Shown: positions 1 through 64,000 of the stretch, one piece after another
Position numbering within the stretch: position 1 is the first letter of the stretch
Layout: each line of letters opens with the position of its first letter
Source of the DNA: Epiperipatus broadwayi
Lineage: Eukaryota > Animalia > Onychophora
Length of the DNA stretch: 64,000 bases
NCBI GenBank assembly: GCA_028023455.1
Contig: JAQFVV010000009.1
Span: forward strand, 2,046,001 to 2,110,000
Direction: 5' to 3'
The notes under the pieces: generated by a model
Seen by the model: the letters and a program-made list of their open reading frames with translations, nothing else
What the model was told of the DNA's origin: nothing
Databases searched by the model: none
Translations under genes and position numbers: made by a program

Positions 1-1349
1 ATCATGTTAAAAGAGTTTTGAATTTTCATTTTGTTAGTCAATAAATGTTGTTAACTTGATTTTCATTAAAATGATCTCTGGTTTATCAAAATTATTATCC
101 ATTCCTTTATCAATTCATAACTGAATATACATACATACACACACACTTTCTTTTTATATCATAATATAGTAATATGGTTAGATGAACCCTTCACTCAATT
201 GGAACCTATATAGAGGTACAGTAGTTGCTATCTAGTGTAAATTCACCCCTGAAGAGAGCTGAAGGCAACATTCTCCAAGTTTGAATACTGAGGCATAATG
301 GAATTCAAAAGAGGGGTGAGATATGGATGAATTAGCCTAAATTATATCTGAATTTAATGTGTAAACTTAGAGCTAGCCCATTGTAGATAGATAAGACCAT
401 TAGATGGGTACTTCATTGAATCATTCACTGTATTTTACCAGAAGACTCTAGGTCTGACTGTAATGAGATGCATTCCCCCTCTTCCAGGGTACCATTATCA
501 TCACAATTCAAGTGGTAGATAACCCAGGTTAAAAGAATATCTAAATATGAGCTTGGAAGAAATGTTGCTGACTAGAGGCTATGAAGGATTCACCAATATA
601 TAGCGATAATTATATAACAGGTGCAGAAAGCTATTCCAAAGTTTTCCCATGAGAAAATAATAGACCGTGATTCAAGTGGTAGACAGCCTGGATTATAAGA
701 GATAATATATAAAATAAGGTTGGTAGAAATATAGCTATCAAAGGCTAAATAAAAGGTCCTGCAGATAAGTAAATAAACTGATAATTATAAATTGACATTA
801 ACAGATCATCAATTTCATTTATACACTATAATAAAATATTACACACAAGGCATCCGAGACTTTTAATAAGTTTAAAAGTTATTATATACACACATACATA
901 AAATTGTTTATACAGTTTTTCAACATTATTTAAAAGATTAATTTAAAAATATTATTTAAAAACTATCACTTTAAAAAATGCTAATTTATATTTGATTTTA
1001 ATATCTAAGACTTATTTCATTTGCTAAAAAAAAACCTTTAGATTTTTAATATTTGCAAAAAGGGAGGGAGAGAATGGACTGACAAGACTTTAACAAAAGA
1101 AAAAAAAACAAAATATATTTAATAAGTACTCATAAAACAATAAATACCAAAATTAACACATCCATATAAGAATGAAAAAAGATACCAATGCAAAATTACA
1201 TGTCAATATAATTAAATGAAAGATAATTTGAATATATAAGTATTCACACTAACACATAATCATAATAAAACTATTCATAGCTTACTGAAATATAAATAGA
1301 GTTCATATTATTATAAGTGGGGTACAGCTTTTGATATCTTTATAAATTA

Positions 1350-1850
1350 TTTGGAGGAGTTAGTATTTTTGTATACAATTCTTTCTGTGGTTTTGTTTCT
1401 GGAGGGGTTAGTTAAGAGAGCCTTCCGGCACTTTCAAAAGGTTAGCTTTCCTAGGAATTTAAATCATGCTGGAGAATGAAAATAATGCTTGGAATGAGAA
1501 GTTCATCTTTTGGAAATGCCTAGCCACTTATACTATTAGAGACTGCAACTGGATAGATTGATACATTCATTTTTATAACAGTAAGTTGCATGTCATGAAA
1601 TAATTACAGAATATTAATGAAAATTCTTAATTGCAAAGAGTTAACTGATGACAAGCATAGAATACACTTTGTAGAGTAGAATGAAAAATAGAATCCAGAG
1701 AGTAATCAAGAGTAGATTGGTTTTTAGCAAGCTTCTTATAAGGCTCACTGTTCATTGTTTTCCCACAGGAATTTCTTAGAATCTTCTTAATTAACACATT
1801 ATAAAATATCTTTAGCTAAGCCAGCATATTTTTAATTTTTAATTAATAAA
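1350..1850 (-). mobile_element. Decayed non-LTR retrotransposon fragment (I/Nimb-like post-RT region)
   Basis: Broken translation YKKL..QSTLDYS...SVFYACH resembles YK.L.RS.LDYG..Y of I-group LINEs. Confidence 0.4.
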
Positions 1851-4800
1851 TTCTTACATTCCAGGATAATTACTTGTAATTACAAAATTTCTAGGACAAT
1901 GCTTAATGTTGGTTTCTTTGCAACTAAAGATCAAAATAACATTTTGTAGATTAAGCATTGTTTTAAAATATTTAAAATAATTTTATATGGAATATAACAT
2001 TTTTTTACTATAAAGTTCATTTTTTTTATAAAAAAATATTACATTACATTAGCTGCTAAAGAAAATGTTTTATATATTCATGTATATGCACAATATTGTA
2101 ACCAATTGGATTATATAACACACAATAATATAATGTGTGCATATAAATATAAAGTAATAGAAAAGTATAAATAAACAGAGACATAAATTTTTGTAGATAT
2201 TTTTCTATATTTCCTAAAATAAAATAGTAATAAGTAAAGGGTTAAATAACTCTGGGTTTAAAATAAAATTTCATTATGAAATTAATATTTTAAAAAAGTC
2301 TGATAAATATTATTTGTAATTCTGATTTTGAAATTTAAAAGTAAGCATGTTTTCTGATAATTTTAAAAAATGACTATTTTTGAAATCTTTAATTAATTTG
2401 TAAATTTCTATTATCTAAGTAAAAACATGTATGTAGATTCCAGGGAATTAGAGAGATAAAAATAAAACTCTGTTTTCAATCAAAGTGTTGTTATCACCTC
2501 AGATGATTCGATAAAAGGGCTGATAAAAAATATCAGCTGCAGTCTGGATAGTGATTTTTGAAGAGAAATCTAGATAGTAGTTTTTAGTAAAAATGGGTCA
2601 GCTGCAAAGTTGGCCACAATATTTTGTTGCAGCTTGTTGAAGTTTGCAGCAGTTAGTTTTAGCTGACCATAGAGTTGGCAAAATAGCTACCATAAACTGA
2701 TGTAGCTGATGGCAGGACAGTAGATTCAGGATCTGCTATTTTTTTCACAGGAGTTTGAATTTACATGGAGAAAATGACCCACTTCTTTGTGCTAAAATTC
2801 ATAGCCTTAAACATGGAGAGGACAGTTGCTTGCCTGAAATCTATCAAACTAAGACAGCTGCTTGCCTGGAATAATCCTAGACAGTAAGAGATCAACTACA
2901 GACCAACATTTTACATGGATTATACTTTTTCATGATGATGACAATCACTAAAACCAAACTTACCAGAAAAATTTTCCAGCTTGTCCAGGGAACCCCAGCT
3001 TGCTGAAGAAGTAATTATATATATGTATATATGCTGATGTATCTAAAGGCAGAAAAGAACAGATAAACATATATATAGCTGTGGTGAGTAATTATATATA
3101 ATAACGAAATTTTAAATAAATAACAAAATTTTAAATAATTTCTTTAGTAAAATGACATTTTAGAAGTGATGTGTGAATTTGTACTTTTCATGTTTATGCT
3201 GGGTGTATAGTTGAGCAGGGCTGCCTAGTTGCAGTATGTTCATGATGCTCTGAAGTATAGGCTCAGCACTGTCTAGACCTAGATGTTGAGCTCCCAGAGT
3301 AGACCAGCAGTGTATATGTAAGCCTCATGAATAGGCCTTGGTCTCATGAATAGACCTCATCTATAGCCCCTAAGACTCACAAAAAATGAGCAGGGCTGGC
3401 TCAATGCCTGATATTTTTTTTCTGGATACTACTCCTTGTGCATGATCTGTCTAGGTACTTAGAAGGGGCAGTGCTTAAAAATGAGGTATTTTCTCGTGAC
3501 ATTATGGGTCCTTATTTTCTGGTAGTCCATGCTTAGCTGTCTACTTATCATGGCATGGGGAGCTGCAGTTCATGTATTCACTTTTCCTATCTCACCTTGC
3601 CTACTTCATCAGCATTATCTAATCAAGAAGAGAGACAATTTTAAAGTGAAGCAAACAAGCAAATAATTCTACCTGGATTTTTAAAAAAAAGATAAAGAAT
3701 CGATGATTCTATAATTTAAATTTAAAAACGTTGATACCTGTCAAAAATTGACTATACCTTTTTTTAAGGAAAAAAACAACAACTTATAAACTGATAAATA
3801 ATTTTAAATTTATCTATATTTTGTTTATAAACAGGTATATGTGTGAAATTTATGTATGTTTTCCAAACGGAATCAATTAGTAAAATATAACTTTATTATT
3901 ATAACAAATTAAAATATGTAGATAAATTAATATATCACACATCTGTGCAAATTATATATATATATGCATTTCAGTAAACCTAGTATGTAACGTGTATCTC
4001 ATTTAACTGAAACTTTAATCATTTATTGAATTTTTATATAACTTAAGATTTTGATAATTATTTTGTAAAAAGTCAAATATAACATAAAATTTTAATCTTT
4101 TTTTATTATTAAATGTCAATTGAAATATATTGATTGTATATTATAAATTGCACGCACATATATGTAAATCAATGTAACAATTTGAATAGTAATTATGTAA
4201 ATTACCAATGGGATAATTTTTTTTATTGTATAAGACTTAATTTATATGTATAGTCACATAGATCTTAATTTCAATTTTTTTATTTTCATTGTTAATAAAC
4301 TTGTATTCAATTGTTAAAAATTGTATTCAATCATCATTTCTTGGTCACATACAGTAATAGAGCTTGTGTTCTCTGAGTTAGATTCGTGCACGAGATGAAT
4401 ATATAAATGGAGATGGGTATTTAGTGCTCTTAGGGCATCCAGTGATGATCAATCATCATTCTTCTGGTAGGCACATAAGATTATAATCTTTAAAGCCCAT
4501 GCACTATATTTTATTTTTAGTTTAGTCTTATTAGGAGTTGTTTATAGTTGGCCAGTACAAGAGGCCTGAGCATTGATGATGATCAGCATGTTTTATATCC
4601 CAACATTATTGTTTAGATTTTCTTGTTATGTATTCTAATGGATTAGCACTTAAGATGGTGCATCCAAGTTATGTTTAAGTAATTGCCCAAGCTGGCAAAG
4701 GCTCAATAGTTAGCCTGATCTACAGAAGACCCATTTCCAATCCAGTCACAAGATTGACTGTTGATTTATATTTTTTATTATTCAAATCCATCCACAAGTT

Positions 4801-5689
4801 GGACTGTTGATTTTATACTGATTTATTTTAATTGTTGATCATTCCTGATAATGAATGGTGTTTTGAGTAGTACTTATATTTACTTTATACTGCTGGTTAA
4901 TGGTTAATTATGCTTTTAGTTGCTCTTCTGATCTCTGGCTGATCTCTCTGTTCACTTGATCTCATGCTCCCATTAAATATTTACTTATATATAATTTTAG
5001 AAATCTATTACAGTAATTTAAAGTTGTAATTATAAATTTATTCCACAGCGTAAGCTTGTGGTTAAAACACCTGTAGAGGTCCCTACTATCGCATTTTATA
5101 CACATATTATCGAGATTATAGCCTCAGTAAATATTACTTATATATAGTTTTGTAAATTATTGAAAATTATTGATTTTAAATTTACTTGGGCATGATGATG
5201 TTTTGCCATCACATCTTCTCCACTCCTACCACCCTATCCCATTACAATGTATATTATCATACTCACTATAACACATGTTTAATAAAAAAATGACAAATTA
5301 ATTGAAAATTAAAATTTAGCAGAATCAATTGATACATATATATTTGAGATCTGGCAAAGTGTCCTCAATATATTATTACCACTTGAAATAAAACTTTTCA
5401 TGGATTTAATAGATAAAATATTAAAAATTTGAATGAAATTTTATTTAAGTATTTTTTAATTACAGTTCACCTGCAAAAGCAAGCAAAAAATTTTAAACTA
5501 TATCAATAAACTGCTTTCCAGAAAACATTGCTTTTTTTGTCTGGCATCTACAACCCAAAAATAGATTTCCTATTTCAAACTATTTTGAATAAAAGAGAGA
5601 TTACAAACATAAATATTATAGAGAGTGAAAGTTTAAAGAAATATTTGCTTTTCCAGTTCTTCTATTAATAAACAATACTTTCTTACATT

Positions 5690-5800
5690 GAGCTCCTCAC
5701 TGGTGAAAGCCATAAGTTCGAAACTAGTCTGGGGATATTGAATAGGACAACACAGAATAGAGATTTATTAAGCACTAACATCTGGCATCCATTAGTAATT
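5690..5800 (+). repeat. Family A fragment with degenerate hammerhead (5694-5735)
   Basis: TCCTCA-CTGGTGA-AAGCCATAAGTTC-GAAA-CTA-GTC-TGGGGA; core A6>G. Followed by family A arm sequence. Confidence 0.75.
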
Positions 5801-5990
5801 AAAGCTTATAGTCAGAACCATAACTGCGATGAAAGAAAAAAGTATGGTGTTAAAACAGCAATATGTGGAATTGTAGACATAACATGATGATATAACTATT
5901 TTAACTGCATTAGTTGTATATTAAACTGTTATATCAAATTTATTATATAGGAGTGAGACATAGATCCAATATTTATAATATCAATGGTAA

Positions 5991-6152
5991 AACTCTTCAT
6001 ACAGTAGTACCACTCAGTGCAAACCAGAGTAATCAATGGATGCAATGGATTGCTCTGGATTGCACTGAGTGACATTACTATATGGAGAGTTTTGCCTGTT
6101 TTAACAGCTTGAGCAAGTATAAGAAATGGTGATCACGTGATGTTTACTGGTT
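5991..6152 (+). mobile_element. Family A fold-back retro-element, short copy (arms 5991-6042 / 6045-6096 plus 3' tail)
   Basis: Inverted arms match family A; tail ends TGGTGATCACGTGATGTTT (6127-6145). Imperfect TSD TAATATCaAtGGTAA 5976-5990 / TAATATCgAaGGTAA 6153-6167 (13/15). Confidence 0.8.
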
Positions 6153-6299
6153 TAATATCGAAGGTAATTGGAAACATTACATTTAATAAAAAGGTACTCC
6201 GCAAAATTGCTGAAAGTACAGTGACAAAATAAAAGATTGTGTGTACTTTTGTTTGCTGAATATATTATTGAATCTATTATTGCAAGTAACATATTTTTG

Positions 6300-7850
6300 A
6301 TGAACTGGATATGTGAAGTGAATGAAAAGTAACAAGGCAGATCCTATTATGGTAAAAAGATTATCTCCGAGATTCAGCAGATACTACTAATCGCTTTTAT
6401 CGGCTGAGAATAGAAAAAAATAGAAAGTTATACTTTTAGAGTGTTGATGTATTTCAGAAAGATTTATTGCAGAAGATACCATGGGTAAATGTTAATCAGA
6501 CTCTAAAATTAGCACGTGATATATGGTTATATTTGTGGTGCATTATTACAAAATTCTTAAAAAAAAATTTTTCTGAAATAAAAATGGCCATATTAATCTA
6601 TGAACAATTGGTAATGAATTTCTATCAATGACCAATGTTACTACGTGATCATATCGTAACTAAGAAATTTCTCTACGGTATTTAGCTTTTGAATGAGAAT
6701 TTAAAGCATATTCATAATTTAAAAAAAAAACCTTAAAATCTTGAGTTTACAATTGACTACTAATGAATACCACAGATAATCAAGCGTTATTACTTGATTG
6801 TAATATTCTATTGTTTAATTATTCTTTTTGCCTTCTGGGAGAGAATTTAATACGGTATATACAGATAATAATTTAAAAAAAAAAAAAAAAATTTATTATT
6901 TAATTTCCATAATCCAAATTACGTAAAATTTAATTATAATGGCTTAAACAAACGTGTTTTGTTTACTAGCGTGCGATCATTTTATGGAACTGTCCATTAA
7001 AATTCCAAGTATAGTATTTATAAGTTTTCTAGAAAAGTTTTAAGCTAACAATTCCTGCTCTCAAAAACCTATTAAAGAACGGAAGTAAATTACAATTCAA
7101 AGCGAGACCAATGCACTTGCTCATTTGAGTCATTGAAGTTGGAAAATCTAGTTTGTTATGGAAATAAGAGAAATGGTGCTGTTAACATAACCTTCAAAAA
7201 AAAAAAATTGATCTCATGGTACTTACCGGATTATGTAAATAATGATGAACAATGATGACGGATTATTTAATTCTTCGTTCAACTCTTTTACTAAACTTAC
7301 TAACCGTAGTCCCATATGTACTTTGTTTGATGATCCGAGTAAATGCGTACGTATTAGTTGCATTTGATATTTTTTTATTTATCCATTGAACAAGTTAACT
7401 GAATGATATAACTTTTGAATCTTTTAAAATTTAAATAAACACATACGAGTGAATATACGTAATAAAACATGTAGAAGGTATATGTTTGAGATACATCTAT
7501 TCGAGCGAGTACCTATTGTATGTGAAATTTATCTTGAGTGAGTTTATACCTATGTCTTTTTCGCTGTGACTTTATAGAGGAGATTCAGAAGAGGCCTTCA
7601 TCCTGCTCTAAGTTATTTTTAAAGACTGTCTTTTCTATTTTAATTATATATTTTTATGAGATACTGAATAATAATAGTAATAGATACGCTTTGTTCAGTT
7701 TTTAATTTTATTATGTTTTCCCAGGAATAAATGAGTCTCTGTAGGATTATTTGAAAATTTAAAAGTAGGTGGGCAAGGTATGAATCGAAGAATATTAATA
7801 ATTATTCGTTAAGTATGGTCGTCCTACTTTCAGAAAAAAACAAAAATATA
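6300..7850. promoter_or_regulatory. CpG-rich island / putative promoter of the GPCR gene
   Basis: Many intact CpGs (e.g. agcgtgcga, gcgtacgt, tcgagcgag) against near absence elsewhere outside young TEs. ETS-like CGGAAGT at 7080-7086 and CCAAT at 7108-7112, upstream of the ATG at 7242. Boundaries approximate. Confidence 0.55.
7242..7346 (+). CDS. Probable exon 1 of a cAMP-receptor-like (class E, GCR1/GPR157/CrlA-like) GPCR: MMNNDDGLFNSSFNSFTKLTNRSPICTLFDDPSKC
   Basis: ATG at 7242 with in-frame upstream TAA (7236-7238). 35 open codons end at a phase-0 donor TGC|GTACGT (7347). Two N-glycosylation sequons (NSS, NRS) and a CTLF...C motif fit an extracellular N-terminus. Lies in the only host CpG-rich island and joins in frame to the phase-0 exon at 30043. 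Family call is from remembered motif similarity, not a search. Confidence 0.6.
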
Positions 7851-8059
7851 ATATATGACCAAAAGATGAGTTTTGGATGACTATTTAAATTAGACCTATG
7901 TAGTATCATTATATCCACATATAGCACCCACTGGTCTTTTAGGTTGTTTATTCAACATCTTTTAGCTTTTTCTAGAAAATGTTTACATTTGCCTTATTAA
8001 AATTTATTGTATTCTGGTTTCAGCCATAAACATTTTAATTCATTGGAGTTTATTGTATT

Positions 8060-10250
8060 CTATTTTTAGCTATAACATCCTAGTAAAAATAATCAGTATT
8101 GTACTTTTAGAATGTCATTGAGATGAGCCTTATAATGTAAACAGGATTTGCCTCTAATATGAAGACTATACTAAAGTTAACTGCAAAATATATTTTATAT
8201 TTCTAGATTCAATATCATCACATCAGTAAATTGAATATATTGACTGGTTTAGTAATCTTGCTCTTATATTTTCAAAATATTACAGAGCTTTTATAAATGA
8301 AATTTTTCCAGTGTTTTATATTATGTAGCTATGGGATCCAAGTCTCATTTTTACACAATAAATTTGTTAGAACAAATTATTTCCATATACAATAAATTTA
8401 ATTGAATTAATTAGTGTCATTATGATAAAGTATCCTATTTTTTTAACTTGATAATGTAGTATTATAATAGAATTTGAATTGCATTTCAATATCACATTCA
8501 TCTTTCTGCCTTTTAGCTATCAATATTCAAGTATTTTCATTCACAAGTAGATAATCATCCAAATCAAAAGTTACTTTTGATTTTTTTTTCATCACTAAAT
8601 GAGCACTAACTTATTTTTTGAGCTGTAAATTATCTATTGCATTCAAAACATTAGGAATAACAATAGCACAGTCATTAATATACTGTAAATCTAGGTTAGG
8701 AGTTAAGAAAATGAAGTTTTTGATTCGCTTTTAATTGGATTGAATCGAAAATCTCATTAGCAAACTATATTATTTTTTGATGCTTGTTTCATAAAGCTAT
8801 TTTTTTTGCTATTTCAGAAAACGTAAATAAAAATAGACAACAAACCTCGAAGCTATTAAATATCACTGTTTGGTAGTGATTTCTATTTTAAATGCCTCAG
8901 ATTTTTCATGTACAGTAATGCTTTATCTCATTCTATAATATAGTAAAAATATAATAGGAATAAAAATTTTCATCAATGTTTTGATCAAATTGATATATAA
9001 ATCACAACATTTTCATACATTTGTTAGACAATGAAAAATATATTTATAATTCTTCCTGATTCTTTAAATTTATATTGAATTCTTTGGAAACACTTGTCTA
9101 CAAATGGTAACAACATATTCAATAAAATCTTGAATAACTTGCTGTAATAGGTAATAATAATATTCCATGATGACTACTGCAGTCTTTTCTGTCATTTTTT
9201 CTTCTCTTTTTTCAAATTTGGATTAATAGAAACCTTAAGATAGTTTTATTGCTTTTTGTTCTAAATCTTCCTAAAACATTAATCATTTTAACCTTAACAT
9301 TAGTGCCATATTTTAAACTGTTTTAATTTCCAATTAGATATGATTGTCTAGATTTAAATAAGTTGATAAGATAGGTATAATATTAAATGCAGTTATCTGA
9401 ATTCATATATCATTATTCAAAGGATGATCAAAATATTCCATTTGTTTAGAATATTATCATATAAATATGATTCACTAATTTATTAACATTATAATATTTT
9501 TAAATACTTGCATGTCAAAAAAAAAAGATTTAGTTACTACAATCAGAAATTGTTGGATTAAAATACCAAAGGTAATTAATTGTTCGTAAATCTTTTTGTC
9601 AGTCAGTGAACTCTTGTTTTAAATTTTTATATTGCTTATATAGTATTAACCAAGCAGAGAATGCCTCATGTTTTTTTTATTTTAATTTAGTAATTGTCAG
9701 ACAATTTCTCATACCCACAACATTATATTCCTTAAAAAATTCCATGTCTCAATATAACATGATCAACTTAAAAATCCAAATTGGCAGTTTTGATATTTAA
9801 CAGTTAATACTTACTTCCACATCATGAGTATCAAATTTCCTACCAATATGTTCAAAATAAGTCAAATTTTTTATATGACCTTTATTGTTAAAATATAACA
9901 TATTAATCTATAAATGCTCATTTTCCCTTCTAGCTAGCTTGAGTGTGGATGCATCCAAGTTCTTTATAATAATTTTTCTGTAATAATAGTTACAGTCAAT
10001 CCATACATTTTTATGTTTCAAAATATTGTTTGCTTTTATATATATATGTTAGGCAAAAATTTAATTATACTAATTGAATTCACAAAACCAATATCATTAT
10101 TTTCATTAAATAAATAATTGTGTTATTTGTCATTTGGGATATTATGAACATTCAATTGTTGGAAGTGACAGACTTTCTCTATGGAGTGTTCTATCTCAAC
10201 ACTACCAACCCACTTTTGAGTTTTTATATTTCTAATTATTTATCATGAAC
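8060..10250 (-). mobile_element. Decayed near-full-length RTE (BovB-like) LINE
   Basis: Ordered broken motifs: endonuclease end (~9800-10240), DCSSHHGILLL (~9150-9185), YINDCAIV (FADD region, 8659-8682), NETWIP..H.K.LE.FH-like (~8270-8350). Boundaries approximate. Confidence 0.7.
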
Positions 10251-12964
10251 AATTAACATAATCCCGTGCCATAAACTCCAGAGCAAGGTATAATTTTGGA
10301 AGTTTTATATTTACCAGCCTCTAAGACTCAAAGGAGCAAGGCTTTGCAAATTTTTTTGCATTATTATTTCTATTGTACAATTGTAAGTAGCTTATAATAT
10401 TTAAATTGAGATGATTTATAGATTTTTCGCTCCTGTATCTACTTGATTCATTTCCAATAACTATGGGTAATTCTTTCCTATTCCCCTCAATGTTAATTTT
10501 AAAATTTTTTATTTTATTGGTATTAATGCAATAACACTGTCCATCAAAAAAATAAAAGCTTTTTCCGAAGATCCTAATTGAAACATTGAAGCATAGCTTT
10601 AATTAAAATGATCACTGATACCATTGACCACTTTTAAATTTTATTAGAATTTTTATTGAAACATGTAATTATTTCCAAAATAAAAAATCCAAATTTAAAT
10701 CATATCTAATTTAGCATCTTGCTATCACCTTTCTCTCAATGGTCTAATCTTTTAAAAAAAAAAAAGTTTATAGCTATCTACTTGTCCTTTTAAACTTTTT
10801 TGTCTCTAGAAGATGAGCTTTATGAAGATCAGTCAAATAATTTGTTCTGTGTTGAAAAACCAAAATCAAATCAAATTTAGATGTTTCATATTGTCATTAC
10901 TGATATTTCTATCATATCTATACTTGTTAAATGAGCAGTCCATCAGGTATGGCAATATCATCATATTTTGTGAACCAAACTATTTTTAGACAAGCTTTTC
11001 TCTGATTTTCCACATTACTGCAGAACAGGATGATATTTATAAATAGAGTTGCCCAAACATGCAATCATTTGCCATATATGACTTTTATCACAATCTACTT
11101 ATAAGAAATTTATAGATTATAAGATTAAATGGAAATCATAGAGTTTGATAAACATATTTTCATAGCCTTTTCAATGCCAAGATTTCTGCATACTTTGTAC
11201 ATACTTGTACATTGTATATAAAGGTGAGAAAAGAATAAGATTAGAATCAGAATTGATGTGTTTGTGATTTAAGGATGGAAGAGTGATTACCCAAACATGC
11301 AATACTTAAATCAGACTCTATATCTGAGTTAAGTGATTAAAAAATAACATGGTTAAAAAGAAAAGATAAAAAAAGACTGCTTTTATTAAAAGCCATTTAG
11401 TCTTTGAGAGCCAATAGTATAAGGCGGTAGGCAATATTCTTTGTCAGGCATTACATATTTGCAATTAATTCTTAATATCATAATGATATGATATACCTCT
11501 TAGAAAAATATTTTTATTCATTAAAATTGTTCTATCATTCAGTGTTGTGTCTGTGTTTGCTAGCAATTTTGCATGTGTGTATATGTTTTTAAATAATGGG
11601 TAAAGATTTTTATATATATATATTGTTATTACAATATTTTTTAATTAATGAACTTTTTTTGTTTTATATATATAAAGTTAGCATGTATATATATGTTTGA
11701 ATGTTAAGTTCTCTTTCTAAAAATAGGTTAAATGTTTAACAGAATAATATGAACAAGTGATAACTACTTAAAAATTTTAATGAGTATTTTATCATTAAGA
11801 ACTTGATAAACAGACTGTATTATGATCAAATAGATTTTATTTTTATCTAAATATTGAAAATGATAGTTTTTATTAGATATGGAAGTGCAAATTTTTGTGT
11901 GTTACATACTTAATGTATTCTTATTAAACTAGATTTTATCAATTAATTTTAAGGAATTGTATAAAGATGATAGTTGATTATCATTTATCTTTATATATCA
12001 AGAGTAACAATTTTTCTATTTATTTTATTTCAGAGCAATCTATTGTTATCAATAGAAACTAATTGATAATGTTATATCCACATTACCTGACTAGTTTCTA
12101 GTTATTTGCTGGATAACTTCAGTGAGGGGCAGGATTTGCACCTGTTCATCTATGGAGCCATTTTAATTTCTTTTATATTATCAACCTGATATTTAAAAAC
12201 ATTTAAAATTTTGTTTTCTGATTTGCCCCTATTTATCTAGGAGTCAGCCAAACTGATTTTTAAAAACACTGCACAAGTTTGAATAAGCCAAGGCCTATCT
12301 TTAAAAAAAAGTGGATCTTAAATAAAAATATTTTTTGGATTCCAATATTATAAAATACATTATTAGAAAGTAATATTTTTTTTTATTGAATACCAAATAT
12401 TCAAGAATTCCTAATATTATGGCACAAAAATAAAACATTTTATAAAGCACAGTAATTTTTAAAATAATATGCTTTAATGTTTTTTTTCTTAGCCTTCATT
12501 ATTATATGTATTGTTTTTTAAATTAAAAATCATAATAAATAGGTTTTTTAAATTAAGAGGTTCTAGGCTAGTGCCTTGTTTGCATATGAATAAAATAATA
12601 ATGTGATTCATCCAACTTGTTTATTTTGTTATATAAATTTGACAATATATCAATAACTATATGAATGCAAATCCTGCTTCTTAACAGAGATACTCAAACT
12701 TATATTAAAAAAGCTATCAAGTAAATAGAATGAATTATTATTCTAATAAAGATATTGGAAATAAGCAGAGAAGATTAAGTAATGTATTTATATTCACATT
12801 TTAAAAACAAATAGTGATAGTTTGAAGCAGAGATATTTTCTAAAATCATTATATTTTGATACCAGAACAGTTTTTAGATTTATCCATGTAACTAAAATAG
12901 ATTTTATGAAAGAGAAATATATATATATATCTTAAAGACATTAAGTCCAAATAGTATAAATAAT

Positions 12965-13362
12965 TAAACAGGCAAAACTCTCCATACAGTAGTGTTACCC
13001 TGTGCCAACCAGAGTAATCAATGGATGCCAGAAGGCTTGTGCATAAAATCCCCATCTAGTGCCTACTCATCCAATATCCCCAGACTAGTTTCTGGCTTGT
13101 GGCCTTCGTCAGTGAGGAGTCTTGGATCTGAAAGCACTGCACCTAGATCTTAGGATCTAATGCAACCCTCCAGCAGCCACCTTTTATCTCTACTTAACTA
13201 CAAAACTATGAGAATGAAATTGAAAATATTTTCAATCTAAGCTCAATAGCTTATATAGTCATATGGGTCTGAACTCAGTTCAGCACCCATACATTTTGGG
13301 GTCTTTGGCTCTTTAACAACCATAGCCACCACTATCCTATTAGATGGTGATCATGTGATGTT
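12965..13362 (+). mobile_element. Family A element: long inverted part (HHR on - strand) plus terminal motif
   Basis: Arm starts AAACAGGCAAAACTC, ends GGTGATCATGTGATGTT. TSD TAGTATaAATAAT 12952-12964 / TAGTATgAATAAT 13363-13375. Confidence 0.85.
13077..13118 (-). ncRNA. Minimal type I hammerhead ribozyme (best family A copy)
   Basis: TCCTCA CTGACGA A-GGC-CACAA-GCC-A GAAA CTA GTC TGGGGA: stem I 6 bp, intact core, palindromic ACUAGU stem III, GUC triplet. Confidence 0.85.
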
Positions 13363-13823
13363 TAGTATGAATAATGTTTGATTTTTTCTAAGATGTTGAA
13401 AATAGTCCAATATGTAAGTACAAGTAAAATGTTATCATCATAATAATTCTTCAGGCAAACATTTAAAAAATGTAATTGGGGGGGAGGGAAGTATACATGT
13501 TGAGCATATATATATATGTGGATGTAAATTTCAAATGCAATATGATATTTCTTCTATTAGAAATTATTCTGTGACAAATAGTGACATGATTTGCAATATA
13601 TTTTATGTTAGAAATCTATCAAGAGACAATCTTCATATTCAGTAGTTTTATTTAATTTTAAGCGGAAATCTATGCTGAAAAATTCTGAATGGATTTGATT
13701 TGTTGAGTAGCAGATGTATAAAATTTCTCTTGAGATTCATTTCTAAAGATGAAAGATCTTTAAAGACTATTGGGTCCTACTGAAAAATTATAAAACAATG
13801 GGATTAAAAACCTGTTTTTTTTT

Positions 13824-13849
13824 TTGTGTGTGTGTGTGTGTGTGTGTGT
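13824..13849. repeat. (TG)n microsatellite; (CA)n also at ~42228-42238, 60604-60625, 63471-63486; (TA)n at 36566-36588
   Basis: Direct reading. Confidence 0.9.
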
Positions 13850-14666
13850 GGGATTTATGGAAGGTATAGAATTCACATTGATTATATAAAAAATGGATTT
13901 AAAAGCAATAAAAGGTTCAGACTATAAAAAAGATGTCCGTGATATATTTATTAAGATGTAGCTTTACATCCTATTCTTAAAATGGAATCATTGGTTTTCC
14001 CCAAATTTCTGGCTTAGGTGACTATAACAATTCAACAATATATCTCCCCTACCCCCTTTATTATAACTTTCTCTGTTTTTAAAACATATATTCTGCTAAG
14101 AATTTAAATAATTACAGCCCACTACCCTATTTAAGAATATGTTTATTTTTATATTGTTATAAAATAGTTAAATTAAAGTAGTAATTAAATCAATAAATAT
14201 TATCCCATGCTTTAATTAATATTTTTAAATAATAACTATTATGTCTTTAATTTTAATAATTTAATAAAAAATATTATGTTAGATATAATCAAAACAACAA
14301 TTTATTGTACAAATTATTACACCCTATTCAAAAAAAAAAAAAATAGGTCTATTTATTTAATGATTTATTTTCTCCCACTCTTTGTTTAACAATAGCTATG
14401 GACTTCTTGAATAATATTGTGTTTAATTTATTATTGAATGTGTCAAGTTATTCCCCTCTATTTATCAATTTAATGTAATCTTTTTTCAAGATCAATTATA
14501 GCAATCTTTGTTAAAGATATTTAGTTTGTATCTTCAAAATCATGAATATAGTAGATTATACTAAGATAAGAAAAAAAATATTGCTCATATTAGTTATTCT
14601 TATTATATTATCAGTATTTAATGAACTGTTTTTTTTTTAAATATTCAAGTTTTTCACAATAATGTT

Positions 14667-15042
14667 TATTATAAACCAAACTGGAGTTGAATAAGTTCCC
14701 TCTAGCTCTGAAAATAAACAAATTCATCTTTTTTAAGTCAACAAACAATACAATTATATAGAATAACCATTCTTTGCTTTCTACTGGTGTTAAACATAGT
14801 TTGCCAATGATGTTGAAATTTAGGAGTGGAAGTGATATTTAAGGCAAATCTGATTATGATAATATTAATCATAAATAACAATCAACTTAAGTAAATGATA
14901 GTATCTCATTTTAAACAATATTTACATTGATAATTTATTACAAGTCAAATTAATAAATAAAGCTTAAATTCATATTGCATTAATGTATATTATAAAATAA
15001 ATTGGAGTCAACTAAGATCACTCTAGCTATGAAAATAAGCAA
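14667..15042. repeat. Diverged ~56-bp direct repeat (~14667-14722 and ~14988-15042)
   Basis: TGGAGT...TAAG.TC.CTCTAGCT.TGAAAATAA.CAAA twice, ~320 bp apart. Confidence 0.6.
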
Positions 15043-15179
15043 AGAAACCATCCTTATGTCAGCAAGCTAGTCAAAGAACAGAGCAGCCATCTATTTTTTT
15101 TTGTGTAGTTTGTTGATATAAGTTTATTTTCACATCTAGAATAAGATTAATCAATTTCATTTTAGTTTATAATATATGT

Positions 15180-16660
15180 TAATATTGTGCCAATTTAATA
15201 TTTATCTGCAAAAAGAAGTTCATGAAATGTGTGAGAGTTCAATAAAAAATTATATGGAAAATAAAGAAGAAATCAAAGTACCTCCTATAATCACTTGCAA
15301 TTATATCTATGAAGAAGGGGAAGGCTCCAGGAAATTGGTTGAATTATTATTGTTATTTTAAATGAAGTAGGTGGAGAAATAGAAAAATTATTAGTAAAAC
15401 TATATACAAATTGTGCGATAAAGAATTACTACATAATTGGAAGAAAGCAATAGTAATATGATATTGAAAAAAGATGATGAAGAAGGCATTAGAAATTTGA
15501 GACTTTTCAGTCTTATCATTTCTATACAAAACCTTTATTAAGACAATTTCAACTTGTCTGTAGAAAATTTTGGGATTCTAACTAACCAAAAAAATAAGCT
15601 TCAGTAAAAAGTGGTTTAGCAGAGTGAATCACATCCAAATATTGAGAGAAGTTATAAAAATGACCAATGAATATGAGTTGCTAATTATGCTTTAGATTTG
15701 TAGATTGTGAAAAGGCATCTGAATATAAATGCATTCTTCCAGTGAATTAAAGCAAGATATAAACAAACTATTTAAATATATAAGTATTTTCATGATGATT
15801 AATGCTTTGAATCATCATTATATAAATTCAAAATATTATATTCTTAAAGAACTTGTATCGAAATGCAACTGTAATGACAAGAAATATTTCATGGGTTAAA
15901 ATAGGAAGCTAAAAGAGTATTTAAGTCATCTAGATTTTTCAGATGATGTCGTTATTTTTGCAAGTAATGTTTCAGAAATTCAGAAAATGTTGCAAGAAAA
16001 AAAAAATAGGACTATTGATAAATGCTAAAAAGACTAAAGAAATGTTCAATGGATTTTCTGAGAAAAAAGAAAATAATAATAATCATGAATTAAAAGAAGT
16101 TGTTGATTACAAATACTTTGGTTGCAATGTTAATATAAAAGAGAATACAATGGATGAAATTAATCATGTGGGCAAACATGTATGGAGTGATTTTGATACA
16201 AATAACTTCATATTAAAAGAATCATGTTTGAAATTTTTAATATATATTTTTTACCAGGTGTTACTTATAGATCTGAGAGATGGACATTTAATAAAAGAAG
16301 AATACAAAGACTTCAGATCATTCAGTGAAGAATGGGGAGATGTATGTTAGGAGAAACAAAAAGAGATCAAAAATGAAATACATGCATGAGAGAACAAATA
16401 GATAACACTGATATCATTGAAAGAATTAAGAGACTGAAATGGAGCTGAGCTAAACATATTGCTGAAAGAGATGATGATATATAGTCCGTTGAAAGTGTAA
16501 ACTGGATCCCGAGAAAAGATCTAGAAAAAAGGCCACATGTGAGATGGATGATTGAAATAAAAGGCTGGAATTTATGGATGAGTGACTAGAGATAAAAGGA
16601 GCTGGATTAAATTTGGAGAATGTCATGATGAATTATTAATAGTTGAAAATGATGATGATG
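15180..16660 (+). mobile_element. Decayed RTE-clade LINE, RT plus 3' end
   Basis: VPPIIT linker, NWKKAIV, FVDCEKA, HLDFSDDVVIFA (~15928), GLLINAKKTK, YKYFG, LKWS.AKHI, WIPR. Ends in (GAT)n at ~16650-16660. Confidence 0.85.
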
Positions 16661-17799
16661 TAACATGTTTATTATTTTAATTTTATATATATTCCAAAAT
16701 TAAATAAAAAATATTACTTATTTATCATCATGACTGCCATATTGAATTTCTATACTTTTGGTTCAAGATACAATTTTTATATGAATAGCAAGAAAATTGG
16801 AAAAATATATCAATTATCATAAAATAAAAAATGTAAACATTTAAAAAATCATTAATATTAATTTGTATATTACAAATTTTCATAAATGATTTTTAAAATT
16901 GACATTATAGTAACAATTATATTTCTCTTAAATTATAATTATAATTATAAAATTACAATTAAATAAATAAATCAAATAGTTTATTGCTTAGAAGTTTATA
17001 AAATGTCTCAAGCACCAGAAGTGACAGAGCTGGGTCTGGTCCTTGGATCTTGAGCTCCAAAGTCTACTGCTCAACTACTGTCCAAATATCATTTTTTCTT
17101 AATAAAACAAAATAAAAATTACATATTGTAATAACTTCTCAAGTATATTTATTAAAATTAATACTGAAAAATTATAATTGGAAAATGCAATTATATATGC
17201 ATATATTATTAACTATGAATATGTTGACTCACACATATACATATCAACAGTTACTCGCATAGGTTGCTAACTTTTTTTTCTTTTTCTTTTCCACTAATAT
17301 AAGTTAAATAATCCATGGTTTCTTGCTTAAATTGAATTTTTACTTAAGTTGAACTCTCAACTAAGGTAGCAAAATAAACACCACAGGTAATATTCACAAT
17401 CATGAGATAAATATTAACTAAAACTGTATTGACCTATACATTGTTTTAAAATTATTTGTGTTTTGTGTGCATTAGAAATTATTTATATAAGCCTGTATTC
17501 ATGTAAGTAGGAGGCTGCTTATAATAATTTCCTCGTATGAAAAATAATTCATCAAAGTATTAAAAAAACAAAATTATTTATTATTAGCAACAGCCACTTG
17601 CAAATGAATATAGTCATCCCAAGTCCAAAAAATAACTAGAGATAGTTTTGTGATGTCTATATAAATCAATCCTTGAACTGCAAGTACATTCACATATAGA
17701 ATATTCTGGTCCATTATTTTATGTGTTTGGTATTTTGCAATGTTGTTTTTTAACTTCTGCAATAAACTTTTCTTTCTGAAAGACTTCAACATTGTGTCT

Positions 17800-20430
17800 A
17801 ATTATAACTTTTCAATGCATACTAATCTCAACCATATAATTCCAATGAAAATGATCATCATTGCACTTTTTTAGAATGTTTTTGAGACAATTTTTATAAA
17901 GTAAATAGAGTTTGGATCTTCCACAAATGTCTAATCCAATGAAGTTGTGATTTTACAATAGAATTCTATAGTATCATATCCAACAAGTTGAAAACTTAAG
18001 TGAAATGTTTATAATGCCTTTATGTTATGTTGATAAGAGTCTCCAAATATCACTTCCATACAGTAAATCAAGTAAAAGAATTGTGGTACTCTATTTTTAA
18101 CTTGTCAAAAACATTCAGCAACAAATTGGAGTTTGTGTTGCACATCAGTGTGTAAGTCAACTTTCTACTTAAAAAGCTATCAAGTTATGTAAATTGACTT
18201 TATTCTCAAAGTGACAATATCTCTACTGAATTTTGATTCCTCATTTATTAAGCTGAGTATAAACCATTTCAAAAATCACTGCAATAAAAATTGAAAACAA
18301 AGTTTGAGTTAGCATACATCCTCATTTAATAGCAATTTTTATTTCAAATACTTCAGATTTTCCACCTGTAATATTAACTCTTCCTTTCATTTTATCATGT
18401 AGAAGTTAAGTAATACATATAAACTTTCACAGACAACAAACTAATTTCAAATACTGCCTAATATAGTTAATTGAGTCAAATGCTTTGATTACATTAATAA
18501 AAGCAATATATAAACTATTCTTTTGTTCTGCATTTGTCTGGCAATAATAAACTATATCTGTAATGCTTTTTGATTCTTCAAACTACACTAAATCTCTGAT
18601 AATCATTCATCTATGACTGAAGAAAATCCTTGTATCTTCGTTGAGATCAATAATAATGATATGCTATGATAATTACTGCAATCTTATCTATTCTTTTTTT
18701 TTTTTTTAAAAAAAAAAAAATGGAACAATTTCAGTAATCCTAAAAAATTCCAGTATTTTTGAAGGTAAAGGTCACCATATTTTAAAAACTTCTCTAGGTA
18801 TTTTCATTAACTTGCAGTTTTTACATTTTTAAGATTACAAAGAATTGTTTTGACATCATTAAACTGGATATTTTTATTCAAGTCTAAGTGAATATATAAA
18901 ATGAATATTTCATTCAAAGTCATAATTTCAATTTTTGTATCAATTCAGAATATGATCAAAATGCTCTTTTTATCTGTTCAAAATATCATTATCTTATAAA
19001 ATAGTGTCATTGCTGAATTTAAAAAGGTGATGATATCACTTCTCATGACCATATATTATTTTCAGGACATAAAAAATGATCCATTACCCACAATCAATTA
19101 ATAATTATATCTTCTTTGTAGTTTTAATCCTTCAGTTATTTTTAAGTCTTCTTGTCAGTTGTTGAACTTCTGCCTTTATTATGAAACTTTATCTATAACA
19201 TTTGTATTATTCACAAAGAAAATTCCTTATGTTTCATTTTAATTAAGTCCGTAATAATAATAATAATGTCAGAAAACAACTGGTAGTTTTTTTTTTACTT
19301 GTATCTCATAGTCTTTAAGATAAGGTTCTTGCCTCAATAACATAACAATTCTGAAAGTCCAAATAAGCAATTTTAATATTTAGTGTTTAATAGCTGTTAA
19401 GCAGATACTTCTAAAAAATATATATCATTTTTTCTTGCAAATGTAATTGGAATAAGATCTATTCTTTTAATGCAACAATTATTTTAATCTTGGCACAATC
19501 TGATCTATGATTTATTCAATAATTTATACTTGTAAGGACTCATATAATATGAATTCTCTCATATTCTGATTTCTAACTATAATATAAAGTTTAAATGCTG
19601 GATGGAAATAGTCCAATATATAAATACAATTAAAATATCATCATCACAGACCTTCAGGAAAATACTGGATATATAACATGTTTCTTCATAGTTATTTTTT
19701 CTGCTTAACAAAATGTTGTATAATCAATCCATGAGTCATGTAAATTAATAACAACAGCTCATTGGAATTTACAACAATATTGCTATTTCTAACTTGTGGC
19801 AAAATCAATTATTTGTACTTAGCTAAACATTAAATTTTTAAGGAAGAAAAATTTAATCTTTTAATGGGATTGTTATAATAATGCTATCCAACAAGAAATA
19901 AAAGGCTTCTCTGAATCTAATTTTGGAGAATATGCACTAATATACCAAGTTTTAACACCATTAATTTTTTGTTGATACATTGAAGCAACCTTAAAATAGA
20001 AGATATGAATTAGACTTTGTAGCAAATTCAACATCATGTGGATTTCTTTTATTTGTTGATTTGCCCTTCCAAAAAAAAACTTGTAAACATCTGCCTGTTC
20101 TATTAAACTTTTTTTTCCTCTGGAAGATCAGTTTTGCTAAGAAGATCTTTATTTACTACTCATCCTGCTTTACTATTATTACTAGTATTATTTCTATCAC
20201 TTTAATGAATAAGTTAGCAATCATTCCAACCTAGACAGTCATTTCTAAAACATCATTTTTAGGTTTCTTCATTTTCATGGTAGCCTGAGGAATCTTAAAA
20301 AGGCTCAGAATATATAATCTTTGCCAAGTGAAAACTGTTCTCCTAAACCAGTCTAGTCAATTTTTAGTGATTGTATTGCCTCAAGCAAAAACACAAGTAA
20401 GGATTGCCAGTTTACTAACCTAACCCTGAC
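17800..20430 (-). mobile_element. Decayed near-full-length RTE (BovB-like) LINE with internal RT deletion
   Basis: Endonuclease-like FFWKGK..., SAYSP (~19900-20100); DCSNYHSISLL (18648-18683); LYIAFINVIKAFDSIN (18467-18515); LLYGSDIW (18041-18069). FADD segment missing. Confidence 0.8.
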
Positions 20431-21779
20431 ATTGCTATTTTAATTCTTGAGGACTAGCGCTAAAATGTGAAAAAGAAATTGCTATCAGAACTGCAGTGAT
20501 GTATTTAAAAGAAGGAAGTGCAATTGTACAAACATGTAACTGCATTATGACAGCATAGTGAGACTATGGATAACCAGGTCCTATACTAATTTAAATGATT
20601 GAAAACATAAGGAAAAAAAGGAGACAAAAATTGTTTACATTGGAAACAATACCTAATCTTGGATGAACTAACTTTTTTAATGCACAAGCAAGCAAGAACT
20701 ATTCTTCAGCCCTATTTACTAGCTATAGTTAACCGTCACATTCAAAGATCATTCTGTAGACTTTATTCATCGTAGTGTAGACACAGCACCTGTAATCTAT
20801 AATTATCAATTGCTTACAAATGATCATACAGTTTTTCCATTATTTATTTTAAATATGAGGTAAAACATCTTTAAAATATATTACTTTACAAAAAAAAAAT
20901 ATAATAAAAAATATCTTTAATTTACAAAAATATAATTACTACTGATGGAAAACTTATTAAATACTATGTAAAATGATATATCAAATACCTAAATTGTCTG
21001 TATCCCTTTCCTTTCAATGTGAATAAAAACAACTATTATTTTAATTGAGACTATTTATGTATTTGATAACGGAGAAGAAAATATTTAAATAAATCTGTAA
21101 CTCATACTTTGTTGCAAAGTTTACATCTAGATAATAGAAGTTTCTGAATTATATGAAGCCGGATTATTGATAGTCTTTCTGTAATAAGCAATGATTATGA
21201 CTTTGAAATATAATAACTTATATACAATTATATCAATAAACCATATAAAAGAAAATATCAATAGTATTAAATACAATCTTAATGCTTTTCAGCACAGAGC
21301 ATCCTTACCCAAAATAAAAAGAGAAATAAATTTTTTTACATGTACAATTAAATGTAGTGTATATTTTCTTTTTCTTTTTTTTAATTTTGAGCATACTGTT
21401 TGCCTCTCTCTGTGTATATTTATATGTATATATAAATAATCTTTGTGTTAATCAATGATTTCAGCACTCCCACTTTATTAGATTGCTTAACCAACAGTTT
21501 TGCATTGACTGAGTACTCTAGAAAAGTTGCGATGCTGCAATGTTTATTAACAATTTGTGTTTTGTTGATTAACACTGGAAATTTTATATAAACTTGAAAA
21601 TAACATTTATTATCTATGTATAAGTAACAATACCAAATTTTGTTTTTAACCTAATACTCAATCTAAGCATTAATAACCATCAAATTTACTTTTGACTATT
21701 TGTTAGACAAATGATTTAAAAAGCTTGAAAATGTCAGTTCTATCCCAAATGTACAAAATTATTATAAGTTGCTTAAGAG

Positions 21780-22322
21780 TCTGGGTATAAAAATGCTGTG
21801 TCTGCAAGTATGACTGGGCGGACAGCAAATGAATATATACAATAAAAGACTCACAATATTTTTAAGTAATCAGAATAGCGAATAGTCCACAACAACTATT
21901 TCTATAATTCGCTAATGCTCAATTCCCTCAATGTACATTCAGGCTGGCTGCTACAAAAATGGTTCACAATGGGCTAGGTTTATGCACACCTTGGCCCAGT
22001 CCAGTTTAGCTGCACACGAATGCTTCATAGTATAGCACTGTGACTGACCTTAAGCTCCTTACAGCTTCCGTCTCTGCAACAGTCTACTAGTAACTCCACT
22101 TGAAAACTGCTGGAAACTTAACTCTTTATTCAGCTCCCGTCTGGACAGTTTCCTCAGGCTACGGTCTCCCAATCTCTGTGAGCCCTTTCAGCTATACCTG
22201 TGAACTACATTTCCACTGAGCACTGGACATTAACCAAAGCACTGACATGAGATCTCTCCCACCGGAATTGAACAGGAAAGTCTACTGGAGATGCACTCAA
22301 ATGGCCTGACATAGTTGTTACA
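21780..22322 (-). repeat. Unclassified GC-richer repeat, possible solo LTR
   Basis: - strand starts TGTAACA and contains AATAAAGAG; no matching CA end or TSD found. Confidence 0.25.
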
Positions 22323-25300
22323 TACTCTTTTTCTAGAATTCTGATAACTGCAACGATTAATTACATTCTCCAATAAGGTAAGGTCTCTTATCTAGCAATA
22401 TTTGCAATCAGCAAATATTTCTTGGAATTGTCGATCACCATTACATTAATGCTTTAATTAAATTCCTCATTTATCAGTATGCAATCTAAAAACAATCTCT
22501 CGAATAAATTCTAGTTTTTCTAGAGTGCACAAACTTGTATGCAATTTTTACAAAAATACAACAAAAAATTATTAAATTTTTCAACAATCCATTTGCAGAT
22601 AAAATGATTTATATAGTTAAATAGATTTACAAAATATAACATCAAGCTTTATTTTTATAGAAATATCATTGGTTTAATCTTTGAATTCGCTATTAGTGTA
22701 TTGTAACTTTGTTAACAGAGCTTTATTAATCTATTTTGAAAGTTATCTATACAAATCATTTGATTTATATATATATATATAAATAAACATTAAAGAGCAT
22801 ATTAGCTAATTTCTTTAATGACATGACCCCCTCATCACCTAGAGGAACAATAAAGAAAAAGGCATTATTCATCAAATTTGGTACTGCTAGATATTAAGTC
22901 TTTTAATAATTTACTACTCTTGTTTGTTCTCTAGCTAAGAATGGCTGGATTCTCATTTATCAATCAATATTAGATACCAGCTGGGTTTGTTATGATACTG
23001 TTGCTTGAAAGAAAAATCTTAGATTTATTAGAATTCTTAAAAAGTTTTGAGGTTTGTCTAATCCAGATGCAAACTCTAATTATAGAAATAATAAGTGGAT
23101 GAACAACTATAAAACTCCCCTCTCTCTATATATATATAAATATAGTATTTGCAATGGCTTTATAACGAACAATTAAAAATAGAAGCTTTTACTAATTTTG
23201 TTAAGAATTTGATTTTTTTTTAATGCTTGATTTCACTTTTTACTATTAAAGTAACTTTTGAATCATACAGATATATATATTGAGATGGATAGTGATTTAT
23301 CTCAATCTGTAATTTATTTTAAAAATACAATAGTTGGTGGTTGTGAATCAAATTCAAGTTTCATTATGTTTTTTCTATAGATTTGTATTATGTAAGAACA
23401 CACACATCAAAGGTCTTAGTTTAAAATCAAATTAAATTGATTTTAATTTAGTTTTAAAAAGATAAAGAAACTGATGTATTTTAACTAATTATATTTCAAA
23501 TTAATCTATTTTAAAATTTATGTTATGGGAACAAAGCTTAATTAAATATTAATCTATAAAATTTGACTCAATTAGCTTTTATTATTATTAATTAAAATTC
23601 TTGAAAAACCAATTGCTTTTAAGCTCTATTTAGGTTCTGAAAATGTCAATTAAATATATTTTAGAGATTAAGAAAGCTAAGTGTCATCCATAAATATGGG
23701 CTTGTTTAATTAATTAAAGAAATTTGTAAACATGAATTAAAATAATTATTGATCTGTTTAATTAGAGAATTTTGTATACAGGGGTAATTAAAATAAGGGT
23801 AATTAAAATAATTACTGGCTTGTTTATTTAAAGAATTTTATAAACATGGGCTTTTTAATTAAAGAAAAAATGTTTCGCAAAATGGACACTGAAAATATTT
23901 GAGAGTTGTTTTGGTCTTTGCTTTTGCCTGCTTACCATGATGTGTACTGAGCATTTACCAGTAGTTGAATTAGTAAATATGCATTCCTGATTCCGCAAAT
24001 GAACTTCATTTCTCTAGTATGTAGCCCATAACCATTAAGTCATCAAACTCCGTTTCATGAATTTAATCCAATACCATGCTAATTATTTTTATATATGCAC
24101 CTAAACAGATGTGCTTCTCAATGGTAAAAGGAAAAATTTCATGACAATTCTACCTGAAAACAATCCAATTGGGACTAAGATTGGAAACCTGTAAATGGTA
24201 AGACTTCACTAGTGAATTACTAAAAAGCTCTATTTTTGAAAATATACATAAATCAAATTCCACTTTTAAAGAAAAATAATATCTACTTAGTCATATTTTT
24301 TGGATTTAAAGGTAACCTTTTATTTATTGAATTATTTGATAAACTTTTATTACCAACAAACCAGTTATATTTATAATTTAATTTAGATGATTTTATGTAT
24401 TTATCTTTTATATTAATGTATTTTAATACTTAGACATTATAAAACTTAATTTTGTCAGTATATTTGATGGCATGGTCAGCTTTGAATATATTTATTAAAT
24501 ATTTTTCTATTTTAGAAGTACAAGATGTGATTTATTTTAAAAATTTAGTTGGGTAAAATAGTTTATATTTTAAATAGGCAAGAGATAAAAAATCAATTTT
24601 GTTTCTTTAATTGTTTTTTCTAAAGATTTTTTAAAAATCACATCCACAATTATTAATAATCAAAATTTAATTTTAAAATAATCGACACTTAGTTTTGGAT
24701 CGATGTTGCTTTTAAAGAAAAAGTTTTTTAAAAAAAGAAATATATGAAGATTTGGTTATTTTTTAAATAGTTTAAATTTAGTATAATTAAAATTTAGTGT
24801 CTCACTGAAGATAGTCAAAAAATTATCATGCCTAGTATGATGTGCACATAACTATATATATATATCATTTATTAAGTTGATTTTATTGCATAAATTTGTT
24901 GGCAGTTTGCCCTGTTTACTTGTTTGATTCACATGTCTAAAATTAAAGATTGATATATAAATATATGGGTGTGCCTTTTCATATAGTGATCCTTAGATAT
25001 TTTATCCACCAAACTTAAATTTTCTGCATGTTTATTTGCCTTCCCATGATATATATTATTCCTGCTTGAGATATTCATGATTGATTTTGCTTCAGGTTCA
25101 GAGATATTTCTCCCCATAAATTGTATTTTTGCTTTGTACTCTGGGTGATTAAGAGGGCTATTTATTGTTCCATTTTGATGTGGTATGAGATCAGATGCAC
25201 AATGTATAGATCTAAATTTATAATGGTGTGCATGGTGAGAACATTTATAGTGAATTTGTTATTGATTCTTTTAATGTAAAAGTGAAATATATATGTACAT

Positions 25301-25699
25301 ACATCTTATCGTAGAACACCTATCTAATCGAATCAAATAAATAACAGAGTACTTAACAATCTTCAGAGATGATATAGCATTATCACATAAAGTTATTAAA
25401 ATTTAAATCTGCCAGATATCAAATGCACTATATACAACATACAAAAGGGGCAATTACAATTGAAATATGTTTGTATTTGAACTGTATTGAACTGTTAAAT
25501 GTTTTGTTTATTTTTAGATCTGTTTTAGTGTTTGTTTACTATTATCTGCTCTGCCAATTGATATTTTCAAAGAACTTCTGCTCTCCATGTCTAGAGGCAA
25601 TTTTAAATGTCTATGAGTAATGGTGCAGTTGTGTATGCATTTATACTTATTATCCTCAAAAATTCTCATATTGTGATGTATTGTGATGCACTGTGATTT

Positions 25700-26090
25700 C
25701 TTATATGAAGTCAGGAATCTCTCAGCAACTATGCCCAGAAAAACTTGTTAGCCATTTTACCTTCCCTTTCCATTCCCTACTATAAGGTTCCCCATATCGT
25801 GCTCCATCCCATTTCCACAACATAATGACTTTTATATCTAAATCCCCTTTATCTTTTCCCAAACCCAGCATAAAAATCAATAACCTACTTTCTGTACAAT
25901 CACTTTCCTTATATATTTGTATCCTTTCTACTTTCAGGCATTTACATTCAATTAACAGATGCCTAATATTTTCTAGTCTTTCCTTACACAACTTGCAGAC
26001 TAAATCATATTCTAGGCTTTATATCTAGTGGCATCTTCTGGTGTTGAATATTAGTGTGCCTACTGTCCACTACAACATGTACTATAAGCT
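25700..26090 (-). mobile_element. 3' end of non-LTR retrotransposon ORF2 with CCHC zinc knuckle
   Basis: GTLIFNTR...VCKLCKERLENIRHLLIECKCL (overlaps ORF 25722-25991). Confidence 0.6.
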
Positions 26091-27803
26091 AGTATAAAAG
26101 CTGTTTTGATAGAGTATGTAGATAAAGTAATTAGTGAAGTATTAACATGGAAATAAATGACTTGGAATCAAATCAAATAAAAACACAGAATTTATCTATT
26201 ATGCCTAAAATCATAAGAAATACTACTTTATTTCAGAAGTTTATTACATATAAATTCAAAAAAGAATAAAATAGAATTAGTAAATAATAAGATTGATATT
26301 ATTGTAATTGGGAGGGGGGGTGCACGGAAATTTGTTATTATTGAATGCAAATAATACAATTTATGAAATATATAAAGATACAAACAGAAAGCCACAATAT
26401 TAAATAAGTATATATGTGCAAACACCATACTTATGGTATTTGGCAGCAATGGGAGAATAATAAATCCAAAAACCTTAGAACTAAGTTTTATTAATAATTT
26501 AATATAAGAGATTTTTGAGAATCATATTTCTCTATTGTATAACATCATGTTAATTTTTGGTGCAATGTTAACTTTTTAGTACAGTATTATCTTATTTCAC
26601 CTAGCTATTTTTTTAATATCGTGAAAGTGAAGTACTTGTAATTTTTCAAGATCAGTACTGAATAAATACAAATTAAAAAAATAATAATTATATTTTGAAT
26701 AGTGAGTTATAATAATTACAGTTGAAATATAATATTAAAACTGCTATTTCAGTTTTATAAATTTTATAAAAAATATTTAAATTATTATTTTTTTACTAAT
26801 TTTGTATAAAGTTGGAAATGTAAAAATAAGTTGTGTAAATTAATTAAAGAATTAACAAAAAACAGAATTAAAATAGAAATTATCAAAAAAACAATTTAAA
26901 TCCCTGGTCACTGTGTAACAATAAGTTAGCTTGACTTTTGAGCATCAGATAAACTAATTGTAACAAAATGGATAGCATTATGGAAAAGGCTAAAATTTTA
27001 GTTGATTGTCAAGTTCTTGAAATTATTAGAGTTTTAGAAGTTCATTAGAGAAATACTTCCTCGAGTTCTAGATTAACCAAGGGAGATCTGCAATAGTGAG
27101 ATCTTAGATCAGGAAATAGAGATCTCTTTTATTAAAAATTTATTAGAAACATTAGCTAGATTGAAAGTCAATAATATCAATAGTCTATTTAATTTTCTCG
27201 CCAAATAACGAACCCTTATCATGAAGTGCTAAAAATTCTTTATTTGAGCATGTAAGTTTGTTAACCTGAAAAATAATTAAGGAAAATAGATGTTTTAATA
27301 AAGAGACCTTATACAAAGCTAGAAGTACTTGTTTTATATTTTGCATTGTAATAGATTATCTTGATTTCTATAAACCCACAAAAACTACTGAAAATACAAT
27401 AAGATTTTAATCAAATCTGACATTTAACTTTCATATGAAGGACATTTATCAGCAAGAAGAAAACTAAAGATTTATTTTGCAAGTATATTCCTCTATAAAT
27501 CATAGAATCTTAATTGTGCTCACAAACTTTTGAAAATAGAATTGGTAAGAATTATCTATCTTAAAATCATAAGACATCTAAATTAAATTTATGTAATAGT
27601 TTTGTTAAAAAAATAATACCTTTCTCTTGAAAAGCAAGTATTCAGTTGTGGAATACTTTCTGATTAATATTCTTTTGTGCATTTTTTTTTTAAAATTATG
27701 CCATGGTTTAGAAAATTTTATTTGAATATCAATATTTAGTAATTAATTTAATCATAGACCACCTAAGTCCAAATACACACTTTTCTCATGTTAATGTCAA
27801 TTT

Positions 27804-28096
27804 TAAAAAACCTTAAAACATCACGTGATCTCTATCTCACATGCTTGCTCATAACTGTTGTTAAAATAGACAAAAACTCTCTCCATACAGTAGTGCCACT
27901 CAAAGCAAGACAGAGGGTTGCATTAGATCCTAAAATCTAGGTGCAGTGCTCTCAGATCCAAGGCTCCTCACTGACGAAGGCCATAAGCCAGAAACTAGTT
28001 TTGGGATATTGGATGAGTAGGCACTAGATAGGGATTTTATGCACAAAGCCTTCTGGCATCCATTGATTACTCTGTCTTGAGTCGCACTTGCCTTTT
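27804..28096 (-). mobile_element. Family A element with hammerhead on + strand (27965-28006)
   Basis: Terminal motif AAAACATCACGTGATC at 27815-27830. HHR TCCTCA CTGACGA AGGCCATAAGCCA GAAA CTA GTT TTGGGA. Perfect TSD TTAATGTCAATTT at 27791-27803 / 28097-28109. Confidence 0.85.
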
Positions 28097-30042
28097 TTAA
28101 TGTCAATTTATTGATCACATAATAGTTAATTTGTGTGGTATGTTAAAACAACATGTATGTGTGTGATATTTGTCTCAATTTAATTATTTTATTATTAAAT
28201 TCAGCAAGAGATATATTTGTATGAACATCAACTATTTATCTCTAATTTTGTGCTCTTCTATATGTAATTTAGCATAATTTCATGCAATACTTTCAAGTTA
28301 TGGTATCTGCTATTAAATATTTGGTAATTAAAATTCTGTGTTTATTAAAATTTTGCTCTTGATTTGCTTAACATATGCTACAAATGTGTGTGTCTCATTG
28401 ATTGATCATAGAATTTATTATCTCAAGTTCTTATGACTTTGCTAAAGTAGGTTATGGTAATGACAGAATAGGAGGTTTTAAAAAAAGTGAAATCAATTAT
28501 TTTAATAAATTGGAAATTGTTTCCTCCCTTTGTAGGATGAATCAGGATTTGTTCTGATAAACAATTTAAGTTGATCTCATTATATAAATGTTTTTGTAGT
28601 CAATTGAAGAAAGTAAAGTATCACTAAATGAGGATTGTGACAAAGTGACATCTTTGAGGATACTTTGGAAATTGAAATTTCTTGTATGTCCTTAAATTGC
28701 CTTTTGAATCTTCAGTAGTCAGTCTTACTAATTGAGCTTTATGATGGTAGCTCTTTCTGCTTCAGCATTTAGACTCTATTAACTTTCTTTTGTATACAGA
28801 GCTGTCCTCGAGGTAACAATGCATCAGATTAAACTGTTTTTCAATTTCTTATTTAACCTGGATCTCAGTCTTAATATTAACTAATGATTATCTTTTACTT
28901 TAATTGGATTGAGCACTCATTATTTTTCATCCTAATTACTAAATATTTTTAAATAATCACATTTTTTTCTTAATTAATTATCAAATTTTTCTGCCTTTAA
29001 ACATGAACACTGTATATATGTAATTACCTGTGTGTGTATATATATATGCAATCAACTGTAAATACAAAAAGAGAATACAATTAAGTGAGGATAAAAATAT
29101 AAATGAAGAGCATGCAAAGTGAACTCTGATTTGAATTCAACTGAATAACATTCTGAAAAATATTTATATTGGTATAATTATTATTTTCCCCCCTAATTTT
29201 AAGTTTATAGGCCACACTTACATGAATCCATATGTTATTTTCTTTTGTGATTTGGTTAACTATTCTACTGAATTGGAATTGGTAATGGAGATGAGAAATT
29301 TTGTTGTATCTATTTTGCTCCATGGAATATATGCAGTTGCATATACTGAAAATGATTTTAGTGAATTTATCTAAAACAATGTTTTAGGTGGGATAAGATT
29401 AAGAATGCTATTTGGATAGGAAGTATTTGTGAAGATTATTGTTTTCAAGTATTTAGGTAGTTAATTATGTAAAAATGAAAACAGAGATAAAGATATTGCA
29501 ATGAGAACTACATCAGCTAAATAAAATTTTAATTAGGGTAAGAGATTATTTTGTGTTTCATTAGAGATAAAATTAGAATATTAATAAATATTTTGTTTGG
29601 AATAGAACTTTAATTGAGCAAAAAATTGGATAAATATTTTGTTGGCAAAGAGAAAAAAATGTGTATTTTTGAAATATAAATTGGGAAGTGAAGATAAACA
29701 TTGGAAGGATTGGTAATATAAGAAGTTTTTACTAGTGCAAATGAAAATATTTTACTACCAGCTTCCAAGTTAATTAAATATTTTTGAAAAAAAAAAAAAA
29801 GTTGTTTACATATTCTTATATTTTGAATTCTTATTTTAATAAATTTAGAATTAAAGAATTCTTGTTTAAAACAAAGTCCAAATATTTAACATTATTTTAT
29901 CATATATTTATATTTGTTAAACTTAAAATTTTTATTATTGTTAATTATTTATTAATTTACAATCTTTTTTTAATTTAAAAACTGGGTTTATGTTATTTTT
30001 AAAAAAGAATTTATGTCATTATTTTTTCGAATTTCCTTGCAG

Positions 30043-30095
30043 GATATTATAATTGGTTTAAGAAGAACCACAGCTTCCTTATCCTTAATAGGAAG
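30043..30095 (+). CDS. Probable exon 2 of the same GPCR (start of TM1): DIIIGLRRTTASLSLIG(S/R)
   Basis: Good acceptor ttttttcgaatttccttgcag|, donor GGAAG|gtatat, 53 nt open in phase 0. ASLSLIGS resembles TM1 of GCR1/CrlA-like receptors (ASSLSFVGS-type). Confidence 0.6.
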
Positions 30096-32249
30096 GTATA
30101 TTTTTTTTTTTTCATTTTTATATATGTTTATTAACTTATTCTTGCCATATCAATGTTTTTAATGCTTTTTTTAATAAGCATATTGTATTTGTATGTAAGT
30201 GTATCTAGCTAGTTTTAACTAAAAGGTAAAACAAGGATGCAAAAATATTCAAACTCACTATTTAGTAACCTGATGAGAATTTCTTTTTCCTTCACCATTC
30301 CTCTAATGAGGAGTTATTATGAGAGACCTTTGCCCTACAACCAGTCATTGTTTTATATTTTTATTTATATATTTATTTTTTGTTGGATAAACAAATAGTT
30401 ACAGCATAAAATTGCTTTCTCAACTTATGTAACACCTCTTGTTTGGGTCAAGGACATATTTTTTAAATATGTAGTTGACTATGGACTATAACTAGTCACA
30501 TATATAGCTGTTTATAGCCAGTCATAATAACTGTCCTATTAAATGTGTAGTCATAGCTGGAGGATAAAAATACAAGTTTAATCTGGGAAGTTAGGTGAAT
30601 GAGAAGCAAAGCAAAAATGTGATTATGATATAATGTGGCTTTTACTACTGGTAAATAAATTGTACTTTTATGGATATTGAGCTCATGGTTTAATTTTTAG
30701 CAAATAAAAATCTTCATAAGATTTTATTTTTTTCCATACTCACTCCAATATCAATCTTTTTTACATATCTAATATTTAGTTCAGTTATGACTATTGGGAA
30801 TTACTGTAATAGAAATTAATTGATTATATAAAAATTGACTTGAAATGAATATGACATCAATGTAAATAATTTTTACATGTTGTTTACCATAAAAGTGATA
30901 AGATATATATGTACAAAAAAAAATAAATCTTTATATATATAATTATAAAAACAGAAAAAATATAATAATTTTCAGTATAGATATATTTGTAAATATGTAC
31001 TTGGATTTTAAAAAAAAACAAAAGTACATCATGACTGATAAGACAAATTCTGAAAGATATTAATCAGTTTTTATGCTAAATGGAAATCTGTTAATGATTT
31101 TTTTTTTTTCAAATGCAACCCCCTAATAAATGGAATTTAAATTTTAATTATATAATATTACTATATTTAGTTTCTAAATAGAATTAGATTTTAAATGCCA
31201 CACATTCATAACATACTTTCCTCATACAAATATTAAAATGAAATAGTAATGGTATTTGAGAAATTTTTTAATAGAATCATTTAAATACTTTTGTGTGAAA
31301 TTATATTTCTCATTTGTAATATGATATAGAAATGAGGATATATATTAAATTAAAATATGAAAAATAAAGCAAAAACTAATGGATGTTTTGAATTGAAGTA
31401 CATAATCACTAATGAAAAAAATTGAGAAATACAGTGGCAGTGATCAAGTGCAACTCTTCAATTACCAGACTTCATATAATATTGTACAGTTGAATATTTG
31501 ATAACTGTCATTGTTATATAATAAATGAAAAACAATAATTATACTGTACATTCAGAGAAAAGATTGAAAATATTAAATATAATCTTAATACATTGTGGTT
31601 GCCTTTGACAAAAGTACTCAGCTCAGAAAGTGCATCAAGGTTGTATTTAATATTTTCAATGTTTTCTCTGAATGCACAGTGTGAGTATTATCTTTAATTT
31701 ATTATATTCTACTATTACTGAATATATTGCCTACAACTATAGATTATTCATGTCTTTATTGTACTAATATTTATTGAAATCTTAATGATAATGAAGGATA
31801 GGATTTTTACAGATCCATTTTAACACCTTTCCAGAAAATGACTTTTTAAAAACAGAATCTAATATGAAAATTGTAGTGATATATAATAAATTAAATAAAG
31901 CATGCAATATCTAGAAGATTATTTACAAGAAAGTCATATTTTAAGCTACATGAATAAAAATCTTAATCTAATTCATTTTCTAAATGTTTGTTTTAATACC
32001 CTCTCCCCCCAATATTAAGTTTTATTTTCAGAATTCATAAACACTTTTTCAATATCGTTTTTAAATCTCTTCAATTATCTCCAAAGATTAGTGATCTCAC
32101 CAGTAATTTATTTAGCAGTGAATTTTCTATTCATCAATCTTAATCTCTTTAGCTTACATCAGTCCTGGTTATATATTGTAAACAAACTGCTCCCAGACAA
32201 GTGCTTTGTCTGATCTACTATTTTGTATTAATTTGTAGTATAATTTTTG

Positions 32250-33120
32250 GACAAATTTCATATTAATTTTGTTTTCTTATAATTAGTACTTCCCTCACCA
32301 ATTATTAACTTAGCCTACTTGAGCCTGTCATATGCTTTTTTTTGTATATATATTTTTATTATATCATTTTCTGATAATCAACATTTCAATTCTTGACTGA
32401 GGAAGACAAAAGGAACAGAGAAAATCTTAGTATTTTTTTTATTAATCAAATCTTACTCTGCTTAAAAAAATCCATCATGTATCTTTCATGTTTTTTTTGT
32501 ATTCTGAAGAAGTGTTATAGATATATTTTTCAGTTATAATTCTAAGAAAATTTATTCTTAAATATATACATTTTGATGGGAATGACAGATAAAGTGGATT
32601 GAATCATGACATACTTGGGTCACCATTTATGTAGTGGGAAACTCAGATAAAATGGATTTAATTGTCCATAGTTGGGATGCCATTTGGGAAACACTTTTAA
32701 CTCTGTTTATTAATGTGCCATACATATTAAAGGAACTACCAAGATTAATTAAATCTCATTTATTATTGATATTTTCCAAAATGCCACATTTTGGATTGAT
32801 GATGATCATGCAAATGTCTATCCTTGTTATTGCTTCTCATATACACTCATTATAAACACAAGCTATATTTTCTGATTATCATCATTTTCTGACAACTACT
32901 TTTCTGATGGTTGGCCTTAAGATTGCTCAACATTGGTAGTTTAATTTAGAGGACCATGATAATAATAATGACTTCAGGATGTTATCTTCAATATTAGAAG
33001 AGCTAATAATAAACATCCCAAAACAAGACAGACTTCAACTCTACTATTCCAGTTAACATTCCAGCAAGACTCATCTACTGTCCAAATAATGCTGATAATA
33101 TATTTGAATATTAAACTAAT
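32250..33120 (-). mobile_element. Decayed LINE AP-endonuclease region
   Basis: Broken similarity to YAPT / GD.N / TW...IDY / DH endonuclease motifs; heavily mutated. Confidence 0.4.
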
Positions 33121-33344
33121 TTATGGAATGAGACAGAGAATCAGAATAGCAAACAACTAAATCTTTATATTACCTTAATAATAATAATTATTTAACAACT
33201 AGTGAAAAATGAAAGAAAGTAATAATAATAAAAATGTAAATTACACATACATGGATTAGCATTTCTTCCCATGAAATGTGTTCACATAAAAAAATAATGT
33301 AAACAAACAGATATGAATGGGCAAAAAAGAAAATTTCAACTAAC

Positions 33345-33580
33345 AATTGGTAATTATATAATACAACTGAGATAAATTTTTATATTGATATACAATAAAT
33401 AATTATAAGAACAAATACCAGTTACAGTTGTATAATTCAGCTGAGATACATTTTTATACTGATATAAAATAAATAGTTATAAGAACAACTATTGTTATAA
33501 TTGTATAATTGAACTGAAATATATTTTCATACTAATATAATTATTAAGAAAAAATATTAGTTACAATTATATAATTCTCT
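33345..33580. repeat. AT-rich minisatellite, ~3.5 copies of ~65 bp
   Basis: Recurrent TATAATTCAACTGAGATA...TTATAAGAACAA. Confidence 0.75.
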
Positions 33581-33656
33581 TATATACATATTTTACCACA
33601 GATTTTGTGGTACTTTATAAGCTTATTGATATTTATTGAGTCCACATGACAACTTT

Positions 33657-33764
33657 TTTTTTTTTAAGTGTCATAGCATCGGCCGGGATGCGAACCCACA
33701 ACCCGAGCATGTGCCTGCAAGTGCAAGGCAGTCGTGCTGACCTCTCAACCACCAATGCAAGACG
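33657..33764 (-). mobile_element. Young tRNA-Gly(TCC)-derived retrocopy / minimal SINE with poly(A) and 13-bp TSD
   Basis: - strand GCATTGGTGGTTGAGAGGTCAGCACGACTGCCTTGCA...GGGTTCGCATCCCGGCCGATGC (33758-33676): acceptor stem GCATTGG/CCGATGC, A- and B-box-like motifs, A-tail. TSD ACATGACAACTTT at 33644-33656 / 33765-33777. Confidence 0.8.
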
Positions 33765-35387
33765 ACATGACAACTTTGACTTCAGAATCTTTGAATACAA
33801 GTAGAGTTCATGATTGTTTCAATTTTTATTTAGAATGTAGAGTGTTCGTCTTCTTTTTTAAAAATATGTAGTATCATTTCCCTTGCAATATCCCAGAAAA
33901 ACAGTAGATTATAAAATCAGAGCCTAGCACATGTATTTGGTAGAGGAAAGGCCTTCATTTTGTTTTTTAGAGTCACATGGAGATAATTAGATAGCCACTT
34001 CAAATGTTTTAGCAAGAAACAAACAATATCATGAAGGAATTAATATTGAGCATGATCAAATTATCACTTCAATATTAAACAGCCTTTTTTTTTTTGAAGC
34101 TTTAGTATTGAGCACATTTCTTTTCTTCTTAGCTAGTTGAATACTCAACTTATTCTGCCTACCAGTACTATTTCTTTGAAATAAATTATTCATCACCTGA
34201 TGTATAGATTTTCTGGCACCTTGATTTATATTACAATTCAAAATTAAAATTATTACATTTTATGAATCAAAAATGATAAGCTTTTAATTAAATAATATTT
34301 TTTTAATTAAAAATATTTTATTTTTTTAATTATTGCACACAAAAAATTTACAAATGTATTCATATTGAGCCAACACAAAAAAAAAATTATAAAAATTCAA
34401 AGCAACTTAATTTTGAAATAATATATCTCTCTAGTGTTTAATGTCTCATTAAAGATATATATATCATTAAGTACATCTTTTCATTCTCTTTAAAACAAAG
34501 TAAGATTGATCTTTGTAATTCTTACCATTCATCTGGAATTTAAACCCAGCCTCATTAAGGAAACAAGTCCAAAACTGATCTTAATAATACATTGAAATGA
34601 GATATTAAACTAACCTAGGGGTAATATGAAATGATTCTTAAATAATGGTGCAACCATTTTAAGCCTTTTTAATACAAGCTAACCATCAAACGTAAAAGAC
34701 CCTTAGAAAACTTTTGCTTTTGTTTGTGTTTGTGATTGTTCACTATTATAGTATAAATCAAGGGAATGACTGCCCATTGATGCATATAGTTTATCAATTT
34801 TAATCTCTGGCTTTAGTTCATGATCTATTCAAAAACATTTCACATCTAAACCCAGACTTAAACATATAGTATACTCGTTTAAAAATCATGATGATGATTC
34901 TATATATAAAAATAATGACAAAGAAAAATGTCTTGAGCCGAGGTAACACCATTTTAACATGTTTTTGTTACAACACATGAAGCAGGATATTCCTGCAATT
35001 GCAAAAAAAAAAAAAAAAGAACCTTGAGCTAAATTTTCACAAGATTTGACTGTTGAATTGAATGTTAGTGACTTGAAGGAATGAACCTATGGTATTTGAC
35101 AAACTAATGAAGGATTTCATAAAACAGCAAAAAAAAATCCTCTTTCATTACATATAATGATGGTAGTAAAGTTATTAATAGTAGAATAATAACATTGAAG
35201 AACTATTAGATGAAAGGTGATAGTTTATGGAATTTCTAAAATAGAAATCTGAATGTGACATTTGTTGTATCAGATAATATTTTCTAATGGAATAAAAATG
35301 GAGCTTTTATAAATCAATGATTGAATTGCTAACTTGTTTATAAATATAATTTCTGATTCATTTATTTGGTTTTATATATATATATAT

Positions 35388-36565
35388 GTTATCTAATAAG
35401 CTTGCCAATAGTTCTTAACAAGCTTTTCAGAATATTTCCAATTGCAGATCGGTTTCTGGCTTCCTTATTGAGGTGTTAGGATATTTAAGCATTAGATTTA
35501 AAATACCAGATCAAGACTAGAATTTTATCTAATGGTTAATTATTAAGTAGAAAATCTGAAATTTTCAGACATCCATATGTCTTCAAATCCAGCTAGCTAA
35601 CTTAAATAGCTATATCAGACTGAACTAAATTTAGATACAACATATTTTAATATCTTTAGCAATATAAACTCACCAAAGCCTTAATAGCAAAAAATATAAT
35701 TGCAAAGAAATCAAGTCATATATCACATGACCTAATTTAACAAGCTTGTATTACAAATGTTATCTAATTAGCTTGCCAATAGCTCTTAATAAGCTTTTCA
35801 GAATATCCCCAACCGCAGACTGTTTTTTGCTATTAAGACTTTGGTGATTTTATATTGCTAAAGCTATTAACATATGGTGTATTTGAACTTAGTTCAGTCT
35901 CATATGGCTATTTAAGTTAAATAGCTGGATTTGAAGACATGATGTCTGAAAATTTCAGATTTTCTACTTAATAGTTAACTATTAGATAAAGTGCTAGGCT
36001 TGACCGGATATTTTAAATCTAATGCTTGAATATCCTACCACCCACTGAGGAATCCAGATACAGAAACCGGTCTGGTGTTAGGGATATTCTGAAAAGCCTA
36101 TTAAGAGCTATTGGTAAGCTCATTAAATAACATTTGTAATACAAGCTTGCTAAATTAGGTCATGTGATATATGATTTGATTTCTGTGCAATTATATTTTT
36201 TGCTATTAAGACTTTGGTAATTTTATATTGCTAAAGCTATTAACATATGGTGTATCTGAATTTAGTTCAGTCTCATATGGCTATTTACATTAGATAGCTG
36301 GATTTGAAGGCATATAGATGTCTGAAAATTTCAGATTTTCTATGTAATAGTTAACCATTAGATAAAGTGCTGGGCTTGGCCTGGTATTTTAAATCTAATG
36401 CTTAATATCCTAGTACCTCACTGAGGAAGCCAGAAGCAGAAACTGCTCTGGGGTTGGTGATATTCTGAAAAGCTTGTTAAGAGCTATTGGCAAGCTCATT
36501 AGATAACATTTGTAATATAAGCTTGTTAAATTAGGTCATGTGATATATGACTTGATTTCTTTGCA
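35388..36565 (+). mobile_element. Family B hammerhead-bearing ~372-bp tandem multimer (retrozyme-like) with 5' inversion, inserted in (TA)n
   Basis: ~1.15 units inverted (35388-35820), then 2 direct units (35823-36565). HHRs at 35441-35474 (-, degenerate), 36038-36078 (+) and 36415-36454 (+). Each unit carries GGTCATGTGATATATGA. (TA)n on both flanks. Confidence 0.88.
36038..36078 (+). ncRNA. Minimal type I hammerhead ribozyme (family B)
   Basis: CCACCCA CTGAGGA ATCCAGATACA GAAA CCG GTC TGGTGT: intact core, palindrome ACCGGU, GUC. Stem II weak in this copy (GC-CAGAA-GC in the next unit). Confidence 0.75.
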
Positions 36566-37399
36566 TATATATATATATATATATATATCACATGCTAATA
36601 GCCAAGCTTATCAATGCCAAGAGTTTTCAATCTGTTATCAAGGTAACCTATATATATATTTAATAGATTGATTTTAATAATTCTGTAAATAAACAATGGG
36701 TAATCGATATGCCATGCTAAAAATATATAATATTTTATAAAATAATAATCTCTCAGTGTGGACACAATAAAAAAAAATTTGCAAATTAGACTTTCTAGAA
36801 CTATTTTAATAATGTTGCTAATAATTCTCTCTCTCATAAATGCTTATTCACCTTTCAGACAAAAAATAGTTCATTTTCATCTAAATCTCATGTTATATGG
36901 ATGAAAGGGGTGAAACATTATATATTTATAAAGTCTTGACAACATCTGTTCATAACATCAGATAATATTTTATATCTAAATTCTAATAATTTTAATAACA
37001 CCATTAATAAATAACTATTCTCAGAACTATTCACATTATTAGAATTTATTAGCTGAAACTGTGAACTGGTTTGATTAAGATTTTATGAAAATTGCTGCTA
37101 ATATAATATATTCAAATATCAATAATTGATTTACTATTCATATAATAACTTGGAATTTATATAAAAGTGGTTATTTTTTATTAGAATGATGAATTAGCAA
37201 TGATACAAAAGAGGGCATTATTTTCAAGTTTAATAAAATGATTTGAAAGTCTGATTTATAAATTATCTTTATGGTATGCACATTGGTAGTTTTTTTTCAA
37301 AAAATGTTATATATATATATCAATTTACTTATCTTGCCTAGTTATGAAAAAAACATTCTCATTCACAAATTGCTATTGAAGTATAGGAATATATCTTTA

Positions 37400-38530
37400 A
37401 TTCATTTTTTGACAAAAAAAGAGAGACTGAATTACTATCATATTTTATGTTGTCAACTTCTTAATGCTTTCTATTTAAAATTTTTCTTTTTCTTTTACTC
37501 TTTAGTAATCTTCTAAAGATTTTCCCCATATATCTTGATTATTGGCCAAATTTCAGTTTTAATAATTAATTATTTTCATCTGTATTTCTTACTTTATAAA
37601 ATTACCTGGTTTACGTTTTTACAATTAGATTAATTATACCTTTTTCTAATTTATTGCATTTTTTAACAAATATTTTTATTTGGTCTTCTTAGTTTTTTTT
37701 TTTTTTAAAATCACTAAACAATTTTTTTTGGTTAAATTAGCATTTCTCTGTTTTTAATCTTCTCTTCATTATTTTTATTTATTTTTCTAATATTCTATTA
37801 TTTCTTTTATCATTTTATAGATTATTGCTTTTACACCAGTTTAATTAATTGACTTTTAATATTTATCATATTTTATTGAGTATTCATTTGACTGTTTATT
37901 TTTACAGTATATTGATCAATTTCTTCTCAACCGGTTCTTCAATAATTTTTCATTTTTTGTTGTCTCATTTTTTTTTAATCAATTCTATATTTGCATCTAA
38001 TGATTTTTGCATTTTTTTAATACTATTTTTAAACTGATTTTAATATAATCTAGAGCTTACTTTATATAAATATATATTATTTTGTTATTACTAAACTGTA
38101 TTTCTTCAGATGTAATCATCCCATATGAAACTAGTTGTTTATCACTCTGCTCATTTCTTCCTTTTTCCTAAATAATTTTTTTTCCTATATTTAACTTATA
38201 ATTATATTCTTGCCTTTCATTGATACTTTTATTTTTTTACCAACCAATTTTTTACTTTGATCTTACAATGTTTAAACTTTTTTCATTTCATCACTTAGGG
38301 GTCTGTCTTTAATCTAATTGCAATCACAATTTAATATGTTTAATATTTTTGTCTAATGCTATCAAAGAACAATTTTATCTCCCGAGTTACCAAAATGTAT
38401 TATTTTAAATACACCATTAGTTATTTATCCTTCAATTTCAATTAAACCACTATATTTGTTGATTTCCATTTCTATTACTAATATCTTTATTTTTTTTTGG
38501 ATGTATTGATTATCTATTCGTATTTTATTA
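37400..38530 (-). mobile_element. Highly decayed RTE-like LINE fragment
   Basis: MITSEEIQF...K.ALDYI (IT.EEI..A..K.KAPG.D linker) and a 3' KRRLKT.../W..IK..G-like region. Confidence 0.4.
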
Positions 38531-38709
38531 TCTATTAGAAAATTTGCTTTATTTTATTGTACATTTGATTCAAGATAATTTTTTTTTTTTGTTTTAAAAT
38601 CTCAAATATTTTATAATAGAAATTATAAATGTAGAAATTTTTATCCGCTTTTTTTTCCAAAGATGTATAGCTAAGAATCATTTCCCAGTTGACTTGTGTG
38701 GTTTGATAT

Positions 38710-38785
38710 AGTAATAGTGTGGTGGATTCTGGAGCCCAAGATTCATAGATCATGATCCCAGTTCTGTTAATTATGGTGCTTGAAC
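38710..38785 (+). repeat. Old ~80-bp tRNA-like SINE; related copies at 17008-17080 (-), 40871-40945 (-), 43850-43900 (+)
   Basis: Shared core GACTYTGGAGCYCAAGATCC...TCCCAGYTCTG...TGGTGCTTGA. B-box-like GGATCGATTCC in the 43860 copy. Confidence 0.55.
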
Positions 38786-41661
38786 TTCTTCTGAACTCTG
38801 GAACAACAAACCACCCAGGAGAACCAGATAGAAATAGATACTTATGTATGCCATTTATTCTACGACTTTATGTGTAATCATATTTTATATAAGTCATGTT
38901 TTCTTTTCAAGTCAATGTTTACTTTAAGTTATGATGCATAATATGAAAATATTTATTGATAAATGAAAATAAGCTTGCAATATAATCATAATAAATATTC
39001 ATAAAGCATAAGAAACACAAGAATTGAGAATAGTATTTATTTGTATGCATTTTAAAAATGTTTTGCGTTTTATACGTATTAGATATTGTTTACATAAGTT
39101 AAAATCTACCTATATACACTTAGAGATTTAATTTAGGGAGTATTATATTATTATCAATGCTTTGATTAATTACTTCATATTGTATTTAGGAGAGACTTTA
39201 CAAATGTTGACAATAATGTCAGTGTGTCTCATTTATCTGTAATCAGTGCCTAATATTGTCAAAATGACTTCAACAATATTTTCCACTATTATTTTTGTGA
39301 TCTGCATAAACAACTTGATATTTGATCTTTTGATTCAACTGGCATCATCTTTCATCAAAACATTAATGTTTTATTAACATGTAATTATTATTTGTTTTAG
39401 AAACATTGATAATATTAAAAAAAATCTCCCTGAATAAGCTAGAATAAAACAGCAAATATCAAATGATAGTCTCTTATTGCATATAATGTGCTATTAGAAA
39501 CAATTCTCTTCACTTAAATTTTAGTTGAGAAAAGAACCTTAGATTGAGTTGTTTTTTGAGTAGCAGTTTCAAGGAGGTAAAAGAAAATAATATTAAAATT
39601 GGTAAACTAGAAGTAAGTCGTATAAAGTAAGAATGAAAATGATATAGAAATTATTGGGGGTTGGGATAGTGGAAATAAATTAATGTAGTAGATTGGTAAC
39701 TAATTTAAAAATGGAGAAAACATTTTAAGATATTTATTTAGTTTAAGATAATATAGGTAAAGGAATTTTTGTAATACCGATACAATAGTTACAAAGTTGC
39801 ATGATTTCTTTATGCCTTAAAGCTTACTAATGTATTATTTTTAGTCTTAATCATAAATATGTACCTTTTGTCTCATAGTGTGATAAAAGAAATTACTGTT
39901 AGTATTATGCTTGGTAAAGCTAATTTTATGGAAGAATGTCTTAGTTGGGTGTTTCTATGGCCAAATTTATATATGTAAAATGATAGTAAAAAAATGTACT
40001 ACTAAAACCATGAATGGAAAAAAAAAAATCCATAACAAGGAAAAGCACAGCCAATAATATATATGTTATTTAGATTCATCAACCAATATTTTTGAAATGA
40101 AAGAGGTAGATGTAATAAAAATTTTAGATGGTAAAACAAGCATAAAATCAAATTTACTTTTTAGCAATCTAATTAAAATTCAAGATGATATAAATCAGAT
40201 TTCAAACATAAATTTTTAATGAATATATTTTTCAGTTCATCATTAACATAGACAATCTCTTGATGAAAAACCTTTTTTTTTTTTTACTCTTAAGTTTTAG
40301 CCAATAATTATTCTATAGTGAAGAAGTAAAGAACCCATGTAATGAAGTATTCAGGAATGATTAAAGTGACTGAACTAATAATATTTTTCAGAAACAGTGG
40401 CAGATTTATGTATTTGTATTGTTTATCTTTTTTTAAGAAGAGATAGAAAAAGTTATCTTAGGTATTATCATTCAGTTAAAGAAATAAGAATAGATATTGT
40501 TAGTTATTTAATTTTAGTAGAATAACCCTAGGATCTAGAAATCAGCCCATATTGGTTCTAAAGGATTACCTATTTAATTGCCTTAATGTAACTCACTTGA
40601 ATTATTTAAGATTGTAGTATCAGAAGAAAAGGAAAGCTAAAACTACATTATTAACACAATATCATTACTTAGTCATATGTGTGTGGGGGGGGGTAAAATT
40701 TTATGCTGTAAGGTACTTTATTCTATGCTGGAAGGGAAATTATAAAAATCTCATTCATTGATAGTCATATATATGTAATATAAATAGAAATCTCATTGAA
40801 CTGTAAAACAATTTTTTTAATAATAAATAAACAATTGAATGGCTTTATTGTTGGGGAGTCCATAAGAAGGTCAAGCACCAGAAGTATCAGAACTGGAATT
40901 GATCTGAGGATCTTAAACTCCAGACTCTGACCCTCTAAACCTCATAGCGCAATCTTTTTAATAAGCAGAATAAAAAATACCAGTATTTCATTCAAATCTG
41001 TTATCACTTTATTTAAAATAGAATATATATTTTATTTAATTACATTAAATTATATAAATATTATTAATGTATTGGATGCATTTTGTAAAATAATATTTTT
41101 GGATTATTATTTGATATATGAAACTAGATTATTTGAAATCAGCATATATACATCCACAGATAGAAATCAATAAAAATTTATAACATACTAAAACATCACG
41201 TGATCGCTGTATGAAGAATTTGCTACTGTTTAATTTATAATGTACAGATGCATTTATTTTTTACAATTAGATGTGATTATTTTATTTGTTATGCTATGTA
41301 TGTAAATGATTTCACATATCTGCTTTAGACAAATAAAGAAAAAGAAACAATATTTAAATTGTTTTAAAGTAAAATGAGAATACATTAAAAAGAGAAAGAT
41401 TTAAAAATTAAAAGTAATTTTAAAAGTCTTGCTAAAATTAAAATTGTTTGTGTATTTCTAAATTATCAATTGTTGCTTATATATATTAATTTGATTTTAT
41501 ATATTAAAATTATTGTTAATTATTATTTATTTTCATGTGTATCAAATTATTATTGATAATTGTTTCTTAATTCTTATTGAATATTGCATTTAATTGCCTT
41601 AGTTGGGTTATGTGACTATGATATATATGCAGTGAATATATGATTGATCATTTTTATTATT

Positions 41662-42045
41662 AAACAATGAGGATTGCCAATTCCTCAACAAGCTTTGTGA
41701 TAAATGCTTAGTCAGAGAAAGCATTTAAAATATCTATCAGGACCCCCCCCCCAAACTTCTGACCATGGTTTCGTACTTTGGCACTTCTCAGAGAGACTCT
41801 AGAATAGGTTCAGACACTAGATCAGTGGATCTAGAATCTGAACCTACTCTAGCACCTTTCTGAGAAGTGCCAAAGCATGAAACCATGGTCAGAGGTTGGG
41901 GGGGGGGGTTCCTGACAGATATTTTAGATGCTTTCTCTAGCTAAACATTTATCACAAAGTTTGTTGAGGAATTGGAAATCCTCATTGTTTATATCTTACA
42001 AGCTTAAGAGAATTGGGTCATGTGATCTATGACTCTTATTTTGAA
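41662..42045 (+). mobile_element. Family C near-perfect ~330-bp fold-back with two opposed hammerhead-like motifs plus ~55-nt tail
   Basis: Inverted repeat 41662-41990 with a 4-nt central loop (AGTG, 41824-41827). Motifs at 41756-41796 (-) and 41855-41895 (+). Tail has GGTCATGTGATCTATGAC. Perfect TSD CATTTTTATTATT at 41649-41661 / 42046-42058. Confidence 0.88.
41855..41895 (+). ncRNA. Hammerhead-like ribozyme with variant core (CUGAGAA)
   Basis: CCTTT CTGAGAA GTGC-CAAA-GCAT GAAA CCATG GTC AGAGG: stems I and II pair, palindrome ACCAUGGU, GUC. Confidence 0.7.
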
Positions 42046-42905
42046 CATTTTTATTATTGTAAAAAATAAAAAAGTAGATATATTTTTTGATAACCAAATA
42101 ATAATAAAATGTAATTTATTATTTTAGATTATTAATATTCTAAATGTGGTAAAATTTGGATAACCTCAGTGGTGAAAAGCTTATCTTTTGATTAATATTA
42201 TGTAAATATCTAGTACGTAAATCATCACACACACACACAAACTCATTCAAAGGAATGTTTGATATCCTATATGTATTCACACTGTTGTTATCCTATTTGT
42301 TCATTATTATTTTGATCATCACTATATTTGTCTCTAGATCTCTTGATTAGGTAGGTACTTTTTGTAACAATATATAGAATATCAAATATCATTCATAGGT
42401 ATTAAAAACAAAAAAAAGAATTTAATCTATAAAATTTAATATACCAAAAATAAAATTATAAATAAATAATAGCTATAGCTGTCTTGAAGCATGTATGATA
42501 TCCCAGTAACGTTTTGTTGCAGTTAAAATTTAAACTGAAATTAATGTTTAATTTATACAACATTATTATTTAAATGGAATTTTGGCTTGTATAATTAAAT
42601 TGTTTATTTCCAAGTTATTTGAAAATATCTTGTTGATTTTTTTTTTAAAATCATTTTTCACACATAAATTAAAAACATTTACCAAAATAAAAACTAACTA
42701 TTCCAAATAATAGTATGCTTTGCAAAAAGTGGCTTGGTTTTTTATTTCCTATCATCAATATTATATAAATTTTTATACAATCGTTTATGTTCATATATAT
42801 GTATATATTTTAATGCACATTTACATTCCATTCTTATGATTGCCTACACACTTATACTGCTTTATATATAATGCTATTTTCTTGATTTGTCAACAATATC
42901 TTTTT

Positions 42906-43414
42906 CATCACATGATCACCATTTCTTATGCTTGCTCAAGCTTTTAAAATAGGCAAAACTCTCCATACAATAGTGCCACTCAGTGCAAGCCAAAATAATC
43001 AATAGATGCCAGAAGGCTTGTGCATAAAATCCCTATCTAATGCCTACTCATCCAATATCTCCAAACTAGTTTCTAGCTTGTGGCTTTCATCAGTGAGGAG
43101 CCTTGGATCTGAAACCACTGCACCTAGATCTTAGGATTGAAAATATTATTATGTTTTCAATTTTAGACTCATAGTTTTGTAGTTAAGTAGAGATAAAAAG
43201 TGCTATGAAGGGTAGTATTAGATCTTAAGATCTACATACAGTGCTCTCAGATCCAAGGCTCCTCACTGATGGAAGCTATAAGCTAGAAACTAGTCTGAGG
43301 ATATTGGATGAGTAGGCACTTGATAGGGATTTTATGCCCAAGCCTTCTGGCATCTAGTGATTACTCTGGCTTGCACTGAGTGGCATGACTGCATGTAGAG
43401 TTTTGCCTGTTTTC
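42906..43414 (-). mobile_element. Family A full fold-back (~192-bp arms 42946-43137 / 43222-43413, 84-bp spacer) with two opposed hammerheads
   Basis: HHRs at 43058-43099 (-) and 43260-43301 (+). Terminal motif at 42906-42920. TSD ATATCTTTTT at 42896-42905 / 43415-43424. Confidence 0.88.
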
Positions 43415-44402
43415 ATATCTTTTTTCATTAATAGTCTACCAGCATTTAAAACTACATTAATGCTGGTTTAAAATATGAAGAAGCAAGTGATATAATCATT
43501 CTATTCATACTCTCATATATATAAAGTAATGTAACTTTTTTTCTTTTTTTTCCTCTCTATTTTTATTTAAAGTTATTTAATGTATTTAATTTTTTTTTTC
43601 ATATCCAGTTTTTAAATAATTCTTTATTATATATTTCAATATTAGATAATTGATCATTTTTGATACTTATATAACATTTTATTTTTAAATAAAAATCATT
43701 TAATTTAGCCAATTTATGAGAAATGAGAACTTTTGAAAGGAATCAATAAATCCTCTTTTAAAAGAGTTTTATAAACATTCTAGACTCAGTTTTTATTACT
43801 TGCTATTTATAATATATATCTCTGTGCAATAAGGTGTCAGACTTGTGAAGTGTAATGTCCTTGGATCGATTCCAGTTCTGGCACTCCTGCTACTCAAACT
43901 CATGAACTCTCACATAGTAGTGCCATTCAATTAATTAATGTACATATAGTATTTAAACTTAAATACAAATCCATTTCAAACCTTTAATTTCATTATATAA
44001 GATGTTTATTCAGAACTTGTGCTTCAACAATAAACACACCATCCATATACATAAAATTACTTTTAAAAACCATATGAAAAAACTCTTTCATAATAGATCA
44101 AAATATAGCTACAAACAATAGCTGAGATCAGCAAAACTATAATCCAATCATTTTCCATTTTATATGTGAAGCTTTTAAAAATTGCTGTTAAATTTTGATC
44201 AGTAAATGCCAATATGTTTTTAATAATTAAATGTTTACACCTTTATATTTTTTTGCATAAACATTGATCAATTATTTGGATGGGTTCTTTTCTATTTATA
44301 GATATATATAATTCTGTAACATCTAATGTAAATAATTTTTTTATATTAATAACTAAATGAAATATGTCCAGAAAATCTTAATTTATTCTGTAAAACTTTT
44401 TC

Positions 44403-44498
44403 TTAAAACAGGGAAAACTCTCTATACATATTGCCACTTAGTGCAAGCCAGAGTAATCAATGGATGCCAAAATGATGATCATGTGATGTTTATTGGCT
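44403..44498 (+). mobile_element. Family A minimal copy (inverted arm start plus terminal motif)
   Basis: AAAACAGGGAAAACTC...GATGCC joined to ATGATGATCATGTGATGTTT. TSD TAAAAcTTTTTC 44391-44402 / TAAAAgTTTTTC 44499-44510. Confidence 0.8.
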
Positions 44499-44899
44499 TA
44501 AAAGTTTTTCATTGTAAATTTTTGTTGATTCAAAAATACCAGCACCAGGCTGATATGTATATTTTGCTTATGCATTTTTAAATTTCTAAAGACTTTCTGA
44601 ATTATAGTAGTTGATAGGTAAATACTTAAATACATTTTTCTGTTTAGCACTTTATTTATATAACATCTAAGTATTGTATTCATACATTTTATTCTCATTA
44701 TATTAACAAAACAATTACCCAATAATTAAAATTTTTATTTTTTAAGTTATTGGCATATAGTATCTTTGCATTGTTAAATATAAAAGATCGCTTTTATTAT
44801 TTTTAATACATGTAGTCTGATCATCTGAAAAACAATTTTTATTAAATTATTTTGCTTATACCAAGTTCATCCCATGGCAAATCTTTTATATATGGATAA

Positions 44900-46250
44900 G
44901 AATATTTTAGATATCGTATTGCAATCTGCATATTTTACAAATAGCATCAATTACTTCCATTCTGTAATTTTTTAACAAAATTTTCAACAAATTTTATTTC
45001 TTTTTCTAAATAGAAATTTAAATATAGTAGAAGGCAATTAAGGATAGCATATGTTCCATAAACTAGCTACGGCTAATATTTATTTATAGATTTTTTTGTT
45101 ATTGCTGTTATCATATTAAATTTTATGAGGTTAAATTTATATTTTTTGAATTTATTGAATATAAATGGTATTTGATATTATATATTTTTATCATGTCAAA
45201 TTTTTATAAAGCAGTGCTGCAATTAATGGTTGAATAAACAAAGAATTTTTAAAAAATGTATCAAATATATGCCAAAAAAATTGAATTTTTGAAACTTTTT
45301 CAAAACAACTTATATTCTAAGTTTTTGAAGTTTACAAATTAAAGATCTATATAATGGAGGAAAGAAAAAGATTAATTTTTTAATAATTATGGAAGCAATA
45401 CATATATATAATTAAAAATAGAAATTGTTTGAAAAATATAATTTTAGAGAAATTTATTGCTGATAATGATTTTAAAGATTGATTTGAATTTAAATATATT
45501 TTATGAAGGTAAGTCATTATGGATAAGCAACAAAAAATTAAATACAATAAGAAATATTAATTTTTGCTAATAATCAATTCTTTCAATGTATTAACTGAAC
45601 ATTTGATTCTGTTGAAATTTCTATTTTGAAAAAAGAAATTAAATTTTTTGGAAGTTCTATAAAAATTATAGAGTAGAATTAAATTGCAGCTATAGAAAGT
45701 GTCTATGAAGTTATACAGGATAAAACATTCTCAGTCATGCATTCTGATTTATTATGAATTGACATTTAATCTAAATTAATTAATTTAATAAAAATATTTT
45801 TGATATCCAGATATATGTACGTTAAAGAAGATAAAGTTGGATTTTATATCTAATTTATAAAGATAGAATATAGAGAAAAAAAATCTATCAACAAACTTAA
45901 CAAATTAGGATTTAAATTATTGGATAAATATTCTGTTGATACAATGAGAATGAAAATTATAAATATAATATATTGATCAAGTTTGAAATAGAAAAATATT
46001 TATCCAACAGTTATGATAATTCTGAGAATACTTGAAAATTTAAAATATGCATAAGCAAGATATGCTTATCAGTCTTATGCTGACTTTTGGAGGAAGCATG
46101 TTTTTATATGCTTTTATTTTAATATTTGCTTGTCTGGGTCAAATCTTAAAACTCAATTTTCATCTTTCCAATTTCAAATCTAATCGAAACTTTGCATATG
46201 CACATATTCTCAATGACAATACATTTTTTTAGAGTTTGCAAATAATTTTA
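44900..46250 (+). mobile_element. Possible decayed hAT-like transposase C-terminal region
   Basis: IYPTVMIILRIL followed by a region loosely resembling the hAT dimerisation domain; many stops. Confidence 0.3.
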
Positions 46251-46426
46251 ACAAAAAAAATTAATGGAATATTTAAATCTTTAATTTTATATGTTATATA
46301 GATACTAATGGCATCTTTTGTAATTGAAGGAAAAATGATTAGTTGAAAACTGATATTGATATTTTGATGTTATATACATATATATATAAGTACTTTGGTA
46401 TTAGACCTTATATACATATATATATA

Positions 46427-46850
46427 AGTACTTTGGTATTAGACCTGCAACATAGGGGAGATAAGAGGCCTTTTCACATCTACAATAAATGTATAATGTT
46501 GCAATGATGTTAAATTGAAAGGAAATCCCTGCGAGTATATGTGTAGAAAATAATTGTATACAAGATCTGTCTACATATTATTTTTGTTGGATCACAAGAT
46601 TACAAAGTTATCAGCAGATTGATATGAATGTGAAAAAAGTGCAGTAGGTCTAATACTTGCTCCGTGTTGCAGGTCTAATACCAAAATACCAAAAAAAGAG
46701 ATTGCATTGATAAAGAAAAACACATCTCCACACATACATCCACAGGGTTTATTTCCCTTCAATTTGACATCATCGCGACATTACGCATTTATTGTGGGTG
46801 TGAAAAAGTATCCTATCTTCCCTACATTGCAAGTCTAATACCAAAGTACC
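46427..46850. mobile_element. MITE with ~125-bp imperfect TIRs and TA flanks
   Basis: Left AGTACTTTGGTATTAGACCTGCAACATAGGG..., right reverse complement GGTACTTTGGTATTAGACTTGCAATGTAGGG...; TA on both sides (Tc1/mariner-like TSD). Confidence 0.8.
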
Positions 46851-49800
46851 TATTTTTTATATTCCTTTTTTTTTTAAAAGCTGAAGAAAATTTATTTTTT
46901 ACTTTTAAATGAATTCATGTGAATAAAAACATTCTTTAAATTTTTTTACTTTTTATTTCAAGCAGAAATATATATTGAAAAATTTTTGTAAGATAAATAA
47001 GGATTTGGTAAACATAATATTTTATTATCATTTGATTTTAACAAAAATATTGATTAATTATTGATAAAGACAGAGTCATCCCAAGAGTGATGCAAACAAT
47101 GTGGCCACACTAGGACCTGCATTTATCAAGACCCCATGCCTCTATGACCTATACTTTCTGCAAAAATAAAAAAAATAAAATAAAAGTTTTATTACTTGCT
47201 AAGCATAATTACATTTCTCCTTTTTTTTCCTGCAAAAATTTTCTAATTTGAAGATGCTTTCATGTCAAAATAATACAATTGTAGAAGCACTGGTTGTGTT
47301 AATGTGGATTTTTCAGCTATGTACAATAGGTTTGATTAAATATTTCACAATGTTCTAGTCATGTTAATGTGAAATCAGCATAGGTTAAGAATGATTCTCT
47401 TCATTAGCAATTTTATCTATTGAATCACAATTCCAGAAAAGAATAAATTATGATGATATTATGAATTGATTCACAGTAAAATACTCAAAGAAATAAAATA
47501 TATTATGTATTATATGTATTTTATTTGTGTTTTCAAATATTTATTCAATAAAATTACACAGTCTTATATCTAATTTATAAGTAATCATAAATAAGTAATT
47601 ATTTATACATTATAAGTATTAATTTGGGCAGTTTTATTTTTGCAAAAAATTATATTTTATTTTTTTGAATGGTTTTTTTCTTTAGCCAATTCTCATTCAA
47701 AATAAATTAAAAATTTAATAAAGAGAATCATTCTTGACTTGATTTATAATAATTGTAAAGCAATATATCTATATTTTCAAATAAGATAATTTTTTTAAAA
47801 ATATCTAAGTATTTTTATCATGAGTAGACATAGTGATGGCAAAATTTAATAGTAATTTTCAAAATTTGCACATAGAAAATGGAAAATAGATGTTCATAAT
47901 TTTATCAATTTCAGCTATTATTTGTAACTATTATATTTTATTTTATGAAAAAGTTGTTTTTTTTAATTTTGCATGAGGATTAAATATTATTTTATGAATG
48001 TTAATGATATGCTTATTATTGAAGGAACAATTATGGTTAAACTTCTTATTTTAAATAAAATTAAAGATTTGAAATGGACTCATAATTCCAAGGATAGTTT
48101 AAATTTATGAAGGACAAACAATAAAATTGAATGTAAGATATTTACAAAAATTCTTAGCTATTAGAGTATATATTAATTTCTTTCAGAAATTTCTATAACT
48201 TGTAAATTGTCAGAATTTAATTGATTTTTATTTAGAAATAAAATCTCATGTAAATATCAAAGTAATTATTTGGATATATATATAAAAATTAATATATTAA
48301 ATAATTTTAAATATAGATGGAGAAAAAAAAAGAGATGAGAAAAAATGGGTTTCGATACTTTATATAAAAGAAGAGAATATGTAGAATGATTATATTAGTG
48401 CCCCCCCCCCCACACATTTTAATGTAGCCTTTAATGTATCAGCAAATACTAATAAAGTATTAATGGAAAAATATCTGTGGTAAAATCAACAAATGTAATA
48501 TTATTAATAAATTTGTATGTAGGTCTGAGTAATCTTATGTGATGAAATAATAATGTGAAAGAAAGAGTCTAGCTTGTTTTTGTAGACAATGAGAGTTTTT
48601 ATTTTAAATATTGAGAATGGGGAAAAATCAAGGAGATATATTTATGAATATATCACAGTTTAGCTATTTAAATGATTGTTTTGCAAATTATCTCTTAATT
48701 TGAATTTAAATTTTAATTGTAATTAACTGCTACTAGAAATAGCATACATGCTATAAGATACTTATAGCTAATTTATTTTTTGAATTTATATTTGATATAT
48801 TAAATTTAAAAAAGTTAAATCCAGTTTTTTGTTTTTATTATATAGATACTTAATCAAATAAAACTTTGATACAAAGTAAGATTTAATTTTAAATTTCAAA
48901 AAATCGTGCAGCTTCTTGCATTTTTATGGCATTCTCATGGTTAGTATAAAGAAAGAATACTGATTAAAAGATATTGTGCTATTAATTAAAATTTTAGCAT
49001 TGACTTATTTGAATGCTGTTGAAGCACTTACTTCTTGAATTGGATATGAATCATGCTTCCTTTAATTTATGTTTGTGATGGGTTTTTTCTACACACTTTA
49101 TATGATTACTAAATTATTATTGGAATTTTAGTTAACAGTATGTTTGTTTTAAATCATTATTATCTAAATATTAGTCATGAGTTTGGCTTGAAAGTACTGA
49201 AAGTTCACTTGGCAATATTTTGAAATTAAATCTTATTTTGTGTCAAAGATATTGTTTTTTATTGAGATATTTATTAGGAAAAAGTCATTCACAACTTATT
49301 ATATAAAATGTAGTGAGGATAAAACATTGTAAAAAGAGGGGAAATGGAACATATTATTCCTCTATTTAAGGTACCTATCTATCTAAACTTGGTAAGTTTT
49401 TAAAATAATTTTCTTCTGTGAATGAAATTATGAATACATGTAAATAATTTTATATATCAATGAAGACACCATATTCAAAACATTAAAAATAATAGTAGAG
49501 AATTAAAATAACTTAATCATGATTTGCTATTTTGAAATTAAAGTTGTAAATTTAATTCTTAGCTTTATACACATTTAACTATAAGCTATTGATGCATAAT
49601 ATTGTTCACAATAAATAGTATCCACTAGCCCCATAATTATAATTAATTTAGAAATAAATGTTATTAATAATTCTTAGAGAATTATAATAAGAAGATATAT
49701 GATTGATTAATTTAATTAAATACTTTTCTATTTTAAAATATTCAATCAATAGTATATAAAACAAACATATGCTTCTAAAGCTGTTCACAAGAAGGACAAA

Positions 49801-50519
49801 TGATATCATTAATAATTTTTCTTTTCATTCTTGGTTCAACACATGATATTCAAACTTTACTCTTTTTCGGTAATTTTATTTATCATTTATTCTGATTATT
49901 CTTTCATTCTTTTAATTTCACATTTATTTTAATATTGGTTATTTTTTTGACTTATTTAAATTTTCATCCATAAATTTATTATTTTCTTTATTATTACAAA
50001 TGATTATTATTTATATATTACACTAAGAAATCATTTTTATCTATAATTTACTTTTTTGAATCTATTTGTGTATACTGTATACTCATATTAACATATTTAA
50101 AACTAATTATATATCTTTTTTCATTATTTTTAATAGTAATGATAATAGTAGTAGTAGTAGATATTATTTTTTAAATTAGCAATATAATCTAATTCATCGT
50201 AGAAAGTGTGGACGCTCTTATAACCTTTACAAGAAAATTAAACACTCAAATAATATTATTTAACCAAATATTTGTATATTATTGTTATTGTCTTTGGAAA
50301 AGTCTTTCAGGTTGGAGATTAAATATTGAAGCATAGAAAATCTGAAAATAATATTCTTTTTCACAAAAAGCTTTTCGGAGCAATATGTCTTAATTACAAT
50401 TTGAAGACAGGCATACAATTATTTAAAATAAATAATATCACTGTCTGAAAAATATATCATTTTTCTTAATATAACAAGATACATGTAGTTACTTCTTCCA
50501 TACATCCATTCCTTTACTA

Positions 50520-51100
50520 AAAACTTTATTATAACCATCTCTCCTTTTTTTCAAGCTAAGTTTTTGCACATCCCTCTTCAACTAATAAATTAGCAATTCA
50601 AAAGACTGCCTATTCTTTGATTAGACTCCTCACACAAGGTACAAGATTCTATGCCCTCAAACTGGCTGCAGTGCCATATACTATGGGTAATCCTACACAT
50701 CTCTCTCTATTAGTGTCTCTCATTACTATTATTTATAAATACAAAGGAGCACTGAATAAATCTGAATATAATTCCATCATTTTAGAACACCAAAGGTCCA
50801 ACCAGCCATCTATTTAAACCATCTTCTACTTCCATTGCATGCATAGAATGCCATGACTCTAAATGTAAAATCAAAGAAGCATGGCTTATAGCCAACAACA
50901 CCACTATAAACTGAAAGGAAGCATGTTTTTTTCTCCAAAAAGTGGACTTTCTAATCCAATTTGCATATATTTAAATATTTGTCGCATACATTTTCTTTTG
51001 TGTTCATACAACCCACTTGCTATGATTCTCAAAAGTGCTCTGCCAATTAATATTACAAATTATACTTAGCTTCACTATTGCCTGCATTTTAGCACATTTA
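50520..51100 (-). mobile_element. Possible decayed LINE 3' region (CCHC-type)
   Basis: GC-richer, broken similarity ending LC.E.NQRI..LLNC; resembles the 25.7-kb relic. Confidence 0.3.
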
Positions 51101-51699
51101 GTCATATATAGAATTATTCTATGCCTTTCATTTATACAAAAATAACTTTAATTATTTTATTCATTTGAATAGAGATAAATTATATCTATTTATTAAATTC
51201 CAATCCTGATTTTATTTTCTTAATTTAAAGAGTTAAAAAATATTAAACGTTTAACTTTTATATACAAAACTTTTAATTTTATGCAATTTAGAATTATAAT
51301 AAATTTAAGTAATATTTCATCTTTTTTGTATTATTAATAGTTTTTTTTAATAGATTAAATCTTATAATTATGAAACTTTATAACTAAATCTTTATTAAAA
51401 TTATGTATTTATTTATGTAATTCATTTAAGAAAACAATTTTTTCACATTTACTTACTCTAATAATAAATTTAAAAAAAGAATTATATATGTATTAATCAC
51501 TAGCAAAGGCATAAATGATGTATAATTTTTTCCCATATCTCCTCTTTATAACATATAAAAAAAAAATGTTGCTAGTAGAGTCTGTGATCTACCTGTCGTC
51601 TACTCATAGGATGGCGTTACTATCCACACACCAATAAATTCCCAGGGGAAAAAAACTAATCAATGTTTTTTTTTTTTTTAAATCATTTAACAAATATTA

Positions 51700-53260
51700 C
51701 AATAAAAAGAATTGAAATATGAACATAATATATTTATACAACAAACTTGAAAATAATGTATTTATTGACTAAATCAAAGCATAATGATTAAAAAACAAAT
51801 ACATTTAGTATGAACTATACAAACATCTGTAAGGAGTTAAATTATAAAACCAATCCATGACTTTTAAGTAAAGATATAGTAATTACAGCAATACAAAAAG
51901 TAAATTATACAATCCATAAGTAAGTAATTGATAGTAATAAATACATAAGAAATTAAAATCCAATAAGGTGTCTACATATAAGAAAAATGAAAAACATGCG
52001 TACCATAAAAAGTATTATGAGTGAAAAAAATTACATTTTCAAAAATAACTATAAGAAGTTAAACTGTGGAAGTGAATACAAAAAATCCATAAGAAAGTAA
52101 TTGCAATATTAAATCCATAACAAATATTTTTAACCAGTAGTGTAAGCTTGCAAGAATGAAATAAAGCCAAACTCTGTAATATCATACAAGGATAAGTTAC
52201 AATCTTTCCCATTTAAATTAGAAAAATAGGAGGAAAAAAAACAACAATCCACTTCTGATTGGACAAGTTATTTACCTTTCTGTGGTTGCTGTAATGTAGG
52301 AGTAGATTCTTCAAGTGTTTTTCATCTTTTTTTCCCAGCATGGCAAAACAGCATTAGCCACAAGTCTCCATAGTGACACAATCATTCAAGAGACTGAGAC
52401 TGTGTTATTGCAAAAATGCCACTGCTTTTTTTTCGTTTAATATTACTTGGCAATAGAAACTTGTCATCCGTAATTTTTATATGAATGAAGAAAAATATTA
52501 CTTGTTGATTTGTAAAGTAATGAATTTATGTCAACTGTCATATCATTAAGTATTATGATGAGTTTCAATGTTATGATATTACTTAGTGGTGCAGTGTGAA
52601 AATAATAAAAATTATGGATTAAAACTACAATGTCAGTAAATTTATATTTTTTATTTTTTTTTACATTCTATGGCATCTACAATTTTTTATGTCTCCATTT
52701 TTTGGAATTTAATTTCTTGTGGTTTATATTTGTCCTCATCACTAAAATTTTATTTATTTCCAGAGTTTTAATTTGCACAATTATTATGATAATTTTAAAT
52801 TTCTACAAATGTGTTTTTTATAATATCCATATTTTTCTTTTTTTATATATAAAGATACCTTTTTGGATTTTAATTTATGGATTTATTGCTAACAATTATT
52901 TTCTTAGAGATTACATAGTCTATTTTTTGTATTGTAGTGCTTGATAAATATTTTCTTGTCTTTAGTGTATATTTTCATCTATGCACTTTTTTTAGCATCA
53001 GTGTTTTTCATTTTCTTTATGAATTTAGTATAGACAATTACTTTCTTATGGATTGTGTAGTTTTCTTCTTGTATTGCTGTGCTTATTATCAAGCCTCAGA
53101 TTTATTCTGTAATTTAATTTCTTATAGAGTTGCATTTTGTCTCATTTAATTTTTTATGAAATTTATATTTATTGAAAGTATTTGCTTTGTAATCATTATG
53201 CATTAGTTTGATTGCTAAATATGTTATATTCATGTTTCATTTAAATTATTTTTATATTTT
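51700..53260. mobile_element. Degenerate fold-back element with long subrepeated TIRs
   Basis: 51886-51930 vs 53035-53079 inverted, 40/45 identical. Further inverted matches at ~51770-51810 / 53165-53210 and ~52081-52130 / 52868-52912. Ends not defined. Confidence 0.55.
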
Positions 53261-54700
53261 TGATTTTTGATAATTTGTTATAAAAAGTATGCCATGTTCA
53301 ATAACTCTCACAATTAAAAAAAATGGTCATTTCTAAAATTGTGTATCACAGTAAGAACTGACCATTTTTCTATTGAACACAGCAACTAGAGGGCAGTTCA
53401 ATTATTTATATATATGTATATAAACATAAAGAAGTAAAGCAGTTTGAGTAATCCACAAGATCATGAGTATTAAACAGGCTAATTGAGTGCCAGGTGTGAA
53501 GATTATTATAGTTTTTTTTTTTTGTTTTATTCTCTAGTTAATAATAGTTAAATATTCATTTATTAATCAATAATTAATCATTAACTGGGTTTTGACGATG
53601 GTATAAGCCATTTACAAAAATTAATCTTGCTTTGGAATTTTCAAGTGTCTTAAAAAATTCACAAGTTAAACTCTGATTCATATCCTATGCCATGATATTA
53701 AGTACTACATCATATGTATGTATACAAATGCTATAAGTGTAATATGTATGTTATTATTAAAACATTGTAATACCTATTTTAATGCTATAAACATGTCTTA
53801 TGTATAACAAATAAAATTTTATAAATTAAAATTAATAATTGCTCATTATTATTAATTTTAAAAATAAAATGTATTTTTTTTTTTTTTTTTTAAAGTCTTG
53901 GCATGATAGTAATTATTTGGTTATTTAGAAAATACTACATTTTTATTCAGGTAAGAAAGATGTTTGTTTTTATTAATAAATAAATAATTTTCCGTTTTGA
54001 TTTTCAAATATAGGTAATTATTTTATAAGTGAACTTGTTTAAGCATCCCTTATTAGCTCATCATTAGTCAAATTTCGAATATAAACTATGACAATATAAG
54101 GATTTTAGTCTTGATTTTAGAGAACCTTCTTCCCATTTGTCAAACATTAATCATTAAAAATAAATTGAAAGCAAATAATGCAGTAATTTGTCAGTTAATA
54201 AACTAAATTATGATATATGAAGGTTACTAATTTTAAATCAAATTTCTGTTTTTAGGAAGAGAACATAATTAAATAATCAGCATAACATTTAATGTAGTTA
54301 ACAAAGAACTACATTAAAAATAAACAACAGGTGTAAAATTATTTATATTCTTATTTTATTGTAATGAATATATGACTATATGTCAATGTTTTACACAGTT
54401 ATCATTGTCAGTCTCAACATGCTTGCTGTTAGAACTTAAAATGTTTTATTTATTTATGCCTATGGCTGATTAATAATTAAAGAGGTTTTATCAATCACTA
54501 TCTTGATATAGTTTAATCTCTATATATCCAGGGCCAATGCAGTCAGTTAGCAACTGGATAATTATATTTTAAAATAAAAGAAAACAACCAAAGTTTAAAT
54601 AAATTTCAAGAGTTTATTTACTCTGAATATTAAAAATTATATTAGTAGGGATTAGTAATTCAACTCACTATTTGTCTCAAGAACAAGATCGCATAGACCT

Positions 54701-55409
54701 TTCAGTGTCCAGCGGCACTCTATTGCTCGCTGGATTGCAACTATCAATAACACAATATAAAATAATTAATGAGGCAGCCCGGCAAGTAGGTTTAAATAAC
54801 GAAGATTTATTTAAAGGTTTATATATATGTTAATCACTATTAATATATACAAAGTACGAATAATATATACACGCTAATATTATTATATATAAATAAGGGG
54901 CCCGAAGGCAGAGTAAAATAATAAAAAGATCGGTACGACCTGTTATAGTTCCCTAGGTTTACTTTGGCACGTCCGGAGGGAAATCTCTCTGCAAGGCTAG
55001 GTGAAGCAAAGGAGCTGACTGGAGCACCCGAGGAAATGGCACATCTACCTTTCAAGCGCTTCACTTAGCAAGTGTCTTCTCTCAGTTCAATATTAGATCC
55101 ATTACTTGTCACGCCTTTATTTTGGAGTAGCCTCCCTTCATTGGCCATCCGCTGTCCACGTGGTGGTCATCTCTTTAGTTCTTATAGGATCCCTGATTAG
55201 ATAATGTCACGCCTTTAACATTGTCTATTCTAAGCAATGGCTTTGTTTACATTATCCAATCCTTCTTGATAAATTACTTTATAGTTTAGCGCTAATATAT
55301 CATTTAATTATTTACAAAACACAATTAGCGATCCGTTAGTTTTACATTTATTTTTATTATTGGTTAAACGTATTTTTTTCTATACATGCACATACACACA
55401 CATGTAGCA
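54701..55409 (-). repeat. 3' LTR (709 bp)
   Basis: By manual comparison it differs from the 5' LTR only by T/C at 54990 and 55020 (both at CpG) and one extra CA unit near 55395-55400. AATAAA on the - strand near 54806-54811. Confidence 0.96.
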
Positions 55410-55424
55410 TACCTCCCCCAAGTT
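55410..55424 (-). promoter_or_regulatory. Polypurine tract (AACTTGGGGGAGGTA on - strand)
   Basis: Purine-rich run directly abutting the 3' LTR start. Confidence 0.85.
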
Positions 55425-55437
55425 CAGAGATAGCGTT

Positions 55438-58400
55438 TTAGTTTGTTGATTTTTTTTTTTCTGAACTAAGCACATAATCACTGAAGTGGAAGGGAATTTT
55501 ACTTTCCCTCTTAGAACGTTGGGGGATGTCCAATTCCGTGTCTGGAGCGTAATCTTTTCTCGGAAATGGCTGCGGCATTTGTTGTATACTTTCGTCTTTA
55601 CGCAATTGATTTATGTGTTTGCGTAACTCTCTTCCGTTCTCCATTCGTACAGCAACCACTTGCTTACTTAAATGTCACACAATTTCCACTTTAATCCAGA
55701 ATCTATCCTGATTATTTCTAACCCATACGCGGTCTTGTGGTGAGAATTTATAATTTCTGCCTGAAGGTACTTCGGTGTCCTTCGTTGGTATAATTTTGTC
55801 AAGCTTTGTTCGCAGTCTACGACCTAGATATTTCTCTGCGGGTGATTTACCCGACTTAGCTGTAGGCGTAGAGTGTTGGTAAAGAAGCGCGTTAAAGACG
55901 GCTTCGTGCAGACTTTGTTTTCCCATTTTATTGATGGCGGATTTTAAATTCTGTACAGTTTTTTCAGCCAGTCCATTTGATTGGGGGTGGTAAGGTGGAG
56001 TAAATATGTGGTTAATTCCCCATTCGTGCATCGAGTAAGCGAACTTTTCTGATGTAAAACCTGTGCCGTTGTCGGATACTAGGGTTTCTGGGAGACCGTG
56101 GTGTGCGAACATTTCCAACAATTTGTCGATGGCTTCATCCGAACCTGTGTTTTTAACTATTTTATATTCGGCACATCCTGAATAGGCATCCACTGCTACT
56201 AGAAATAATTGTCCTTGAATAGGACCGCAGTGATCTATATGAATTCTCTGCCATGGCTTGTCTGCTTCTTGCCAGGACTCGAATTTGGCTGAGGGTGCAT
56301 TTGCACACGACTGGCAGTTTGTGCAGTTTTTTATGCACTGTTTTATGTCACTGTTAATTTTCGGCCACCAGACATAACTACGAGCTAACGCTTTCGTCCT
56401 TACAATGCCCGGATGACCTTCGTGCAATAAATTAAGTATTTGCGACCTGCCGCTTACGGGGATTAGTACTTGGTCGCCTCTGAGTATACAGTCTTTGCAA
56501 ATGGACAGTAGTTCTCGAGCTTTCCATAGCTCTATATGCAAGAAAGATGGTCTTTGTTTTGGCCAACCTTTGCTGATTTTTTCCATGATCCATCTGTAGC
56601 CAGCGTCTTCTCTGGTCCAAGCGGCTACCTTTGCGCTGTTAAGTGTCTGGCTGTTTAGTGCATCGATATAATTAATTTCTACTTCGTTTACTTCTTTCTC
56701 GAGCTGATCTGGCATTCGCGATAACGCGTCGGCATGACCGATTTTCGTGCCTTTTTTGTATTCGAGGTTATAATTGTAACCTGCTAGTATGTTAACCATC
56801 TCAACATACGAGGGCTTAAATGTTCAGGCATCTGTTTCGTGCCTAGAATTCCCAAGAGTGGCTTATGGTCGGTTATTAATTGGAAAGGACGTTCATATAG
56901 ATATTGGTGGAATTTACGAATTCCAAACACTATGGCGAGGGCTTCCTTGTCTAGCTGGCTGTAGTTCTTTTCTGCCTTGGACAAGGTGCGTGACATGTAT
57001 GCTATAGGACATTCTCCAGAGTGGGATGGATGGCATATCACTGCCCCCACGCCATTTTCTGATGCATCAGTTGTCACGGTTACCTCACACCCGCTGTCAT
57101 AATGGACCAGTAGTTTATTTGATGTGAGAAGGGCTTTGGTGTGGAGAAATGCTTGCTCTTGTGCTGCTTCCCAATTCCATTTCTGGTTTTTTTTCAATAA
57201 TTCATACAGCGGTGTCGCTATGTGTGCTTTGCCATTCAGGAAGTTTTCAAAATAGTTCACCAGGCCCAAAAAGGCCTGTAGTTGTTTTACGTTATTCGGT
57301 CTTCTGGCATCAGATACTGCTTTGACTTTTTCAGGGGAGGGGCTTATTCCTGAGTTTGACACTATGTGACCCAGGAATTTTATTTCAGTAGCCTTCCAAA
57401 TACATTTTTTCGCATTTAATTTTGCTCCAAATTCCTCCAGTCTTTGGCAAACTTTTGAGATACGAGTGCTCAATTCATTTTCTGAATTAGCAGTGACCAA
57501 TATATCGTCAAAGTAGGGGATGACGCCTTCGAGTCCGTTTAGAAGAGTCTCCACTTTTGCTTGGAATATACTTGGTGCTGAAGCTATTCCGAATGGTAGA
57601 CGTTTGCATCTAAATAAACCTATGTGTGTAGTAAGGGTTAGAATGTTCGCAGCTTTGTTGGTCACCGGGATTTGGTGGAAGGCCGAGTTGAGGTCTAATT
57701 TTGAAAAATATTTAGACTTTTGGAGCGACGCTATGATTTCTCTTGAGTTAGGAACGGGGTATGCGTGTTTGTTTAGTGCTTTATTGACTGATACACGGTA
57801 ATCGCCGCACAAACGTATTTGTCCATTTGGCTTGGTTATTACAACCAGTGGGGTAGCCCACTCGGCTTCTTCTGTTGCTTCAAGCACGCCATCTTTAACC
57901 AATTGCTTTATTTCCTTCGCTATTTTTTCTTTCTGAGCGTATGGAATCTTTCGTGGTCTACAAATTATAGGCACTGCTTCGGGTGATAATTCTAATGAAA
58001 CTGGTTTTGTTTTTATCCTTCCCGGTTCTCCATCGAAAAGTTTAGGAAAACACTGTCTGATGTTTTTTTCAATGTCAATATTTTTGACCCAAGCAATTTT
58101 TATTCCCAGTTGCTGAAACCAATCACGGCCAATTAGAGGATTTATAGGGGCGTGTACTATATATAACAGCAATGTAACTATTTTTTTCGCATTGTTTGAA
58201 GTAATTGGAGCCTCAATTACTCCTTTAATTTTTATAGCGTTACCATTGACGTCTCGAGCCTTCAGATTTGTACGCATCAGTCTAGGTGGCTGACACATAT
58301 CTGCCACAATGGTTTTCCAATCTTTAATGGAAAGTAACGACACCCCACTACCGCTGTCAATTTCCATCGATAGGGGTTTTCCGTAAATTTTGACAATTAT

Positions 58401-59307
58401 TTCAAATTTCTGTGATTGGTCCGAAGACACATTATTAATTGCCGAAAATTCCTCTTGTTTATATTTTCTCGTAACGCTCTCTTGGCTGTTATTCTTTGTA
58501 TAATTATCGTATTTTTTATTTCTGCACATTTTTTCCCAGTGGCCCAATTTATTGCAGTGTTTACAGCGTTGGTCTTTATAAAAACAGTCACGTGCCATGT
58601 GACCTAGTTTTCCGCAGCAAAAACACTTAATTCGACTTTTGTTAATGTCTGTTGTTCCACTTTGATCAGGCACCCTTCTATCTGGTTTGTCTACTTTGTG
58701 GACTTCATAAGGATCGTTGTCCGCTATTTTCATGGCCGCAAATTCCTTTGATTGCTGCAACACGAGTTCGTGAGCTATACCACGTTTGATAGCTACTTTA
58801 TAGTTTCAAACAATATATATTATAAAAACGTAATTTTGATTCTAGCTACTTTATAGTTAATATCCATATCTGCCAATAACTGCTGTCTCAGACTATCACT
58901 GCTCATTCCACATAAAAATTGTTCGAGGAGGGCTTCCTCCAGGTATGAATCGTAGACGCAGTTTTTTGCGAGTTCTCGCAGGGCAGTATCATAATCTTGT
59001 GTCCGCTCGTTCTTGCCTTGGCAGCGATTTCTAAAGTGGAGTCTGGCAATGTGTCTAGACTCACGAGGATTAAAATAGTTGGTCAAACGATCTTTGACCT
59101 GTTCAAATGTTAATTTTTCCGGGGTTTTAGGTTCACAGAGCCTATTTGCGATCTGGATTACTCCTTTTCCAGCAAAACACAATAAGGTCGCTGTTTTGCT
59201 TTTATCGTCCTTTACTCTGTTAATAATTAACAGTTTTTCAATTTGTTGGACGTACAGGGACCACTCACTTGCCTCTCTGATTCAAATTCGGATATTGCCG
59301 GCTGCAT
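55438..59307 (-). pseudogene. gag-pol: Disrupted single gag-pol ORF (reconstructs to ~1272 aa)
   Basis: ATG at 59307. Motifs: gag EW..Y, two CCHC knuckles (CFCCGKLGHMARDC, CKHCNKLGHWEKMC), protease IDSG, RT LDLNSAFHQI / YFDD, RNase H TDAS / YSQLDKEALA, integrase HHCC and D,D35E. Four lesions: 1-nt frameshift ~59272, 53-bp insertion 58790-58858, 1-nt frameshift ~56795, in-frame TGA at 55675-55677. Correcting them gives 3819 nt, a multiple of 3. Confidence 0.93.
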
Positions 59308-59502
59308 TACGGTACTTAGTCAATTTAACAAAAATATAAAAATTTTACGATAACTTAGTCAGTTTAACGAAATATAAAAATATTTTTCTTAGTAGTTTTA
59401 TCTCCTCACGAAATCAAATAATTAGACGCCAACGTATTCGGCTGTCGATGCGTTGATTGTTATTACTGAGAATTACACCGTTGAGGTTCGTAATCAATTG
59501 TA

Positions 59503-59511
59503 ACTGCGCCA
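59503..59511 (-). promoter_or_regulatory. Primer binding site TGGCGCAGT (tRNA-Ser-like)
   Basis: Begins TGG one nt after the 5' LTR. 9 nt complementary to a tRNA 3' end ACUGCGCCA, as in insect tRNA-Ser used by 17.6/297-type elements. Match is short. Confidence 0.7.
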
Positions 59512-59512
59512 A

Positions 59513-60219
59513 TTCAGTGTCCAGCGGCACTCTATTGCTCGCTGGATTGCAACTATCAATAACACAATATAAAATAATTAATGAGGCAGCCCGGCAAGTA
59601 GGTTTAAATAACGAAGATTTATTTAAAGGTTTATATATATGTTAATCACTATTAATATATACAAAGTACGAATAATATATACACGCTAATATTATTATAT
59701 ATAAATAAGGGGCCCGAAGGCAGAGTAAAATAATAAAAAGATCGGTACGACCTGTTATAGTTCCCTAGGTTTACTTTGGCACGTCCGGAGGGAAATCTCT
59801 CCGCAAGGCTAGGTGAAGCAAAGGAGCTGACCGGAGCACCCGAGGAAATGGCACATCTACCTTTCAAGCGCTTCACTTAGCAAGTGTCTTCTCTCAGTTC
59901 AATATTAGATCCATTACTTGTCACGCCTTTATTTTGGAGTAGCCTCCCTTCATTGGCCATCCGCTGTCCACGTGGTGGTCATCTCTTTAGTTCTTATAGG
60001 ATCCCTGATTAGATAATGTCACGCCTTTAACATTGTCTATTCTAAGCAATGGCTTTGTTTACATTATCCAATCCTTCTTGATAAATTACTTTATAGTTTA
60101 GCGCTAATATATCATTTAATTATTTACAAAACACAATTAGCGATCCGTTAGTTTTACATTTATTTTTATTATTGGTTAAACGTATTTTTTTCTATACATG
60201 CACATACACACATGTAGCA
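59513..60219 (-). repeat. 5' LTR (707 bp)
   Basis: Direct repeat of 54701-55409. On the - strand it starts TGCTACA and ends GGACACTGAA, followed by a 1-nt spacer and the PBS. Confidence 0.96.
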
Positions 60220-60939
60220 GACCTCTTAAAAGTTCATATCTCCTCAGAGATTTAATATCTATACAATCTCTAATTAGGCAACTTTGTAACTATAATTTTG
60301 TAAGCACCTTACTGCTTATATGCATTATCTTAGAGATAGTTCAATTAGATTCTTGATTAGAGCTCTTTATTAATGTCCAGAGCAACTTCACTTTCACTAG
60401 TTTATATTTCTACTCATTTATTTTTATTCTCCTCTCACTTAATTCTTCTACAGCCTTTTTATCAGCTTTGCTAATTTTTATAAAGTGAATTCTTCTTTAC
60501 ATGCAAATTAACTTATTGCAGTTTTTATTAAGTTTTCTTTTTTTGCTTAATTAATTATTTATTTTATTTCTGGAGTATTTTAGCATATCAAATTATCTAA
60601 ATCTACACACACACACACACACACATTTATTTACACTTTAAATAAAATATACACATGCAGATACAGCAAAATCTCTCTGAAGATATCTCTATTGAAATTC
60701 AACAATGTTTGGTTGAATACTCTTCTAAATATATAAGTAATTTCTGATAATAAAAAAATATATATTTCTAAAAATTATCTGTAGGGAAAAAGCAGAAGAG
60801 TAAAATTTTTAAGAATATTATAATAAATAAATTATGAATCTGTAAACTTTTAGAATAAATATTTATTTTTACTTCCACATTTCCATTTGTAATAATAATA
60901 CATTTATATTTCAGTAAATTTATGTATATGTATGTGTGT

Positions 60940-61830
60940 GTCATCATTTTCGGTCATTGTCACTAAAAGGATCAAGGTCTCTCGAAGTTTAATTCAATTT
61001 CTTCAATCCATAGCTTCTTTACATCACACTTGCAAACTTCCTTATTTCATCTATTCATTTTATGTGTGGTTCTTTTTTAGATTTCTTATACTCTCTTTTG
61101 GATCTAGTTTAAAACTTCTCTCTCTCTCTCTTTTTTATCTATTATTATCTTTTTTAGAAATATGCCCAGCCCAGCTCCATTTCAGTCTCTTAATTCTTTC
61201 AATAATATCAGTAATACCTGTTTATTCTCTCATCCAAGTATTTTGCTTTGATCCCTTCTTTTTATTCTTTTTTTACTTTGTTGAGTGATCTGAAGTCCTG
61301 TATTGCTCTTCAGTTTAGTGTCCAGATCCAGATCTATAAGGAAGAAGGCATATTTCGATTTATTACTAAGTTATTTCTCCCTAAAGCATTCTATCTAAAT
61401 TTAATTGTTTGATTAATTTCATCTGTTATGTTTCCATTTGTAGTAATAATCTGTCCAAGATATTTGTAATTGGTAACTTCTTTCTTATTTGTGATTATCA
61501 GTCTTTATTTTCTTCTTTTAAGAAAATCCATTGTACATTATTTTAGTTTTTTTTTAGCATTTATTTTTAGTTCTATTTTCTTATTTTTATTTGATATTTT
61601 TTGCAACATTTCATGAAGTTCTGAAGCATTATTTGCAAAAATAACCATATTATCTGTAAAATCTAGATAAGTTAAATAATCTCTGTGTATTTTATTCCGT
61701 TAAATTTCTCATTTTAATTTGCAAAATACTTCTTATAAATTTCTGGGAAAAAATATTGGATATATGGAATCATCCTGTCACACACCCTTATCAATGTTAA
61801 CTTTCTTAGTATCCTTATATGATCTAATTA
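60940..61830 (-). mobile_element. Decayed RTE-clade LINE RT/3' end
   Basis: YQNATAII..DKGV*QDDSI, FTDNMVIFANNASELHEML, LKINAKKTK, YKYLGQ, RLKWSWAGHI. Same family as 15180-16660. Confidence 0.85.
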
Positions 61831-61966
61831 TTGCTGTTGCATTTTGATAACTAAATAAATATTTTGTATAATAAAGTACTAAAATATAAATTTTAGATAA
61901 TATAAGGCTCTCTCTTTTTTATTGTTATATACATTCTCATAGTTTTATATAAGTTTTCATAATATC

Positions 61967-62330
61967 TTGACCAAGGAGTGTGAGATTAATAATGTAAAGA
62001 AGTTCAAACAAACCTCATTAATTAAGCAAATACAACCTGTTCTGAAAGCAGATTAATAAAGTTCTTTATAACTTCCAAATTCCATATAAAGTATATATTT
62101 ACTAAGACAAGAAAGCCAATTATTCAAGGTTTTAATAGGTTTTATAAATATAGATGATAACAATCAACTCTTTAGCTATTAAGAATCTCAACCTTCTATG
62201 GTCTGATATGTTTATATAGACACTAAACATTGCAACTTGATCAAGGAGTGTGCGATTAATAATGCAAAGAAGTTTAAACAAATCTCATTAATCAGGCAAA
62301 TATAATATGTTCTGAAAACAGACTAATAAA
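61967..62330. repeat. Diverged 94-bp direct repeat (61967-62060 and 62237-62330)
   Basis: TTGAyCAAGGAGTGTGmGATTAATAATGyAAAGAAG...TAATAAA twice, 270 bp apart. Confidence 0.8.
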
Positions 62331-62759
62331 TAGTCAATTTTAATGTAAATACCTTTCATGTTCATTTTAGTAGGTATTAAAAATAAATTTATTAGTACCA
62401 TATAAATATTAACAACAGTGTATATGATAAACATTTAAAGAAAGAATGAACAACTTTATCTTGATGAATGAAACATTTAAAAAAAAATTCCCATTGATTT
62501 ATAAATAGTTTTGAAATTTTATTTTTCAAAAAGATTTCCAATACTTTCAATAAATATTTGGATATAAGGAAGAAATACAATGTTAGTTTCAGAGATCTAA
62601 TTTATAATTTATTCAATTTTGTAGATATTAAGTGAAGTGCAGTAACAGGGTGATTCAAGCAAGCAGGAAGACCTATAAATCACTAAGTCCAGTAACTAAC
62701 TACAAAGAATGAATCAAATATATCTGTATGGTGCTCATTGCTTATATATACACAGAGTA

Positions 62760-63375
62760 ATCATTTTCAACTATTATTGATCCATTGTTAGGTGAAGGTC
62801 TCGCCTATTTAATCCAATTTCTTCTACTCATATTCTTTTTTGCTTCCCATCACATCAGGAAACATTCTTATTTTATTCATATATTTTATATAGTCTCAAG
62901 TCTTTGACAATTATATTGGGATCTGATTAAGACTTACTGACCATCTAAGTTCAGCCTATTGCATACCACAATTTTTAAAATATAATAACGCTAAAATTGT
63001 ATTTTGCTTTTGATCCATGCTTGTTACTTTCATCATACATTTCTCTATTCTTTGATTTATCTGAAGACTCTGTTATTTTTGTATTAAAATATTCAAATCT
63101 CAGATCCATAAATAAAAACTAGTAAAATACATTTATTAATAACTTTTCTTTTTAAACACACAGCCACATTTTCCTTTTAATATTTTGTTATTTCTATCAA
63201 AAGTACTCCTTCTAAGTTTAATTCTATAATTAATTTTGTCACTATATATTCAGTGTATTAATAATCTGACCAAATTATTTATAGTTGCTAACTTCTTATA
63301 ATTCATGATTATTAATCATTTCTGAGAAAATCCATAAAACTATTATTTTATTGTTTTTAGCATTTATCTTTAGTC
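62760..63375 (-). mobile_element. Second decayed RTE 3' fragment
   Basis: KINAK, EVSNYK*FGQ, KRKVINKCILLVFIYGSEI, LQINQRIEKCMMKVT. 3' end ATAGTTGAAAATGA as in the 16.6-kb copy. Confidence 0.75.
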
Positions 63376-64000
63376 TTATTATCATTTAATTATATACTGT
63401 CTCTGCAAAATAAATGAAGTTGTGAGAATACAATTTAATAAGAATAAAAAAATTCAATTTACCTGATAAAACACACACACACACAAACAGTGAAATATCT
63501 AATGGTAATAGAAGTATATAATTATAAATATTTTTGTAAAAATATATTATGAGACATGTCAAAATGCTTTAATTTTATTGTCACACATGCTTCTTTATCA
63601 TATATAAATGAGTAATATTGTTCAAATATATTAGGCTGAATGATATTAAACAATTATAATCCATTGTGTAAATTATTGTTCTGATTGATAATTGTTTCTT
63701 TCATTGCCTGAGACATTAACTTGATAGACTAAGAATAATTCAAGCTACAATATAAAAAATATAAGTTTATCATTTTTAAAGGGTTCTTGTTCTTTTAACT
63801 AAAAGTACAAATTCCAAAATGTTACGAGGTATAATAATGGAAATAAAAGAAAACTAATTATGTAAAGATAACTTAATGATTATAATGTTATTTGGTGAAA
63901 TAATTGAAACTAGAAAATTAATTGTAAAGAAAGAAAAAAAGAAAATAATTGTAATGTAAATGATTATACAAACTTATCGAAAACTATTTAATTAGAGAAA

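Follow-up and report, generated by a model that had tools for sequence, protein, structure and literature searches.

Three related repeat families in the window

The window, by which we mean the whole 64,000-nucleotide stretch of Epiperipatus broadwayi DNA analysed here, comes from an AT-rich animal genome of 5.6 Gb and holds three homologous, non-coding mobile repeat families (A, B and C), represented by eight complete insertions and one old fragment. Their units, of 453 nt (A), 376 nt (B) and about 422–430 nt (C), are arranged as head-to-tail tandems; the longest ATG-initiated reading frame across a trimer reaches 42 aa, and the GC content is 0.40 and 0.32. An initial sequence-only reading had listed seven insertions and two "fragments" belonging to three related families with one architecture: all are present at the places it gave or a few bases off, and the relatedness is borne out by arm structure and cross-family homology. 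B and C are homologous downstream of the ribozyme (alignment score 41 vs 17.1±2.5 for shuffles), and the resemblance it noted between A at 13238–13330 and B at 35580–35690 reflects a homologous block.

With 10 copies in the window, the motif GRTCAYGTGAT far exceeds the expected 0.07; a hammerhead-like pattern has 3 (0 expected), with further, mutated copies recovered by tolerant matching. Genome-wide, a first look yielded more than 2,583 candidates for A, 6,484 for B and 2,747 for C, while exact searches found 23,047 A tails and 3,466 C hammerheads (0 in the control for each) and a generic descriptor of minimal hammerheads found 152,176 matches vs 481 in the control. Monomers delimited from cleavage site to cleavage site fold more stably than shuffles (z of -3.8 and -3.4), which parallels the highly self-paired RNAs of metazoan non-LTR retrozymes (PMC7229834).

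The insertions of family A span a wide range of completeness. An old truncated fragment (5692–5793, plus strand) retains sense sequence of unit positions ~240–340 with a mutated core, CUGGUGA. The insertion at 5986–6152 (plus) joins an antisense arm (unit 405 to 332; 5986–6043) to a sense arm with tail (338 to 452; 6045–6152; tail motif 6131–6141), flanked by a target-site duplication (TSD) of ~15 bp (TAATATCAATGGTAA / TAATATCGAAGGTAA at 5977–5991 / 6153–6167). The insertion at 12965–13363 (plus) is nearly all antisense arm (398 to 13; 12965–13342), whose hammerhead core, read on the minus strand at 13083–13112, is intact, joined to a 22-nt sense tail (424 to 445; 13343–13363), and has a 13-bp TSD (TAGTATAAATAAT / TAGTATGAATAAT at 12952–12964 / 13364–13376). 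On the minus strand, 27804–28096 consists of an antisense arm (350 to 190) followed by a sense arm (346 to 450), with the antisense-arm hammerhead copy on the plus strand at 27971–28000, the tail motif at 27820–27830 and a 13-bp TSD (AAATTGACATTAA at 28097–28109 and 27791–27803). Also on the minus strand, 42907–43414 belongs to sub-family A2 (helix II AGC/GCU) and comprises an antisense arm (399 to 114) and then a sense arm (204 to 438), with hammerheads at 43064–43093 (minus) and 43266–43295 (plus), the tail motif at 42907–42917 and an 11–12-bp TSD (GAAAAAAGATAT / GAAAAAGATAT at 43415–43426 and 42896–42906). The insertion at 44403–44500 (plus) has an antisense arm (403 to 327; 44403–44472), a sense tail with GATCATGTGAT at 44477–44487 and a ~10-bp TSD (AAAACTTTTTC / AAAGTTTTTC at 44392–44402 / 44501–44510). 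The smallest, at 41184–41231 (minus), measures 48 nt: what had been taken for a fragment at 41191–41205 does exist, but it is part of a complete mini-insertion with a 27-nt antisense arm, a sense tail of about 20 nt (GATCACGTGAT, 41195–41205) and its own TSD (TTATAAATT at 41232–41240 / 41175–41183).

Family B is represented by one large insertion in a (TA)n microsatellite (35388–36565, plus), in which an antisense multimer (unit 325 to 1, then 376 to 248; 35388–35829) meets a sense multimer (7 to 376, then 1 to 376; 35823–36565); it carries hammerhead cores at 36045–36072 and 36421–36448 and tail motifs at 35722–35732 (minus), 36158–36168 and 36534–36544. The family C insertion (41662–42045, plus) has an antisense arm at 41662–41823, a sense arm at 41828–42045, hammerheads at 41860–41890 (plus) and 41761–41791 (minus), both with the minority core CUGAGAA (A at position 8), a tail motif at 42016–42026 and a 13-bp TSD (CATTTTTATTATT at 41649–41661 and 42046–42058). 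As originally claimed, the hammerhead is found in five of the seven insertions first listed; the two lacking it (5991–6152 and 44403–44498) span only unit positions ~327–452.

Two fixed ends and a variable junction

Every insertion follows one plan: an antisense arm that begins at a fixed site X, a variable junction, and a sense arm that runs to a fixed 3' site E. The segment between X and E, the tail carrying GRTCAYGTGAT, is present on the sense side only and measures ~45–55 nt in A and ~50–60 nt in B and C. Across 27 A insertions, X clusters at unit positions 395–409 and E at 448–453, with a minor class at 436–438; across 32 B insertions, E lies at 374–376 and X at ~315–326. Of the 25 A insertions with an antisense arm, 23 have the outer end of that arm at the fixed site close to the 3' end, and in contigs from four other organisms the element exits at unit position ~393, i.e., at X, into heterogeneous flanks. 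What had been described as a 3' tail is no appendage: it belongs to the interior of the tandem unit and comes to lie at just one of the two ends.

The TSDs are 9–15 bp long, and matches of at least 11 bases flank 59% of the insertions vs 1.1% of shuffled pairs, which upholds the earlier proposal of a retro-type insertion with TSDs. A microsatellite bias is limited to family B, where most 3' flanks consist of (TA)n; 1 of 27 A insertions lies in (TA)n.

The junction coordinates are scattered among insertions, and the two arms meet at the same unit coordinate in none of 26 A insertions and 2 of 23 in B. The label "fold-back" is therefore misleading, and the arms are better seen as two separately started copies than as a snap-back hairpin. 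Rare variants are common to both arms of one insertion, as with CUGAGAA in the C insertion and the sub-family A2 characters at 42907–43414, indicating that both arms arose in a single event.

A minimal hammerhead with a palindromic helix III

As had been proposed, the hammerhead in each unit of A, B and C is type I and minimal, with a palindromic helix III; this helix has no loop, and the motif is of the dimer type. The consensus cores (A, n=53; B, n=62; C, 3,466 exact copies) share an invariant CUGANGA...GAAA...UH, while helices I–III change compensatorily between families. At pair 6 of helix I, A has U-A and B has A-U; helix II appears as GGC/GCC, AGC/GCU, GC/GC, UGC/GCA, GUGC/GCAC or GACC/GGUC, closing with G-C in C2 and D and with U-A in B2; and helix III takes the palindromic forms ACUAGU, ACCGGU and ACCAUGGU, with the non-palindromic variants ACUGGU and ACCAGU being products of CpG decay. 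In-register pairing reaches 85% in helix I and 56% in helix II, vs 53/37% and 16/7%, respectively, when the partner is slid by 1 or 2 positions. The Rfam models Hammerhead_1, HH9 and HH10, suggested earlier as a check, and the models Hammerhead_II and Hammerhead_3 did not match the motif at the gathering threshold or at E<=10. Among the copies of one family, conservation of the hammerhead does not exceed that of its flanks, as expected if the copies decay neutrally.

In A and B alike, position 9 is followed by an A and then G-C, and an additional A precedes G12, which places A opposite A. Because of this apposition between the core and helix II, and of a helix II of only 2–3 bp, ribozyme activity in A and B may be low or absent. 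Published minimal hammerheads of Penelope-like elements (PLEs) cleave poorly in vitro (PMC4209133). No pile-up of contig ends is seen at the predicted cleavage site, although contigs cannot reveal RNA ends.

In the published accounts (PMC4209133; Lunse, Weinberg & Breaker 2017 via PMC6765202), the PLE motifs agree with those of A/B/C in their conserved core, massive copy numbers, palindromic positions 15.2–16.2 or helix III requiring a second copy, extra nucleotide after position 9 and family-specific covariation. They differ in helix II (6–8 bp in the schistosome PLE motifs vs 2–4 bp here), and the extra A before G12, opposite A, sets A and B apart from them. Being minimal, with a loop-less helix III, a tiny helix II and no loop–loop contacts, the A/B/C hammerheads are nearer to these PLE motifs than to the hammerheads of coral and mussel retrozymes, which are canonical type-I motifs.

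Penelope-like elements of the same genome

Candidates for GIY-YIG domains number more than 10,242 genome-wide, some within open frames of 800–900 aa, and the PLE reading frames of this genome combine reverse transcriptase (RT) motifs with a GIY-YIG domain bearing CxxC. In one bona fide PLE copy (L064), the antisense arm matches the sense arm with 99.4% identity across 1,015 bp, and a one-sided tail of ~43 nt and a 12-bp TSD are present; the PLE-like anatomy attributed to the retrozymes, an inverted arm with a one-sided tail, is thus reproduced by a resident element.

The sequence-only reading had also called for a search for PLEs sharing the tail motif. The 3' regions of 20 PLEs from several sub-families (out of more than 10,242 candidates, and biased towards one clade) contained no GRTCAYGTGAT, and their similarity to A/B/C stayed within the range of shuffles. 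A/B/C as a derivative of one of these sampled PLEs was accordingly rejected for want of shared 3' sequence at the 20 loci of this clade-biased sample. With two PLE reading frames as tblastn queries, no PLE coding sequence was found in the window or at 60 retrozyme loci; since the units are also non-coding, A/B/C as autonomous PLEs was likewise rejected.

Weighing the alternatives

A/B/C could represent the extremely 5'-truncated pLTRs or 3' ends of an autonomous PLE family with the same hammerhead and tail, which we regard as improbable. PLE insertions are indeed strongly 5'-truncated (PMC8557442), and in two cases a pair of A-type hammerheads on the same strand is separated by ~2,550 nt (C1:1047949/1050503; C1:1913282/1915830), a distance that no whole number of 453-nt units gives and that could correspond to pLTR-ORF-pLTR. 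Against this, the unit-to-unit junctions within the arms are clean over up to 2–3 units with no coding sequence between them, the tblastn queries went unmatched at the loci searched, and the sampled PLEs have different 3' ends.

Somewhat less probable still is a SINE-like nature, with mobilisation by the RT of a LINE other than a PLE and with 5' inversions formed by L1-style twin priming. Target-primed reverse transcription by LINEs typically gives variable-length TSDs, here 9–15 bp, and a fixed 3' end as well, and X lies close to Y in several window copies, as with twin priming. L1 5' inversions, which reportedly arise by twin priming (Ostertag and Kazazian, in 2001), do resemble A/B/C in joining an inverted 5' part to a direct 3' part, probably from two independently primed cDNAs. 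Twin-priming starts are, however, variable and internal, whereas the second start in A/B/C is fixed (X) and near the 3' end, as the outer ends of the inverted arms attest; the arms, unlike those of L1 inversions, may duplicate the same unit region and may be multimeric. A/B/C moreover lack a poly(A) or simple-repeat tail and a tRNA-, 7SL- or 5S-like head, while multimeric arms, the one-sided tail and (TA)n targeting are hallmarks of PLEs (PMC8557442) that the L064 copy displays.

A DNA-transposon origin, as MITEs or fold-back elements with long terminal inverted repeats or as Helitron-type elements, is very unlikely: arms of 200 nt with 87% complementarity at 42938–43421, arms of 345 nt in B and the TSDs would fit it, but X and E are not inverted copies of one another and differ by the 45–60-nt one-sided tail, arm lengths and internal junctions differ in each copy, the arms may be multimers of tandem units, the TSDs have no fixed length, and Helitrons produce no TSDs. 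Equally hard to credit is a satellite DNA that recombination or extrachromosomal circles have spread and whose hammerhead-like motif is a non-functional relic, for which the tandem arrays and the flank-level conservation of the motif speak, given thousands of dispersed short insertions with precise ends and TSDs (the 48-nt one included) and cross-family compensatory changes that retain all three helices around an invariant core.

Probable non-autonomous retrozymes with a Penelope-type insertion signature

A/B/C are thus most likely retroelements that lack coding capacity and do not move on their own, of the "non-LTR retrozyme", or Penelope-derived, kind found in animals, with mobilisation in trans by PLEs as the proposed route. 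Metazoan non-LTR retrozymes have non-coding, low-GC tandem units of 150–450 bp, and PLEs have been proposed as their mobilisers or ancestors (Cervera & de la Pena 2020, PMC7229834; Li, Clavereau & Pollet 2026, 10.64898/2026.07.22.740005); with A/B/C they share a type-I hammerhead per unit, tens of thousands of copies and coexisting PLEs. Self-cleavage and unit-length linear or circular RNAs also mark that class and are predicted for A/B/C. The inverted arm, the one-sided tail and the two fixed ends are absent from both papers, in which the account of TSDs goes no further than "larger than 4 bp when present".

These features find their counterpart in PLEs (Craig et al. 2021, PMC8557442), with their partial tandems, adjacent inverted 5'-truncated copy and tail at one end; the microsatellite bias of PLEs has a counterpart in family B alone, and the partner class (GIY-YIG/RT) is abundant in this genome. 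Unlike PLEs, A/B/C have no ORF, and their tail, templated and conserved, belongs to the unit itself and measures 45–60 nt vs 30–40 nt; with the sampled PLEs of this genome they have no 3' sequence in common.

In the mechanism that we infer, which presupposes ribozyme activity, circular RNA, a particular RT, two primers and a function for the motif in A/B/C, the units would be transcribed as multimers, and two motifs would pair through the loop-less palindromic helix III into an active dimer that cuts the RNA after GUC/GUU, giving unit-length pieces able to circularise. Staggered cleavage of AT-rich DNA, or of (TA)n in family B, would be the work of a Penelope-type RT/GIY-YIG endonuclease provided in trans. 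One cDNA would start at E, 11–21 nt downstream of GRTCAYGTGAT, a putative recognition site of the RT, and the second, primed from the other nick, at X, 45–60 nt upstream of E. Both would extend for differing lengths, in many cases beyond a single unit, and be joined at an arbitrary internal point, yielding an antisense arm from X and a sense arm to E, with the one-sided tail and a 9–15-bp TSD.

The surmise that this combination may be undescribed does not hold for it as a kind, because retrozymes (PMC7229834; 10.64898/2026.07.22.740005), dimeric PLE minimal hammerheads (PMC4209133) and the tandem, inverted and tailed anatomy of PLEs with its microsatellite bias (PMC8557442) have all been published; A/B/C document in detail a type of animal element that is already known, not a new type. 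What they add is a quantification of the PLE-type insertion signature for retrozymes. More tentatively, X, E and the conserved GRTCAYGTGAT segment might form a cis-acting module read by a Penelope-type RT/endonuclease on multimeric or circular ribozyme RNA. If so, families of more than 20,000 copies would record how PLEs make their still unexplained tail and inverted arm, namely by double-primed reverse transcription from both nicks, and would provide the first structural proof that the retrozymes of animals owe their integration to PLE machinery.

Repeat families and their genomic setting

Three homologous non-coding families of hammerhead-bearing repeats, here A, B and C, populate the window, and they probably behave like retrozymes mobilised by Penelope-like elements (PLEs). 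The insertions first recognised in the sequence-only reading are real: repeat analysis assigns all of them to a few families, whose copies have long inverted arms. The 3' motif noted there, GRTCAYGTGAT, occurs 10 times in the window against 0.07 expected, and the hammerhead-like pattern 3 times against 0 expected, with tolerant matching adding mutated copies. Genome searches gave, at first look, more than 2,583 candidates for A, more than 6,484 for B and more than 2,747 for C, and the scored copies of the three families are 89–95% identical. Exact 20-mer A tails number 23,047 genome-wide and exact C hammerheads 3,466 (control 0 in both cases).

Tandem copies at three sampled loci (L012, L013 and L030) define family A as a 453-nt head-to-tail unit. 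The 3' tail is thus present as originally described, but as an internal part of this tandem unit rather than an appendage. The B unit measures 376 nt and occurs twice in sense orientation at 35823-36565 of the window, and recurring C hammerheads are spaced by 422–430 nt; the units are non-coding, with GC of 0.40 and 0.32. Collinearity between A and B spans almost the entire unit, while B–C and A–C are collinear from the hammerhead through the 3' end, the proposed B–C homology being borne out by a score of 41 against 17.1±2.5 in shuffles. Conservation is highest in three blocks: the hammerhead, the surroundings of CUGAAYUYAGUUCAG and a 3' module, in which a hairpin is followed by a CATTGTTTA-like stretch and then by AAGAGA..TGG..TCATGTGAT. 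The window tails at 6131, 27820 and 41195 have the sequence GATCACGTGAT, whose 10 nt centred on CACGTG form a perfect palindrome, and genome-wide the tails of the A1 sub-family read GATCATGTGAT in 99 of 100 among the matches listed; the CACGTG form belongs to sub-families other than A1, which are probably older. The tail motif resembles an E-box/M-box.

The window (C9, 2046001-2110000) belongs to an assembly that comprises 5.6 Gb in 18,588 contigs. Window GC is about 25% apart from the 54–60 kb stretch, where it rises to 0.38–0.43 because of a Ty3/gypsy-like LTR-retrotransposon coding region with pol ORFs on the minus strand (55675-59182). One ORF of 659 aa encodes zinc knuckle, RVT_1 and RNase H, another of 374 aa the integrase, and a third, at 58820-59182, may encode gag. 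Further repeats include an inverted repeat at 31516-31707, unrelated to the others (77-nt arms, 84% complementary, 38 nt spacing), which could be another small hairpin element, and a dispersed repeat, TCAAGCACCAGAAGT...AGCTGG...GGATCTT..., which is present three times (17008-17065, 40871-40928, 43846-43894; two copies direct, one inverted) and has no relation to A/B/C. Short tandem duplications lie at 33354-33491 (74-nt period, 88% identity) and 23735-23862 (66-nt period, 77%).

Anatomy of the insertions

With the A unit rotated to end at the insertion 3' end, the hammerhead core starts at 248 and the predicted cleavage falls after ~277. In these unit coordinates, the family A insertion at 5986-6152 runs antisense 405→332, then sense 338→452; that at 12965-13363, antisense 398→13, then sense 424→445; that at 28096-27804 (minus strand), antisense 350→190, then sense 346→450; that at 43414-42907 (minus strand), antisense 399→114, then sense 204→438; and that at 44403-44500, antisense 403→327, then sense ~428–452. 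The antisense arm has a fixed outer end (X) and the sense arm a fixed 3' end (E), and the segment between X and E forms a one-sided tail bearing the 3' motif: across 27 A insertions X clusters at 395–409 and E at 448–453, with a minor class at 436–438 straight after the motif, and across 32 B insertions E lies at 374–376 and X at ~315–326. Arms longer than one unit are frequent, and in them the units join cleanly.

Where the two arms meet, the coordinates W and Y are scattered, and they coincide in none of 26 A and 2 of 23 B insertions. A snap-back hairpin as the source of the fold-back arrangement is ruled out, as the A arm junctions never coincide. Nor is the inversion breakpoint placed at the cleavage site as a rule, with 2 of 52 A junctions within ±6 nt of it against 1.5 expected; the window B junction lies ~9 nt upstream of the predicted cleavage site, within the core. 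Rare variants common to both arms of one insertion indicate that each insertion is a single event. Target-site duplications (TSDs) with at least 11 matching bases flank 59% of the A insertions, a match that shuffled pairs reach in 1.1% of cases, and the window copies, read directly, all have TSDs of 9–15 bp. Insertions of B lie mostly inside (TA)n, which masks TSDs yet itself constitutes a target bias. The sequence at 41191-41205, earlier listed as a fragment, is real, but belongs to an insertion that is complete at 48 nt and flanked by a TSD of its own.

The hammerhead motif

The consensus cores are CUCCUCA-CUGAYGA-A-GGC[CACAA]GCC-A-GAAAC-UAG-UC-UGGGGAU in A (n=53), CACCUCA-CUGAGGA-A-GC[CAGAA]GC-A-GAAAC-CGG-UC-UGGGGUU in B (n=62) and, from the genome consensus, CUGAGGA-GUGC[CAAA]GCAU-GAAAC-CAUGG-UC in C. 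The window copy of C instead reads CUGAGAA, with A at position 8, a form found in a minority (~13 of 100 among the matches listed). A generic descriptor, CTGANGA N8-16 GAAAC N2-6 GTC, has 152,176 matches in the genome against 481 for the reversed control. Among the matches listed are further lineages with compensatory helix II changes (AGC/GCU, UGC/GCA, GUGC/GCAC, GACC/GGUC) and, in helix III, ACCAUUGGU as an additional variant of the palindrome; CpG decay accounts for many of the deviations (ACCGGU to ACUGGU or ACCAGU; GCAC-G to GCAU-G).

Rfam scans, at the gathering level and at E<=10, returned no hammerhead match. The models require a helix-III hairpin, and helix III here is a loop-less palindrome, so that this result speaks against family membership by score and not against the motif. 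Pairing was counted in 48 unique intact-core instances by a core-anchored parse, used because a MAFFT hammerhead alignment moved the GAAAC of family C by one column. In helix I, 85% of cells are paired, falling to 53% and 37% when the partner strand is slid by 1 and 2; the corresponding values for helix II are 56%, 16% and 7%. At pair 6 of helix I, A has U-A where B has A-U, and helix II pair 3 is either G-C or C-G. Both A and B have an A opposite A beside the core and a helix II of merely 2–3 bp.

The A/B/C motif has the traits listed for PLE min-hammerheads active as dimers (PMC4209133, PMC6765202), motifs which cleave poorly in vitro (PMC4209133). Thermodynamic dimer folding of 55–62-nt segments, which is uninformative as it includes no tertiary terms, yielded the hammerhead dimer with neither A nor B; the folds of the monomers are more stable than those of shuffles (z of -3.8 and -3.4). 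Within families, the hammerhead is conserved no more than its flanks, in copies too uniform to discriminate (90–95% identical throughout), as would be expected for decaying copies. A/B/C are putative retrozymes in the strict sense, whose RNA would be self-cleaving and circular.

Family A words occur in 16 sequencing runs from 12 organisms and 7 studies, none recorded as RNA, and at least 50% of the exact 31-mers of one A copy (L030:2199-2750) recur in at least 12 organisms from 7 studies, indicating that the family is common to related species at high identity. On the sense unit, the contig coverage of four runs (X1, X2, X12, X15) peaks at the hammerhead block and is lowest at unit 400–437, and in 4/4 runs the contigs exit the element at unit ~393, that is at X, into heterogeneous flanks. 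Contig ends, which carry no information on RNA ends, are not piled at the predicted cleavage site.

Resident PLEs and the search for a partner

A genome search with PF01541 gave more than 10,242 candidates, some of them in open frames of 800–900 aa and in tandem or inverted pairs spaced by ~3.1 kb; two long ORFs combine RT motifs with a CxxC-bearing GIY-YIG. Pfam hmmscan of one 580-aa K/N/I-rich PLE ORF (L080:34-1773) found no family, while PF01541 scored 40 bits on it in the genome search. Its PLE identity rests on that match and on motifs read in the sequence, and such composition-biased PLE proteins can escape standard domain scans. The PLE copy at L064 consists of an antisense and sense pair (99.4% identity over 1,015 bp), of which the sense member alone extends by a further ~43 nt, and has a TSD of 12 bp, an anatomy equal both to that of the retrozymes here and to the PLE anatomy of Craig et al. 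(PMC8557442).

The GRTCAYGTGAT motif is absent from 20 sampled PLE 3' regions, which carry conserved motifs of their own and have no significant similarity to A/B/C. A likeness of the A tail to the L061-type PLE end (ATGGTGA / TTAA) is not significant, with 0.06 of shuffles scoring equally high, and no PLE coding remnants were found beside 60 retrozyme loci. Derivation of A/B/C from a resident PLE does not emerge from this small sample of 20 loci. In the abundant C-terminal-GIY-YIG clade, a conserved 3'-UTR motif lies ~330–460 nt past the PLE stop (L061-L080; e.g. L061:2180-2240, L080:2070-2125), reading CCUUGAAAAUGA, a hairpin and YGAAAC(G/A)UUGG, with AAUAAAGUUUUUGAAAAGAA ~60–90 nt beyond. 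Its hairpin covaries (GAUUG/CAAUC, GACUGU/ACAGUU, GACUAUA/UAUAGUC); lacking CUGA, the motif is not a canonical hammerhead. An A3-U8 core variant (AUGANUA) agrees with certain copies (L075, L077), while others (L061, L080) do not conform to it. Two same-strand pairs of A-type hammerheads on contig C1, at 1047949/1050503 (2,554 nt) and 1913282/1915830 (2,548 nt), have a spacing of ~2,550 nt that is no multiple of the 453-nt unit, and are candidates for an autonomous pLTR-ORF-pLTR element.

Significance

Animal non-LTR retrozymes (PMC7229834), the PLE origin of vertebrate retrozymes (2026 preprint, 10.64898/2026.07.22.740005), PLE min-hammerheads (PMC4209133) and PLE insertion anatomy (PMC8557442) are already known, and in the papers considered here the link between animal retrozymes and PLEs consists of co-occurrence and a common ribozyme type, in frogs also of pLTR similarity. 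The inverted arm, the one-sided tail and the fixed X and E appear in neither retrozyme paper (PMC7229834; 10.64898/2026.07.22.740005), and their presence in retrozymes is the incremental contribution here. With ~152,000 intact-core motifs, min-hammerhead repeats make up a visible share of the 5.6-Gb genome, and such elements are easily taken for MITEs or satellites in annotation. The PLE signature, namely an inverted arm, a one-sided tail, a variable TSD and, in family B, a microsatellite target, is now seen in the insertion products themselves. It has been quantified in dozens of insertions and has its counterpart in a real PLE of the same genome. Thereby the integration mechanism of PLEs, undefined so far, becomes approachable by sequence data alone.
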